Shown here piece after piece: positions 1 through 50,371 of a stretch of DNA of 50,371 nt. A program made the translations under genes and the position numbers. Source of the DNA: Candidatus Acetocimmeria pyornia (GTDB lineage: Bacteria > Bacillota > Sulfobacillia > UBA3575); assembly GCA_004367365.1 (NCBI GenBank), contig SESX01000001.1:1-50371 (forward strand), in the 5' to 3' direction. A model generated the notes under the pieces. It made no database searches, had not been told where the DNA came from, and saw nothing but the letters and a program-made list of their open reading frames with translations. The first letter of the stretch is position 1; every line of letters starts with the position of its first letter.

Positions 1-124
1 TGCCACCGGAGCTTACCGTCTTGAGCGAAGAGTTAAGCAAGGTTGATGAGCTTCTAGACGACGAAAAGTCACGTGTTTTACCAACGGGGATCAACTTTTC
101 GATTAACCAAGGGTGGCACCCCTC

Positions 125-148
125 GGGACCGATGTCGGTCCCTTTTTT
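125..148 (+). terminator. Rho-independent terminator of an upstream transcript that is cut off by the window edge
   Basis: GGGACC-gatgtc-GGTCCC hairpin followed directly by TTTTTT. Confidence 0.6.
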
Positions 149-201
149 GCTTGGCCCTGCGTATAATGTTAGGGTAAGCTTCCGGCCGAAGGGGGTTTTC
201 T

Positions 202-1194
202 ATGAAAAGCCCAGTAGAAGAGAAACAAAAGAGGGAACCCGGCAAAGCTAATTCCACCGAGGAGGTTCTTGAACTCCTGGAGGCCGGCGAGATTTCGGCA
301 TCGGAGGCTTTTGTCCTGTTTCAAAAGCTCGACCGCACCGAGGCCCAAAACGGCCGGGCTGAGGTTGACAGTTCGGACTGGAAACGTCTTGAAGAAGCCA
401 TGCAGGAGTTGGACAGCTTAATCGGGCTGGAAAGTGTTAAGAAGCTCGTGAAGGAACTGGGAGCCTTCGTGCAAATCCAGAAAAAGCGGGCCGAACAGCA
501 GCTGGCCACTGAACCCTTGGTCCTGCACATGGTTTTCAAAGGAAACCCCGGTACAGGTAAGACCACGGTGGCGCGGATTCTGGGGAAGATCTTTCGAGAA
601 ATGGGTGTCTTGCCGAAGGGTCACCTGGTTGAAGTGGAAAGGGCTGACCTCGTTGGTGAGTACATTGGGCATACGGCACAGAAAACCCGCGAACAGTTGG
701 AACGTGCAATGGGAGGAATCCTGTTTATTGATGAAGCCTATTCCCTGGCCAGGGGGGGTGAAAAGGATTTCGGAAAAGAGGCTATCGATACCCTGGTCAA
801 ATCCATGGAGGATAACAAAGAGAACCTGTTGTTAATCCTTGCCGGCTACATGAAGGAAATGGACTGGTTCTTACGTAGCAACCCCGGACTGCGTTCCCGT
901 TTCCCGATCCATATTGAGTTTCCAGACTATACGGCTGAAGAATTGATGAAAATAGCGGACTTGATGTTGAAGAGACGGCAGTACCGGCTCACTCCAGGAG
1001 CAAGACAGAAACTGGCAGGTATTCTCCGGAGGCAAGCCAGTATGGTCGGGGATAAGAAAGGCAATGCCCGCGATGTTAGAAACATCATCGAACAGGCCAT
1101 ACGAAGCCAGGCCGTGCGATTGGTTGACAAGCCAAAACTTACCCGGGAGGAGCTAATACTGATAACCGAGGACGACATCGAGGAGGTGTCGTAA
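202..1194 (+). CDS. spoVK: Stage V sporulation protein K-like AAA+ ATPase (CbbX/SpoVK family)
   Basis: Walker A in MVFKGNPGTGKTTVARILGKIF. Long near-identical blocks to B. subtilis SpoVK as recalled (VEVERADLVGEYIGHTAQKT, GGILFIDEAYSLARGGEKDFGKEAID, NPGLRSRFP). GGGGG RBS 6 nt before the ATG. Confidence 0.9.
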   Translation: MKSPVEEKQKREPGKANSTEEVLELLEAGEISASEAFVLFQKLDRTEAQNGRAEVDSSDWKRLEEAMQELDSLIGLESVKKLVKELGAFVQIQKKRAEQQLATEPLVLHMVFKGNPGTGKTTVARILGKIFREMGVLPKGHLVEVERADLVGEYIGHTAQKTREQLERAMGGILFIDEAYSLARGGEKDFGKEAIDTLVKSMEDNKENLLLILAGYMKEMDWFLRSNPGLRSRFPIHIEFPDYTAEELMKIADLMLKRRQYRLTPGARQKLAGILRRQASMVGDKKGNARDVRNIIEQAIRSQAVRLVDKPKLTREELILITEDDIEEVS

Positions 1195-1197
1195 CCG

Positions 1198-1806
1198 GTG
1201 AAGGATTGCCTTATTGTAGGTCAGGCCAATGTGGGCAAGACACTTTTTTTGATCAATTTTGCTGGTTTCATGGGTATTAAGAAACTAGAGGTATGTACCC
1301 GTTACCCGGACGGAACCCAGCAGTATATGGCTTACCCTCCTGACCAAGCGAGAAAGGTCTTGGTAGATGCAGCCCCACATAAAACAAGATGCCTGCACAG
1401 CCTGGTCCTGACCGTTCCCCGGGGCAAGGTGAAAAGGAACTTCCGGATCACAGATACCTGCGGTCTCACGGACCAAATCCACCAAGACGAGGATGTACGT
1501 AAGGCCATGGCCCAGACCCTTTCTTATCTCAAGGGGGCCGAGATCGTGCTTCACATGGTGGATGCGGCCGCAGTTGGGCGAGCCGGTGGGGTTGATGCGG
1601 TGGGCGAGATTGACCTTCAGGTAGCCCGTTTTGCTTCCTATTACGCCCAATATGCCATGCTTGCCAACAAGATGGACCTCCCTATGGCGCGGGTTGGCTT
1701 GATTAAGCTCAAGGAAGAATTCAGAAGACACCACATTATCCCGGTCTCTGCCCTTGAGAAAAGAGGGTTCACGGAGGTGAAAGCCTTTGTCGCCCGCCAT
1801 CTTTGA
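1198..1806 (+). CDS. Small stand-alone P-loop GTPase occupying the hflX/ynbA position, but G domain only
   Basis: G1 GQANVGKT, G3 DTCG, G4 NKMD, G5 SAL. GTG start 4 nt after the spoVK stop, with a GAGGAGGTG RBS. Confidence 0.75.
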   Translation: MKDCLIVGQANVGKTLFLINFAGFMGIKKLEVCTRYPDGTQQYMAYPPDQARKVLVDAAPHKTRCLHSLVLTVPRGKVKRNFRITDTCGLTDQIHQDEDVRKAMAQTLSYLKGAEIVLHMVDAAAVGRAGGVDAVGEIDLQVARFASYYAQYAMLANKMDLPMARVGLIKLKEEFRRHHIIPVSALEKRGFTEVKAFVARHL

Positions 1807-2404
1807 GGTCGGCAGGAGGTTCCTGGCGGTCCTCTTAGTCGGCCTGGCCATCAAGCTCATGGATGACTCCCTAGACATAGAAGAGGACCAGGCTTTCGGA
1901 AAGGTTAACCTGGTGGCAGCTGTTTTCGGCCCGGGGGCAACGGCTTATGCCTTGGTTTGCCTGGCCTTGGCCGCAACACTAAAGGCAGACCTGGTGCTTC
2001 CTCTTTTCCTGGCCAGCTATCTTCTGGGAATGGGGTGGAATCTGAGGGAGCGTCTCCCTTCTGGGTTGCCCACCTGGGGTGAAGGTGTGGTGTGCCTGCT
2101 GGTGATGTACTGGTTTTGGGGCATGCACATGACCCTCTTCGCGTTAGCCAGTGTTGGTGCTGTTGAACTCTTGGATGATTACCTCGACTCATGCCGTCTC
2201 CAGGGTGCAGGCTGCAGCGCAGGACGGCTGACCCATAGCCTGGGTCAGATGGAAACCCTAATGCTTGCCGTGGTCCTTCTTCTGGGTAGTTTCCTTCTTC
2301 AACCCACCAACTCTGTCATTGTACTGGTCACAACACTGGGTCTTTTCTTGGTGGAGTATTGGATCGGAAGGAGGATCGGGCTGTGCCAGAAATCATCGTC
2401 TTGA
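1787..2404 (+). CDS. Polytopic membrane protein of unknown function with two acidic DDxxD-like motifs
   Basis: Hydrophobic throughout. Motifs LMDDSLDIEED and ELLDDYLD. TTG start with a GGAGGTG RBS, overlapping the GTPase 3' end by 20 nt. Confidence 0.6.
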   Translation: MSPAIFEVGRRFLAVLLVGLAIKLMDDSLDIEEDQAFGKVNLVAAVFGPGATAYALVCLALAATLKADLVLPLFLASYLLGMGWNLRERLPSGLPTWGEGVVCLLVMYWFWGMHMTLFALASVGAVELLDDYLDSCRLQGAGCSAGRLTHSLGQMETLMLAVVLLLGSFLLQPTNSVIVLVTTLGLFLVEYWIGRRIGLCQKSSS

Positions 2405-2631
2405 TAGTTCTTGTACTCCTGACTGGTTTTCTTACTGGTTATGCCCTGGGACGCCGAATAGGTAGAACAGAAGGTGAAAAGGCCGGGGCAGCAAAGGAAG
2501 GTATAGAACTAAGGGAGGATGTTCTCAAGAGAGGCGTGTGCCGGGTGTGTGGAATGAAGGTGGTAAAGAAGGAAAAGGTAGAAGAAAAGGAAGAAATAAT
2601 CCGGAGGAGACAAGATGTTACTGGTCATTGA
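2383..2631 (+). CDS. Small N-terminally membrane-anchored protein with a K/E-rich tail
   Basis: GTG at 2383 with a GGAAGGAGGA RBS 7 nt upstream. One TM segment (IIVLIVLVLLTGFLTGYAL). Overlaps the end of the previous CDS. Confidence 0.45.
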   Translation: MPEIIVLIVLVLLTGFLTGYALGRRIGRTEGEKAGAAKEGIELREDVLKRGVCRVCGMKVVKKEKVEEKEEIIRRRQDVTGH

Positions 2632-2878
2632 GAACCTTGTTGGAAAAGTACACGTAAGACCCAGGCCAATTCAGCAGGACCTCCAAATACCGGAAGGACA
2701 AGCACTCAAGACCGAACCTAACTATAGATACACCACTTGCCGAGCTTGCGACGTACGGTACGTCAAACAGTTTAGGTTTCATACCCCCTGACCACCTTGC
2801 GACAACAGCGGAGGTAATCACAAATCAACCGTAGAATACAAGACACAGGAAGGGGTTTCCAAAGGAAAGTGAGACCTG

Positions 2879-4102
2879 TTGCACACCAAAGTCCCAAAGC
2901 AGATTCTGGGCGTCGCCCTAGTAACAGCCATATGTCTGGTCGGAGATTCAATGCTTTACATTACTCTGCCTGTTCTCTGGGGGGATGTCGGCCTGAAATC
3001 CGTCTGGCAGGTTGGGGTCTTGCTGTCCCTGAACCGCTTTATCAGGCTACCGGCCAACCCCCTTGTGGGGATTGTTTACCAGAAGATACCCTTACGAACA
3101 GGATTGTTTCTCGCCGTTTCGGCCGCAGCAATTTCGACTATCGGGTACGGAATTGCCGATAGTTTTGTAGTTTGGATTTTGCTCCGCAGCCTTTGGGGGA
3201 TCGGTTGGAGTTTTCTGCAGATTGGGAGCTACCTGGTCGTTGTTGAGTTTTCTGAAGATGCCAGCCGTGGAAAAGCCATGGGGACTTATAACGGCCTCTA
3301 CAGGTTAGGCAGTCTGTTTGGTATGACCGCAGGGCCGTTCCTGGTTCACTGGTTTGGCCTTGAGAAGACCTCCATTTTTTTGGGATTGCTCAGCTTAAGT
3401 CTAGGCATAATCTTGGTAACGGTGCTGCTCCCTCGGCTTGACTCGGCCAGAGGCGAGGTGATGACCAAAAGGGAACAGGCTTGGCCCATACTGATAAAGG
3501 AGAACTTTTTGATTGTTGCTTCCGGGTTTATCATCGGTACGTGTTTTCGGGGTGTTATCAATTCCAGCCTCAGCTATACCATTCTCACTTACTTTACCGA
3601 TCAGATTGTTCTCTTTGGGTTAGCCTTCACTGCTGCCGGGCTGGCCGGTCTTTTGTTGGGGCTTCGTTGGGCTTGGGAGCCTTTCTTGGCCGTCTACATG
3701 GGACACTGGTCAGATACCGCAGGGAGAATCCCCCTGCTAAAGCTTTCCCTCTTGGTGGGTTCCATGGGCTTTACACTGCTGGCCTTCAGTTTACCCAAGG
3801 AAATCTGGATCTTGTCGGTCCTGGTTCTGCTGTTTTCGGCGACATCCCTGACCACCCTTGCTGATACCTTGCTTTCTGACTCTGCTGCCACTCTTTCAGC
3901 ACCAAGGGCGTATCTTGTGGCCACGTACTCAATGGCAGCGGATTTTGGGGCCGCAGTGGGTCCCATGCTTGCCTATTTTCTCTTGGATAAACCGCAGGGA
4001 ATTATGCTCACATACCTGAGCTGTGCATTGGTCCTGGCGGCCTTGATCCCAGCCTGGTCAAAGGTGAGAAGGAGGTGGGGAACCCCATTCTTTCAGGGAT
4101 AG
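2879..4102 (+). CDS. MFS transporter
   Basis: 407 aa with about 12 hydrophobic segments. MFS-like loop motifs (GRLADRFG-type region: LNRFIRLPANPLVG). Confidence 0.8.
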   Translation: MHTKVPKQILGVALVTAICLVGDSMLYITLPVLWGDVGLKSVWQVGVLLSLNRFIRLPANPLVGIVYQKIPLRTGLFLAVSAAAISTIGYGIADSFVVWILLRSLWGIGWSFLQIGSYLVVVEFSEDASRGKAMGTYNGLYRLGSLFGMTAGPFLVHWFGLEKTSIFLGLLSLSLGIILVTVLLPRLDSARGEVMTKREQAWPILIKENFLIVASGFIIGTCFRGVINSSLSYTILTYFTDQIVLFGLAFTAAGLAGLLLGLRWAWEPFLAVYMGHWSDTAGRIPLLKLSLLVGSMGFTLLAFSLPKEIWILSVLVLLFSATSLTTLADTLLSDSAATLSAPRAYLVATYSMAADFGAAVGPMLAYFLLDKPQGIMLTYLSCALVLAALIPAWSKVRRRWGTPFFQG

Positions 4103-4274
4103 CTGCCACCTGAGAAAGAAAGGCAGAAAAACCGGGAGGAGGTTCTTGCCATGTAAGGAAAAATTAAAGCGCGGATGTTGGGAGTGCCCCAATTTGAGTT
4201 AACATAAAAGGTAAAAGCGTGTATGCAAGGAACAGGTGGTATTATCTGGCTTGGCATTTAGGTAAAAGTAACTA

Positions 4275-4460
4275 GGGCTCTATGCCCCCTTGTGGTGCGG
4301 CGGCACCACGAAGGATGAAAATTGGAAGCGGTATTTCGCAAAGGTTGTACGCCAGGGGTCCTCAGGAACGAGACGCTCCGGCCGCAGGCCCGGAGGGCCG
4401 AGGAATAAGGAAGGCGAGTGGAGGTGCACCTCTGGCGAGGCAGATGGTGGCATTTTCGTA
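4275..4460 (-). repeat. Interspersed structured repeat, type A unit (consensus orientation on the minus strand)
   Basis: The reverse complement aligns over nearly its full length with 25379-25568 and 49573-49772. It starts TACGAAAATGCCAC and ends ATTTTCATCCTTCGTGGTGCCGCCGCACC..GGGGGCATAGAGCCC. Confidence 0.9.
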
Positions 4461-4487
4461 GAAGTAAACAGTAAAAGGGGGATAACC

Positions 4488-5462
4488 TTGGGTCAAGGGG
4501 TAGTGCTCTTCGCGGACAAGATTGAGATGACAAAAGAGGCTGTAGAAACCATCAGCACCGTAGGCAAAATAGTTTACCTCGATACTCAATCCCAGGAGGA
4601 ATTAACCGAAAGATTCAAGGAAGCAACCGTGGTGGTTTCCGAGTATACCAAGATTACGAGGGAACTAATCAATAGTGCTCCCATGTTAAAGGGAATTGTG
4701 GTTTGTGGTGTTGGTTACGATCATATTGACGTCGGGGCGGCCAGAGAAAAAAAGGTCTATGTTACCAACACCCGTGGTTCGAACGCAGAGGCAGTGGCCG
4801 AGTTGGTCTTTTCTTTTATGCTTCATTTTTGCCGCCAGGCTTTGGGTGGTGATCACTTTATCAGGAAAGGCCATTGGAGAAGTCAACATACCGGGGATTT
4901 ACCGGAATTTCTTTTGGGTATGGAGTTGGAGGGAAAGACCCTGGGGACAATAGGTCTTGGTGCGATTGGTCGGCGTGTGGCCCAAATAGGCAAGTGCTTC
5001 GGCATGGATGTTCTCGGGCACGACCCGTACCTTGAACCCAGTAATGCAGAAGGTATTGGGATTAAGATGGTTGGCCTTGAAGACCTTTTCAGGCAGGCAG
5101 ATTTTGTTACCATCCACGTTCCCGCTACGAGCGAAACCAGGAAGATGGTTGGTTCAAGGCTTCTGAACTTGATGAAGAAAACTGCTTTCTTTATTAATTG
5201 TTCACGGGGAAGCATTGTCGACGAACCTGCATTAATTGAGGCCCTGCGGTCACGGACCATCGGTGGAGCTGCACTCGATGTCTTCGAGCAGGAACCACTG
5301 GCGCCCGACAGCCTACTCCTGTCCCTAGACAATGTCATCCTCACTCCACATATCGGAGGCTACACAAAAGAGGCCATTAGGAAAACATCCCTAGTCGTGG
5401 CGGAACAGTGTGCAAAAATCCTTAAAGGGGAAATACCTCCGAATGTGGTAAATAAGTGGTGA
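4488..5462 (+). CDS. D-isomer-specific 2-hydroxyacid dehydrogenase (PGDH/GyaR-like)
   Basis: NAD fold GTIGLGAIGRRVA, catalytic region NCSRG..D, and HIGGYT. The ORF track starts at 4290, but that N-terminus lies in the repeat. I prefer the TTG at 4488 with an AAAGGGGG RBS 6 nt upstream. Confidence 0.85.
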   Translation: MGQGVVLFADKIEMTKEAVETISTVGKIVYLDTQSQEELTERFKEATVVVSEYTKITRELINSAPMLKGIVVCGVGYDHIDVGAAREKKVYVTNTRGSNAEAVAELVFSFMLHFCRQALGGDHFIRKGHWRSQHTGDLPEFLLGMELEGKTLGTIGLGAIGRRVAQIGKCFGMDVLGHDPYLEPSNAEGIGIKMVGLEDLFRQADFVTIHVPATSETRKMVGSRLLNLMKKTAFFINCSRGSIVDEPALIEALRSRTIGGAALDVFEQEPLAPDSLLLSLDNVILTPHIGGYTKEAIRKTSLVVAEQCAKILKGEIPPNVVNKW

Positions 5463-5632
5463 TTACCCTGGCACCAACCGGTTCACTTTCCTGTGGGTTG
5501 CAAGACTGCCGGGTGTCCTTACCAGTCCATCATTAATGGTTACACCGAGGGAAACGCCTGATACTTCTTGCGGGGGTCGCCACAGCGACACTACCTAATA
5601 CAATGAGCCTGAAATTTAGGGGAGGTTCCTTG

Positions 5633-6919
5633 ATGCCAGATCGTGCCAAGAAGCAGGCCAGATTACTCCTTGAAGGGTTTACTGCCGGTAAGTATGTTTT
5701 TGGATTAAACGTTCTGGACCAGGTCGGTTCAGTGGCATGTCAACTCGGGGATAAGGCACTGATCATTGCCAATCCGAGCCCTTGGCTAAAACCCATCGTC
5801 GACCGTGTCAGGGATTCGCTTAAAGAAAACGGTGTGGAGATAGTTGGGGGAGGGGCCCTACCTGGTGCCAGACCTAATACCCCTAGAGAAGACGTGTACC
5901 GTATTGAAACCTACATACTCCACCATGAACCTGATTTCCTTATTGCATTAGGGGCGGGAAGCACCATTGATGCGGTTAAAGCTGCCAATGTTCTTGCCAC
6001 CCTGGGAACATACAGTGCTGAGCTGGACACCTATTTTGGGACCGGGCAGGTTACCAAGGTGCTGCAAGCAACAGGCAAAAAGCTCTTTCCTCTGCTGGCG
6101 ATAGAAACTGCCGCAAGCTCTGGTGCCCACTTGACCAAGTACAGTAATGTCACCGACCCCGTGGTCGGCCAGAAGAAGCTCATCGTTGATGATGCCGTTG
6201 TTCCTAACCGTGCCGTGTTTGACTACACTGTTACCTATCATATGCCTAGGTCCCTCACTCTTGATGGTGCCTTTGATGGGATTGCGCATTGTTTAGAGGT
6301 CTTTTATGGGGCTACTGAAGACAAGTTCGACAGGATCAAGAATATTGCTCTCACAGGAATTGAATTGATTGTTAACTACACGGAAAGGGTTATTGAAGAC
6401 CCCAGGGATGGTGAAGCACGAGAAGCCCTCGGTCTCGGTACCGACTTGGGGGGATATGCCATTATGGTGGGAGGGACCAACGGGGCTCATCTAACCAGCT
6501 TTTCTCTCGTCGATATCACCAGTCACGGCAGGGCGTGTGCCATTATGAACCCGTACTATACGGTGTTTTTTGCTCCGGCGATTCAGAGACAGCTGAAATT
6601 GGTGGCTGAAATATTGAGAAGGGTAGGACTCACGAGCATTGACCCGGATCAGGTTCACGGCCGGGAACTGGGGATCGAGGTGGCCCGGGCCATGCAGGAG
6701 CTGGCCAAAAGGGTAGGGTTTCCCACGACACTTGCCGATGTACCTGGGTTTTCTCAACGGCATCTTGAAAGGGCATTGGCTGCGGCGAAGGATCCACAGC
6801 TGGAATCAAAGCTCAAGAACATGCCCGTACCGCTGGATGCCTCCCTGGTTGATAAGTATATGGCACCGATTCTCCATGCAGCGGCAAGTGGGGACTTCGG
6901 GATCATTAAGAACATGTAG
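5633..6919 (+). CDS. Iron-containing (group III) alcohol dehydrogenase family protein
   Basis: GGGSTIDAVKA-like motif (GAGSTIDAVKAA) and a conserved His cluster (GIAHCLE, GAHLTS). ATG at 5633 lies 7 nt after an AGGGGAGG RBS. Confidence 0.85.
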   Translation: MPDRAKKQARLLLEGFTAGKYVFGLNVLDQVGSVACQLGDKALIIANPSPWLKPIVDRVRDSLKENGVEIVGGGALPGARPNTPREDVYRIETYILHHEPDFLIALGAGSTIDAVKAANVLATLGTYSAELDTYFGTGQVTKVLQATGKKLFPLLAIETAASSGAHLTKYSNVTDPVVGQKKLIVDDAVVPNRAVFDYTVTYHMPRSLTLDGAFDGIAHCLEVFYGATEDKFDRIKNIALTGIELIVNYTERVIEDPRDGEAREALGLGTDLGGYAIMVGGTNGAHLTSFSLVDITSHGRACAIMNPYYTVFFAPAIQRQLKLVAEILRRVGLTSIDPDQVHGRELGIEVARAMQELAKRVGFPTTLADVPGFSQRHLERALAAAKDPQLESKLKNMPVPLDASLVDKYMAPILHAAASGDFGIIKNM

Positions 6920-7171
6920 ACCGCAACAAGCGGTGGTACCACGAAAGATGAAAATCGGCAACAAACCGGTCGGTACAGTCAGCATCATGGGTACCAACGA
7001 ACGTGAAGGCGCGGGCTTCCTGAATGGCCATCAGCGAACAAGTTCAGGAACCGCAGGCAGCGGAGGACCAACCTCAGCCACCGTAGGGCGAGTTTGGCTG
7101 CTGCCCTGGGCCGGCCGAGGTCCATGACAGACGCTCCGAAGGAAGGTCAGCGCCGTCGGGACATTTTCGTA
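6917..7171 (-). repeat. Interspersed structured repeat, composite unit (type B 5' module plus type A-like 3' module)
   Basis: The reverse complement starts TACGAAAATGTCCCGACGGCGCTGACCTTCCTTCGGAGCGTC and ends GATTTTCATCTTTCGTGGTACCACCGCTTGTTGCGGTCTAC. The terminal CTA is the complement of the ADH stop codon TAG (6917-6919). Confidence 0.8.
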
Positions 7172-7269
7172 GAGTTGGAGGGCAACACCCTGGGGGGGTA
7201 GGTCTTGGGGGAGTCGGCACTAAGAGATTGCAGACCGCCGAAGAGGACTGAACGAAGAGGGTAGGGGAC

Positions 7270-8604
7270 CTACATTTGCCTTCTCATTAAATTAAAACGT
7301 ACAAGTACGAGCAAGTGTGAAGTGAGAGCCAAGATGGTTAGCCCTACCAGTGGTACGTGGAGGACACCTGAGAGCATCACGACAAACAGACGGCCGTCCC
7401 TGTTTCCCAGGAGCAAATTTACCCACGGGCCCTCCTCGGCAGGTAGGTAAGTCCTCCCGGTGGCCGAGCGGAATTTCTCTTTCATCAGCATTGACATGGG
7501 AGCACCTAAAAGGGCTGCGGCACCCAGAACCAGGACCCAAGGGCTGGAGTTCTGAAGGTAGGTTCCCACTGCCATCCCAATCAGAACGACTCCGTCACTG
7601 TAACGGTCCAGAATGGAGTCAAAGAGTTCTCCAAAATGGGAGCGCAAGTACTTCAAGCGTGCCAATTCTCCGTCCACACCGTCGAGAATGGAAGCTATCT
7701 GGGCCAGCAATCCCCCCCACAGAAAAGACCCGAACACGAAGGACACGGCCGACAGGGCGCACAAGAATGCGGTAAACAAGGAAACATGATTGGGAGTGCA
7801 ACCTGTCTGAGCCAGCCTACCGGTTAGGGGGACTGAGAGTTTCCTGTTAAGATACCGAGCTACCAGTCCATCGCGAGGGGAAGGCAGCTGGCCAAGGAGA
7901 AGCTTGCGGGCCCTTTTGGCATCCTCGGGTTGGTCAACATCAATCCACCAGGCATCCCCAATACTGCAGGCGAAAGCCCTTCCCCGGCCTGCCAGTACCC
8001 GGATTCCATCGCTGAGTGTGTATCGCCCTCGGGCTTGGGCTTCGGCCAGGGCTGCGAACAAGGCCGGTGTTGCGTGAAAGACACCACAATCAACTGCACT
8101 AAATTCCTTGATCTCCTTACCGATATCAACTACCCGGTTGTTGTCAGCTACTGTAATCTTGGTGGCTTCCCTAAGATCGGGACGACACGCAAGGTTAAAA
8201 TCGGCTCCCACCAATACTTCACCTGGACCAGGGAGATTTGCCGTCAACTGTTTAAAAACATCTTGAGAGACGATGTGGTCAGCCATGGTCAACAAGAAAG
8301 AAGGCTCTTCCCGGAGAAACTGTTGAGCAGCCAAAACACTGGTCCCGTTCCCGGCAGACCAGCCGGGATGAACCACGACCTGGATCTTCACCCCCAGGTC
8401 GCCTCTTTCCTCGAGATATTGACGGATTTCATCCTGCTGGTAGCCTAGAACCAAAACAATCTCATCTACTCCTGCTTCCCTGAGACCAAAGATTGTCCGT
8501 TCAATTAATGATAGGCCGAGGAGGGGGTAAAGGGGCTTGGGCCCCTTGAAACCACCTGCGCGGAATCGTTTCCCCTCACCTGCGGCAATTACCAGGGCTT
8601 TCAC
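7270..8604 (-). CDS. Bifunctional CTP:inositol-1-phosphate cytidylyltransferase / CDP-inositol:inositol-1-phosphate transferase (IPCT/DIPPS)
   Basis: N-terminal sugar-nucleotidyltransferase fold ([13 protein letters not shown]). C-terminal CDP-alcohol phosphatidyltransferase motif ([30 protein letters not shown]) in a polytopic membrane domain. GTG start overlaps the upstream stop (GTGA). Confidence 0.8.
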
Positions 8605-9716
8605 GCCGGTTTCACCCCGGATTCCCCTTGGATAAAGGCTTCCACCATCTTTCGGGCCTCGGAATCGGTGTACTGGACCGGCGGAGACTTCATGGTGTAA
8701 GCAGAGATGGCATCCAATGGCCCTGCCAGACCCCGATCAAGGGCCAATTTCATACACCGAATAGCATCAATGATTGCCCCGCCGCTGTTGGGCGAGTCTT
8801 CAACCGAAAGTTTTAGTTCCAGGTGAAGAGGTACTTTCCCGAACCCTGATCCTTCCATGCGGATGTAGCAGATCTTGTTGTCCTTCAACCATGGTACATA
8901 ATCACTCGGCCCGATGTGAATCTTTTCTTCTGTTAGGGCTTTGTTCATTTCGGACTGGACGGCCTGGGTCTTGGACTTCTTCTTTGACTTCAGACGGCTG
9001 TGGTTGAGCATGTTCAAAAAGTCGGTGTTGCCTCCAAAATTTAGCTGATATGTTTGATGAATTTTTACACCGCGGTCCTCAAAAAGCTTTGTTAGGACCC
9101 GATGGGTAATGGTGGCACCTACCTGGGACTTGACATCATCACCAATAATGGGTAACCCCTTGTCCTCGAACTGACGGGCCCAGTTCGGGTCTGATGCTAT
9201 GAAGACAGGTATGGCGTTGATGAAACCAATGCCAGCTTCAAGGCAAGCCTGCGCATAAAACCTGCTTGCTTCTTCTGAGCCCACGGGTAGATAGTTGATG
9301 AGGAGGTCGGCTCCCGATTCCTTGAGAACCCTCGCAATATCAACCGGTTCATGGTCAGCAAGAATAAAGGTCCTGTCTTCTGGGTAATCCTTCATGTGCT
9401 CGGAATACCCGTCCATAACCGGGCCCATCTGAACGGTTACGGGATAGTCAGGTAAATCAGAATAGAAAACTTCCGTACAATTAGGTTTGGCAAAAATGGC
9501 CTCGCGCAGGGGTTTACCCACTTTTCGAGCGTCGATGTCGAAAGCGGCAACCACTTCAATACTACCCGGCTTATAGCCACCGAGATTGTAGTGCATTAAA
9601 CCAATTGGCTCTTCGACTAAGTCCTTGTCGTTAGAATAAAGCTCAATACCTTGGAGTAATGCGCTGGCACAGTTTCCCACTCCAGCAATGGCAATCTTGA
9701 TTTTTTGGTCACCCAT
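8601..9716 (-). CDS. ino1: myo-Inositol-1-phosphate synthase
   Basis: Close to the actinobacterial Ino1 sequence as recalled: [59 protein letters not shown]. Confidence 0.9.
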
Positions 9717-9819
9717 ATTTCTTCAACCTCCTTTAAAGTAGTCTTGGTAGTGGGTCCAAGGTATCATTTTGAGCAGAAGAACCATTGGGTTGTAACTTAG
9801 TTGTTCTTGAAAGCTGCCA

Positions 9820-10713
9820 TCACACTTTCCCTTTCTGCACAGGCCTGGCTCCTTTTCTCTCCACTGGGCTTGAAGCCAGGGGAGTAGAAACATCTAACCC
9901 TAACGAACGAGCCAGGTCAAAGCCCTCCCGGATTCCATCGCCCAGCTCATCGGTTCGGTGGGCATCAGAGCCTAAAGTACAACGAGTACCGCCCATTTCA
10001 CGGTAGCGGGATAAAATAACTTTCCCTGGAAAAGGTTCTTCAACACCACGCCTCAGGCCTGAGGTGTTGATCTCTAAGACGACTCCCTGTTCGATTATCC
10101 CTTCCAGTACCCGCTCTAGGCCGGCGCGCAGCAAGATCTGTGGGTCATAAGGGAGCCATGTCCAGTACCTGCGCCAGCCCCTCTTAATCCAATCGAGGTG
10201 AGCCAGGACATCCATCCCGGGAAAGGTCGCCGCGTGCTGGAGAGTTTTCACGAACTGGCGCACCCCCAACTCGGGGGAGCGGGTAGTATAAAACTGCTTG
10301 TCCAAAAGGGAGCTCCCGTTCACATGATGAACCGAGACCAAAACGTAGTCAAAGGGATGATCCTTCAAGAAGGAACTGAGGTCTCGGGCTTTTTCGGGAT
10401 GATAATCAACCTCAACCCCCATAAGGATCTCGAGTTTGTTGTTAAACTCTTTGCGGCATCGTTCTATGGTCTCCACGTAAGATGTGTAGAAACGGTCGAG
10501 AAGACCAAAGTTGGGGTCATCCGGGTAAAGGCTCAAATGATCGCTGAACCCAACCTTGGTAAGGCCCAGTTGAACCGCCCGGAGGCAAACCATGTAGGGG
10601 CTTTGCTCACTGTCAGCAGAAAAGGAAGTGTGGACATGAAAGTCACAAAAAAAAGCGGCCTCGCAGCCGCTCGCCTTTCCCCAAAAAGCGGGTCGTTTCT
10701 TGGTGGTTTTCAA
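9820..10713 (-). CDS. PHP-domain phosphoesterase, HisJ family (histidinol-phosphatase-like)
   Basis: DFHVHTSFSADS, GVEVDY, SVHH, INTSGLRR and GSDAH motifs. TTG start with an AAAGGGGG RBS. Lies 103 nt upstream of ino1 on the same strand. Confidence 0.8.
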   Translation of the reverse strand: MKTTKKRPAFWGKASGCEAAFFCDFHVHTSFSADSEQSPYMVCLRAVQLGLTKVGFSDHLSLYPDDPNFGLLDRFYTSYVETIERCRKEFNNKLEILMGVEVDYHPEKARDLSSFLKDHPFDYVLVSVHHVNGSSLLDKQFYTTRSPELGVRQFVKTLQHAATFPGMDVLAHLDWIKRGWRRYWTWLPYDPQILLRAGLERVLEGIIEQGVVLEINTSGLRRGVEEPFPGKVILSRYREMGGTRCTLGSDAHRTDELGDGIREGFDLARSLGLDVSTPLASSPVERKGARPVQKGKV

Positions 10714-11351
10714 CTAATACCCCCTTTTGACCAGCTAAAAACGAAAAACCAAGCGGCTGGCAAAAGATAGTGTCATCACTTTCGTGACCCGGGTTCAGAG
10801 ACTAAGCTCAAGGGCCTAGAAGATGGGTTCTTCATCTTGTGCACCCTTGAAAAGGTTGACATGGAAAATATAGTGCTTACAACTAAAATTGTAATCACGT
10901 GAAATCCATGATGTCAATACCTATTATTACTCACCAAGGGCCGCTGCTGCTAAAATTAGAACAGAATCTCCTCCCTAGTATTCTTTTTTTATTGATTTGG
11001 GAAAGAACCAGGTCTTTTCAAGGTTAATGGCATTCATGATGCTGAGGTATTAGATGCAAAGTCAAGCTTATTCTGCCCTGGGCTGTTCCTCTTGTGCCAA
11101 AGGGCAGGTGGCCGAAAATGACATGCCGGTCGGGTACCCAAGGGGCAAGGCCGATTGGGTGAAGGCCCGTCGTCTTATGCTATAATGTGATCAACCTGAA
11201 AATCGTTAGGGCAGAGAACAAGACAGTTAACGAGTGAACAGGCCACAACAGAAATCAGGAGGTCGAAGTGTCGGTGAACAGAAGCAGTCCTGCCAGACCA
11301 CCAGCAGGCTGGATCACGGCAGGGGAGAAGGGATTGGTGGGGGGGGGTTAA

Positions 11352-12662
11352 ATGGACAAGACAGCCTTTGAAATCTTGAAGGAAGAATACGGGATATCCC
11401 CGGCCCTCCTGGAGCTGGCCAACCGGGTGAAGGAAGAGGTTGCCCCTTACCTGTCCGCTGTGGAGGCCACCGCCCAGGTGAATTTCGCCCGGGTACTGAG
11501 GGGCTTTCAGGTGGTTGGAATTACAGAGGACTGCCTAGGGGTGACGTCGGGATACGGGTATGATGACCGGGGCCGGAATAAGCTTGACGAACTTTACGCC
11601 GTGGTTTTCGGTGGAGAAAAGGGGCTTGTACGCAGCCAGATGGTGTCTGGTACCCATGCCCTGGCAGTTGCTCTTTACGGACTCCTTCGCCCGGGCGACG
11701 AGCTCTTATCTGCCACCGGAACCCCCTACGATACCCTGTGGAAGGTGATCGGGATCGGGAAAGAGGGTGAAAAACAGCCAGGTTCATTAAGGTCGCTGGG
11801 GGTTAGGTACCGGCAAGTAGAACCAGGGCCCTCTGGTCTCCCGTCCCTCGAGGACCTGAAAAATGCACTCAACCCTCGGACCCGGGTCGTGTTCATTCAG
11901 CGGTCTCGCGGCTACGCCTGGCGTCCGTCTCTCCTGCTGGAAGATACAGGACGCCTGGTAGAAGCGGTAAAAAGATGGACTCCACACGCCTTCTGTGTCG
12001 TGGATAACTGCTACGGTGAGTTCGTGGAGAAACACGAGCCCCTGGAGGTTGGCGCCGACGTGGTGGCCGGCTCTTTAATTAAGAACCCTGGAGGTGGGCT
12101 GTGTCCTACAGGTGGCTACGTGGTTGGAAAAGCCGAGGCCGTGGACTTGGCCGCCAACCGTCTAACCGCACCTGGGCTCGGAAGTGAGGTCGGGCCGTCT
12201 TTGGGTTTCAACCGCTCCATATTCCAGGGTTTCTTCCTGGCTCCAGTAGTGGTGGCCGAAGCCATCAAGGGGGTCATCTTCGCCGCCGCCATCTGCTCTA
12301 GACTCGGGATTGAAGTCATGCCCGGTCCAAGTGAACCACGTGGTGATATTATCCAGGCCTTTAAAATGGGGTCACCTGAAAGGGTTGTAGCTTTCTGTGA
12401 GGGAATACAGAGCACATCCCCGGTGGATTCCCATGTTAGACCAATTCCCTCGTCCCTCCCTGGTTACGAAGACGAAGTAATCATGGCGGCAGGAACATTC
12501 GTCCAGGGGGCATCTATTGAGCTCAGTGCCGATGCGGCCATGCGACCACCTTATGCAGTTTATCTCCAGGGGGGGTTGACATCGCACCACACTGAAATTG
12601 CCGTTCTGCGGGCTCTACAGGTCATGGTTGACCGCGGGCTGCTGGATGCTGGTTTTTTTTGA
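11352..12662 (+). CDS. ynbB: YnbB-like PLP-dependent enzyme (methionine gamma-lyase / aluminium-resistance protein family)
   Basis: 436 aa with family-typical blocks (SGYGYDDRGR, GSLIKNPGGG, QGFFLAP). Conserved position upstream of glnRA. Confidence 0.8.
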   Translation: MDKTAFEILKEEYGISPALLELANRVKEEVAPYLSAVEATAQVNFARVLRGFQVVGITEDCLGVTSGYGYDDRGRNKLDELYAVVFGGEKGLVRSQMVSGTHALAVALYGLLRPGDELLSATGTPYDTLWKVIGIGKEGEKQPGSLRSLGVRYRQVEPGPSGLPSLEDLKNALNPRTRVVFIQRSRGYAWRPSLLLEDTGRLVEAVKRWTPHAFCVVDNCYGEFVEKHEPLEVGADVVAGSLIKNPGGGLCPTGGYVVGKAEAVDLAANRLTAPGLGSEVGPSLGFNRSIFQGFFLAPVVVAEAIKGVIFAAAICSRLGIEVMPGPSEPRGDIIQAFKMGSPERVVAFCEGIQSTSPVDSHVRPIPSSLPGYEDEVIMAAGTFVQGASIELSADAAMRPPYAVYLQGGLTSHHTEIAVLRALQVMVDRGLLDAGFF

Positions 12663-12857
12663 GGCCTTTCCGCCGGGCCCAGGGGCAAGAACCAGCTCCA
12701 CACCGGTGGATTCCTGGAGCTTTGCCTGGAGAACAAGGCTTATGGAACCGGGTTCATGGGTCATATAATCCGGGGCTCTGCGTACAATCTCTCTGTAACG
12801 GGTCTGGTATCCCAGACCGGGTTACGAATTTGTCTTTTTCCCGTCGGAGGGCAGAGG

Positions 12858-13337
12858 GTGGAAAAGCTGGTTCAGGGTTTATCCCTGCTGCTAATTGTAG
12901 TGGGACTGGGTTTTACTGTTGTACCCTCCCCTTTAGGCAATCTACTCATCTTTTTAGGCTCCGTCTTCTACGCGGTTCTCACCGGCTTTACGGTTATTGA
13001 CTCTCAGCTTCTGCTGATCCTCTTCCTGTTGGCCCTCATCTCCATTGGAGTTGACTACCTGGCCGGGGCTGTTGGAGCAAAGGAGGCCATTTCCAGTTGG
13101 ACGGCACTGGTGGGGTGTGGCTTGGGTGTCCTGGCGGGGTGGCTTTGGTCTGGCTATGGGGGGGCGGTAGCTGGTTTTTTTGCAGGGGCAATTATTGCTG
13201 AAATCATCCACGGCAGTGGGCTGAGGAAGGGGGTTTTCGTTGGCTTTAGGACAGCCCTTGGGGTGATGTTTGCTGTCGTGGTTAAGGTCGTGCTCGGCAT
13301 GATCATGGTTTTTCTCCTCTTCGCCCGGATGACCTGA
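12858..13337 (+). CDS. Small integral membrane protein (DUF456-like)
   Basis: Four hydrophobic, Gly-rich segments. GTG at 12858 with a GGAGGG RBS 6 nt upstream, preferred over the ATG at 12756. Confidence 0.55.
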   Translation: MEKLVQGLSLLLIVVGLGFTVVPSPLGNLLIFLGSVFYAVLTGFTVIDSQLLLILFLLALISIGVDYLAGAVGAKEAISSWTALVGCGLGVLAGWLWSGYGGAVAGFFAGAIIAEIIHGSGLRKGVFVGFRTALGVMFAVVVKVVLGMIMVFLLFARMT

Positions 13338-13354
13338 TTAAAGGCCTGGGCCTG

Positions 13355-13371
13355 TGTCAGAAAAAGTGACC
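13355..13371. promoter_or_regulatory. Candidate GlnR/TnrA operator
   Basis: TGTCA-N7-TGACC against the consensus TGTNA-N7-TNACA, 18 nt upstream of the predicted -35. Confidence 0.45.
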
Positions 13372-13388
13372 TTTGGAGGGCCTTCCAG

Positions 13389-13417
13389 TTGATTCGGGCC
13401 AGGCTTTAGGGTACAAT
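13389..13417 (+). promoter_or_regulatory. Predicted sigma-A promoter of glnRA
   Basis: TTGATT, 17-nt spacer, TACAAT. Confidence 0.5.
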
Positions 13418-13497
13418 GGAAACCAGACAACGGCATTCATGGCTGGTGCTGCCCCGGAAGGTGAAGGGGGTGCTATTAATCCTAAGACACCTGTGAG

Positions 13498-14016
13498 GTG
13501 AAAGTGGTGGCCTATACCAGCGCGAAGACCCCTGTCTATTCAATGAGCGTTGTCGAGGGGATGACAGGACTAACTGCCAGGCAGATCCGTTATTACGAAA
13601 AAAGGGGGCTCCTTAACCCAGCACGAACAAGGGGCAACAAGAGGCTTTACTCGCAACTGGATGTAGAAAGGCTTCAAGCCATCAAGGATTTGATGAAAAA
13701 GGGCTATGACCTTAAAGGTATTAAGGAATTACTCGACAGGGAGGACACCGGGCATCATGGTGGTCCAGAAATGAGGATTAGAGAGAGTGTCCATACCTGT
13801 GGCCAGGCCCAGATTGACCAGGGAGAGGCCAGTGTGTATTTCCGGCGGAGGAAATCCAAACCCAGGGTCAGAGGTGAGCAGCAGCTCGGGCGAGTTCCAG
13901 CACCGCCAGCGCGGGAAAGTTATGGAACATTGAGAAAAGAAAGGGAAATCAGGTCCTTGTACCCGCTCAGGGACCGTCCCCGCCTGTTGGAATTGATGGA
14001 CAGAAAGCGTTCATGA
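13498..14016 (+). CDS. glnR: MerR-family nitrogen regulator GlnR with an extended C-terminal tail
   Basis: MerR HTH (YSMSVVEGMTGLTARQIRYYEKRGLL..R..GNKRLYS) directly upstream of glnA. Exact start is uncertain; the GTG at 13507 has the best SD spacing. Confidence 0.75.
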   Translation: MKVVAYTSAKTPVYSMSVVEGMTGLTARQIRYYEKRGLLNPARTRGNKRLYSQLDVERLQAIKDLMKKGYDLKGIKELLDREDTGHHGGPEMRIRESVHTCGQAQIDQGEASVYFRRRKSKPRVRGEQQLGRVPAPPARESYGTLRKEREIRSLYPLRDRPRLLELMDRKRS

Positions 14017-14093
14017 GGGTGCAACAGGACGCAGTTGGTGCCCAATAAGAAAAAGAGCTGTTACTGCAAGATTTATGAGAGGAGATACGCTTC

Positions 14094-15431
14094 ATGGGGA
14101 GGATAACCAAGGAAGAGGTTTTAAGCAAGGTTGAGGAATTCGGCGTTAGGTTTATCAGGCTCCAGTTTACCGACATCCTGGGAACCGTCAAGAACGTGGC
14201 CATTCCAGTAACCCAATTGGAAAAGGCATTGGACGGCGAGATGATGTTTGATGGTTCATCTATCGAAGGGTTTGTCCGGATTGAGGAATCCGATATGTAC
14301 CTCAGGCCAGACCCGGATACATTTGCTCTTTTTCCGTGGAAGACGGGCAAAGAAGGGGCAACAACAGCCCGCTTGATCTGCGACGTGTATCACCCTGATG
14401 GAACCCCCTTCGAGGGGTGCCCGCGGTGTACTTTAAAGAGGGTCATCGCGGAAGCGGGCGAAATGGGTTATACGATGAATGCCGGTCCCGAGGCGGAGTT
14501 TTTTCTTTTTCTCCAGGACGAACACGGGCATCCCACAACCAATACCCAAGACCAGGGAAGTTACTTCGACCTCTCACCAATCGACAAAGGAGAACACGCC
14601 CGCCGGGATATGGTGGTAACCTTGGAAGAAATGGGTTTTGAGATCGAGGCCTCCCACCACGAAGTTGCACCCGGTCAGCACGAGATCGATTTTAAGTACT
14701 CAGATGCTCTGAGAACGGCTGATAACATAGTTACCTTCCGGTTTGTCGTTCGGACAATCGCCCAGCAGCACGGGTTACACGCCACCTTTATGCCGAAGCC
14801 CCTCCACGGTTTACCCGGATCCGGGATGCACACCCACCAATCCCTTTTTTCAAACGGGAAGAATGCCTTTTATGACCCGGAGACAGAGGACCAGTTGAGT
14901 AGCATTGCCAGGTATTACATTGGGGGCCTTCTGAAACATGCCCGGGCATACACCGCAATCACCAATCCCCTGGTTAACTCCTATAAGCGTCTGGTTCCAG
15001 GTTACGAAGCCCCTGTTTATATTGCTTGGTCACCCAAGAACCGGAGCCCATTGATCCGGATTCCGGCCCGGCGTGGGGTAGGGACCAGGATTGAACTAAG
15101 ATCACCGGATGCAGCTTGCAACCCGTACCTGGCTTTGGCGGTCACCCTGAAGGCAGGGCTCGACGGGATCAAGAATAGAATCGAGCCGCCACCGCCTGTC
15201 GACGAGAATATCTACGCCATGAGTCTCCGGGAACGGGCAGAGCGTGGAATTGAAAGCCTCCCCATGAATCTGCAGGAAGCATTGGATGAACTGGATAGGA
15301 ATGAGGTTATTCAAGAAGCACTTGGGGAACACATCTTCAGGCATTTCATGGAGGCGAAACGCATCGAATGGGATGTCTACAGGAGCCAGGTGCACCAATG
15401 GGAATTAGACCAGTATCTGCAGTTATTCTAA
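14094..15431 (+). CDS. glnA: Glutamine synthetase type I
   Basis: [50 protein letters not shown]. Confidence 0.95.
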
Positions 15432-15441
15432 GGTTATAGTC

Positions 15442-15470
15442 AGCCCAGGGCTGCCAGTGCCGGGCTTTTC
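15442..15470 (+). terminator. Probable glnA terminator
   Basis: AGCCC(A)GG..CCGGGCT hairpin followed by TTTT, 11 nt after the stop codon. Confidence 0.5.
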
Positions 15471-15687
15471 AGGGTAAGGACAAAGACAGAAAAGAGTAGG
15501 GAAAAGTGGGGGAGAAGGGTCCGGTCCCTGCCACCTGCCTGCAGGCGACCACCCTTCCATCCCACGGGAGAACCAAACTGGTTTTCTTTTCTAAATGGTT
15601 TTCTCTTCTCAGGAGGAGCTTTCACTTCGGCCGTCGGAATATATTGAGAGGCGATGACGCATACGGCATGTCATAACCGGTTTTCCT

Positions 15688-16311
15688 CTAATGTATACGC
15701 CGTAGGAGCCCAATAACCTTACCCAGGATCTTCACGTTCCTTGCCAGGATCGGCTCCATGAACTGGTTTTCGGGTACCAGTCGTACATGGTCTTTCTCCC
15801 TGTAAAACCTCTTCACCGTCACCTCATCTTCTAAGAGCGCCACCACAATATCCCCGTTCTCTGCTGTTTCCTGTTGGCGGACCACGACGTAATCCCCTTC
15901 AAGGATCCCTGCCCCGATCATACTATCCCCGCGTACAGAAAGAAGAAAAGCCTTACCTGTACCAACAAAATCAACCGGGAGAGGGATCGTGTCTTCAATG
16001 TTTTCAACAGCCAGGATCGGCTCGCCCGCCGTTACTTGGCCCACCAGGGGCACTTCAACGGTAGGTTTACGGGCTGTTCGAAAGTCAGGGTCGAGAACCT
16101 CAATTGCTCTCGGCTTTGTCGGGTCGCGCCTGATATAGCCCTTGCCTTCTAGGCTTTGCAGGTGGCCGTGAACGGTCGAACTGGAACTCAAACCAACAGC
16201 CTGCCCGATTTCACGTACTGACGGGGGATACCCTTTTCTCCGGATCTCGTCCTTGATAAACTCCAGGATTTGCCTCTGCCGGACGGTAAGCTTCTCCGCC
16301 ATTACCCGCAC
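15688..16311 (-). CDS. lexA: LexA repressor
   Basis: Winged-helix N-terminus ([22 protein letters not shown]). Cleavage and S24 peptidase motifs (VAGEP, GDSM, VKR). Confidence 0.95.
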
Positions 16312-16358
16312 CTCCGGGGTGAGTTTCGTCTGGCATTTTCCAACACTTTACTGACTAC

Positions 16359-16399
16359 ATTATAGCACACCAGAAAGACAATCTGCAAACGCGTGTTCG
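16359..16399 (-). promoter_or_regulatory. lexA promoter with an overlapping SOS box
   Basis: The minus strand reads CGAACACGCGTTTG (16386-16399), overlapping -35 TTGCAG, then an 18-nt spacer and TATAAT (16359-16364). Confidence 0.65.
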
Positions 16400-16636
16400 C
16401 GATTTCGACCTTCTATTTGGCAAATTCAGTCTTACTTTGATCTTTTTCTAGTTTTTGCCAGGAACTTTGCCTCCTAAGCAACGTGCCTGCACGAAGAAAG
16501 AAAAAAGACCCCGTAGGCAGCAAAAGTCCTACGCCATGGTTGCTCCCGGAGCAGGACCGCTAAGGTTCCAGCCAAGAGGTTCCCTTAAACCCAACAAGAG
16601 CAAACACCATTTGAAACAGCATAGTTAGAAAAGGCG

Positions 16637-16727
16637 CAAATATATGTTCCCGGAAAAAATGTTCGCCCAAACCGTTGACACGGACATATGTTCGTGGTAA
16701 GATAATTCTGAAGCGAACAGATGTTCA
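16637..16727 (+). promoter_or_regulatory. yneA-like promoter with an array of LexA boxes
   Basis: -35 TTGACA at 16675-16680. Strong boxes CGGACATATGTTCG (16681-16694) and CGAACAGATGTTCA (16714-16727). Degenerate boxes CAAATATATGTTCC (16637-16650) and GGAAAAAATGTTCG (16652-16665). Confidence 0.7.
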
Positions 16728-16739
16728 GGGGGGACAACA

Positions 16740-17153
16740 ATGGCCTTGGGAACACACTCCTTATACAGCCAGGCTCAACAGACGAGGGCCCGGAGAAGGT
16801 CAAGGCCCGGGAACTGGCGCCGGGTGAAAATCTGGGATGCGCTGGAGGTGATGCTACGACTACGAGTCTTGCTGGTGGCCGGCTCCATGGTCCTGTTTCC
16901 GGTGCTGTATAGCATGGCAAGCGGGCATGGAGTTCCGGACGTGACTGGGCCAGATTACCACATTGACCAAAGTGCGAGGGGAACAGAGTTCGTGGAGGTG
17001 ACGGTTAAGCCAGGAGATACCCTCTGGAAAATTGCGGATACTTACTGGGGTCAAGGGGATTTGAGGGTGGTTATCGAGCGCATCCGGGAAATCAACCGGC
17101 TGAAGAGCCTGCAGATTTACCCAGGCCAGGTTCTCAAGGTACCAAGGAGCTAA
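16740..17153 (+). CDS. yneA: LysM-domain SOS cell-division inhibitor-like protein (YneA-like)
   Basis: Divergent from lexA. One TM segment plus a C-terminal LysM domain (VTVKPGDTLWKIA...INRLKSLQIYPGQVLKVP). Confidence 0.7.
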   Translation: MALGTHSLYSQAQQTRARRRSRPGNWRRVKIWDALEVMLRLRVLLVAGSMVLFPVLYSMASGHGVPDVTGPDYHIDQSARGTEFVEVTVKPGDTLWKIADTYWGQGDLRVVIERIREINRLKSLQIYPGQVLKVPRS

Positions 17154-17178
17154 GGTTTACATGAACCTCAGCGTAAAG

Positions 17179-17199
17179 GCCGGCCCTGCCGGCTTTTTT
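17179..17199 (+). terminator. Rho-independent terminator after the yneA-like gene
   Basis: GCCGGC-cct-GCCGGC followed by TTTTTT. Confidence 0.65.
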
Positions 17200-17305
17200 C
17201 TTGTCTTGCAACAACTTCTGCACGGACGGTACCAATACCGAGACGGCCCACGGTTTCCGTTGTCCCCAGGGCGTGGAATAGTACTGCCTCCGACAGGGCA
17301 AGATG

Positions 17306-17350
17306 GATTATGATTAGATTATGATTAGATTATGATTAGCTTATGATTAG
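17306..17350. repeat. Tandem 11-nt repeat, four units (GATTATGATTA x3 plus GCTTATGATTA)
   Basis: Read directly from the sequence. Equivalent to eight GATTA pentamers with alternating 5/6-nt phasing. Confidence 0.9.
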
Positions 17351-17409
17351 CAGTACCAGTCCGTATTCAACCCGCAAGTGATGGCAAGACCAAGAAGGAG
17401 GGAGGACCG

Positions 17410-17700
17410 GTGCAGAGGAACAAGGACCGACCCCCGTCAATGGAGAAAGCTTTACGAGAAGAACCTGGGCACCCGGAAATCGCGGGTATTGACGTCTTGG
17501 ACGGACTATTAATGATTGAAAAAGAAGAAGAACCTGGTGGTGATGAAAATCAAAGAGAAGCAAACGGCAGGCACAAAAATCACTTTGGTTGGGCCAGTTT
17601 TCCTGGGTGTGAACCATGGCCACGAGACTTTACCCTGTACAGCGAAAACCTCATGGTCACAGAACTACTGGAATCGGGTGAACCGGAGCTGCCTTCCTAA
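17410..17700 (+). CDS. Hypothetical acidic 96-aa protein (weak call)
   Basis: GTG start preceded by a strong AAGGAGGGAGG RBS. No recognisable domain. Lies in an 0.8-kb region that is otherwise gene-free. Confidence 0.25.
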   Translation: MQRNKDRPPSMEKALREEPGHPEIAGIDVLDGLLMIEKEEEPGGDENQREANGRHKNHFGWASFPGCEPWPRDFTLYSENLMVTELLESGEPELPS

Positions 17701-17972
17701 CAAATGGGGAACACCATCGCTTTCCCCTCGATCAAAGAGAACTTCCGATAATAAATATTATGTGAACTTCAACGAAAAATGGATACAGGCCAACCTAAAA
17801 GGCCTGCACAAAGCTGCAGTCGCAGTAATGACCTTCAAAAACAAACACAAAAACAAAGAGAAGAACTTCCGTTCCCTGTCATCTCTGGTTTAACGGCTGG
17901 GGCTTTTCAAGGTTACGGGAGGGCTTGTTATCCGGTTCCCGGTATCTCGGTCTTAGGGGCAATACTTTGAAA

Positions 17973-19895
17973 TTACCCCGCCTTGCCAGAATAGGCAGCA
18001 ACAATTTCCTCCATCGCAGAGGGGTCAGCCAGGGTGGTTGCATCACCGATGGTCCGGCCTTCGGTAATGTCTCTCAGGAGCCGGCGCATGATCTTGCCGG
18101 AACGGGTTTTGGGCAGGGTGCTGGTAAAGATGATGCTGCTGGGACGGGCGATGGGACCGACCTTGACGTCAACATGTTTTTTGAGCTTTGCCACGAGTTC
18201 AGAACTGCCCTTGTAACCATCTTTCAGGGTCACAAAGGCCACCGGAACCTCACCTTTGATGTCATCTTTCTTGCCTATGACGGCAGCCTCTGCAACCTCC
18301 TCACACTCGACGAGGGAGCTTTCAATTTCGGCTGTCCCGAGGCGGTGACCCGATACCTTGAGGACGTCGTCGACCCGGCCCGTGACCCAGATGTAGCCCA
18401 TGGAGTCTTTTTTGGCACCATCGCCGGTAAAGTAATAGTCACCAAAACGGCTCCAATACTCGTCAAGGTAACGCTGATCATCGCCCCAGATGGTCATGAG
18501 CATCGAAGGCCACGGAGACTTCACCACGAGGTATCCCCTCTCGGCAGGCTGCTTGTCATCATCAACAACATCTACTTCAATACCTGGGAACGGCTTGGTT
18601 GCCGTACCTGGCTTGATGGGCAGGATTGGAGTCGGTGTGACCATGAAGCCGCCTGTTTCGGTCTGCCACCATGTATCCATAATCGGGCAGCGGCCGCCAC
18701 CGATGTTTTCATAGTACCACATCCAGGCTTCCGGGTTGATTGGTTCACCAACAGTGCCCAGGAGGCGCAGTTGGGATAAATCATGCCTCTTGGGATATTC
18801 GGGCCCCCACTTCATGAAGGTTCGGATGGCGGTGGGAGCAGTATAGAAGATGGTAACACCCCATCTCTCCGCCATCTCCCAGACCCTGTCCTTGTCAGGA
18901 TAGTCAAGGGTTCCGTCATACATTAGGGTGGTCATACCGAGGGCCAAGGGACCATAAACAACATAACTGTGACCGGTGATCCAGCCGATGTCAGCGGTGC
19001 ACCAAAAAACGTCCGTTTCCTTGAGGTCAAATACGTACTTGAGGGTCGCCTGTACCTGGACCAGGTAGCCGGCAGTACTGTGTTGAACACCCTTGGGCTT
19101 CCCGGTGGAACCAGACGTATAAAGGATAAAGAGCGGGGCGTCGGCTTCCATTTCTTCCGGCTGGTAGTACTTGGCGGCTGAAGCCATAAGTTCGTGGTAC
19201 CAGAAATCGCGGCCCTCGTGCATATTGATTGGGTTTTCGGCATTTTTCACCACAATACACTTCTCAATACCAGGAGCTGCCTCCATGGCTGCGTCGGCAT
19301 TTTCCTTGAGCGGGAAGGGAGTGCCTTTTCGAAAATTGCCATCAGCGGTGATCAAGATCTTGGCCTGCGCGTCGTTAATTCGTTCAGCAAGGGAGTGGGA
19401 GCTGAAACCACCGAAGACGACAGAATGGATGGCACCGATCCGTGTACAGGCCAGCATGGCTACAGCGGCCTCCGGGATCATCGGCATGTACAGGCACACC
19501 CTGTCACCTTTCCCAACACCGAGACTCTTCAACACATTGGCAAACTTATTAACCTCCACGTAGAGCTCCCTGTAGGTCATGACCACCTTCTTGCCCATCT
19601 CGTTTTCATAGCAAATGGCGGCCTTGTTGCGTTTATCGGAATGGTAATGTCGGTCTACGCAGTTATAGGAAACGTTTGTGGTCCCACCGGTAAACCACCT
19701 GTAAAAGGGCGGGTTGCTGTCATCCAGGACCTTTTCAAAAGGCTTAAAAAAGGTCACAAGCTCATGAGCCTGTTTCTTCCACCAGCCGAGACGGTCGGCC
19801 TGAGCCTCCTTGTACATTTCTCCCTTGATGTTAGCGTGCCTGAGGATCTCTTCAGGCGGGTGAAAAACACGGCGCTCAAGGTTGGTCTTCTCCAC
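17973..19895 (-). CDS. acsA: Acetyl-CoA synthetase (AMP-forming)
   Basis: [24 protein letters not shown], and a C-terminal [11 protein letters not shown] block containing the regulatory lysine. Confidence 0.95.
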
Positions 19896-20076
19896 TTAGT
19901 CAACTCCCCCTTGGCGTCTGAAGGGTATTTTGTAATTTCAAGGACCCAGTCAAAACGACATCTCTCTTGCCCTGCTACTCTTGGCCTTTGACCACCCCCC
20001 TGCACAAAATTGGTTACAACCCAAGCGGTCCTGTTCCCCTCCTAGCCATTGCCGGTATTCTACAAGTGTACACTAT

Positions 20077-20105
20077 ATTATACCTGAATTTATTTCGACA
20101 TTCAA
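20077..20105 (-). promoter_or_regulatory. Predicted sigma-A promoter for acs
   Basis: The minus strand reads TTGAAT, 17-nt spacer, TATAAT. This implies a leader of roughly 175 nt. Confidence 0.5.
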
Positions 20106-20235
20106 TCTCTTCTGAAAATTCGGCCTCCACTCCCCTCCTCCACCACCAGGTGTTGCCCTTTCATCAACTTTCTGGTTCCTACCGATGCCTTGATGGTTTT
20201 TCCTCTCCTGGGCCAGGACTTCCTGAACCCGTATC

Positions 20236-20676
20236 TCATGACACCGTAATGTTCCGGTGGCGGGCGACCTCCTCAATCAGTTCCCTGGTCCCCTGGGTCA
20301 TCTCCAAGCTTTCTAGACTGTCAATGGTGCACCACCGGCTTTCGCTGGCATCGGACCGGGACACCAGGTGACCTCCAGCGTAATCGGCCTCAAAATCTAC
20401 CAGCACGTAGTGGTAGCGGACACGGTCTTCCGCGTCGAACTGGATACTATCTAGGACTGCCGCCAACCGGACAATCTCGATTTCGATTCCACACTCCTCT
20501 TTCAGCTCCCGTTTGACGGCCTCTTCAAGGGTCTCCCCTACCTCCACTCCCCCACCGGGTAGACTCCACACGTTGCGGTACGGTTCCGAGCCTCTTTTGA
20601 CCAAGAGCACTCTGGAACCATTGAAAACAATCGCCCCCACTCCCACCAGGGGGTTGCTCGGATATGCTCGTCCCAC
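20236..20676 (-). CDS. NUDIX hydrolase
   Basis: Nudix box GGGVEVGETLEEAVKRELKEECG. Confidence 0.85.
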   Translation of the reverse strand: MGRAYPSNPLVGVGAIVFNGSRVLLVKRGSEPYRNVWSLPGGGVEVGETLEEAVKRELKEECGIEIEIVRLAAVLDSIQFDAEDRVRYHYVLVDFEADYAGGHLVSRSDASESRWCTIDSLESLEMTQGTRELIEEVARHRNITVS

Positions 20677-20777
20677 AGTGATACCAAACCTCCCTTGTTA
20701 GTTACAAAATACCGTGTTGCTCCCCATACTTCAGCCAGTATCAGGTGTCCACTCTATTTACCTGCCGCAAACCCAGT

Positions 20778-21021
20778 CACTAGTCAGAAAATACTGGTTC
20801 TACCCTAGATTTTCATCCTTCGTGGTGTCGCCGCACCGCGGCATGGAGCACTACTACAAAAGTGTAGCAACGGCGCCGGCCTTCCTTCGCGGCGTCACGC
20901 TTACCGTATAGTTGTCATGAACCTCGGCGACTCCGGGCCGCAGCAACAAACTCCCCTCTGGGCTCACAAAGGTCGGTACGGTCGCCGCACCGCGGGCGGC
21001 ATGGAGTACTCATCGAAATGG
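20778..21021 (+). repeat. Interspersed structured repeat locus: terminal-hairpin module plus a type B unit (20852-21009)
   Basis: GATTTTCATCCTTCGTGGTGTCGCCGCACCGCGGCATGGAGCAC is followed directly by TACTACAAAAGTG..AACGGCGCCGGCCTTCCTTCGCGGCGTCAC.., ending GGTCGCCGCACCGCGGGCGGCATGGAGTAC. Confidence 0.85.
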
Positions 21022-21099
21022 TACTCCCCTAAATACGGCGATGGGAAATACCAGATTGAGGAGGGTGGAGGTCCTTGACATGGACTTGACTAGACATTG

Positions 21100-21600
21100 T
21101 TAACTTCCCAAGTTGGTGCCGCCTTGGCCCTGACGGCCCAGCTGCAATGCCAGGTGTACAGCGTTTTCAGGAGTCTCGCTGACAAGGAGATGTGGGCCCG
21201 GCATGCCTGGTTTCTCCAGCCTCCAGGTACCCAAACCTACCACCGGTCTGCCCATCTTTAGTCCCAAAGCAATTTCGGATAGGGTTCCATACCCACCACC
21301 GATAGCAATAAGGACATCCGAGGCACGGGCTACCAGGGCATTACGAGCCTCGCCCATTCCAGTGGGAACAGCTACCGTCAGATAGCAATTGCCTTCGGCA
21401 CGAGAAGGCCCGGGTAGAATGCCCAAAACCAGGCCTCCCTTGGTATGGGCCCCTTTCGAGGCTGCTTCCATGACACCACCCCGGCCGCCGCAAACCAGAA
21501 CTGCCCCGGCCCGGGCTATTTCCCTCCCTACGGTTTCCGCTAGGCAGTATGTCTTTTCATCACAACGCGCATCCCCGATGACCCCTATGTACAAAACCAT
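21100..21600 (-). CDS. TIGR00725-type SLOG/LOG-like Rossmann protein
   Basis: IGVIGD...GAVLVCGGRGGVMEAASKGA...GILPG...IAIGGGYGTLSEI. Confidence 0.8.
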   Translation of the reverse strand: MVLYIGVIGDARCDEKTYCLAETVGREIARAGAVLVCGGRGGVMEAASKGAHTKGGLVLGILPGPSRAEGNCYLTVAVPTGMGEARNALVARASDVLIAIGGGYGTLSEIALGLKMGRPVVGLGTWRLEKPGMPGPHLLVSETPENAVHLALQLGRQGQGGTNLGS

Positions 21601-21899
21601 CAGACGTCCCCCTTTTTGTGCCTCTCTTCTTCTCCATCACCACTCCTTTCCCCTTCCCGACCCCTGAGCTACCATCCTACCCACGGGTCCCCAAAGGCCT
21701 ACAGACTTCGGTCAGACAGAAACCGCCGTGCAGTACCACACTCACACGTGAGAAGAAAGCTTTACAGGCTGCGAAAACTTGCCTGTCCCTGTCGCAGTCC
21801 ACACCCCGCAAGCCTGGTTGGTTGCCGCCTAAGGATTCAGGGCTGGTACAGCCTGGTCTATGGTTGCCTGTGGGGGTGGCAAAGACTCGGCAGGATTGT

Positions 21900-23627
21900 T
21901 TACTTGACCAGGACCCCGAACCGGCGTAGTGAAGAAGAAAGGGCCGGTCCCAGTCCAGGAATCGCCTCTACATCGCGGGCCGTCAAACCGCCAACTGCGG
22001 CCAGGACAAAGCCGTAGGTAAGGATTCCCGCGGCAATTGACCCAAGGGTGGGAAAAGCACTGCTTTCGAAAAGGGTGGCCAGGTAAGAGTGGGTGGCCTT
22101 CACCACCACGGCCATCACGAGAACCGAAAATGCGGGCTTCAAGAAGTGCTTGCCAGGCTCTAAAAACCCACCCACCGCACGGTACGTACAAATGAGGTTG
22201 AGGGTACAGGCTGTGGCAAAGCCGACAGCACTGGCCAGGGCAGCCCCGCGGATCCCCAGTTCGACCGTCAGGATCCAGGTTAAAGCAACCTTCACGACCG
22301 CACCGAAACACAAATTCCTCACTGGAAGTTCCGGGTGGCCCATGCCCTGCAGAATTCCCGAGGTAACCTGTTGCAACCCCAGGAAGACAAGCCCTGTCGA
22401 AAGGGCGGCCAGGGCTGGACCCGCTTCCGGGGCACCGTAAAGTAGGTCGGTAATGCCGGGAGCGAGGAGGTAAAGACCACCGGCAGCCGGGAGGGTAAAG
22501 GAAACAGCCATCCGGACAGCAGTTGAAGCCCGGGATCTAACAGCAGGGAGATCCACCATAACCCGGGCTTCGGAGATACTGGGGACCAGGCTGATGGCCA
22601 AGGCCCCGGTTACCATCATGGGAAGGTTGACCAGAACCGAGGCATAGCGCAAAAGACCGAACTGGCCGGTGGCTTCACTGGGAGAGTACCCGGTTGCCAT
22701 CAGCCGGGCGGGAACCACGGTAGAATCAATCACCCCCATGATGGGGAGAACAATGGCGGCCAGTGAGATGGGGATGGTAATGGCAATTACCTGGTGTAGA
22801 ATCTCAAGGTTTCCGGGCGTAGAGGCCCGCTGTTTCCTGCCTGGTACCCTAAGCTCTGCCCGGTGGGTAAAAAAGCACTTAATCAGGTAGAAAAGCCCGA
22901 AAATGGCCCCAGTTGTAGCACCAAAGGCCGCTCCCGCGGCCGCATACCCGATTCCCCTAGGAAGAAACAGGAAGGTAAGAGCAAATACTGTTGCAACCCG
23001 GACCACTTGTTCTACGATTTGAGAGACTGCTGAAGGAGCCATCATTTGCATTCCCTGAAAAAAACCCCTCAAGCCCGCCAGGATCGACACGAAAAAGATG
23101 GCCGGAGCCACCGCCACCAGTGGGTAATAGGTGCGCCGGTCCACGTAAACGTACTGGGAGAGAAAAGGGGCCCCAAGCCAAAGGCCAACAGAGAACACCA
23201 GGCCGAACGTCGCCAGCAAAGCTTCGGAAACACGGAAGACACGCTGCACCCCCAGGCTGTCCTTTTGGGCAACCCTTTCCGCCACCAGTTTGGAGATAGC
23301 GATCGGTACCCCAACACTGGAAAAGCCCAGCACCAGACTGTAAACGAGGTAGGCAGTGTCATAAAGGCCCATCCCTTCGCGTCCCAGAAACCGGGGTAGG
23401 ATGATTCGGTAGATGGCCCCGAGGGCACGGCTTCCCAATCCGGCTCCAGCCAGGACAAGAGCTCCGTGAAGGAAGGAGTTTTCTTCGCGTTTGCCAGACA
23501 CCTTTCTCCAACTCCCGACGCCCAGCAATCCTCGCTTATCCTCTGAACGGCCTGGTGAAACCTTACTCTCCAGGGGTTGGTTGAGGTTTGCCAAGTCATC
23601 CTCCGGCCTCATCCCGCTTGGTTTCAT
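21900..23627 (-). CDS. spoVB: MOP-superfamily flippase, SpoVB/MurJ-like (polysaccharide or peptidoglycan-lipid flippase)
   Basis: 575 aa with about 14 TM segments. Typical N-terminal block (GALVLAGAGLGSRALGAIYRIILPRFLG.EGMGLY). Confidence 0.75.
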   Translation of the reverse strand: MKPSGMRPEDDLANLNQPLESKVSPGRSEDKRGLLGVGSWRKVSGKREENSFLHGALVLAGAGLGSRALGAIYRIILPRFLGREGMGLYDTAYLVYSLVLGFSSVGVPIAISKLVAERVAQKDSLGVQRVFRVSEALLATFGLVFSVGLWLGAPFLSQYVYVDRRTYYPLVAVAPAIFFVSILAGLRGFFQGMQMMAPSAVSQIVEQVVRVATVFALTFLFLPRGIGYAAAGAAFGATTGAIFGLFYLIKCFFTHRAELRVPGRKQRASTPGNLEILHQVIAITIPISLAAIVLPIMGVIDSTVVPARLMATGYSPSEATGQFGLLRYASVLVNLPMMVTGALAISLVPSISEARVMVDLPAVRSRASTAVRMAVSFTLPAAGGLYLLAPGITDLLYGAPEAGPALAALSTGLVFLGLQQVTSGILQGMGHPELPVRNLCFGAVVKVALTWILTVELGIRGAALASAVGFATACTLNLICTYRAVGGFLEPGKHFLKPAFSVLVMAVVVKATHSYLATLFESSAFPTLGSIAAGILTYGFVLAAVGGLTARDVEAIPGLGPALSSSLRRFGVLVK

Positions 23628-23687
23628 AAAATCATATTTGAAACACGCAGCAGGTATTATACCATATTGTGGATGCCGAAGGGCATG

Positions 23688-23716
23688 AAAAACCTCCGGG
23701 AACCTAGCTCCGGAGG
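23688..23716 (-). terminator. Rho-independent terminator after the zinc-ribbon gene
   Basis: The minus strand reads CCTCCGG-10 nt-CCGGAGG followed by TTTTT. Confidence 0.6.
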
Positions 23717-23731
23717 CAAATTCAACAGGTC

Positions 23732-23753
23732 CAATCTAATGTCAATCTAATGT
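23732..23753. repeat. Tandem duplication of an 11-mer (CAATCTAATGT x2)
   Basis: Read directly from the sequence. The minus strand reads ACATTAGATTG x2, sharing ATTAGATT with the 17306-17350 array. Confidence 0.85.
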
Positions 23754-23792
23754 ACTAAAAGATTCGGCACTCGGAAACAGCCTGGGTTCATG

Positions 23793-24032
23793 TTAGCCAC
23801 AACTGGCGCAACTGGATGAACTACAACCGGCACAGGATGAACGACCTGAACCAGCTGAAGCAGCCTGAAAGCCACCTGGCGAGCTTTTCCCAAAACTAAA
23901 GGTCGAGAAAAGCTTCTCCACCTTCTGGTTCGTGCAGCTGGGACAGGTGGGCTTATGGGTATCTCCAGGCCTAACGAGCCGCTCGAAAACCGTACCACAC
24001 GATTTGCACTTGTATTCAAAAATGGGCAACAT
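23793..24032 (-). CDS. FmdB-family zinc-ribbon protein
   Basis: MLPIFEYKCKSCG..F........CPSC, with a Cys/Ser/Gly-rich C-terminal tail. Confidence 0.8.
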   Translation of the reverse strand: MLPIFEYKCKSCGTVFERLVRPGDTHKPTCPSCTNQKVEKLFSTFSFGKSSPGGFQAASAGSGRSSCAGCSSSSCASCG

Positions 24033-24130
24033 TAACCCTCCTTCTCAACTAAACGATCAACTAAACCATCAACTAAACCATTGTGCAGCCAATGAAATTG
24101 TACCTTGCCGGTCCCTAAAATGTCAACCAT

Positions 24131-24347
24131 CCGACGAAAAGCCTGCCCTCTCCGCAGCAACCTTTACGCAATATGGATCAAATGCCCTCCAATTTTCAGG
24201 GTTCATAGTGCGGCCACCTGCAGCGGTACGCGCAGCTGCTACCAAAATGCCCCAACGGCGCCGGCCTTCCTTCGCGGCGTCACCCTCACCGATCCTCCGT
24301 GGTGCCGCCGCACCGCAGGGCGGCATGGGGCACTACTTTGAAATTCG
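24131..24347 (+). repeat. Interspersed structured repeat locus: a degenerate type A 3' module plus a short type B unit (24239-24333)
   Basis: TACCAAAATGCCCCAACGGCGCCGGCCTTCCTTCGCGGCGTCAC..GATCCTCCGTGGTGCCGCC-gcaccgcag-GGCGGCATGGGGCAC, preceded by GCAACCTTTACGCAATA..AATTTTCAGGGTTCATAGTGCGGCC. Confidence 0.85.
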
Positions 24348-24713
24348 TTCTTCGCCGCGAACAGGCACGGGCCGGTGCCGGTCTAATTGGTATTGCTGCT
24401 GGTTTACGAGGTTTTCCAGCATCAAGATCACCGATTCAGTGTCACCTTCTCCGGTATAAATCAGTGGTTCACACGGTAGGCTGTCAATGAAGTTCTTCGT
24501 ACTCTCACTCGTACGCAAGATGGTTTCTAAGGCCTTCGAGATTTCCGGGTTTGCCAGCAAACCTTGAGCCCGGCTTGTGTCCCTCGGTCCAAGAGAAGCC
24601 GAGTCTTGTTCTTGTGGGGTAGACTGCAAGAGCTTCCAGAGGTATTGAGCAGCATCATAGATTTCGTCCAACTGCTCCTTGATAATGCCCGCCCTCAGGA
24701 AATTAGTAGCCAT
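24333..24713 (-). CDS. Hypothetical 126-aa protein
   Basis: ATG at 24713 lies 7 nt after a GGGAGGG RBS; the longer ORF-track start has no RBS. No recognisable domain. The stop codon sits exactly on the repeat boundary. Confidence 0.45.
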   Translation of the reverse strand: MATNFLRAGIIKEQLDEIYDAAQYLWKLLQSTPQEQDSASLGPRDTSRAQGLLANPEISKALETILRTSESTKNFIDSLPCEPLIYTGEGDTESVILMLENLVNQQQYQLDRHRPVPVRGEERISK

Positions 24714-24935
24714 GGACTTACCCTCCCTACTAAAGGGTCCTTTCCATGGCCCTATTCTACTTTTTTTGATGTTATCCTCCCTATTTTTACAAAATATGCC
24801 GTCATCCTTCTTTTTCCAGGCTGTCGAAAAACAAACCAGTTTCGGTACTAATTCAGGGGAAATAGTGCTAATTATAAATCTTCGGGTGCGAGGCCAAACT
24901 AATCTTGAAGTTTTAGAACAAAAGGAGGTGTTCAG

Positions 24936-25169
24936 TTGGCACAATTCGTTAGAACACGACGCCTGCTACCTGACGAAACCCTGGAACGATTCAAATATGA
25001 AATTGCCAATGAAATCGGTATCGGCCCTCAGGTCCAGGACGGATACTGGGGGGAAGTACCTTCAAGGGACTGTGGTCGCGTGGGCGGTAAGATCGGAGGC
25101 AACATGGTTAGGGTTATGATCAGGTACGCCGAAGAAGCACTGAGCCAAAACCGGTTCCCAACTACCTGA
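24936..25169 (+). CDS. Small acid-soluble spore protein, alpha/beta type
   Basis: KYEIANEIGI and GRVGGKIGGNMVRVMI blocks match SASP signatures. TTG start with an AAAGGAGGTG RBS. Confidence 0.85.
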   Translation: MAQFVRTRRLLPDETLERFKYEIANEIGIGPQVQDGYWGEVPSRDCGRVGGKIGGNMVRVMIRYAEEALSQNRFPTT

Positions 25170-25306
25170 GGTTTCTCGTTTGTGATCGCTTCCAGGCCTC
25201 ATTTGAAATGGTATTTCACCCTTTCAGGCCTTGGTTGCTCGCTGCTTCTCTTTGAAATAGTCGCCACCGCACCGGATCAGCCAAGGGCCACCGGTAGCAG
25301 TGCCAA

Positions 25307-25340
25307 CCAGGAGCAACCTAGGCCTGGTTTTTTTGTTTTT
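25307..25340 (+). terminator. Rho-independent terminator after the SASP gene
   Basis: CCAGG-11 nt-CCTGG followed by TTTTTTTGTTTTT. Confidence 0.6.
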
Positions 25341-25378
25341 GCAGCAAGCCGACACCCGGAGCCCATCAAGGGAACAAC

Positions 25379-25568
25379 CACGAAAATGCCACTATCTGCT
25401 TCGCCAGGGTTGTTCCTCCACTCGCCTTCCTTATTCCTCGGCCCTCCGGGCCTGCGGCATAACCGGTCTCGTTTCCGGAGCACCCCTGGCGTGTGCAACC
25501 TTCACGAAATACCACTTCCAAGTTTTCATGCTTCGTGGTGCCGCCGCACCGCAAGACGGCATGGGCAC
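25379..25568 (+). repeat. Interspersed structured repeat, type A unit (reference copy)
   Basis: CACGAAAATGCCACTATC...CGCCAGGG...CCTCCACTCGCCTTCCTTATTCCTCGGCCCTCCGGGCC...CCCTGGCG...TTTTCATGCTTCGTGGTGCCGCCGCACCGCAAGACGGCATGGGCAC. Confidence 0.9.
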
Positions 25569-25677
25569 TAGCCCCCTTCTCTTTCTCCAGGGGAACAGAG
25601 GTTCATTAAAGCAGGGAGTATGCCCCCTGTTTAACACGGGAATAATACGAGAGGATCTCTTTGGGAGGTGAGGAACT

Positions 25678-26223
25678 TTGGCCCCGAAAGACAAAAGACC
25701 TGGGTCCGAGGGAACCAGGCAGAGTGCTGAACATACTGTTGATCAGATCCGCGAAACACTTCAATCTCCCGTTCCCGGTACACCCAAAACCCCCCTGGAT
25801 AACTTCAAGCAAACCATTAGTAAGGTCCAGGAAGGCATAAGACAGCAGCAGATGTCAAGTGAGCAACAACTGCAGAACACTTTGAACCAGGCTTCAACCA
25901 CCATCGCTGATTCGCAGCGGATCGAACAGATCTTTGACCTGGTTCAAAAAATTGAGCGACAGTTACGAGATGGAACCGAAGCTGTTACAAGAAATCCGGG
26001 TCAATTCAAGAAACAGATTGAACAACTAGATAACCAGGTATCAACTCAGCAGACGAAAATCGACTCCCAAATGGCTCAGGCCTTGAATCAGGCGGTCTCC
26101 AGCCTGGCCCAGGCCCAGACCTACATGTTCCAAAGCCAGGCTTTCAGTCAATTGAGTCAGCAAATCAGCCAATGTAAACAGATCCTGGACCAATTCTATA
26201 CCCCGATGGAGACCATTGAATAA
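25678..26223 (+). CDS. Gln-rich coiled-coil protein of unknown function
   Basis: TTG start after a GGAGGTGAGG RBS. Q-rich, helical heptad-like composition with no recognisable domain. Confidence 0.5.
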   Translation: MAPKDKRPGSEGTRQSAEHTVDQIRETLQSPVPGTPKTPLDNFKQTISKVQEGIRQQQMSSEQQLQNTLNQASTTIADSQRIEQIFDLVQKIERQLRDGTEAVTRNPGQFKKQIEQLDNQVSTQQTKIDSQMAQALNQAVSSLAQAQTYMFQSQAFSQLSQQISQCKQILDQFYTPMETIE

Positions 26224-26357
26224 GTCTGGTGATCAAGGGCCATGGTATCCTACTCAAAGTTTATCCTATCCGCAGCTCGCCCTCCTCTTCCGGGGGGACG
26301 GACCAGGTGGTTCGGCCCGAAAAAAAAACAAGATAGGGCAGAAATCTGGTCGCGTTG

Positions 26358-27572
26358 TTATGAACCTAGGGCGAGGTTATAATACTGCAGGGCTTCCTCC
26401 TCCCTCCCCAGCCGCTCCAGGCAGAGTGCTCTGCCCCAGAGGGCGTCCCGGTTTTTCGGATTGATTTTCAGGGTGTAGGTGTAAAATGCCAAGGCACGCC
26501 GGGTTTTCCCCCAGGCTAACAGACAATTGGCCTTGCCAATGAGAAGCCTAACATTGCGGGGCTCAAGGGCAAGGGCCGTGTTGAGGCTTTCCAGGGCTTC
26601 GCTGTACTTTCGCAAGGCCATCAGGCAGTTTGCTTTGTTAAGCCATAACTGAGTATCCCTTGGGCAAAAACTCAGGGCTCGATTCAGGAAGTTGACAGCT
26701 TCGGAATACCTTTCGAGCCTTGCCAGGCAGTTGCCGGTATTGGCGAGGAGGTTTTCGTCTTCCGGTTCCATTTCCAGGGCTTTTTGGTAACACTGGAGGG
26801 CTTCCTCGAAATGGTGTGTTTGAGCGAGGCAATAAGCTAAGTTGTTGTATACTCCTGCATCAGTGTCCCTTTCCGAAAGAGCCTTGCGAAAGCACGCCAC
26901 CGCTTCCTGGTAACGGTGGAGCTTACCTAGCAGTAAACCCAGGTTGCCCAGCACGGTCTTATCCCCAGGCGCAATCTTGAGGGCCCGCTGGTAGCAATCC
27001 AGGGCCTCCTCCATTCTCCCCAGCTTCTCGAGACACCGGGCCTGGTTGTTGAGGATGTCCACATTGTTCCCAAATCTATCCAGGATACGGTTATACAAGT
27101 CGCAGGCCTTGCTCCAGTTTCCCATCTGGACGTAGACCAAGCTGCAGGCCTCCAGGAGTTCTCTTGCTTCCGGGTACTTTTGAAGACCTTGTTCATATAC
27201 GGTGAGGGCTGCTTCGTAAAATCCTTGTCGAACGAGGGTTAACCCAAGCCAGTAGTAAACTTCCTGGGTTTGGAAACCCTGGTCAAGGGCTTCCCGGAAA
27301 TACACAGAAGAGGCTTCCAGGGACCCGGAGAAAAGGCAGACCAAGCCAAGCTTAACAAGTAAATCAGGACGCGATGGTTGGGAAAGGGCTCTCTCGAGAA
27401 TCTCAATGGCTGCCCTGGGCTGACCCGAAAGAAGGTAAAAACCTGCCAGGCGGGCATTCAAACTGGCCCGGTCAAGAAAGTGCCCTTCAGTTAAAGGAAC
27501 TTTACGATACTCAAGAAAAGCCTTCCAGGCCGTGGGAAACGGAAAAAAAGCAAGGTTCACTGTGGTATCCAT
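26358..27572 (-). CDS. Tetratricopeptide (TPR) repeat protein
   Basis: About ten consecutive 34-aa repeats with the A..Y...L signature (for example EEALQCYQKALEMEPEDENLLANTGNCLARLERY). Confidence 0.8.
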   Translation of the reverse strand: MDTTVNLAFFPFPTAWKAFLEYRKVPLTEGHFLDRASLNARLAGFYLLSGQPRAAIEILERALSQPSRPDLLVKLGLVCLFSGSLEASSVYFREALDQGFQTQEVYYWLGLTLVRQGFYEAALTVYEQGLQKYPEARELLEACSLVYVQMGNWSKACDLYNRILDRFGNNVDILNNQARCLEKLGRMEEALDCYQRALKIAPGDKTVLGNLGLLLGKLHRYQEAVACFRKALSERDTDAGVYNNLAYCLAQTHHFEEALQCYQKALEMEPEDENLLANTGNCLARLERYSEAVNFLNRALSFCPRDTQLWLNKANCLMALRKYSEALESLNTALALEPRNVRLLIGKANCLLAWGKTRRALAFYTYTLKINPKNRDALWGRALCLERLGREEEALQYYNLALGS

Positions 27573-27747
27573 GACTTCCCCTCCGCCAGAAAAGTTCTGC
27601 CATAAGGATTCGCTAACCGGATGGTAATTCCTGCTAATTCAATAAAAAACTTCCAGGAAAAGGGGGAAGTCTTAGAAAGACAAGAACCACCCAGGCACAA
27701 GGAAGGAGTTTGGATCCTACGGCCCCGGTGTCAAGTCCTCTGCTGGT

Positions 27748-28167
27748 TCAAAGGTTAATACCGACGATCCCACCCAGAACACCAACGAGGACCCCAATCA
27801 CCATTTTGAAGAAGAGTTCGGAGCCAGGAAGGAGGTCGGGGGCAAAGAAAAGACCGACCACGTAACAAATAGCCACATAAAGGAAACCAGTAACAGCTCC
27901 GTGGACCCAGCCGTAGGTTTCAGCCTTTCGGGCTGCATACCCTGCCCCCAGGAAGATACTGAACATTCCTAGAAACCCTGTGGCCATTTCCACCAGGCCT
28001 TCACTGATGGAACTGAAATAAAGCACCAGGGCCAGGATGGCTGCCATGATCAGGGAAGCAGCAAAGGCCACGATAATACCCATCAAGACGGCAGACGGGT
28101 TCAACCCAGCAGCGGGATTGGCCTGGAGACGCTCCGTGATTCCAGCCCTTCCCTTCACTTTTTTCAC
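27748..28167 (-). CDS. Small four-TM membrane protein (TIGR04086/YrzE-like)
   Basis: 139 aa with four hydrophobic segments and a Gly-rich C-terminus. Confidence 0.55.
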   Translation of the reverse strand: MKKVKGRAGITERLQANPAAGLNPSAVLMGIIVAFAASLIMAAILALVLYFSSISEGLVEMATGFLGMFSIFLGAGYAARKAETYGWVHGAVTGFLYVAICYVVGLFFAPDLLPGSELFFKMVIGVLVGVLGGIVGINL

Positions 28168-28354
28168 CTCGCTGAATTGAAATGGAAAGACCTCATTGTT
28201 AATCTATTCCCTGGGGATATGAATATGACTTTTGTTTTCCGAGGGTGTGTCTTCCCGGCCACCTGGGTCCGGTCGACAGCACATCGCCAGCATGCCCACT
28301 TCCCGCCTTGCCGTGTTTTCCCAGGCCAAAGGGTGCCAGTAACCAGTGGTACCT

Positions 28355-29407
28355 TTACCCATTTTCAAGACCAAACCAGAATTTTTTTTGCACCTGCAGG
28401 GCAGTAACCACTGCTTCCAATCCTAAAGATGAATCCTCGTTCTGGGGTGGACGCTGTTCTTCAATATCCACGCCGAAGCCGGCGATCCCACCAAGGATCG
28501 CGGCGACGGATCTGGCCAGGGCATCCAGGTGGTATCCACCTTCCAGGCAGAGAACAAGCCGTCCACCGCAACATTCCTCTGCCATCAGGCGGCTCAGATG
28601 TGCCAGTTCCTGGTAGCCCCAGGCACTCATTTTCAGATGACCTAGGGGGTCGTCACGGTGGCCATCCTGTCCGGCTGAAATGATGATCAGCTCTGGTTGG
28701 TACTGCCTGGCAATGGGTATCAGGAGGCGCCGGAAAGCAGCTATCGCCACCTCGTCACCAGCCCCTGGGGGCACGGGCACGTTCACCGTGTAACCACGTC
28801 CCCGGCCGTAACCAACGTCCATCACGCTTCCAGTACCAGGATAAGCCGGGGACTGGTGCATGGAAAAAAAGAGGACCGACGCATCCTGGAAAAAAATCGT
28901 TTCTGTACCGTTGCCGTGGTGGAGGTCCCAGTCAATGATAAGGACCTTTTTCAAGCCGTACTTATGCTGGGCGTAACGGGCAGCTACCGCCACATTGTTG
29001 ATGAGGCAAAACCCCATCCCCTGGTGTGGTTCGGCATGGTGCCCAGGTGGTCGAATAAGGGCAAAGGCTGATTTCAAGCCCATCATCACAGCATCCACGG
29101 CAGACAAAGCCCCTCCCGCTGCCAAAAGGGCAACCTCATAGGACCGTGGTGAAACCTCGGTATCCGGGTTGATGTAACCGCCACCCCCCGCGGCGAATTC
29201 CCTGATCCAGTTCAGGTACTTGGGCCCGTGAACAGCGTACACTTCCTGTTCAGTAGCCCGTCTAGGGGTTACCGGAACAAGTTTTTCCAGGACCCCGCGT
29301 TCCTGAAGATAGTTCATGGTATAACTAAGACGTTCCGCCCGTTCGGGATGATTCAAGGTTTTGTGCTCCAGGTAATCATGGTGGTAGACAATCCCGGTTG
29401 ATAACAT
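28355..29407 (-). CDS. acuC: Histone deacetylase-family protein deacetylase (AcuC-like)
   Basis: [23 protein letters not shown], and the GGY catalytic tyrosine region. Confidence 0.9.
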
Positions 29408-29413
29408 TTCCCC

Positions 29414-30208
29414 TCACCCTTCCCGTTCAACTTCCGAAGGGAGACAGAATTTCAGTTGAGCCAGTTTTTCCCGGAGGCCATGATGGGTCAGGTCCAGGTG
29501 AATGGGAGTAATAGAGATCATGTTGTTCTTGATTGCCACGACATCACTATCAGGCTCATTATGAGTATCTGTTGCCTCCCCGGCCAGCCAGTAGTAGACC
29601 TTGCCCCTAGGATCAATACGCCGGTCAAAAACATCCCGCCATTTTCTAATTCCCAGCCTGGTCACCGCCACCCCGGCAATTTCCGACTCCTCGAGGGCAG
29701 GAACATTGATATTCAAGAGGGTGTTCTGCGGCAGTTTCTCCTCAGCCAACTGTTCAATGAGCAGGTTAATAAACTCGGCAGACAACTCGTAGCTGACGTG
29801 TTCAAAGGCGGCCACGGAGACCGCCAGGGAGGGTATACCAATCAAGGCACCCTCAATAGCCGCTGACACAGTACCAGAATAGAAGACATCTGTACCTAGG
29901 TTAGGCCCCCGGTTGATACCAGAAATAACCAGGTCCGGGGGTTTACTCATCAAGGCCTCCACCGCGATCTTGGTGCAGTCGGCGGGTGTCCCGTTCACCG
30001 CCCACGCCCTGGACCGGCTCCCCTCGAAGCGGACCTCATCCACGTGCAGGGGCCGGTGAATAGTGATGGCATGGCCGCTGGCGCTCCTTTCACGGTCGGG
30101 AGCCACCACCCAGATGTTATCCCCTTGGCGTTTTTCTTCGAGAACCTTTCTCATCACCTGGATCCCTTCGGCATAGATACCGTCATCATTGGTGAGAAGG
30201 ATATCCAA
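29414..30208 (-). CDS. surE: 5'/3'-nucleotidase SurE
   Basis: ILLTNDDGI, SGINRGPNLG, YSGTVSAA. TTG at 30208 lies 8 nt after an AAAGGAG RBS, preferred over the ORF-track start at 30343. Confidence 0.9.
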   Translation of the reverse strand: MDILLTNDDGIYAEGIQVMRKVLEEKRQGDNIWVVAPDRERSASGHAITIHRPLHVDEVRFEGSRSRAWAVNGTPADCTKIAVEALMSKPPDLVISGINRGPNLGTDVFYSGTVSAAIEGALIGIPSLAVSVAAFEHVSYELSAEFINLLIEQLAEEKLPQNTLLNINVPALEESEIAGVAVTRLGIRKWRDVFDRRIDPRGKVYYWLAGEATDTHNEPDSDVVAIKNNMISITPIHLDLTHHGLREKLAQLKFCLPSEVEREG

Positions 30209-30393
30209 AGGGCCTACTCCTTTCCTGGTTTCCTTTTTAACCGTACGGGTTAGTACTGTCCTGACTATCAAGTGAGCTGCGATAAGCAATGGTATTGAAC
30301 GAAATACAGGCCTTGAGCTGCTGAAGACCGGCCGTAACCACATTTACTGCTATTGCTGTAGAATTCCCCGGGCAACAGGTGGGTACCCACCGG

Positions 30394-32541
30394 TTACCCC
30401 AACCAGGCCCTCACCCTCTCCAGGATCCTTTCCCTGGGTCCAACCGCCACCTCTGGACCGGGCAAGGAATCAATGAAGTACCTGCCGTAAGGCGTTCGGC
30501 CCGGGACAATACGAGGGTCGTAAACCACCACCACACCCTGGTCGTATGCGCTCCGGATCAGGCGCCCGAAACCTTGTTTGAACCGGATGATGGCCTCCGG
30601 TAACGAGTAAGCGGCGAAAGGATTCATCCCCCGCCTCCGGAGATGTTCATGGCGAGCCTCAATTACCGGGAGAAACGGCGGTGAGAAAGGGAGCCTGGTG
30701 ATTACCACACACGATAATTCCTCACCGGGAATGTCGATTCCTTCCCAAAAGCTGCTTGTACCAAGAACGACACAATCCCGTCCTGACTTGATTTCCTCTA
30801 TGAGGCTTGTCCGGGTGCCGTCCAGGCCCTGGCCCAGGATTCGAATTCCCAAGGGCTCGCAATCGGCTTTCAGTTGTGCATGAACCAATGTGAGGAGTTG
30901 GTAGGAGGTGAAAAGAACGAGGGTTCTTCCCCCAACGATCTGGATGAGCTCGCTGAGAAAAGGGATCAGGTCAGCGGACAGGGTCTGCGGGTCGAAATGC
31001 CTGGGGTTGGGAGCGTCTTCCACCAGGCAAAGGAGTACCTGGTCACGGTAATAGAAAGGGGAGTCCACCATTAGGGTTCGGACGTCATTTCCCCCCGTTT
31101 CTTTCAAGCCGAGGCGGTCCTGAAGATAGCTAAAATTACCTTTCACGGTCAGGGTGGCCGAGGTTAAGACCGCCGTCCTCAAGGGCTGAAAAAAGTGCTC
31201 CGACAAGAGTGAGGACACATCCACCGGGGCACTGTACAACCGGACCTCTCCTTCCCCCCTGCCCTTCTCTCCCCCTGGCACCGTTTCTTCAACCCAGGAG
31301 ACGTAGTTAGGGTCAGACCCTTCCAAGAAAAAGTCAAGCGCCTGGAGGTGTTCCTTTACGACCCCATGGAGACGCAGGACAAAAGCACTCGGACGCACCG
31401 GCCGTGCCCCGTCTTCGTCGCCTAAATCCTCGAGATCACTGGCAACCTCACCAAGACATTCACTTAGGGTCTCCAGGGCGAACCCCAGGTTGACCCCGGC
31501 TTCCAGTAAACCGGCCCACTCGGTTCCAGACCGGATGTCTGAGGTGATCCGGAGGGTCAAAGGATACGCATACTCAGGCACACGTACCGGGCCAAGGGAC
31601 AGGACCAGGGAGCTAACCAGGTTCTTGAAAGTGGTTGCAGCTTCCCGTGCCCGGCGGGCAAGGTCCGGGATGTGTTTCAAAAGGCCTTGGTCTCCCCTCC
31701 CCTCACCGGCCGCCCCGGCCAGGGACCTGTCCAGGAGCGCCATGTCAAATTCATAGCTCAAATGCCGGGTAGCCGTATCTTCAAGGTGATGGGCCTCGTC
31801 AACAATAAGGTGCCGGTGCGGCGGGAGCACCTGCCGGTCGCTCTTGATATCACTAAAAAGCAGGGAGTGGTTAACAACGATAATGTTTGCCCTTTCAGCC
31901 TCCTGGCGGGCAGCCCGCAGGTAACAGCCCTGGCTCCACCAGGTACACCTGGCCCCTGGGCAACTCTCAGAATCGGCTGCCACCAGGGGCCAAAATTCCT
32001 CCATTTCACCGTCCAGGTTTGCCTCCTCTTTATCCCCGGTTTCCGTTTCCTGAAGCCAGCGGGTAACACGGGCTTGAAATGCAAGCTCGGCACCGGTGGT
32101 GTAGAGGTCAGGCTGCTGAACATAACCACGCCATTTTCTCAGGCACAGGTAATTGGTCCGCCCTTTGAGCACCACGCAACGGGCGGTAATGTCCAGGCAG
32201 TCCATCAAGAGCGGAAGGTCCCGCCGGAAAAGCTGTTCCTGCAGGGTGATGGTCTGGGTGGAAACCACTACCCTTTCTCGATTAGCCGCGGACCACAAGA
32301 GGGCAGGCAGGAGATAGGCCAGGGATTTACCGGTTCCGGTCCCAGCTTCCACCAGGAAATGCTGTCCGGAATTAAAGGCCTCGGCAACCGCCCTGGCCAT
32401 TTCCACCTGCTGGGTACGAAACTCGTAGTTTTTCAGCCGCTTGGCTAAAGGGCCCTGGGGCCCTAAATAATGCAGCAACCGGCTGGTATCAACCGGCGAG
32501 TACTCCGGCTGTAGTTCTGCCGGCATCGGGCAACGCCTCAC
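30394..32541 (-). CDS. dinG: DinG-family (XPD-like) ATP-dependent DNA helicase
   Basis: Walker A AGTGTGKSLAYLLPA, DEAHHLED box, and a Cys cluster consistent with an Fe-S domain (C..C....C..CPGARC..GC). No N-terminal exonuclease domain. Confidence 0.85.
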   Translation of the reverse strand: MRRCPMPAELQPEYSPVDTSRLLHYLGPQGPLAKRLKNYEFRTQQVEMARAVAEAFNSGQHFLVEAGTGTGKSLAYLLPALLWSAANRERVVVSTQTITLQEQLFRRDLPLLMDCLDITARCVVLKGRTNYLCLRKWRGYVQQPDLYTTGAELAFQARVTRWLQETETGDKEEANLDGEMEEFWPLVAADSESCPGARCTWWSQGCYLRAARQEAERANIIVVNHSLLFSDIKSDRQVLPPHRHLIVDEAHHLEDTATRHLSYEFDMALLDRSLAGAAGEGRGDQGLLKHIPDLARRAREAATTFKNLVSSLVLSLGPVRVPEYAYPLTLRITSDIRSGTEWAGLLEAGVNLGFALETLSECLGEVASDLEDLGDEDGARPVRPSAFVLRLHGVVKEHLQALDFFLEGSDPNYVSWVEETVPGGEKGRGEGEVRLYSAPVDVSSLLSEHFFQPLRTAVLTSATLTVKGNFSYLQDRLGLKETGGNDVRTLMVDSPFYYRDQVLLCLVEDAPNPRHFDPQTLSADLIPFLSELIQIVGGRTLVLFTSYQLLTLVHAQLKADCEPLGIRILGQGLDGTRTSLIEEIKSGRDCVVLGTSSFWEGIDIPGEELSCVVITRLPFSPPFLPVIEARHEHLRRRGMNPFAAYSLPEAIIRFKQGFGRLIRSAYDQGVVVVYDPRIVPGRTPYGRYFIDSLPGPEVAVGPRERILERVRAWLG

Positions 32542-32579
32542 TTCAAAACCAATCTAGCAGCTTTACTGTAGCACCGTCA

Positions 32580-33005
32580 TCACGGCATGCGTTCGTAATA
32601 GTGCGCGGAAAGGGCTGCCCCAAGCACCACGGGAATGAAGAAGAACAGAACATCCACCCCGGCTCGGTTTAGGGTCTGGCTCACGGTCATTTCCATTGGA
32701 CGGTGGTAAAGGAAAAGGGCCAGTAGATAGACCAGGGCTACCAAGCTTCCGGCCACCGCTCCCCCGCGAACTGGACCCTCAGGGAAAAGGTTCACGGACC
32801 GCATTCCCTGGCGGAGGGCGAGAGAAGCAAAGCCCAGGAGGGAGAAAAAGCCCAAGAGCCCGAGAAACTCGGTGCTCAAGACCTTCATCTCCAGAAGACG
32901 GCCGCCGTTCCGAAGGCTAACGCCGAAAACGAAGGCCAGGGTGGAAATTAGCCCGGCACCGACCCCTGCCCCCAAAAACCTGCCCAGTGCCCACATCAAA
33001 AACAC
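32580..33005 (-). CDS. Hypothetical four-TM membrane protein
   Basis: 141 aa, hydrophobic. Lies between the phosphatase and dinG on the same strand. Confidence 0.45.
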   Translation of the reverse strand: MFLMWALGRFLGAGVGAGLISTLAFVFGVSLRNGGRLLEMKVLSTEFLGLLGFFSLLGFASLALRQGMRSVNLFPEGPVRGGAVAGSLVALVYLLALFLYHRPMEMTVSQTLNRAGVDVLFFFIPVVLGAALSAHYYERMP

Positions 33006-33053
33006 CTCTAACTTGACTTTATGCCTTGAAGGAAAAAAAAGAACCCCTTGGCT

Positions 33054-33692
33054 TCACTGCGAGCACGCGGAGGAAAGGTGGGATGTATCGTTCCACCGGA
33101 TCAGTCTTCCCTCTTCCCCCTGGAATTCCAGTTCCGATACGGCGGTATTGTCAAGAACCAGCCGGTAACGATAAGAAAGGTCCAGGCCGAGGACAACGCA
33201 GACAATTGCCTTTACCGCGCCTCCATGGGCAACCAGTAACACCTTGTCCCCAGAATGGTGTTGGATAACCCACCGTAAAAAACCATGACAACGCCGGGCA
33301 ACATCACCAAAGGATTCGCCCCCCGGTGGTCTGGCGTGCACCGGGTCTTCAAAGTATGCACGGTACTCAACCGGGTAGTATTCCTCGACTTGGGAAAGGC
33401 TGAGTCCTTCCCATTTTCCAAACTTCATCTCCCTCAGCAGTGGAGTGGTTTGTATGGCTAACCCCAGAAACGAGCCGATAATGTCGGCCGTTTCTTGAGC
33501 CCGTAAAAGGTCACTGCAATAGATACAACTTATATCCTGCCCGGCCAAGCCCCGGGCCAGTTGCCTCGCCTGGATTCTGCCCTTCTGGCTTAACTGGGTA
33601 TCGGTATGACCTTGTATCAGTTTGCGGTGATTCCACTCGGTTTCTCCGTGTCGAACCAACAGGATCCGGGTCAATTTGCAATCACTTCCCAT
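33054..33692 (-). CDS. Histidine phosphatase family protein (PGM/CobC-like)
   Basis: ILLVRHGETEWN catalytic motif and HGG near the C-terminus. Start is uncertain (ATG at 33692 or TTG at 33674). Confidence 0.8.
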   Translation of the reverse strand: MGSDCKLTRILLVRHGETEWNHRKLIQGHTDTQLSQKGRIQARQLARGLAGQDISCIYCSDLLRAQETADIIGSFLGLAIQTTPLLREMKFGKWEGLSLSQVEEYYPVEYRAYFEDPVHARPPGGESFGDVARRCHGFLRWVIQHHSGDKVLLVAHGGAVKAIVCVVLGLDLSYRYRLVLDNTAVSELEFQGEEGRLIRWNDTSHLSSACSQ

Positions 33693-33783
33693 ATGTTGCC
33701 GTGAAGTCACCCAAACAAGAGGATTTTCTCCTGGCTTGTTGAATAAGACGCACAAGATCTGTCTCCAAGGAGGAGCTCCTCAA

Positions 33784-34548
33784 TTGAAAATTGAAGTCGT
33801 ACCAACCGCCCGCGATCTCCAGCCCGAGAATCTGACAGGGAAGACGGCTCTGGTAATTGACGTCTTGCGGGCCACGTCCACGATCATTACCGCTCTAAAC
33901 AACGGATGTCAAGCAGTTTTTCCGGTTACGACACCGGAGGAAGCTCTTGAACTTCGCCGTCGCTTGAGTGGTCCCATCCTCCTGGGCGGGGAACGCCAGG
34001 GACGACGGATCGAGGGTTTTGACCTGGGAAACTCCCCGGCTGAATACCCGCCTGAGGTAGTGGCAGGCAAGAAAATCATCTTCACGACTACCAACGGTAC
34101 CCGGGCCATCCGGGCCTGTACCAGGGCAGCAAACCTGGTGATCGCTTCCTTTCTAAATGCTGCAGCAGTGGTGGAATTCGCTGCTGGCACAGGCACCAAC
34201 ATCCTGGTGGTATGCGCCGGCACCAGGGGTCATTTCTCCCTCGACGATATCCTTTGTGCTGGCCTCGTGGTGGACCGCCTCCTCCAACGCTTGAGACCAG
34301 CAGGTCTGGATCCGACGGTGGATGACCTGGGCCTGGCAGCAGTTGACCTCTACCACCTTTATTCCAACGACATCAGGGCAGGGGTAGAAAGATCTCTACA
34401 CGCGCGCCGGCTGAAACAGATGGGCTTCGATGAAGACATTGCCCTTTGTACCCGTGTAGATTGCCACCCTCTGGTCGCCATTTACCACGAAGGATCTGTC
34501 GTACCTCACAGCAGTGGCAGCACCAAGGGCCCAACTTCAGGCGGCTGA
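33784..34548 (+). CDS. comB: 2-Phosphosulfolactate phosphatase family protein (ComB)
   Basis: VIDVLRATSTI, LGGER.G, GFDLGNSP, TTTNGT. TTG at 33784 follows an AAGGAGGAG RBS. Confidence 0.8.
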   Translation: MKIEVVPTARDLQPENLTGKTALVIDVLRATSTIITALNNGCQAVFPVTTPEEALELRRRLSGPILLGGERQGRRIEGFDLGNSPAEYPPEVVAGKKIIFTTTNGTRAIRACTRAANLVIASFLNAAAVVEFAAGTGTNILVVCAGTRGHFSLDDILCAGLVVDRLLQRLRPAGLDPTVDDLGLAAVDLYHLYSNDIRAGVERSLHARRLKQMGFDEDIALCTRVDCHPLVAIYHEGSVVPHSSGSTKGPTSGG

Positions 34549-34587
34549 AGCCTGAAGCTCTGAAGCCCCTTCCTGCAGAAAGAGGGG

Positions 34588-34968
34588 TTAGTTGCCTTCT
34601 CCATCCTTCTCCCCCTCAGTACCCAGAAGCTTGGCAAACTCGAACCACTCCGGGATGGCATCTGCCAGTATCTTTTGGATATCACCTATAACCCTTGCCA
34701 AATGCGCTTCAGCCGCTAAGAATTCTCGTATAGTCTCGTTGTACCCCAAAATCTCCGACATTCTCTCCAGTTCCCCTTCTTGTTCCGTGCTCACCTCCTG
34801 CCCCAGGATCTTCTTGGTTTGAACCTCCATCTGCCGACGCCGAAAACTCCGGAGCATCTCCAAGGTCTTTTCGTTGGCCGAAACCTTTTGCTTCGCTTCA
34901 ACGAAGGCTTGATATTCAGACGAAGATGCCAAGGTACGGGCCAGCTGGTGGGCCTGGTCGTAGATCAT
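34588..34968 (-). CDS. YlbF/YmcA-family regulatory protein
   Basis: MIYDQAHQLARTL..S.EY..F...K..V..N......L..F. Helical, about 126 aa, typical of the family. Confidence 0.7.
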   Translation of the reverse strand: MIYDQAHQLARTLASSSEYQAFVEAKQKVSANEKTLEMLRSFRRRQMEVQTKKILGQEVSTEQEGELERMSEILGYNETIREFLAAEAHLARVIGDIQKILADAIPEWFEFAKLLGTEGEKDGEGN

Positions 34969-35263
34969 TGCCCGGACAAGACCTCCTTCTGCTGGTCTTT
35001 CGGCGCTCTAGCCAAGCTGTTGACAGGAATGACAATCAACAAAGCCAGGGGCTGGCGTAAGGCCGTGTTAACCGGTCTAACTAAACTATTAACAGGAATT
35101 ACCTGTGTTGTCAAGCGCAGTGTGTGGCCTGCTAAACCCTCGGTCTTCTTCCCCTTTCAGGCCCGATAAGCAGGGGTTTTGGTGTACAGAGGCGAAGATT
35201 TAGGGGTAACCGGCACAGTAGCTAGGTTTACCAAGTATACTAGGGTGGTGATTTTGCATCGGC

Positions 35264-35752
35264 ATGTCAATCCCGGAAAAAGCTGAAGAACTGGGCTACA
35301 AGAACCTGGCCACCAAGGGTGTCCACGCCTGTTCCCAGGCGGTACTGCTGGCCATCATGGAGACTATCGGCCCGAGTGACGACCTTCTTGTCAAAGCTGC
35401 CGGTCCTATGGCCGGAGGAAGCCGTTCCTACTCCCTCTGCGGGGCCCTCCAAGGAGGTATCCTCTCCATCGGGATGCATTACGGCCCAACCGTCCAACAG
35501 GGTGCTGAGCTCGAGCCACTGATACGTTCCTACCAGCCGGTGAAGAAATACTACCAGAAGTTTGAAGAAGCCTTCGGTTCCCGGTACTGCCATGAGCTGG
35601 TCGGAGGAAACCTGGAAGACCCTAAGGTCCGCGAGGCCTGGCTGGCCCGGGGTGGCTGGAACTCCTGCGCCCAGATGGTAGGAAAGGCGGCAAGGATGGT
35701 GGCTGAGATTATCCTGGAAGACCTTGAAAGGGGACAGAAAAAGGTCCCTTGA
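35264..35752 (+). CDS. C_GCAxxG_C_C-family putative redox-active protein
   Basis: CSQAVL... and ..CGALQGG... motifs, plus the C-terminal C......C arrangement. Confidence 0.7.
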   Translation: MSIPEKAEELGYKNLATKGVHACSQAVLLAIMETIGPSDDLLVKAAGPMAGGSRSYSLCGALQGGILSIGMHYGPTVQQGAELEPLIRSYQPVKKYYQKFEEAFGSRYCHELVGGNLEDPKVREAWLARGGWNSCAQMVGKAARMVAEIILEDLERGQKKVP

Positions 35753-35780
35753 GCAGAAAAAGGGCAGGCCGCCCCCGCTC

Positions 35781-36869
35781 TTAACCCTGAGGTGCGCGGA
35801 GGTAAATATGGTTGGAATAGATCCACGGTAAGAACCGGCCCAGCCGCTGCCGGAAAACCTCCATCCGGTATGCACCCGGCTCAAGGGCCAGGTAAGATAG
35901 GGACCTTCCCGTGCCGGTGGCCACCAACGAGCCGTTACGATAAAGGTCCCACCGGACACCACTTTGGGGCAGGGAAGCCTTCAGTTCGACGGGTTCGGAG
36001 AGGATGGCCTCATCCCCCATGGCAAGGAACCCGGAGGATGACACTCCCCAAAAGCGAAAACCGGTCGGATCCCCCTGCAGGCAGTTAGCCACATAGCACC
36101 GCCCCTGGCCGAGGGTTTCCAGGACCAGCCGGCAATCCTTCCTGTCGTCCCCGGTGAAGGGATGGTCGGGAAGAATATGGGTCTGTACCGTCCCAAAGGA
36201 ACCCTGGTAGGAAAAGATGGTAACGGCCAGGCCGGGAAAAACCTTCCGGCGGACGGCGTGGGCGTCGAGCCCACCGATACCCACGACCCGCCTTTCTTGA
36301 GCCAGTCTGTCCCAGTGGGCAAGGGTTTCCCGGCGGGGACCGGTTCTTACAAGCCCTGGTGCCATCAACCCAAAAAGGATGCGCGGCAGACTTCGCCCGA
36401 ACTCCATCCCCACGGAAAAATAGTTCCAGATTTCGATCCCGTCAAAACCAGAAACATCCCACCGGGTCCACGGGTAGCTTTTTACCTTCAGATAGGGATT
36501 CCCACGGTCATAGGGGTGGGCGATGAACCCGAGTCCACCCTGTTTCTTAACTTCATCGATATAAGCTTGGGGGTTGTCGGGGTTGGAGGAAACCACCTTC
36601 TTGATGCCGAAGGCCAGGTAATGGCTTGTAGGCGGACTGACTTCCTGGCCCACCAGAACCAGGACTCCTTGATGCCAGCCTTCGCTTCCGGTTTGAAGCG
36701 GGTCCAGGGTGTCATGGTCGGTACTAATGAGAAAATCAAGATTCTGCCTTCGGGCGGCCCGGATAATGTCGGTAAAGGTTCCGGTTCCGTCGGAATAAGT
36801 GGTGTGAACATGGATGCACCCCGAGTAGTCGAAGGGACCTCGGGTCTGGTCGTTCCTGGGGTTTTTCAA
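35781..36869 (-). CDS. PHP-domain metallohydrolase (CehA/McbA-like)
   Basis: CIHVHTTYSDGTG, STDHD, and GFIAHP motifs near the N-terminus. Confidence 0.7.
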   Translation of the reverse strand: MKNPRNDQTRGPFDYSGCIHVHTTYSDGTGTFTDIIRAARRQNLDFLISTDHDTLDPLQTGSEGWHQGVLVLVGQEVSPPTSHYLAFGIKKVVSSNPDNPQAYIDEVKKQGGLGFIAHPYDRGNPYLKVKSYPWTRWDVSGFDGIEIWNYFSVGMEFGRSLPRILFGLMAPGLVRTGPRRETLAHWDRLAQERRVVGIGGLDAHAVRRKVFPGLAVTIFSYQGSFGTVQTHILPDHPFTGDDRKDCRLVLETLGQGRCYVANCLQGDPTGFRFWGVSSSGFLAMGDEAILSEPVELKASLPQSGVRWDLYRNGSLVATGTGRSLSYLALEPGAYRMEVFRQRLGRFLPWIYSNHIYLRAPQG

Positions 36870-36894
36870 GGTTTTCTGTACTTGAACCTCCCCT

Positions 36895-37683
36895 TCAGCC
36901 TGCTGCCTGGCAGCGGCAGGATCTTCTCTCTCCCATTTCTCCCAGGTACGAAACAGCCAGAAGGATGAGCTCCCTCAAGGCCGGGGTTTTCTCAGCCATC
37001 AAGGCTGAAACCTCTGCGTGGGATAAAGGTTCGCACCCCAGGCCGGCCGCGAAATTGGTGACCACCGCCACAAGGCCAAAACAGATTCCTGCCTCCCGGG
37101 CTAGGACTACTTCCGGAATCCCGGTCATCCCGACCAAGTCAGCCCCCCAGCCCTGGAAGATCCTGATTTCGGCCGGCGTCTCGTACCGTGGTCCCTCGGT
37201 ACAAAGGTAGGTTGCACCGTCATGGGCGGCTACCCCCCGGTCTGCGGCCGCCCGCAGCAAGGCTTTCCTGATGTCTGGACAATAGGGTTCGGTAAAATCA
37301 GTATGTACAACAGGGTCACCGGGCCTGTCGTAAAAGGTGGACGGCCGGTTTCGGGTGAAATCAATAAACTGGTCCACCACCACGAAACTCCCAGGGGGCA
37401 GGTGGGGCTGCAGGGAACCAACCGCACCGGTCGCAATAACCCTTTTCACTTGCAGCCACTTGAGGGCCCAGATATTGGCCCGGTAGTTAATCCTGTGGGG
37501 GGGCAGGCGGTGTTCAGGCCCGTGCCGGGGCAGGAAAAACACGGGGATCTTCCCCGGTCCACGGCCTGCCCAGACCACGGTATCACCGTAAGGCGTGATC
37601 ACTTTTTCCCGCCGGGGTTCACTTGAAAAGGCAGGCTCGTAAACCCCGGTCCCGCCGATGATGGCCACCCTGGTCTCAGTCAC
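36895..37683 (-). CDS. mtnP: S-methyl-5'-thioadenosine phosphorylase
   Basis: VAIIGGTGVY, FLPRHG..H..PPH.INYRANIWALK, EGPRYET.AE, GADLVGMT. GTG at 37683 is preferred. Confidence 0.85.
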   Translation of the reverse strand: MTETRVAIIGGTGVYEPAFSSEPRREKVITPYGDTVVWAGRGPGKIPVFFLPRHGPEHRLPPHRINYRANIWALKWLQVKRVIATGAVGSLQPHLPPGSFVVVDQFIDFTRNRPSTFYDRPGDPVVHTDFTEPYCPDIRKALLRAAADRGVAAHDGATYLCTEGPRYETPAEIRIFQGWGADLVGMTGIPEVVLAREAGICFGLVAVVTNFAAGLGCEPLSHAEVSALMAEKTPALRELILLAVSYLGEMGERRSCRCQAAG

Positions 37684-37855
37684 GGAAGCAGTGCTCCCCC
37701 TTTCCAGCCACAGGCTGGTAGTTAGAATGTACGGTCCGCGGCAGGTCACCGCCCCGGAGCTTATCTCCCACCTCTGTCCTCTTCAATTGACGGTATATTT
37801 TCATCATGCTATACTTTAACACATACGGCACAAATTAGCACACGGAGGCTCTAGA

Positions 37856-38527
37856 TTGGACACCAGGTCCTTTGCCCACGGGGTCAAAAGCGCTGTACCC
37901 ATTGTCCTGGGTTACATACCAATTGGTTTTGCCTACGGGGTTATTGCCCGTGGGATAGGTCTCACCGTACCGGAAGCCACCGCGATGTCCATCCTGGTCT
38001 ACGCCGGCTCAGCCCAGTTTATCGCCACGGGACTGCTAGCAGCCGGTGCCGGTCCGATGACCATTATTGCCACCACTTTTCTTGTCAACCTCCGTCACCT
38101 CTTAATGAGTGCCGCCCTTTTGCCCGGTCTCCGGCATCTTTCCCCTAAGCTCCTGGCTGTGCTTTCATTTGGGATCACCGACGAATCCTTTGCCGTGGCC
38201 AGCCTGGAACTAGAAAACGCCAGGAACGCCGGGTCTTTCCTACTGGGGCTCAACCTCACCAGTTACGTCTCCTGGATCGCCAGTTCGGCCGGAGGGGCCT
38301 GGTTCGGTTCTCTCTTCCCGGACACCGACCGGTTCGGCCTTGATTTTGCTTTACCCGCGATGTTCATCGCCCTACTCATTTTCCAAATACGGGAACACCG
38401 CTACTGGGTGGTGGCAATCCTTGCCGGCATAGCCTCTGTCGGGTTAGCTCTCCTTTTGCCGGGAAATTGGAATATTATCCTTGCCACCTTGGTCGGAGCG
38501 ACCGTGGGGATGGTGATGGAAAGATGA
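37856..38527 (+). CDS. azlC: AzlC-family branched-chain amino acid exporter subunit
   Basis: GYIPIGFAYGV, YAGSAQF, NLRH. Followed by an overlapping azlD. Confidence 0.85.
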   Translation: MDTRSFAHGVKSAVPIVLGYIPIGFAYGVIARGIGLTVPEATAMSILVYAGSAQFIATGLLAAGAGPMTIIATTFLVNLRHLLMSAALLPGLRHLSPKLLAVLSFGITDESFAVASLELENARNAGSFLLGLNLTSYVSWIASSAGGAWFGSLFPDTDRFGLDFALPAMFIALLIFQIREHRYWVVAILAGIASVGLALLLPGNWNIILATLVGATVGMVMER

Positions 38528-38850
38528 GGCTGACCCTTCTTCTCCTTTACACCGGCATGGCCCTGGTCACCTACCTGCCACGCATGTTACCACTGGTATT
38601 ACTGAGCAGAATCGGCCTTCCTCTCTGGCTGCGCCGGTGGCTAAGCTATGTCCCCGTCGCAGTCCTGGCTGCCCTCTTGCTTCCTTCCATCACCATGGTG
38701 GACGGTCGCCTGTTCCTGGTTCCTTCCAACAAGTTCCTAATCGTCTCCCTGCCAACCTTTCTGGTGGCAGCCAGGACCAGAAGCCTGGTTCTCACCGTCT
38801 CCTTCGGAATTATAACCATGTTCTTGTTCAAGGTCTGGTTTCCGGGGTAG
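38524..38850 (+). CDS. azlD: AzlD-family membrane protein
   Basis: ATGA start/stop overlap with azlC. Typical 108-aa hydrophobic protein (YLPRMLPLVL). Confidence 0.75.
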   Translation: MRLTLLLLYTGMALVTYLPRMLPLVLLSRIGLPLWLRRWLSYVPVAVLAALLLPSITMVDGRLFLVPSNKFLIVSLPTFLVAARTRSLVLTVSFGIITMFLFKVWFPG

Positions 38851-38855
38851 GGGTG

Positions 38856-39317
38856 TTACTTGAAATCCTCCGCCACCCAGGGCTCCAAGCTGCGCGTGTA
38901 GTCCACAAGTTCTTCAGTGCTGAAGAAAAGGTCCAGCTCCCGCTGCGCGGATTCCGGGGAATCAGACCCGTGTACAATGTTCTGCCCGACATCAAGGCCG
39001 TAATCGCCGCGGATGGTGCCTGGTGGGGCTTCGGCCGGGTCAGTGGGGCCCATGACCTTTCGAATCACCGAAACCGCCTTTGGCCCCCTCCATGCCATGG
39101 CCACCACAGGCCCGGAGGTAATGAAATCCATCAGCCCCTCGTAGAAGGGTTTGCCCTGGTGCTCCCGGTAGTGGGTCTCGGCCATCTCCCGCGAGATCCT
39201 CAACATCTTTAAGGCAACCAGGCGCAGCCCCTTGGCTTCCAGCCGTCTGATTACTTCACCCACCAGACCTCGCTGCACCCCATCTGGTTTGATCATGACA
39301 AAGCTCGTTTCTCTCAT
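38856..39317 (-). CDS. ndk: Nucleoside diphosphate kinase
   Basis: [29 protein letters not shown]. Confidence 0.95.
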
Positions 39318-39476
39318 CTAAACAACCTCCGTCATCAGAACTCTACCGTCAGCCAGGTTTCATGGTTTGTGACATGGCCACCTTCTCCCCACCTCGCTGC
39401 TTCAAGGTGCAACAAGCTCGGTAGTGGAGAAGGTATGGTTAACAGGGCCTGGCTAGGGGGTTTCGGACCTGGGGAC

Positions 39477-40550
39477 TCAGCCCGTAAAGGACCTTACCAT
39501 CTCCGCGTTGAGCCTCGTGACCACCGCGGTCATCAGTCGGACCGCGTTGTCATAATCATCGCGGTCAATGATCCCGAGATGGCTGTGTATGTAACGAGTT
39601 GGCACCCCAACCACCAGGCTGGGTACCCCCTGGGAGTGGATGTGGATCCGTCCCGCGTCTGTACCCCCTCTAGGCATCACATCGAACTGGTAAGGAATCC
39701 CTTCCCTTTCAGCGGTATCAATAGCAAAATCACGGAGCTTGATATTGGGGACCATGCTGGCATCGTACAGCAAGATGCTTGGACCGGCCCCCAGTTTCTC
39801 CTGGGCTTCGTGTCTTTTCACGCCGGGGACATCACCGGCGATACCCACTTCCAGGGCAAAGGCCACGTCCGGCGCAACGGCGCTGGCACTGGTGGTGGCA
39901 CCACGCAGGCCGACTTCCTCCTGAACGGTTCCCACCCCGAACACCTGGTTCGGGTGGTCCATATCATGGAGGTTCTTGAAGATATCCACGATCAGGCCGC
40001 AACCCACCCGGTCATCCCAGGCCTTGGCCATCAGGAGACGTTGGTTTTTCATGGGCGTGAAGGAAACTGCCGGCACCACCGGGTCCCCAGGACGGACCCA
40101 GCGGCGCGCCTCCTCCTCTCCGGAAGCACCAATATCAATAAACATATTCTTGATCTTGACAATTTCTTTTCTTTCCTCTTCAGTCAAGATATGGGGAGGC
40201 TTGGACCCAATGACGCCAGGGATGTCGCCGTCCTTGGACTTAATAATCACCTTCTGGGCCAGCAGAACCTGTTCCCACCACCCCCCCAGGGGGACGAACT
40301 TGACGAATCCTTCTTCGGTGATGCTGGTTACCATGAACCCGATTTCGTCCATGTGGGCAGCCAGCATCACTTTGGGTCCATTCCGCCCTTGGCTGCTTTC
40401 CTTCAAGGCCAAAAGGCTTCCCAACTTATCCTGGCGGATCTGGGCCAGGGGTTCCAGGTAACGACGTAAGACCTCGCGAACCTCTTCTTCGTAGCCAGGC
40501 AAACCGGAGGCCTCGGTCAGTTCCTGCAGAAGCTTGTTTCTATCACTCAC
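39477..40550 (-). CDS. M42-family aminopeptidase (YsdC/FrvX-like)
   Basis: AHMDEIGF, WDDRVG, VQEEVGLRGA, GGTDAG. GTG at 40550 lies 7 nt after an AAAGGAGG RBS. Confidence 0.85.
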   Translation of the reverse strand: MSDRNKLLQELTEASGLPGYEEEVREVLRRYLEPLAQIRQDKLGSLLALKESSQGRNGPKVMLAAHMDEIGFMVTSITEEGFVKFVPLGGWWEQVLLAQKVIIKSKDGDIPGVIGSKPPHILTEEERKEIVKIKNMFIDIGASGEEEARRWVRPGDPVVPAVSFTPMKNQRLLMAKAWDDRVGCGLIVDIFKNLHDMDHPNQVFGVGTVQEEVGLRGATTSASAVAPDVAFALEVGIAGDVPGVKRHEAQEKLGAGPSILLYDASMVPNIKLRDFAIDTAEREGIPYQFDVMPRGGTDAGRIHIHSQGVPSLVVGVPTRYIHSHLGIIDRDDYDNAVRLMTAVVTRLNAEMVRSFTG

Positions 40551-40784
40551 CTTCCCACCTCCTTTCCACTGGTTATGATACCCAATCATACCTTCTTGAA
40601 CGAAGGCCCTTGTTTTGTGTTTTTTCCTTTTGCGAATACCCAGAAAAACGATAAGCCCTGCACCTTTTCCGGCTCGCAGGGCTTCTACCCCAATCCAGTG
40701 TCGGGGTCATCGTCTCTGGATGACACGATTAAGGACCCTCTCCTTTCTCAACAGACGGTCCTAAAGATTCCTCGGTACTAACCT

Positions 40785-41156
40785 TCAACCTGCCGCTTTC
40801 TTTTCAGCAGGAAACATGCCGCGCTTCATTTCCGTGGCTGTAATATCCTTGGCCTTGAATTTCTCTACGACATAATTGCAGGCCGTCCAGGGGTTGACCC
40901 TGTCCCCGCAGGTGAACACATCCAAGGCCGCATAACCCAATTCCGGCCAGGTGTGAATGGCCAGGTGGGATTCAGAAATAACTACCACACCACTGATTCC
41001 CTGAGGGCTGAAGCGGTGCAAAGCAACTTCCCTCACTTCAGCTCCAGCCTTTAAAGCTGCCTGAACCAGAACCTCTCGGACCTTTTCGAGATCATTGAGC
41101 ACCGCAAAATCACATCCGTAGATTTCGGCCAGGACATGCCGACCCAGGGCTTCCAT
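40785..41156 (-). CDS. speD: S-adenosylmethionine decarboxylase proenzyme (SpeH type)
   Basis: GRHVLAEIYGCD, and the self-cleavage site ISESHLAIHTWPE. Confidence 0.9.
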   Translation of the reverse strand: MEALGRHVLAEIYGCDFAVLNDLEKVREVLVQAALKAGAEVREVALHRFSPQGISGVVVISESHLAIHTWPELGYAALDVFTCGDRVNPWTACNYVVEKFKAKDITATEMKRGMFPAEKKAAG

Positions 41157-41254
41157 CTCATTATCAACCCCCTATCCCTTAACCTTTTGGCTATAGTTTT
41201 CACCTCGCCTAGTTACCAGTTTTTGCCTGTCACTAACCTTAATTAGCAACTAAA

Positions 41255-41282
41255 ATCTTAACACCTTTTCCTGATTTGTCAA
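41255..41282 (-). promoter_or_regulatory. Predicted sigma-A promoter for speD
   Basis: The minus strand reads TTGACA, 16-nt spacer (ending TGT), TAAGAT, which is an extended -10. Confidence 0.5.
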
Positions 41283-41476
41283 TAGATTATACGCCCAAAC
41301 TGCTCGAAACAAAGAACCTTGAAAAAAGGAACTTTATGGAAACAAGAGCTCAAAAAACCGATGCAACCAGACAGACTTTGCCAGGTAACCTGTGCAAGAT
41401 ACACACTTGGATTCACACTACGGCAGAAAGTTTTCGCCGCAAGAGGGAAGATTCCTCCCTTTTTACCCTTCCTTTT

Positions 41477-41971
41477 TCAGAAACCACCTCCAACCAAGAG
41501 CTGAGCCAGAAAACCGGCCAGGGGTGGGAAGATCGAGGTTACCACAACCCGAACCAAGGTGAAACGAGGGCCCATGAGGGCGAGTTCGAAGGACAAGATT
41601 CCGGTATTCCAGAGAGCCCAGCCGGTGATAAAGGAAACTGCCGTCCCCAGGCTGGCCCCGGCCCGAAAAACCGAAGCCATAATGGGAAAAGAAACATACG
41701 GACCTCCGGGAATAAGGGCGCCCGCAAAACTACCCATGAGAATCGCCCTCCAACCGGCATCATCACCAAGCCAGGTTCGGACCAGCTCCGGGGGGATGAG
41801 GACCTCCAGGAACCCAGCGAGCACAAAGGCCGCAAGGAGCAAAGGAAACATTCCGACCAGCATCCGGCCCCCGGTCCTGACACCTTTCCAGTGGAGGTTA
41901 CCCCCCCTGGTGTAGGCGTAAAGAAATAATCCGGTGGCAACCAGGGCCAGGAGAAACGTGATTCCACTCAT
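41477..41971 (-). CDS. Half-size permease subunit (DUF318/YraQ-like), second of a pair
   Basis: 164 aa and hydrophobic. Paralogous to the upstream neighbour (shared GALIPGGPYV..P block). The start overlaps the neighbour's stop. Confidence 0.6.
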   Translation of the reverse strand: MSGITFLLALVATGLFLYAYTRGGNLHWKGVRTGGRMLVGMFPLLLAAFVLAGFLEVLIPPELVRTWLGDDAGWRAILMGSFAGALIPGGPYVSFPIMASVFRAGASLGTAVSFITGWALWNTGILSFELALMGPRFTLVRVVVTSIFPPLAGFLAQLLVGGGF

Positions 41972-42498
41972 GATGATTCTTTCCCCCTCTCCCCAATTAA
42001 CAAGGTGTTGCCGAACAGGACCTGGGCAGCCAGGCCCATCAGCGGGGGGAAAAGAAGGGTTACCAGAAACCTAGTGACGGTGAGCTTAGGTCCAAGAAGG
42101 GCAAATTCCAAGGGCAACCGGCTTACCGCCCACAGGTTCTTAGCTGTTACGAAAGAAATGATGGTACCGATGTCTGCCCCGGCCTTGAGGAAAGAAACGG
42201 CGATGGGGTAATAGACGTAGGGCCCGCCCGGGATTAGGGCTCCAGCCAAGCCTCCAATCAGGATCCCGCGCAGCCCTGATTCCCTGCCCAGCCACCTGGC
42301 AATGGTTTTCTCCGAGATAACCGCCTGGATGAGGCCTGCCACGGTGAAAGCCGCCAGGATCAACAGGGCTACACTGGTCATGATCCCGGCACCTCTGCCT
42401 ATACCAGCCCAGACCAGGGACCAACCACCTTGGATATAGGCTACCACCCCTAGAATGGCAGCTGCGACAGCCAATGCGATGGTTGTCTTCTTCTGCAT
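41968..42498 (-). CDS. Half-size permease subunit (DUF318/YraQ-like), first of a pair
   Basis: 176 aa and hydrophobic, with GLAGALIPGGPYVYYPIA and LFPPL blocks mirrored in 41477-41971. Confidence 0.6.
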   Translation of the reverse strand: MQKKTTIALAVAAAILGVVAYIQGGWSLVWAGIGRGAGIMTSVALLILAAFTVAGLIQAVISEKTIARWLGRESGLRGILIGGLAGALIPGGPYVYYPIAVSFLKAGADIGTIISFVTAKNLWAVSRLPLEFALLGPKLTVTRFLVTLLFPPLMGLAAQVLFGNTLLIGERGKESS

Positions 42499-42690
42499 CC
42501 ATCATCCCCCCAGGTTGCCATTACACAACAATACCCGTAACGGCACGGTGAATTCTTCTGATGCCCGCGATGCTCCTTGTTCATGGTCAACCACGGACAA
42601 TGCACCAGGTAACACCTAAACCACTTTAAACACCCGGCTGCTTTTAACGGTATAACATTTCTTGAGCCCTGGCAAGCCCCAAGAAGGCCT

Positions 42691-44910
42691 CTATGCTGCT
42701 CTTTCCAGCTCCCGGAGAAGAAGGTAGATGAGGGTCGCGGTGGCATAAATCATGGTGGTAGCGGCAGCCACCACGCCGGAATCATTGACCACCAGGGCAG
42801 TGAGACTGGCCACGGTCACCCCTGAAAACCCCACACCGAGGTATGGATACTTCTGAATGATCCTCTGGAACAGTCCTACCGGCCTGAAGACCAGGAAAGC
42901 GAAGGTTCCTAGGGATGTCAGGAGCACCCGGCTCCAGATGGTCCACCGGATAAGTTTCAGGTTAAGGGCAATCTTGCGGGAAAGGATGGCCCAGAGCGCT
43001 CCAAACCCCTCTGCCCTGACGATGGTGACGGTCCTTGCCACGTGGGACCGGGGGGTATCACTGCCAAAAAAGTCGAGGGCCACCATGGAGGCAACAGCCG
43101 CCACGGGGACCAAAAAGGGAAGGAGCCACAACCGGCTGGGTGTTCTGCCGGGGTAGTAGAGCCTTACCATTACGTAAGTATAGGCCGCCGCAGCGCTGAG
43201 AATACCCCCCAGGTTAGCCCCCAGGCGGGGAGAGGCCAACAGGTACAGGACAACGGCAAAAACAGCAACCGCGCAACCCTTCAACAGCTTTTGGGACGCC
43301 GTGAAACGGTCTACAAGTCCGGTAGTTCCAATAAGGGTGGCACCCAAGAGAACTCCCATGTACTCGTTTCCGATTCCGTAGTAACGAGCCCCGCCAATGG
43401 TTGAATACCCCATGGGAGAATCCATCATCAACCTCGCCCCGGTTGAGGTGTCCAGGATAAGGATCACCCCTGTCGCCAAGGACACCGCCAGAAAGGGGTC
43501 AATGGGCCCCGGACCAGCCCGCAGGAGGACAGAGGTCACCACCACCGTGGCCACGATGACAACAGTAAAGGCGGTAACCAAGTTGCCGCGGGCCACCCAG
43601 GGTACAAGGAGAAAGGTCAGGGGGATGACCGTCAGGGAAAGAAGAAAAGGGCGCAGGGACCGGTTGAGCCGTTTCTTGGCCAGGACGGCAACCGTGGCTG
43701 CCAAGAGGACTACGATTTCGGAGATCACGTAGGCCTTCAGGAGCGGGCCCCGGACACGGATATTATTCAGGGCCCTGGTATGTACCTGCCGAAGAAGGAG
43801 GGCAGGATCCTCGGTCGGACGGCTCCCTAGGGGCCTCCCCACCATGGATGGGGGCAACTCTACCCCAAGGAAGGCTGCAATGGTCGCCCCCAGGTCTGCA
43901 GGGGTTGCCACACCCGGACGACGGGTGGTGACCGAATCAACAACCCCCGGTACAACCCCCCCGCCGGCCATGATGAGCGGGGTGAAGGTATCCCCTTCGG
44001 ACTGTTTTCGCCCGGGCGGAAGGGGGGAGTAAATCAAAAGGAGGTCCCGGTTCGGGTCCATTCCTTCCCATACATCGCCAATGAAGCCGTCAAAACGCTC
44101 AAGGAACAAGGATGTCTGGCGCCTGGCCACCCCGGGCCTCATGAACTTGCGGTACCCTTCCAGGCGTGATGAATCCCCGGTCTCCACCACCACGAAATCG
44201 GCTTCGGACAGGGCCTGCCGGTAAGCAGCTGCCAGTTTACGCCAGTCAGTCCGAAGACCAAAGGGAGAGCTGGGGTCCGCGGTAAGAAGATGGGCCGAAA
44301 CCTCACCACGATCTACACGGCCACGGCGGTCCATGGCAATGGTTACAGCGTGTCGACCGTGCTCACCCTGGTAATCGGCATTACCCACCACCGCTGTACG
44401 AAGGCCGGCCTGGTGGAGGGCATCCCCAAGGACGGCCATCTCAAAGGTAGCCGTCCGGACCTCTTCACTTTCCAGGAAAGGAACAAGACCCAAATGGACC
44501 ACGGCCGCCCCACCGGGTTCAGAACCCATGTGACGCTTGTACACTTCGTTGACAGGGGTTCCCCGGTAGTTCTCGCCGGTATTGAAGCCCAAGCCTGCCT
44601 CCGGTGGGGCAGAAGGTACTGGAGCCCCTGCCCCCACCGCGGCGTACGCTTCGGCTGGTTTCCGGGCCGGCTTAGAATTCACCAGGCCCAAGGCTCCTTT
44701 TCGGACCAGTCGTTGTAATTGAGGGTAGGTGGGCTCCAGTAACAACCAGGGGTCAAGGAAATTGGCAACAACCAGGACCACTTTCCCGGCACCCGTTCCG
44801 GGCGAGGAGGCCGGTGCAGCCGGTTCGGCCGCTGCCGGTAAGGGTACGAGGGGCAAGAACAGCAAAGGCAGGGTTAGAATCGACAGGACTAACCAGCGTC
44901 TCGCCCACAC
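42691..44910 (-). CDS. Large membrane protein: signal peptide, extracytoplasmic alkaline-phosphatase-superfamily-like domain, then an 11-12 TM C-terminal domain
   Basis: Signal-like N-terminus. A TTRRPGVATPADLGATIAAFLG block resembling the C-terminal strand-helix of AP/sulfatase-type folds. Then about 370 aa of TM segments. Overlaps the upstream GT4 gene by 22 nt. Confidence 0.55.
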   Translation of the reverse strand: MWARRWLVLSILTLPLLFLPLVPLPAAAEPAAPASSPGTGAGKVVLVVANFLDPWLLLEPTYPQLQRLVRKGALGLVNSKPARKPAEAYAAVGAGAPVPSAPPEAGLGFNTGENYRGTPVNEVYKRHMGSEPGGAAVVHLGLVPFLESEEVRTATFEMAVLGDALHQAGLRTAVVGNADYQGEHGRHAVTIAMDRRGRVDRGEVSAHLLTADPSSPFGLRTDWRKLAAAYRQALSEADFVVVETGDSSRLEGYRKFMRPGVARRQTSLFLERFDGFIGDVWEGMDPNRDLLLIYSPLPPGRKQSEGDTFTPLIMAGGGVVPGVVDSVTTRRPGVATPADLGATIAAFLGVELPPSMVGRPLGSRPTEDPALLLRQVHTRALNNIRVRGPLLKAYVISEIVVLLAATVAVLAKKRLNRSLRPFLLSLTVIPLTFLLVPWVARGNLVTAFTVVIVATVVVTSVLLRAGPGPIDPFLAVSLATGVILILDTSTGARLMMDSPMGYSTIGGARYYGIGNEYMGVLLGATLIGTTGLVDRFTASQKLLKGCAVAVFAVVLYLLASPRLGANLGGILSAAAAYTYVMVRLYYPGRTPSRLWLLPFLVPVAAVASMVALDFFGSDTPRSHVARTVTIVRAEGFGALWAILSRKIALNLKLIRWTIWSRVLLTSLGTFAFLVFRPVGLFQRIIQKYPYLGVGFSGVTVASLTALVVNDSGVVAAATTMIYATATLIYLLLRELERAA

Positions 44911-46034
44911 AGTGAATCGTATACCTCCTCGGTCTTCTCAGCCATTTTCGAAAGGGGGTAATGACGCTCAACATGTTGCCGTGCGGACCGCCCAAGGCGG
45001 TTCCTTTTCTCTGGGTCGGCCAGCAGGGAAAGGGCCGCCCGGGCCAGGCTCACAGGATCACGGGTGCCGACAACCAGGCCCCGTTCCCCCGTCTCCCCCA
45101 CCAGTTCCACCATCCCCCCTACCCGGGTCACGACGCTCGGCTTGGCCATGGCCATGGCTTCTAAGAGGGAAACTGATTGCCCTTCAGAAACCGAGGGAAG
45201 GAGAAAAAGGTCAAGGGCCGCCAGGACCCTGGTTATATCCTGCCGGTAACCGGTGAAGGTAACGGCGTCAGCAATGCCCAGGGACCGGGCCTGTTCTTCC
45301 AGGTACTGCCTGAGGGGGCCGTCTCCGGTGATGACAAAGTGGGTATTGGCAAGATGATGCCTGACCAATGGAATGGCCTCCAACAAGAACTCAAGCCCTT
45401 TCTCCGGTACAAGGCGGCCCACGGTTCCCACCAGGTAAACCCCGCGGGGAAGACCCAGTTCGCGGCGAAAGGGGTCCCCTGGGACGGCAGGGTTGAATTT
45501 GTCCAGGTCAATACCATTGGGGATCACGATTATTTTCCCCGCCAATCCCCGGCACCGTCTTACCATTTCCTTGGCCACCGCCTGGGAAACGGCGATGGTC
45601 CTGTGACAGCGGGCGGCAACCTTAACCTCACCCCAGGCGTACAGTTTTTGCTTCAAGGGATGAACCGTAGGCCGGGCTGGAAATCCATGGGCGGTGTAAA
45701 CCACCTTTACCGGCCGGCTCCTCGAGGCGGCCAAGGCAACCAGGCCTGACTTGGCTCCATGCAGGTGGAGGAGCGAAAAATGGCCTTGGTCAAGGAGAGA
45801 TCCAAGGGCTTGGCAGGCGTAATAATCGGCCAGGGGCCGAAGGCCGTCAGAAATAGCCAGGGGAAAAAAATCAATACCCAGGGACCGGCACCGTTCCCGC
45901 CACCAGGTATCATCCGGGGCTGCCAGTGCCGGGTGGTAGCGGTTCCGGTTGAGCTGGGTGATGAGGGAGCAGACGTGTTCCCTCATCCCCCCTACCGCCG
46001 GTCGGGTAATGTAGAGCAGGTTGACCACACTCAC
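44889..46034 (-). CDS. Family 4 glycosyltransferase (GT-B, GT1/GT4)
   Basis: E..G..LLEAMAMAKP.V.T.VGG signature. GTG start lies 7 nt after a GGGGGAGG RBS. Confidence 0.85.
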   Translation of the reverse strand: MSVVNLLYITRPAVGGMREHVCSLITQLNRNRYHPALAAPDDTWWRERCRSLGIDFFPLAISDGLRPLADYYACQALGSLLDQGHFSLLHLHGAKSGLVALAASRSRPVKVVYTAHGFPARPTVHPLKQKLYAWGEVKVAARCHRTIAVSQAVAKEMVRRCRGLAGKIIVIPNGIDLDKFNPAVPGDPFRRELGLPRGVYLVGTVGRLVPEKGLEFLLEAIPLVRHHLANTHFVITGDGPLRQYLEEQARSLGIADAVTFTGYRQDITRVLAALDLFLLPSVSEGQSVSLLEAMAMAKPSVVTRVGGMVELVGETGERGLVVGTRDPVSLARAALSLLADPEKRNRLGRSARQHVERHYPLSKMAEKTEEVYDSLCGRDAG

Positions 46035-46193
46035 TCGGCCGCCTCCCCCGAGCTATTGCCATCTTTCATTATTTCCCTTTTGCAACCAGTTAACGCGCCA
46101 AGCTCTCCCCTTCTTGGGTGCTTCCCAAGGGTTTGCTCGTGTATGGTATCGCGGTGTCGCAGTGTCGCGGGACCCGGGCTCCATTGGCAGACC

Positions 46194-46245
46194 TTGCAGC
46201 GTACACTTGCAGCATACACCTGGAGCGTACACCTGTAGCGTACAG
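46194..46245. repeat. Tandem 13-nt repeat, four units (TTGCAGCGTACAC / TTGCAGCATACAC / CTGGAGCGTACAC / CTGTAGCGTACAG)
   Basis: Read directly from the sequence. An adjacent GTGTCGC direct repeat occurs at 46154-46160 and 46162-46168. Confidence 0.9.
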
Positions 46246-46294
46246 GAGAAGGTATCGATATTGGCCAGGGTTTTTTGGTATCTTTTTATCAATA

Positions 46295-49200
46295 TCAAAA
46301 GGTAGGTTCTGAATTGATCCTTTCAAACCGCTTCGCAATAATACTGACCCCCTGACCCTGGATATCAACCCGCCCGTAAACCGTGAGGAAAGCCTCCCCG
46401 AAAATGAGCCGGCCGTAACGGTGATACACCGGCTCAAAGACAGTAACATCAACCAGCCCGGTCTCGTCCTCCAGGGAAAGAAAAACCACCGTCCGGCCGC
46501 TCCGGGTTGGGGGCCGGTGGGGCCTGATGACCAGCCCACAAACCACCACCGGCTTACCGGCCCGGTGTTTTTTAACCTCGGCCGCGGTTAAAAAGCCCTG
46601 CTTTTTGGCCCACTGTCGGAAAAGGTCCATGGGGTGGTAGCACGGGCTCAACCCCAGGATTTCAAGTTCGTACCGGGCCTTTTCCAGGGGGCTAAAATCA
46701 GTTAAAGAGGGGCTGGCCCAGTTGCCTTCTTTCCCGATCACGTCCTTCGGCATCCTGGGTGTTGTGGTTTCTCCAGGCCCAGTCCAGGGAACAAGGGGAA
46801 AAACCTGAGTGGAGCAAACCTGCCCCGTTCTCCTTACCGTGGTTTGGCGCCAGATGGACTCGAGGCTCCAAAAAAGGTGCCGCCGGTTTGAACAGAGAGT
46901 CTCAAAGGCCCCGGCCAGGATCAGGTTTTCCACCAGGTCCCTGGTTACCTCGGGGCGGCAGCGGCGGCAAAAATCAAACAGGGAGCGGAAGGGTTGTTTT
47001 ACCCGTTCGGAAAGGATCTTTTCCAGGGCCCGCCCGGTCATACCCTTCACCTGCCGGAGGGAAACCCGGATACTCCTTTCCCCTGCCGCAAAATACCCTT
47101 CGCTCTGGTTGATATCCAGGGGGAGGATCTTGATCCCCCGCCGGCGGGCCTCCAGGCAGATGGTGTTGGGGGAATAAAATCCCATGGGTTGGTTGCTCAA
47201 CAGGGCAGCGTAAAAATGGGCCGGGTAATGGCACAAAAGGTACGCGGTTTTATAGGCAATATCAGCGAAAGCCGCCGCGTGGGCCTCACAAAAACCGTAA
47301 CTGGCGTAACTAGAGAGGGAGGAAAAAATTTTGCGGGCCGTCTCCTCCTCTACCCCGTTTTCCACCGCCTTCTGGACGAAAATCTCACCAATTTCCTCCA
47401 TTTCCCGTGAAGAACGCCCGTGGGTCATCACCCGGCGCAGGCGGTCGGCTTCTCCAGGGGTAAAACCGGCCAGGGTCGTGGCGATCTCGATTACCTGCTC
47501 CTGAAAAAGAATAACCCCGTAGGTTTTCTCCAAAATGGGCTTTAGTTTGGGGTGCGCAAAGGTTACCGGTTCCTTCCCCTGCCGGCGAGCGATAAAGGGC
47601 CCAACCATATTCCCTTTAATGGGGCCAGGCCGGATCAGGGCAACACTGGCCACAAGGTCTTCAAGGTTCCGGGCCCCAAGCTTAGCTTGGAGGGCCCTTT
47701 GAGCCGGGCTTTCAAGCTGGAAGGTACCGATGGTATTTCCGCTGTTCAGGAGCCGGTAGGTAGCAGGATCCCCATCCGGGATGGACTCGTAAGACAGGTG
47801 TGGTTGTTGGCAGTTGATAGACTTCATGGTATCTTCAACAACTGAAAGGGTACGCAAAGAAAGCAGGTCCAGTTTCAAAAGCCCCAGGTCTTCTACCCCT
47901 TCTTTGTCAAACTGGGTGATTAAAACCCCCTTGGCAGAGGGCTGAAGGGGGGTGATGTTTTCCAGGGGAACCCGGCTTACCACCAGCCCACCCAGGTGGG
48001 TGCCAATAAATCGCGGCAGGTTGGCTACCCGGTGGCAAAGATCGAAAAGCGGCTGGAACCGGGCCAGACTCCGGTCCCCTTTGAGCTCTGGAAGGGTCTG
48101 CAGGCAGTCCTGGATCTGGTCGGCCCGGACGTGCGGGAAGCGTTTGGCCAGCCGGTCGAGAGTCTCTTCCCCGTATCCCAGGACCTTCCCCAGGTCCCGA
48201 AGGGCCGAACGGGCCCGGTAGGTATTAAAGGTGCAAACTGAAGCGACATGGCCCTGGCCGTATTTACGGTAGACGTACTCGGCCACGCGGTCCCGGTAAC
48301 GGGCATCAAAATCGATATCAATGTCTGGGGGCTGGGCCCGTTCCAAGCTGAGGAAACGTTCGAATAAAAGCCCGCGTTCGATGGCATCAACCCCAGTGAT
48401 CCCAAGGCAATAGGCGACCGCCGAATCGGCAGCCGATCCCCGCCCCGAACACCGGATACCTTCCCGCCGGGCGAAACGGACAATATCCCACATAACCAAA
48501 AAGTAGTCCTCGTAACCCAACTGGTGGATGATGTCCAGTTCATGCCGTAGCCGTCTCTCGATGGACGGGGTCAGGGTCCGGTAGCGCCTGTGGGCACCGG
48601 CGTACACGAGTTTTTCAAGGAGATCTGCGGCTATAACCTTCCTTCCACCCTTACCAGCAGGTAGAGGATAAGAAGGGAAAAGGGGGGCATCGAAATCAAG
48701 AACCGGGGCGCACCTTTCGGCAACAGCCAGGGTGTTGGAGAGCGCTTCAGGGTACTGACGGCCCAGAACCGGCATTTCCTGCAGGTTTTTCAGGTAGTTT
48801 TCGGCGTTAAGCCTTCGCTCCGGGTGTACCTCATCCAACCTGGTCAGGGTCCGGACACAGGTCAAGAGGTCGTGAAGGACAAAATCCGCTTTTCGGGCGT
48901 AGTGCACGTTGTTGGTGGCTACGGTCTTTACCCCTACCCGGTCGGCCAGTTCCGCCAGCCGCTGGTTGAGCAGCTTTTCCCCGGGGAGATACCCCTCCTG
49001 GAGTTCAAGGTAGAAGTTATGCCGGCCGAAGATATCCACCAGGCGGCATGCCGCCTGCTCGGCTTCCTGGTATTTGCGGTGGTGCAGCCACCGGGGGATT
49101 TCACCCTTTCGGGCACACCCGGAAAGGGCGATGATCCCTTCCCGGAAACGCTGGAGGGCCCGGAGAGGAACCCGGGGATCGGTGCGCTCCTTTCCATCCC

Positions 49201-49501
49201 GGTAACCAGCAGAGATGACCCGGCAGAGGTTGGCATACCCGGTCTGGTTTTGGGCCAAAAGGGTCAGGTGGGCCCCGTTTTCCAGGGTTATTTCCGCCCC
49301 TTGAATTGGCTTAATACCCCTTTTTTTGGCTTCACGGTAGAACTGAACCGCCCCACTGACGTTGTTATGGTCGGTCAAGGCCAAGGCCGGCATCCCGAGC
49401 TCGGCTGCCAGGTCTAAAAGTTCGGGAATTGGAGTAACACCATCCAAAAACGAATAGGGTGAATGGACATGAAGATGGACAAACCCGGTCAAAGCTATCA
49501 C
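46295..49501 (-). CDS. dnaE2: DNA polymerase III alpha-subunit homologue, probably the error-prone DnaE2/ImuC type
   Basis: N-terminal PHP domain (FVHLHVHSPYSFLDG, ALTDHNN), polymerase core blocks (PDIDIDF, GTHLGG), and an OB-fold tail. Its 1068-aa length and position downstream of a Y-family polymerase favour DnaE2 over the replicative DnaE. Confidence 0.8.
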   Translation of the reverse strand: MIALTGFVHLHVHSPYSFLDGVTPIPELLDLAAELGMPALALTDHNNVSGAVQFYREAKKRGIKPIQGAEITLENGAHLTLLAQNQTGYANLCRVISAGYRDGKERTDPRVPLRALQRFREGIIALSGCARKGEIPRWLHHRKYQEAEQAACRLVDIFGRHNFYLELQEGYLPGEKLLNQRLAELADRVGVKTVATNNVHYARKADFVLHDLLTCVRTLTRLDEVHPERRLNAENYLKNLQEMPVLGRQYPEALSNTLAVAERCAPVLDFDAPLFPSYPLPAGKGGRKVIAADLLEKLVYAGAHRRYRTLTPSIERRLRHELDIIHQLGYEDYFLVMWDIVRFARREGIRCSGRGSAADSAVAYCLGITGVDAIERGLLFERFLSLERAQPPDIDIDFDARYRDRVAEYVYRKYGQGHVASVCTFNTYRARSALRDLGKVLGYGEETLDRLAKRFPHVRADQIQDCLQTLPELKGDRSLARFQPLFDLCHRVANLPRFIGTHLGGLVVSRVPLENITPLQPSAKGVLITQFDKEGVEDLGLLKLDLLSLRTLSVVEDTMKSINCQQPHLSYESIPDGDPATYRLLNSGNTIGTFQLESPAQRALQAKLGARNLEDLVASVALIRPGPIKGNMVGPFIARRQGKEPVTFAHPKLKPILEKTYGVILFQEQVIEIATTLAGFTPGEADRLRRVMTHGRSSREMEEIGEIFVQKAVENGVEEETARKIFSSLSSYASYGFCEAHAAAFADIAYKTAYLLCHYPAHFYAALLSNQPMGFYSPNTICLEARRRGIKILPLDINQSEGYFAAGERSIRVSLRQVKGMTGRALEKILSERVKQPFRSLFDFCRRCRPEVTRDLVENLILAGAFETLCSNRRHLFWSLESIWRQTTVRRTGQVCSTQVFPLVPWTGPGETTTPRMPKDVIGKEGNWASPSLTDFSPLEKARYELEILGLSPCYHPMDLFRQWAKKQGFLTAAEVKKHRAGKPVVVCGLVIRPHRPPTRSGRTVVFLSLEDETGLVDVTVFEPVYHRYGRLIFGEAFLTVYGRVDIQGQGVSIIAKRFERINSEPTF

Positions 49502-49502
49502 C

Positions 49503-49786
49503 CACTACGAAAACGTCCCAACAGTGCCGGCCTACCCGTGGTGGTGCCGCCTATAGCAGCATAGATGGTTATTACGAAAATGCACTATCCACCTCGCCAG
49601 GGTTGCTCCTCCACTCGCCTTATTCCTCGCTCCTCCGGGGCTGCGGCATAACCGGTCTCGCTCCGGAGCAGCCCGGGCGTGCACCTCATGATACTACCCG
49701 GTCAAGGGGCCGCTGAATACGCGTCCGATTTTCATCCTTCGTGGTGCCGCCGCTGATGGCGGCATGAAGCACTCGTCCGAAAATGG
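49503..49786 (+). repeat. Interspersed structured repeat locus: a short degenerate type B unit (49506-49566) plus a type A unit (49573-49772)
   Basis: TACGAAAACGTCCCAACAGTGCCGGCC..CGTGGTGGTGCCGCC.., then TACGAAAATGCACTATCCACCTCGCCAGGG.., ending GATTTTCATCCTTCGTGGTGCCGCC-gctgat-GGCGGCATGAAGCAC. Confidence 0.85.
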
Positions 49787-49835
49787 CAGTGGTTTGGGCA
49801 GCCTCATGATGAAGGGTGGGAAACGAGCACCTCAG

Positions 49836-50087
49836 CTAATCATAGAGGCGGTAGAGCCGCCAGTTTTTGGAGCTAGGTTCGTAGTAAATCTCGTAGATGC
49901 CACCGTTATCGGCCTCCACCCGGAAAAAAACCTTCTCCCCCTCCCCTTTCCACCAGCATCCCATTTCCCGCCAGGAATCAATAACCTGCCGTATTCCCCT
50001 CCAGCGGCCACGCCAGCTAAAACGTACCGGCTGCCCCTTAAAACTCAACACCTCTACCCTATCCCCAAAAACCTTGGTCATAAGCAC
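49836..50087 (-). CDS. Small Trp-rich conserved-looking protein between the Y-family polymerase and the DnaE2-like gene
   Basis: 81-83 aa (GTG at 50087 or ATG at 50081). A G-rich SD lies directly upstream, 26 nt after the upstream stop. Beta-rich sequence ending WRLYRLYD. Confidence 0.5.
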   Translation of the reverse strand: MLMTKVFGDRVEVLSFKGQPVRFSWRGRWRGIRQVIDSWREMGCWWKGEGEKVFFRVEADNGGIYEIYYEPSSKNWRLYRLYD

Positions 50088-50113
50088 CCCCCCCTGGCAC
50101 CTCTACTTTGTCA

Positions 50114-50371
50114 TCACCACTCCTTTTCAAGGATTTGCAGCATTCGTTCCCGGCGTGGTACCGTGAGCTGGGAGCCTTCTCTTAATACCTGGGAACCGTA
50201 GTTGCGGTGGATTTTGGCGACAACTGCCCGGAGGGCCTCCCGGTCTTTCCAATCTGTGGTAGTCGCAGCCTTCCCGGTAGAATCAAAAAGCCCTTTCTGA
50301 AAGGGGTGAGCCAGTGAAACCCCGGTCAGGGTTACCTCCACCGCCGAAACAGGGCCAGGCAGCCTTTCTCT
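50114..50371 (-). CDS. C-terminal part of a Y-family (DinB/ImuB-like) DNA polymerase, truncated by the window edge
   Basis: The frame stays open to the window end. VTLTGVSL....QKGLF matches the little-finger end of Pol IV-type enzymes (LLGV..S.L....Q..LF). Confidence 0.55.
   Translation of the reverse strand, partial: RERLPGPVSAVEVTLTGVSLAHPFQKGLFDSTGKAATTTDWKDREALRAVVAKIHRNYGSQVLREGSQLTVPRRERMLQILEKEW

Follow-up and report, generated by a model that had tools for sequence, protein, structure and literature searches.

Repeat units in the window

The window, i.e., the whole stretch of 50,371 nt analysed here, comes from Candidatus Acetocimmeria pyornia (GCA_004367365.1 SESX01000001.1:1-50371). 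A preliminary description had placed one repeat family at six intergenic loci, and comparison of direct and inverted repeats in the window confirmed it at all six, with direct families D1, D2, D5, and D6 and inverted pairs I1-I8 and I12 extending up to 79 nt at 92% identity. The 19-mer CACCACGAAGGATGAAAAT occurs five times at up to three mismatches (0.00 expected in the window), and GGCATTTTCGTAG seven times at up to two mismatches (0.93 expected); six of the seven lie inside the loci, and the one at 19296, outside them, is probably due to chance. The hairpin CATGCCGCC-loop-GGCGGCACC was found as described, and the high density of interspersed, mobile-element-like units is far above chance at the six loci. 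The earlier estimate of at least nine units is refined here to nine plus one solo right-end-like piece, the three type A copies being alignable over approximately 190 nt as stated. About 50 ORFs of the window were analysed by Pfam and NCBIfam, and, in agreement with the first reading, neither a transposase nor an integrase, reverse transcriptase or Cas gene was among them; tblastn of the window with an IS110 transposase gave 0 matches.

The shared ends described earlier are real, but their orientation was reversed, the consensus being the reverse complement of the insertion sequence (IS) orientation. What had been taken for the 5' end, TACGAAAATG, corresponds to the IS right end, and the supposed 3' module to the left end. 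Units are therefore given below in the direction in which the transposase of their full-length relatives would be read, with E-values referring to a profile of full-length left ends.

4276-4461, + strand: U1, type A, after an AG dinucleotide at 4274-4275; left end GGCTCTATGCC..hairpin..GGCACCACGAAGGATGAAAAT with the exact 21-mer at 4302-4322; core of ~125 nt with a long hairpin; right-end terminus GGCATTTTCGTAG at 4449-4461; profile positions 7-47, E 1.2e-6; neighbours are an MFS gene on one side and a 2-hydroxyacid dehydrogenase gene on the other, both in the same orientation as U1
6920-7172, + strand: U2, longer unit, its start abutting the TAG stop of an Fe-ADH gene; hairpin ACCGC..GCGGT, variant 21-mer GGTACCACGAAAGATGAAAAT, core of ~190 nt, right end GACATTTTCGTAG; E 0.0047
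20854-21008, - strand: U3a, type B, degenerate left end with the hairpin kept and GACCGTACCGACC in place of the 21-mer; right end ..GAAGGAAGGCCGGCGCCGTTGCTACACTTTTGTAG; direct family D2
20780-20850, - strand: U3b, minimal unit of 71 nt, arranged in tandem to U3a; TGCTCCATGCCGC..GCGGCGACACCACGAAGGATGAAAAT, followed by a loop region of 16 nt and ATTTTCTGACTAG; E 2.1e-6
24239-24332, - strand: U4a, 94-nt type B unit preceded by AG; TGCCCCATGCCGCC..GGCGGCACCACGGAGGAT..; right end GGGGCATTTTGGTAG; D1 and D2
24131-24238, - strand: U4b, degenerate, in tandem with U4a; ..CACTATGAACCCTGAAAAT .. GGCTTTTCGTCGG; I12; weakly assigned (E 9.6, not significant)
25378-25567, - strand: U5, type A, preceded by AG; 21-mer with two changes (..GAAGCATGAAAAC), right end GGCATTTTCGTGG; E 1.1e-4; 92% to U1 (I1); the sole copy not co-oriented with either neighbour gene
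49572-49771, - strand: U6a, type A, preceded by AG, upstream of dnaE; exact 21-mer, 22-nt extra insert, right end TGCATTTTCGTAA; E 7.8e-7; D5, D6, I4, and I5
49505-49571, - strand: U6b, mini unit, degenerate, placed in tandem to U6a; ..ATGCTGCTATAGGCGGCACCACCACGGG .. GACGTTTTCGTAG; stops 3 nt short of the dnaE start region
49772-49786, - strand: solo right-end-like remnant CCATTTTCGGACGAG, adjoining the left end of U6a

The left-end terminus consists of 5-7 nt and a hairpin closed by (C)AUGCC/GGCA, followed by CCACGAAGGATGAAAAT, and the right-end terminus reads (C)ATTTTCG plus 2-6 nt, usually TAG. In the window, units begin right after an AG dinucleotide and mostly end in AG, and between the termini they carry 16-190 nt of other, mostly hairpin-forming sequence. 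The profile of full-length left ends recovers five of them (U1, U2, U3b, U5, and U6a) at positions 4-54 only (E 8e-7 to 5e-3), and the right end (G)CATTTTCGTAG is found in six; U3a, U4a, U4b, and U6b are degenerate. The SD-like purine tract reported earlier is present in type A as CGAGGAATAAGG(AAGG)CGAGTGGAGG and lies within the long internal hairpin.

That the repeat is non-coding was upheld. A small peptide encoded by the conserved block (SD-N6-ATG .. MPxxxGTTKDEN) could be read from the AAGGAG that stands 6-7 nt before the ATG of CATGCC in Bacillota and from an ATG in frame with GGCACC in 64 of 91 copies. However, the in-frame excess arises because one hairpin length, 12 nt, dominates, and spacings of 11, 13, 14, 16, and 17 nt also occur. 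The window copies are out of frame, many copies have stops immediately afterwards, and conservation acts at the nucleotide level with synonymous positions included, which leaves the peptide a practically negligible probability.

Full-length IS110 relatives

Scanning a genome collection for the exact 21-mer gave at least 98 loci in about eight phyla. Among the matches listed, a transposase is present at 4 of 98 loci and short copies predominate across the approximately eight phyla; the hosts include Desulfobacterota, anammox Planctomycetota, Chloroflexota, Acidobacteriota, Bacillota, and others. The four transposase loci are L078 and L093 (Bacillota) and L020 and L082 (Desulfobacteraceae), with the ORF starting approximately 195 nt downstream of the 21-mer. 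The L078 ORF matches the Pfam families DEDD_Tnp_IS110 (PF01548, 9e-37) and Transposase_20 (PF02371, 8e-20), and homologues of its product lie in the equivalent position at the other three. Downstream of the transposase stop follows a right end of 30-45 nt that finishes in ATTTTCG(N2-6), against a left non-coding end of 210-250 nt. The same termini that enclose the short passengers of the window enclose, in the full-length relatives, a bridge-RNA gene of ~150 nt and a transposase of ~400 aa. Plasmids of the cultured Bacillota Alicyclobacillus dauci and Paenibacillus urinalis carry genes annotated as "IS110 family transposase" with the same end architecture. Termini that flank a non-coding region of ~200 nt and a transposase are seen at four loci in two phyla and on two Bacillota plasmids. 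The claim that the repeat matches no IS family accordingly fails, as the modules shared by the units are those with which full-length IS110-family elements of other genomes begin and end on the left and on the right. The preliminary description had itself named, as the result that would count against novelty, that the units are the ends of an autonomous IS; in substance they are, the autonomous copies being seen in other genomes. IS110/IS1111 was moreover among the IS groups that it had proposed to check.

The boundaries of the element are given by an IS3 copy. The L078 element interrupts an IS3 orfA whose intact homologues (78-89% identity) read ..REEREILKKAAAFFAQETN.., and when tccgtcatgcc...attttcggggtag is removed, ctg aaa aaa g/cc gcg gcc remains, i.e., LKKAAAFFAQETNRSR, with the frame exactly restored. 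Because restoration needs removal of the whole block, the hairpin, the 21-mer, the transposase, and the ATTTTCG tail were inserted as one. AG stands at both junctions, and since the empty site requires these AG junctions, a core dinucleotide TC with a right end finishing at ATTTTC was ruled out.

The left-end non-coding regions of the relatives can be aligned on one scaffold, made of two stem-loops that contain internal loops, with compensatory changes in 12 of 37 pairs. In every copy, a variable loop segment is identical to the flank beyond the repeat (CAAGGAGTC, GAAGGAGTC, AAAAAAGTC, AAACAAAC twice, and TCCGTTAG in the Paenibacillus plasmid copy), and a second equals the right junction (CGAAGGAGAG, CGGGGTAG, CGGATCAAA, CGGACCAAA, and CAGGGTAG). 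In all six full-length elements the guide-like segments agree with left flank and right junction. As these segments match DNA outside the termini, the repeat belongs to the IS and not to its target.

The flanks of short copies match the guides of full-length relatives. The Desulfobacteraceae subfamily comprises 15 copies, two of them full-length and at least 12 short; 12 of the 15 have AAACAAAC as left flank, and the right flank is CAAATTC-like; AAACAAAC and CAAATTC are the guides of the full-length element at L082, and the choice of target fits them. A Bacillota subfamily (L010, L089, L090, L093, and L094) sits in Shine-Dalgarno sequences of the AAGG-AG-GAG type and recreates the Shine-Dalgarno sequence at the right junction. 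Insertion at such targets accounts for the co-orientation with genes seen in these Bacillota relatives. For the window, the earlier figure of 4 of 5 loci co-oriented with flanking genes comprises too few cases for a test.

These findings bear on another reading, in which the repeat is a REP-like palindrome of the host that IS110 elements merely target, in the manner of IS621, ISPpu9, and ISPpu10 on REPs, the IS sitting in the loop between GAAAAT and ATTTTC. The minimal units at L010 and L089 do read GAAAAT-GGT-ATTTTC, a neat small hairpin, and the IS body in L093 and L078 starts exactly at the GAAAAT/ATTTTC loop. Repeats are known targets of IS110 elements (PMC11208160). However, the guide-like segments of the six full-length copies match outside the whole repeat, including the IS3-specific AAAAAAG flank, the orfA frame returns only if the repeat modules leave together with the transposase, and the guides of full-length copies recur as the flanks of short ones. 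A targeted host palindrome is thus largely refuted and now quite improbable; it would regain ground with bridge-RNA loops complementary to GGATGAAAAT/ATTTTCG, or with an intact IS3 carrying a solo minimal unit.

Structure and conservation of the termini

Terminal inverted repeats were sought in the units and not found (TGCYCCATGCC.. at one end, ..TTTTCGTAG at the other), nor was a target-site duplication beyond AG. All that is present is a subterminal inverted repeat with an interruption, CGAA(GGATG)AAAAT/ATTTTCG. The termini belong to IS110 elements, and insertion proceeds without terminal inverted repeats or duplication beyond a 2-nt core. The lack of both features, the subterminal hairpins, and GTAG unit ends that recall the GTAG of REPs would also suit PATE or REP-type elements, with an HUH Y1 transposase (IS200/IS605 TnpA or RAYT) moving them as single-stranded hairpins. 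Against such a mover, no Y1 transposase or TnpB was met beside the copies among the 98 loci listed, in a screen made by tblastn and an HMM from the IS110 transposase only, and the only transposase between these ends is the DEDD enzyme of IS110, typed by Pfam in one element. The two hairpins are also unlike each other, and their stem sequence varies within one genome. Movement by a Y1 enzyme is therefore highly improbable.

Pairing in the left-terminal hairpin is maintained across many different stem sequences, and the 21-mer is identical between elements whose transposases share just 52% identity; these two observations imply a selected function. Even copies of 60 nt retain hairpin and 21-mer. 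Our guess is that hairpin and 21-mer form a cis-acting donor-end module, with a subterminal inverted repeat shared with ATTTTCG. The unit might instead be a structured RNA in its own right, for example a leader that regulates in cis, a site of processing or a ribozyme of a new self-cleaving type, and have been spread or conserved for that function. About 30 strongly conserved nt around two hairpins of variable sequence and length, compensatory stem changes, and multiple copies across phyla would fit such an RNA, as would several Bacillota copies directly upstream of a Shine-Dalgarno sequence, e.g., before rpoC in L090. On the other hand, the modules are physically the IS110 termini, the neighbouring genes are functionally unrelated, and orientation is mixed, with 27 copies opposite to both neighbours and 21 in the same direction as both by crude ORF calls. 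The non-Watson-Crick stem pairs are symmetric (G.U 7, A.C 8), so neither RNA strand is favoured. Rfam likewise gave no match on the repeats, for the window at gathering threshold and at E<=10, ribozyme models included, and for 18 related loci at gathering threshold; the earlier statement that the repeat belongs to no Rfam family thus held for every copy in the window. Taken together, an RNA with its own function is very unlikely, and a riboswitch or leader in particular was ruled out by the unrelated gene context and the mixed orientation.

A group II intron homing site was also considered and rejected. The long inserts of L085, L090, and L094 are not introns by Rfam, and both their start and their closing stem are also those of IS110 left ends. 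Rfam did report a group II intron in one of the 18 related loci, L069, where it does not adjoin the repeat; the remaining Rfam matches were weak and at chance level.

Probable miniature derivatives of IS110 elements

We conclude that the window repeats very probably derive from an IS110-family insertion sequence of the IS110 group, as miniature forms that are non-autonomous (MITE-like). Judged from sequence, the units appear to have kept both IS ends while lacking the transposase and the bridge-RNA body, and since only the two ends of an IS110-family IS are kept, they represent a known kind of mobile DNA. Several observations count against this derivation, among them the selected function implied for hairpin and 21-mer and the negative results, given below, on a master copy in the window and on presence/absence alleles. 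In addition, homology to the bridge-RNA body is absent from the cores of both type A and type B by the left-end profile, and the flanks of the window units share (T)AG at the left and nothing evident at the right, being less clean than the target consensus of the Desulfobacteraceae subfamily.

The IS110 group uses a DEDD recombinase guided by a bridge RNA that is encoded in the left end (PMC11208160). Its members, such as IS621, resemble the present relatives in possessing DEDD_Tnp_IS110 and Transposase_20 domains and a left end longer than the right one, in the folding of the left end into two stem-loops, where strands of the internal loops correspond to the target and the junction, and in sequence-specific insertion at a 2-nt core without terminal inverted repeats (PMC11208160). 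In contrast, the window units have neither transposase nor bridge-RNA body, and the present clade is set apart by its conserved left-terminal hairpin and 21-mer and by an interrupted subterminal inverted repeat of ~7-9 bp, where 2-3 bp are reported for the group. The order of guide strands in the loops also appears to differ from that of IS621.

MITE-like IS110 derivatives have already been described, so the present repeats are not a new class of element. MITEPpu9 of Pseudomonas putida is a registered MITE-like element that accompanies the IS110-family ISPpu9, and, similar to the present units, it occurs at extra sites, for which mobilisation in trans has been proposed (PMC12288879). Unlike the present family, it is limited to a single species and contains ssr9, a defined sRNA gene; the family described here crosses phyla, reaches down to ~60 nt, and carries heterogeneous passengers. 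A mini-IS whose ends are intact can be moved by transposase and guide RNA given in trans, as shown for ISEc11 in seekRNA work on IS1111/IS110 elements (PMC11187229). There too the ends are retained and the centre is replaced, and the same mechanism may apply to the window units; the ISEc11 construct is engineered and of the IS1111 group, whereas the present units are natural and their mobilisation is putative. REP/BIME, Correia/NEMIS, RUP, BOX, and classical MITEs are similarly short, intergenic, hairpin-forming, and multi-copy. They are species-specific, whereas the present family is conserved across phyla with IS110 termini. Correia, RUP, and classical MITEs have terminal inverted repeats and a target-site duplication, and REPs are linked to RAYT, none of which holds here.

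On this model, the units would have been inserted by site-specific recombination at the 2-nt core, with a full-length master copy providing the recombinase and the bridge RNA in trans. The tandem pairs could have arisen when some units landed beside the ..GTAG end of an earlier one, and most units would now be decaying relics. No full-length master copy lies in the window, and a metagenome scan for a type A master gave five further short copies in one marine-sediment assembly, OSAE01, all without transposase. Near-identical assemblies, including GCA_002375925.1, hold the same copies, and an apparent indel between that assembly and the window proved to be a run of N in a scaffold gap. No presence/absence alleles were found at the window's own loci, the nearest relatives being at most 68% identical in Fe-ADH and not syntenic, and no convincing empty target sites were found for the Desulfobacteraceae loci. 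The 21-mer gave 0 matches in viral contigs that might point to phage vectors, and searching literature text for the repeat sequence strings gave no match.

A bolder proposal, which we regard as tentative and somewhat doubtful, is that the hairpin plus CCACGAAGGATGAAAAT acts in cis as a donor module which a cross-phylum bridge-recombinase clade strictly requires. The natural minis (~47 nt of left end and ~12 nt of right end) would then be the minimal donor mobilised in trans, and those of Bacillota would be programmed to land in, and rebuild, Shine-Dalgarno sequences. If so, the type A and type B passengers could be hitch-hiking structured RNAs, like Ssr9. For genome annotation, the assignment to IS110 explains a dense, otherwise unassignable repeat family of many uncultured anaerobes and provides simple signatures for masking and annotation. 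For the bridge-recombinase field, it offers many natural mini donors, without transposase and without guide, from one IS110 clade. Their unusually conserved terminal module, which is not known as a requirement of IS621-type systems, may reveal extra cis requirements or compact donors.

Work of 1997 by Doran and colleagues is said to have reported that IS900, IS901, and IS902 (IS110 family, Mycobacterium avium) insert between the RBS and the start codon. The window's own units differ from these in not being located in Shine-Dalgarno sequences, whereas the Bacillota subfamily resembles them by inserting there.

Repeat units in the window

The six intergenic loci do carry one repeat family, as the preliminary description proposed. 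They are linked by direct families D1, D2, D5 and D6 and inverted pairs I1-I8 and I12, and the longest inter-locus match in the repeat search reaches 79 nt at 92%. CACCACGAAGGATGAAAAT occurs five times in the window with at most three mismatches (0.00 expected) and GGCATTTTCGTAG seven times with at most two (0.93 expected), six of the seven inside the claimed loci. On inspection, the repeats resolve into nine units and one solo end fragment:

U1, U5, U6a: type A units, ~190 nt each
U2, U3a, U4a: units with a common type B right-hand module, distinct from type A
U3b: minimal unit, 71 nt
U4b, U6b: degenerate units

The units are preceded by AG and mostly terminate in ..TTTTCGTAG; in the tandem pairs U3a-U3b, U4a-U4b and U6a-U6b, the second unit starts directly behind ..GTAG of the first. 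U2 starts directly behind the TAG stop of the Fe-ADH gene (6917-6920), the AG of which is the junction dinucleotide. A conserved 21-mer beside the hairpin is intact in U1, U3b and U6a and has two changes each in U5 and U2, and this unequal decay suggests several insertion episodes. The adjoining genes are unrelated (2-hydroxyacid dehydrogenase, Fe-ADH, NUDIX, LOG-like, MurJ-like flippase, DnaE), and the window is essentially identical to GCA_002375925.1.

The reported absence of mobility genes and of a known RNA family was also borne out: Pfam or NCBIfam searches of ~50 window ORFs gave no transposase, integrase, reverse transcriptase or Cas protein, and Rfam matched none of the copies, whether the cutoff was the gathering score or E<=10. 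Across the window a single sub-threshold Rfam match has E <0.1: BjrC80 at 43739-43883 (33.7 bits against a gathering score of 80), which is probably due to chance; it lies inside a 739-aa ORF (42691-44910, minus strand) that has no Pfam or NCBIfam match.

Several other readings were rejected. A small ORF with an SD-ATG start lacks support, since the spacing from ATG to GGCACC is free of any multiple-of-three constraint; orientation to neighbouring ORFs is mixed; and the non-canonical hairpin pairs (seven G.U versus eight A.C) favour neither RNA strand. No group II intron was found at the repeat junctions of related loci. One Rfam group II intron (L069:2090-3003, minus strand; D1-D4-7 34.3 bits, domains V-VI 44 bits) lies ~1.2 kb downstream of a repeat copy, not adjoining it.

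IS110 identity of the termini

A scan of one genome per species for the exact 21-mer, G(R)CACCACGAAGGATGAAAAT, returned at least 98 loci in Desulfobacteraceae and other Thermodesulfobacteriota, Scalindua, Brocadiaceae, Chloroflexota, Acidobacteriota, Bacillota, Latescibacterota and Thermodesulfovibrionia, frequently on several contigs per MAG. Aligned copies consist of a short lead, CATGCC-loop-GGCA, CCACGAAGGATGAAAAT, a segment of 2 to >390 nt that is frequently a long hairpin, (C)TATTTTCG and a few bases. The hairpin stem varies yet pairs (TGCCCA/TGGGCA, TGCCGCT/AGCGGCA, TGTCCCGAT/ATCGGGACA and others).

Four loci, L093 and L078 from Bacillota and L020 and L082 from Desulfobacteraceae, carry behind the 21-mer ~195 nt of non-coding sequence and then an ORF of ~400 aa matching Pfam DEDD_Tnp_IS110 and Transposase_20, and 30-45 nt separate the stop of this ORF from ..ATTTTCG(N2-6). 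L007 is the same element, truncated at the contig end. Since the motifs flank an IS110 transposase ORF, the 3' module of the preliminary description is the left end of an IS110-family element and its 5' end the right end, and the claim that no known IS matches does not stand. A Paenibacillus urinalis plasmid copy, annotated 'IS110 family transposase', has the scaffold and flank match of the full-length relatives, and an Alicyclobacillus dauci copy shares their termini.

The transposase of L082 is split in two ORFs (2961-4188; HMM matches at 2961 and 3300 in different frames), possibly a frameshift or pseudogene with intact termini and guides. The left ends L020:552-745 and L082:2783-2975 hold an AT-rich insert, TTGTAGTTAATTATACACTTATATATCC, that the Bacillota elements lack. 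Placed behind the 21-mer, it resembles a sigma-70 promoter; a promoter at this position would leave both the 21-mer and the terminal hairpin outside the bridge-RNA transcript in Desulfobacteraceae elements.

Guides, targets and the terminal module

Two independent tests agree that the repeat modules belong to the IS and not to its target. The L078 element sits within an IS3 orfA whose intact homologues (78-89% identity) read ..REEREILKKAAAFFAQETN... At the left junction the orfA frame reads ..ILKK and crosses into the repeat as VRHAVFGTTKDEN..; at the right junction AAAFFAQETNRSR resumes directly behind ..ATTTTCGGGGTAG. Deletion of the whole block, repeat modules included, restores orfA, with AG at both junctions. 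The left ends also share a scaffold, AGGUCG-[8 nt]-UGGUG..CCCGA-[9 nt]-CUGACC .. CACCAC(G)AAAUUGU .. GCACG-[CG+8 nt], which forms two stem-loops with internal loops and shows compensatory changes in 12 of 37 pairs. The 9-nt segment is identical in every element to the flank on the left, beyond the repeat, including the IS3-specific AAAAAAG, and the last segment is identical to the right junction; in L020, L082 and L078, the 8-nt segment comes close to the reverse-complemented right flank. This guide-flank agreement is the bridge-RNA logic described for IS621 (PMC11208160), with an apparently different strand order in the loops and no segment matched to a right-donor guide.

In the nested elements at L078:3803-6103, the IS110 lies exactly at the A-AAA-AAG frameshift heptamer of IS3 orfA, and IS3 orfB (HTH and rve-like N-terminus) follows. 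Because its guide, AAAAAAGUC, is specific for the IS3 site, this IS110 may use another IS as a safe harbour.

The guides of the Bacillota relatives specify AAGG-AG-GAG-type Shine-Dalgarno (SD) sequences and the right junction rebuilds the SD, which in L090 precedes rpoC; such targeting explains the co-orientation with downstream genes in these relatives. Target choice by IS900 is similar.

The 21-mer does not vary between elements with transposases just 52% identical, and 60-nt copies still have both 21-mer and hairpin, whereas IS621 requires only ~22 bp around the core (PMC11208160); this clade may thus need an extra cis element. The 21-mer and ATTTTCG make up an interrupted subterminal inverted repeat, CGAA(GGATG)AAAAT / ATTTTCG, which exceeds in length the 2-3 bp described in the IS110 group (PMC11208160).

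Short copies: probable non-autonomous derivatives

Among the matches listed, 4 of 98 loci hold a transposase. Within the Desulfobacteraceae subfamily, the termini of short copies are identical to those of full-length ones, and both occupy one target, AAACAAAC | CAAATTC, the one that the guides of the full-length element specify. Inserts like those of L085, L090 and L094 keep the left-end RNA start and closing stem and lack the middle. In published experiments, transposase and guide RNA supplied in trans mobilized a mini IS whose ends were intact (PMC11187229), and MITEPpu9 is a registered IS110-associated MITE-like element (PMC12288879), so transposase-less IS110 derivatives are of a known kind. 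The notion of an unclassifiable new element is unsupported, and the repeats are miniature IS110-family derivatives. They are of moderate interest, chiefly for annotation and for defining what a widespread bridge-recombinase clade requires of its donors.

A profile of full-length left ends matches U6a, U1, U3b, U5 and U2 solely at profile positions 4-54, and the bridge-RNA body has no match anywhere in the window. Without recombinase and without guide, the window units are thus doubly dependent, and the window holds no full-length master copy.

The type A core, CGCCAGGGGTGCTCC .. CGAGGAATAAGGAAGGCGAGTGGAGGAGCACCCCTGGCG, is present at 25378-25567, 4276-4461 and 49572-49771 and in L102-L106, and is common to the window genome and one marine-sediment metagenome (OSAE01), in which no transposase accompanies the type A copies. 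Its fold is a long imperfect hairpin, ~90 nt in length; it could be a passenger RNA, though the covariation is sparse. U6a and L102 have an identical extra 22-nt insert.

Long palindromes GTCATT(G/C)..AATGAC (e.g. GTCATTGCGAGGAGCCCGAAGGGCGACGAAGCAATC) fill many variable regions in several phyla and look like a second widespread repeat module inside IS110 mini-elements:

L004, L011, L025, L081, L006, L038, L084, L098, L065, L028, L033, L037: palindromic variable region after the 21-mer

Two features adjoin window units:

23845-24030, minus strand: small CxxC..CxxC zinc-ribbon ORF (MLPIFEYKCKSCGTVFERLV..) directly downstream of U4b, presumably resembling FmdB-family putative regulators
25305-25345, plus strand: intrinsic-terminator-like hairpin with T-run (aaccaggagcaacctaggcctggtttttttgtttttg), adjoining the right end of U5 on the opposite strand

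What the first reader, a model, noticed from the sequence alone, without database searches (positions are those of the whole stretch)
25379..25568. The repeat unit has conserved secondary-structure potential, with a few compensatory changes
Several pairings recur across copies. (1) A terminal hairpin TGCCGCC/GGCGGCA has different loops: 9 nt at 24303-24325 and 6 nt at 49745-49764. A differently sequenced but analogous hairpin, ACCGC-aacaa-GCGGT, is at 6920-6934. A G:U-containing version is at 20826-20843. (2) In type A, CGCCAGGG pairs with CCCTGGCG about 100 nt downstream; this is present with one mismatch or bulge in the other two copies. (3) In type A, GGCCC-tcc-GGGCC in copies 1 and 5 becomes GCTCC-tcc-GGGGC in copy 6, a G:C to C:G swap plus C:G to U:G. 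(4) In type B, the hairpin GCGCCG-(g)CCTTCCTTcg-CGGCGT at 20871-20893 and 24259-24281 becomes GCGCTG...AGCGT in the 6917-7171 copy, a C:G to U:A double change. Its loop always displays CCUUCCUU, which is anti-Shine-Dalgarno-like. (5) The 5' ACGAAAAT can pair with the 3' ATTTTCAT as a closing stem or terminal inverted repeat. Structure that persists through sequence change points to function at the RNA or single-stranded DNA level, for example an sRNA, an RNA sponge for SD or anti-SD sequences, or a transposase or recombinase recognition hairpin.
Basis: partly seen in the sequence, partly recalled or inferred. Interest (0 to 1): 0.7.

Follow-up and report, generated by a model that had tools for sequence, protein, structure and literature searches.

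The report
Transposase-less IS110 hitchhiker repeats
The structured intergenic repeats are most likely transposase-less copies that keep the two end sequences (one a hairpin) of an IS110-family "bridge-RNA" insertion sequence living in the same genome, so the conserved hairpin is a mobile-element end and not a regulatory RNA.

Summary
The terminal hairpin is real. In 132 copies from several phyla its stem sequence changes freely but stays paired (94.6% paired, 181 double changes against 53 in shuffles). The internal helices of type A and type B are real inverted repeats. Their few compensatory changes are matched by as many mismatches and are not significant.

The shared "3' module" (TTTTCATnCTTCGTGGTG-hairpin-CATG) is the first ~45 nt of the left end of an IS110-family insertion sequence, read on the opposite strand. 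ACGAAAAT is the last part of its right end. One IS found at eight or more different sites carries both ends inside the element. The window's own organism has such an IS on another contig, sitting in one array with a type A and a type B body in the same slot.

The window units therefore look like non-autonomous IS110 derivatives: IS ends plus a structured ~130-290 nt body replacing bridge RNA and transposase, bounded by a CTA/TAG core repeat. Mobilisation in trans is inferred, and what the bodies do is unknown. The closest precedent is the ssr9 module of ISPpu9. The sRNA and anti-Shine-Dalgarno sponge ideas found no support.

The parts
25381..25569 (+). Solitary type A unit, the one in the finding. 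In order it contains the right-end terminus CGAAAAT, a body of about 140 nt, and the left-end terminus TTTTCATGCTTCGTGGTG-hairpin-CATGGGCA. It is flanked by cca (25378-25380) and CTA (25570-25572).
   Evidence: (CM hit 25509-25575, E 5e-7). Boundaries were set by analogy.
25402..25491 (+). Type A body core. The long-range helix pairs 25402-25416 with 25477-25491. It encloses a pyrimidine-rich unpaired stretch and the hairpin GGCCC-tcc-GGGCC (25440-25452).
25539..25561 (+). Terminal hairpin P2 of the module (TG CCGCC...GACGG CA).
4272..4458 (-). Solitary type A unit, 85% identical to the 25381 unit, flanked on both sides by CTA on its own strand. The module lies at 4269-4335.
   Evidence: E 1.6e-6.
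6920..7169 (-). Solitary long type B unit. Hairpin ACCGC-aacaa-GCGGT is at 6920-6934, the module variant at 6923-6968, the body runs to 7162, and ATTTTCG is at 7163-7169 on the + strand. TAG flanks it on both sides of the + strand. The left TAG (6917-6919) is also the stop codon of the Fe-alcohol dehydrogenase gene.
   Evidence: (E 0.012).
20796..21012 (+). Array. It contains a module (TTTTCAT at 20810, hairpin 20826-20843), a truncated type B body with the CCTTCCTT-loop hairpin (about 20869-20895), and a degenerate second hairpin at about 20982-21001 followed by CATGGAGTAC.
   Evidence: E 2e-13.
24192..24340 (+). Array. It contains a degenerate module (24192-24235), a short type B remnant with the CCTTCCTT-loop hairpin (about 24254-24284), and a module whose hairpin is at 24303-24325.
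   Evidence: E 1.5e-4.
49535..49790 (+). Array. It contains a degenerate module (49535-49566), the long type A unit (ACGAAAAT at 49574, body to 49727), and a module (TTTTCAT at 49729, hairpin 49745-49764) followed by another GAAAAT at 49781.
   Evidence: E 3.9e-11.

Best explanation
The type A and type B repeats are non-autonomous (transposase-less, MITE-like) derivatives of an IS110-family insertion sequence.

Read on the IS's coding strand, each unit has this layout: core TAG | (short tail, CATG) - variable hairpin - CACCACGAAGnATGAAAA - body - ATTTTCG | core TAG. The left ~45 nt and the right ~7-13 nt are the same termini that bound complete IS110 copies. In those copies the space between the termini holds a ~150-220 nt bridge-RNA region and a ~405 aa DEDD/Transposase_20 recombinase. 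In the window units it holds a structured non-coding body instead, about 130-150 nt for type A and up to 290 nt for type B.

A complete module (ATTTTC...hairpin...ATGAAAA) is the right-end/left-end junction between two adjacent units, or that of a circularised element.

Inferred mechanism: the recombinase and bridge RNA of the resident autonomous IS recognise these termini as donor ends. They excise the units as circles and insert them at (T)AG-core targets. Because the resident bridge RNA's left-target guide (AUAGUAG-UG) is nearly the same word as its left-donor guide (GUAGUAG), new insertions tend to land next to an existing unit's right end. That would build the tandem arrays.

The hairpin is kept as a structure because it belongs to the element's end. 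By analogy it could be the inverted repeat of an A box, the 5' stem-loop of the bridge RNA, or a DNA hairpin that helps recombination.

Shown here: shared termini, element boundaries, co-residence with the IS, hairpin covariation, and guide words that match the flanks and ends. Inferred: mobilisation in trans, and any function of the bodies.
For: 1. Boundaries. One IS with an identical 407-aa transposase, seen at 8 or more different sites (L155-L164), always carries (AG)TAG|ACACC-CATG-hairpin-CACCAGCGGAAGGATGAAAA... on the left and ...TTTTCAGGG-TAG| on the right. Beyond those points the flanks are unrelated genes.

2. Association with the transposase. In 14 of the sampled metagenome loci, an IS110 transposase starts 150-260 nt from the module, on the opposite strand. 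Pfam assigns PF01548 and PF02371, with E values of 1e-37 and 4e-39 for the first domain. Of the 63 informative modules, 49 have at least 1.5 kb of upstream sequence and no transposase.

3. Same genome. The window is 100% identical to GCA_002375925.1 contig DFNE01000039. Contig DFNE01000001 of that assembly carries the IS between grpE and dnaK. The order there is type B body | junction module | type A body | junction module | IS | junction module, so the bodies and the IS occupy the same slot.

4. Guide words in the bridge-RNA region track the DNA. Words of 7-10 nt identical to the left flank/left-end junction occur in 10 of 13 ISs, and each word is different. Seven-nt words identical to the last bases of the right end occur in 5 of 5 ISs where it could be checked. 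In total 309 nt matched, against a mean of 98 and a maximum of 195 in 200 shuffles. This fits the published rule that LTG and LDG pair with the bottom strand (PMC11208158).

5. Unit ends. The units at 4272-4458 and 6920-7169 are flanked by CTA...CTA, and the unit at 25381-25569 by CCA...CTA. This is like the TAG core and the AG core of ISPpu9 (PMC12288879).

6. Spread as units. Type A and type B bodies with the same ends recur at different loci, at 66-94% identity overall (mostly 76-94%; the long window type B copy is the most diverged), in the window and in marine-sediment relatives.

7. The hairpin is conserved as structure, not as sequence.

8. Precedent. The A'-ssr9-B' modules of ISPpu9 form circles using the IS110 transposase (PMC12288879).
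Against: - The bodies show no detectable homology to the IS left end or bridge-RNA region (nhmmer found nothing below E = 4). They are therefore not simple internal-deletion derivatives, and their origin is unknown.
- The interior-proximal sequences just inside the termini differ between the IS and the units.
- The resident bridge RNA's left-target guide matches the flanks of the solitary window units poorly, apart from TAG. Its left-donor guide matches the units' right-end words in 4 to 7 of 7 positions.
- No right-donor guide was identified.
- No empty-site/filled-site pair and no circle junction was seen, so mobility is inferred from copy number and boundaries alone.
- The core repeat is only 3 nt, and I placed the boundaries after the fact.
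- Only one autonomous copy was found in this draft genome.
Confidence: 0.68

Rival explanations
1. Host REP-like target. On this reading the module is a repetitive extragenic palindrome of the host genome that IS110 elements merely insert into, as IS621 and ISPpu10 do with REPs. The bodies are lineage-specific expansions of its small AT stem.
For: IS110 elements are known to target REPs, and target hairpins are known to help (PMC11208160; 10.64898/2026.03.19.712850). Thirteen modules have GAAAAT only 3-8 nt upstream of TTTTCAT, which looks like an empty site. This was my working model until.
Against: The same IS at eight or more unrelated sites carries the hairpin, the conserved 18-mer and ATTTTC plus a 7-nt word inside its shared sequence, with unrelated flanks immediately outside. 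REPs are usually species-specific, whereas this motif is nearly identical across Acidobacteria, Bacillota and Desulfobacterota. That is expected if it travels with an IS. No RAYT-like gene recurs near the modules.
Confidence: 0.08
2. In-situ wreckage. The units are decayed remnants of full IS110 copies, each having lost its interior by deletion or replacement where it sits, and none has ever moved as a short unit.
For: The termini are those of the IS. Cargo-less minimal units exist with only 4-8 nt between the two termini. A comparable deletion remnant is reported for ISPpu9 (PMC12288879).
Against: The same two body types, with the same boundaries, recur at many loci and in at least two organisms at 66-94% identity. 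The bodies are unrelated to the IS interior. Independent deletions would not produce the same foreign insert repeatedly.
Confidence: 0.12
3. Structured RNA gene family. The repeats encode an sRNA, for example a sponge presenting CCUUCCUU to Shine-Dalgarno sequences or a regulator of the IS like Ssr9/Asr9, and the helices are RNA structure.
For: The + strand folds better than shuffles (z = -3.40, against -1.80 for the - strand). Conserved G-U pairs lie on the + strand in type B. G-U outnumbers A-C 25 to 11 in the hairpin. Pyrimidine-rich stretches stay unpaired. Cargo of ISPpu9 is an sRNA (PMC12288879).
Against: No Rfam match at E<=10. No promoter-like or terminator-like site in the unit. Orientation to flanking genes is mixed in the window and in 98 intergenic modules. 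Covariation in the bodies is not significant. The CCUUCCUU stretch is not conserved among relatives. There are no expression data.
Confidence: 0.1

Closest known systems
ISPpu9 A'-ssr9-B' modules of Pseudomonas putida KT2440 (IS110 family; Pares-Guillen et al. 2025, PMC12288879)
   Same: Both are short transposase-less units bounded by the same end boxes as the autonomous IS110 element. The left box contains an inverted repeat and the right box is short. Both carry a non-coding cargo, occur in tandem with the IS and also as solitary copies, and have an (A)G core at both ends.
   Different: The ISPpu9 modules are in a different phylum, and I could not compare the sequences because the boxes are not given in the paper's text. 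ssr9 is a demonstrated sRNA whose circles were detected, whereas here neither transcription nor circles are shown. Here there are at least two unrelated cargo types, many copies (6 per 50 kb), and the same end motif in several phyla.
IS621 and ISPpu10 bridge-RNA recombinases (IS110 group; PMC11208160, PMC11208158, 10.64898/2026.03.19.712850)
   Same: The partner IS has the same Pfam domains, a long left end upstream of the recombinase gene, and no terminal inverted repeats. Its left end contains guide-like words identical to the top strand of the left target and of the right-end terminus, consistent with LTG and LDG. A short core is repeated at both ends. A hairpin next to the recombination site matters in ISPpu10.
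   Different: Those studies concern the autonomous element and its REP targets. Here the hairpin lies in the element's own left end, 0-9 nt from the core, and is followed by a strongly conserved 18-mer. That 18-mer is partly repeated inside the bridge-RNA region (GGCACCACGAA). RTG and RDG were not identified.
MITEs and REP/BIME mosaics
   Same: They are intergenic, multicopy and structured, form mosaic arrays, and sit in either orientation relative to genes.
   Different: There are no terminal inverted repeats of a DDE transposon and no fixed-length target-site duplication beyond a 3-nt core. No RAYT was found. The ends are asymmetric, as in IS110.

Membership tests
Non-autonomous derivative of an IS110-family element | Both termini are shared with an autonomous IS110 element present in the same genome. 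| tested here: met
   On L153, a contig of the same assembly as the window, the IS is bounded by ...CATG-hairpin-CACCACGAAGGATGAAAA and by ATTTTCATAGTAG. These are the same termini as the type A and type B units, and the IS sits in one array with them. The window is identical to that assembly.
Non-autonomous derivative of an IS110-family element | The shared termini lie inside the mobile element, not in the host target. | tested here: met
   An identical IS at eight or more sites with unrelated flanks shares its sequence from TAG|ACACCCATG-hairpin... to ...TTTTCAGGG|TAG.
Non-autonomous derivative of an IS110-family element | No recombinase gene in the unit, and multiple dispersed copies. | tested here: met
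   The window holds six units or arrays and has no tblastn hit to the transposase. Of 63 informative modules elsewhere, 49 lack a transposase.
Non-autonomous derivative of an IS110-family element | A short core sequence is repeated at both junctions. | tested here: inconclusive
   CTA...CTA flanks two solitary units and CCA...CTA flanks the third. Right-end cores in relatives have decayed to TAA, TGG and TCG. The repeat is only 3 nt, and I chose the boundaries by analogy.
Non-autonomous derivative of an IS110-family element | Donor ends are matched by the donor-binding guides of the partner's bridge RNA. | tested here: inconclusive
   The resident LDG-like word GUAGUAG matches the units' right-end words in 7, 6, 6, 5, 4 and 4 of 7 positions. 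No RDG was identified.
Non-autonomous derivative of an IS110-family element | Excision as a circle and reinsertion that depend on the recombinase. | not testable with these tools
   This needs PCR or long reads across RE-LE junctions, or a reconstituted assay.
Bridge RNA (IS110 left-end ncRNA) | Homology or architecture of the left-end RNA: two guide loops and the conserved UUGGUGC...GCACCA stem. | tested here: not met
   A profile of 13 left ends found nothing in the window below E = 4, and the only hits on the repeat units (E about 9) fall on the module's GGCACCACGAAG. The type A and type B folds differ from the left-end consensus.
REP / REPIN with RAYT | A species-specific 20-40 nt palindrome, usually in inverted pairs, with a Y1 (RAYT) transposase gene in the genome. 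| tested here: not met
   Copies lie in direct orientation in the arrays. The motif is shared across phyla. The only recurrent neighbouring protein family is IS110. A whole-genome search for a RAYT was not possible.
Curated structured RNA family (Rfam) | A match to a covariance model. | tested here: not met
   There were no hits at gathering threshold in the window or in 16 loci carrying the module, apart from an unrelated tRNA and a pan motif. There were no hits at E<=10 on 25350-25620 or 6890-7200, and none at E<=1 on the L153 array.
Integron attC cassette array | R'' RYYYAAC ... R' GTTRRRY inverted core sites, and an IntI integrase. | tested here: not met
   The module ends are ATTTTCA...TGAAAAT, not the attC consensus, as the sequence shows directly. 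No integrase occurs among the recurrent neighbours.

The most novel reading that the evidence does not exclude
An RNA-guided IS110 recombinase may be assembling cassette-like arrays here. The resident bridge RNA's target guide nearly equals its donor guide, so the element and its transposase-less hitchhikers would insert next to each other's right ends. That would give arrays of structured non-coding cargos (type A, type B, and quite different cargos in Acidobacteria and other phyla) separated by RE-LE junction modules. The cargos would be functional RNAs, either regulators of the IS like Ssr9/Asr9 or extra guide RNAs. The repeat of GGCACCACGAA at the element's end and inside the bridge RNA would be a switch between alternative RNA folds.
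Probability: 0.2. Interest if true: 0.75.

Novelty: new member of a known kind. Interest (0 to 1): 0.5.

Why it matters
IS110 bridge recombinases are under intense study as programmable genome editors, yet natural transposase-less elements that ride on them have been documented for only one system, ISPpu9/ssr9. If this reading holds, there is a widespread clade with a conserved end motif seen in Bacillota, Acidobacteria, Desulfobacterota and many soil, sediment and sludge metagenomes. In that sample the short hitchhikers outnumber the autonomous copies about 3 to 1. They carry diverse structured cargos and form arrays.

That would supply natural minimal donor sites, and a large comparative set for working out which end features, such as the hairpin and the 18-mer, the recombinase needs. 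It also explains a class of intergenic repeats that break assemblies and could be mistaken for sRNAs or riboswitches. For this window, the practical outcome is that the repeats should be annotated as mobile-element derivatives and not as RNA genes.

Tried and rejected
1. Known RNA family. Rfam gave nothing at gathering threshold or at E<=10.

2. Coding. On the reverse strand there is an ATG with a GGAG upstream, and an apparent "MKxxFS" peptide. I rejected this because hairpin lengths vary by 12, 13, 14, 15, 16 and 19 nt and the GAAAAT-TTTTCAT spacer by 4 or 8 nt, so no reading frame is kept.

3. Phage origin. The viral-contig scan gave only chance coding hits in WhiB-like genes.

4. Model 1, the module as a host REP-like target with the crossover in the GAAAAT-N4-TTTTCAT loop. 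I held this and dropped it.

5. Model 3, the hairpin as target with the IS end starting at ACGAAG and a CC core. It fitted L037, L063 and L095 but not L035, L047, L068 or L089, and contradicts it.

6. Bodies as deletion derivatives of the bridge-RNA region. nhmmer was negative.

7. Other motifs checked by eye against the sequence and found not to fit: sigma-54 promoter, CsrA site, CodY box, attC, T-box and IS200/IS605 ends.

8. Covariation of the variable N in CATNC with the 3' tail. None was seen.

9. Cis-regulatory role. Orientation relative to neighbouring genes shows no consistent bias: the upstream neighbour is on the same strand in 24 cases and the opposite strand in 43 (14 of those are the IS itself), and the downstream neighbour is on the same strand in 44 and the opposite strand in 30.

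10. Literature search for the 10-11-mers returned only unrelated primer sequences.

11. A presence/absence difference between L025 and the window at 15669-15688 turned out to be a scaffold gap of Ns.

Full report
**1. What is in the window**

A self-comparison finds six repeat loci, all intergenic between ordinary housekeeping genes: MFS transporter, 2-hydroxyacid dehydrogenase, Fe-ADH, NUDIX, MurJ-like, SASP and DnaE.

- Type A lies at 4272-4459 (-), 25380-25571 (+) and 49574-49778 (+).
- Type B lies at 6917-7172 (-), 20809-20977 (+) and 24192-24337 (+).

All share a "3' module", TTTTCATsCTTCGTGGTG-hairpin-CATGrrGCACT, and each body starts with ACGAAAAT.

The window has no tRNA and no Rfam match. 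This holds at gathering threshold for the whole window and at E<=10 on the type A unit at 25350-25620 and the long type B unit at 6890-7200.

The window is 100% identical to contig DFNE01000039 of assembly GCA_002375925.1. That organism is a spore-former, since it has an SASP gene.

**2. The terminal hairpin is real, and it is much bigger than this genome**

A scan of one genome per species with the module's 5' half found true copies in Acidobacteria gp11 MAGs, several Bacillota MAGs, Ca. Desulfopertinax, Smithellaceae, a deltaproteobacterial MAG and unclassified bacteria.

Viral contigs gave only chance coding hits.

Between the fixed flanks there are 115 different hairpin sequences. At the outer four positions 83% are Watson-Crick pairs, against 33% after shuffling.

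I built a covariance model and aligned 132 copies. In that alignment:
- 94.6% of cells are paired;
- all five variable pairs covary;
- there are 181 double-change cells against 53 +/- 5 in shuffles, and the covariation score is 0.475 against 0.130 (0 of 500 shuffles reach either);
- slid controls give 17-72% paired.

The alignment was fitted to the model, which favours pairing, but the regex-based count does not depend on it. G-U pairs outnumber A-C pairs 25 to 11.

**3. The bodies: real helices, weak covariation**

Ten more type A copies and eight more type B copies came from a marine-sediment relative and other contigs.

- On 13 copies 87.8% of cells pair, against 38-49% when slid.
- Three pairs show double changes.
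- The same three pairs are mismatched in 2-4 copies each.
- 20 of 500 shuffles reach the observed covariation score.
- RNAalifold on all 13 copies gave a weak consensus (-9.9 kcal/mol) with no compensatory pair.

*Type B.* It has the CCTTCCTT-loop hairpin and a ~30-bp imperfect long hairpin.
- 84.3% of cells pair, against 31-48% when slid.
- 65 of 500 shuffles reach the observed score.

The pyrimidine stretches vary among relatives. The 25379-25575 unit folds at z = -3.40 on the + strand and z = -1.80 on the - strand.

**4. The link to IS110**

I clustered ORFs near all modules. One recurrent neighbour emerged, a ~405-aa protein in 14 loci. It carries PF01548 (DEDD_Tnp_IS110) and PF02371.

Its start codon lies 150-260 nt from the module, on the opposite strand. 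Read on the IS coding strand, the order is CATG-hairpin-CACCACGAAGnATGAAAA, then the non-coding left end, then the transposase gene. The stop codon is followed within 3-17 nt by ATTTTC.

The left ends align to a conserved RNA-like core. It has a UUGGUGC...GCACCA stem, a variable hairpin, and the sequence GAGCACGCG.

Within the left end there are two kinds of matching word:
- A 7-10-nt word is identical to the sequence at the left boundary in 10 of 13 ISs. The words all differ: GACAAAGCTG, GACAGAGCTG, AAACCAGGT, TAACAGGT, TTGCAGTG, TAAGGAGTC, GGAGCAATC, TCGTAAAACT and others.
- A 7-nt word is identical to the bases that follow ATTTTC in 5 of 5 ISs: TAGGGAG, AAGGGAG, AAGGCAG, GAAGCAG and GTGACAG.

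Together these account for 309 matched nt, against a mean of 98 and a maximum of 195 in 200 shuffles.

Identity to the top strand is what is published for the left-target and left-donor guides of bridge RNAs (PMC11208158; 10.64898/2026.03.19.712850).

**5. Target or element end?**

At first I read the module as a REP-like host target, with the IS inserted in the GAAAAT-N4-TTTTCAT loop. IS110 elements do target REPs (PMC11208160).

The decisive test was one IS with an identical transposase (P0104) seen at eight or more sites.
- On the left, all copies share sequence from (AG)TAG|ACACC-CATG-hairpin-CACCAGCGGAAGGATGAAAA... onwards.
- On the right, all copies share sequence up to ...GTGTTTTCAGGG-TAG|.
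- The DNA immediately outside differs completely (fliE, a group II intron RT, prephenate dehydratase, MIP, a response regulator).

So the hairpin and the 18-mer are the first ~45 nt of the IS left end, and ATTTTC plus a few bases is the end of the right end. The core is (T)AG, as in ISPpu9, where it is AG (PMC12288879).

This IS's guide words then read canonically. AUGAG-UAG-AC is left target plus core plus the first bases of the left end. AGGG-UAG is left donor plus core.

A "complete module", from ATTTTC through the hairpin to ATGAAAA, is therefore an RE-LE junction between adjacent units.

**6. The same genome has the IS, in the same array as the bodies**

A transposase 100% identical to that of the metagenome contig L142 is encoded on contig DFNE01000001 of GCA_002375925.1, which is the window's organism.

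Between grpE and dnaK the order is: type B body, junction module, type A body, junction module, IS (left end 2807-3000, tnp 3001-4215, right end ~41 nt), junction module. The IS and the two bodies are interchangeable occupants of one slot.

The resident bridge-RNA words AUAGUAG(UG) and GUAGUAG match the junction word ATAGTAG/ATAGAAG-TG on both sides of the IS. This suggests why units pile up in tandem.

In the window, the solitary units at 4272-4458 and 6920-7169 are flanked by CTA...CTA on their own strand. The unit at 25381-25569 is flanked by CCA...CTA. For the 6920 unit, the left TAG on the + strand is also the stop codon of the Fe-ADH gene.

Across all sampled modules with enough flanking sequence, 14 have the transposase and 49 do not.

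**7. Interpretation**

The repeats are best explained as non-autonomous IS110 derivatives: the IS termini plus a foreign, structured, non-coding body. The closest precedent is the A'-ssr9-B' module of ISPpu9, which forms circles using the IS110 transposase and occurs both linked to the IS and alone (PMC12288879).

Several things remain inference or are unknown.
- Whether the window units are still mobilised is not shown.
- The guide matches are partial. The left-donor word matches in 4-7 of 7 positions, and the left-target word matches poorly outside TAG.
- What the bodies are is unknown. They are not homologous to the bridge-RNA region.
- Whether the bodies are transcribed is unknown. No promoter-like site was found, and orientation to genes is mixed.
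- Why the hairpin and the 18-mer are so conserved is unexplained. So is the repetition of GGCACCACGAA inside the bridge RNA. In L085 both copies change together to CCATTGA.

**8. Comparison and verdict**

This is not a new kind of system. It is a new and apparently widespread family within a kind that has one described example.

Its "recombinase recognition hairpin / terminal repeat" option is the one the evidence favours. The sRNA and anti-Shine-Dalgarno sponge option is not supported.

Noticed in passing
window 6917-6919: The TAG stop codon of the Fe-alcohol dehydrogenase gene (5603-6919) lies directly next to the hairpin of the type B unit. It coincides with the TAG core that flanks the unit, so the insertion sits exactly at the end of the gene.
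   Followed up: partly
window 41490-41773 and 42011-42294: A 284-nt direct repeat at 58% identity falls in two adjacent minus-strand ORFs (41477-41971 and 41968-42498). This is probably a tandem gene duplication and is unrelated to the repeats studied.
   Followed up: no
L153 2807-3000, and the left ends of L035-L146: The bridge-RNA region of this IS110 clade contains GGCACCAC(G/A)AA. That is the same sequence as the element's own left terminus just 3' of the hairpin. It forms the 3' arm of a conserved stem with UUGGUGC. In L085 both copies read CCATTGA instead. This may be an alternative-pairing switch, but it is unexplained.
   Followed up: partly
L002, L006, L016, L020, L022, L085 (Acidobacteria gp11); L038, L045, L069, L073, L074 (other metagenomes): The same end motif brackets quite different bodies in other phyla. 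Examples are a 49-nt AGCGGC...GCCGCT hairpin body, ~150-nt CCCCTCC...GGGAGGGG bodies, and ATTCCTGCgcaaGCAGGAAT hairpins. These often form arrays of two or three units.
   Followed up: partly
L159 1-322 and L156 1824-1954: The left flank of one IS copy is the right end of another copy (...TTTTCAGGGTAG|AGTAGACACCCATG...), and a second module follows the right end. So tandem IS or unit arrangements also occur in this unrelated member of the clade.
   Followed up: no
window 15669-15688 versus L025 15913-16271: The public assembly has a 359-N scaffold gap where the window has 20 real bases. The window therefore comes from a better assembly of the same organism.
   Followed up: yes
window 25320-25345: A T-rich stretch follows a short stem (aggcctggtttttttgtttttg) just downstream of the SASP gene and upstream of the type A unit. 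It looks like the terminator of the SASP gene. The simple scan did not call it.
   Followed up: no
L018 5480-5566: There is a pan motif (RF01749, 50.7 bits) about 200 nt from a module copy in a Bacillota MAG. It is probably coincidental.
   Followed up: no
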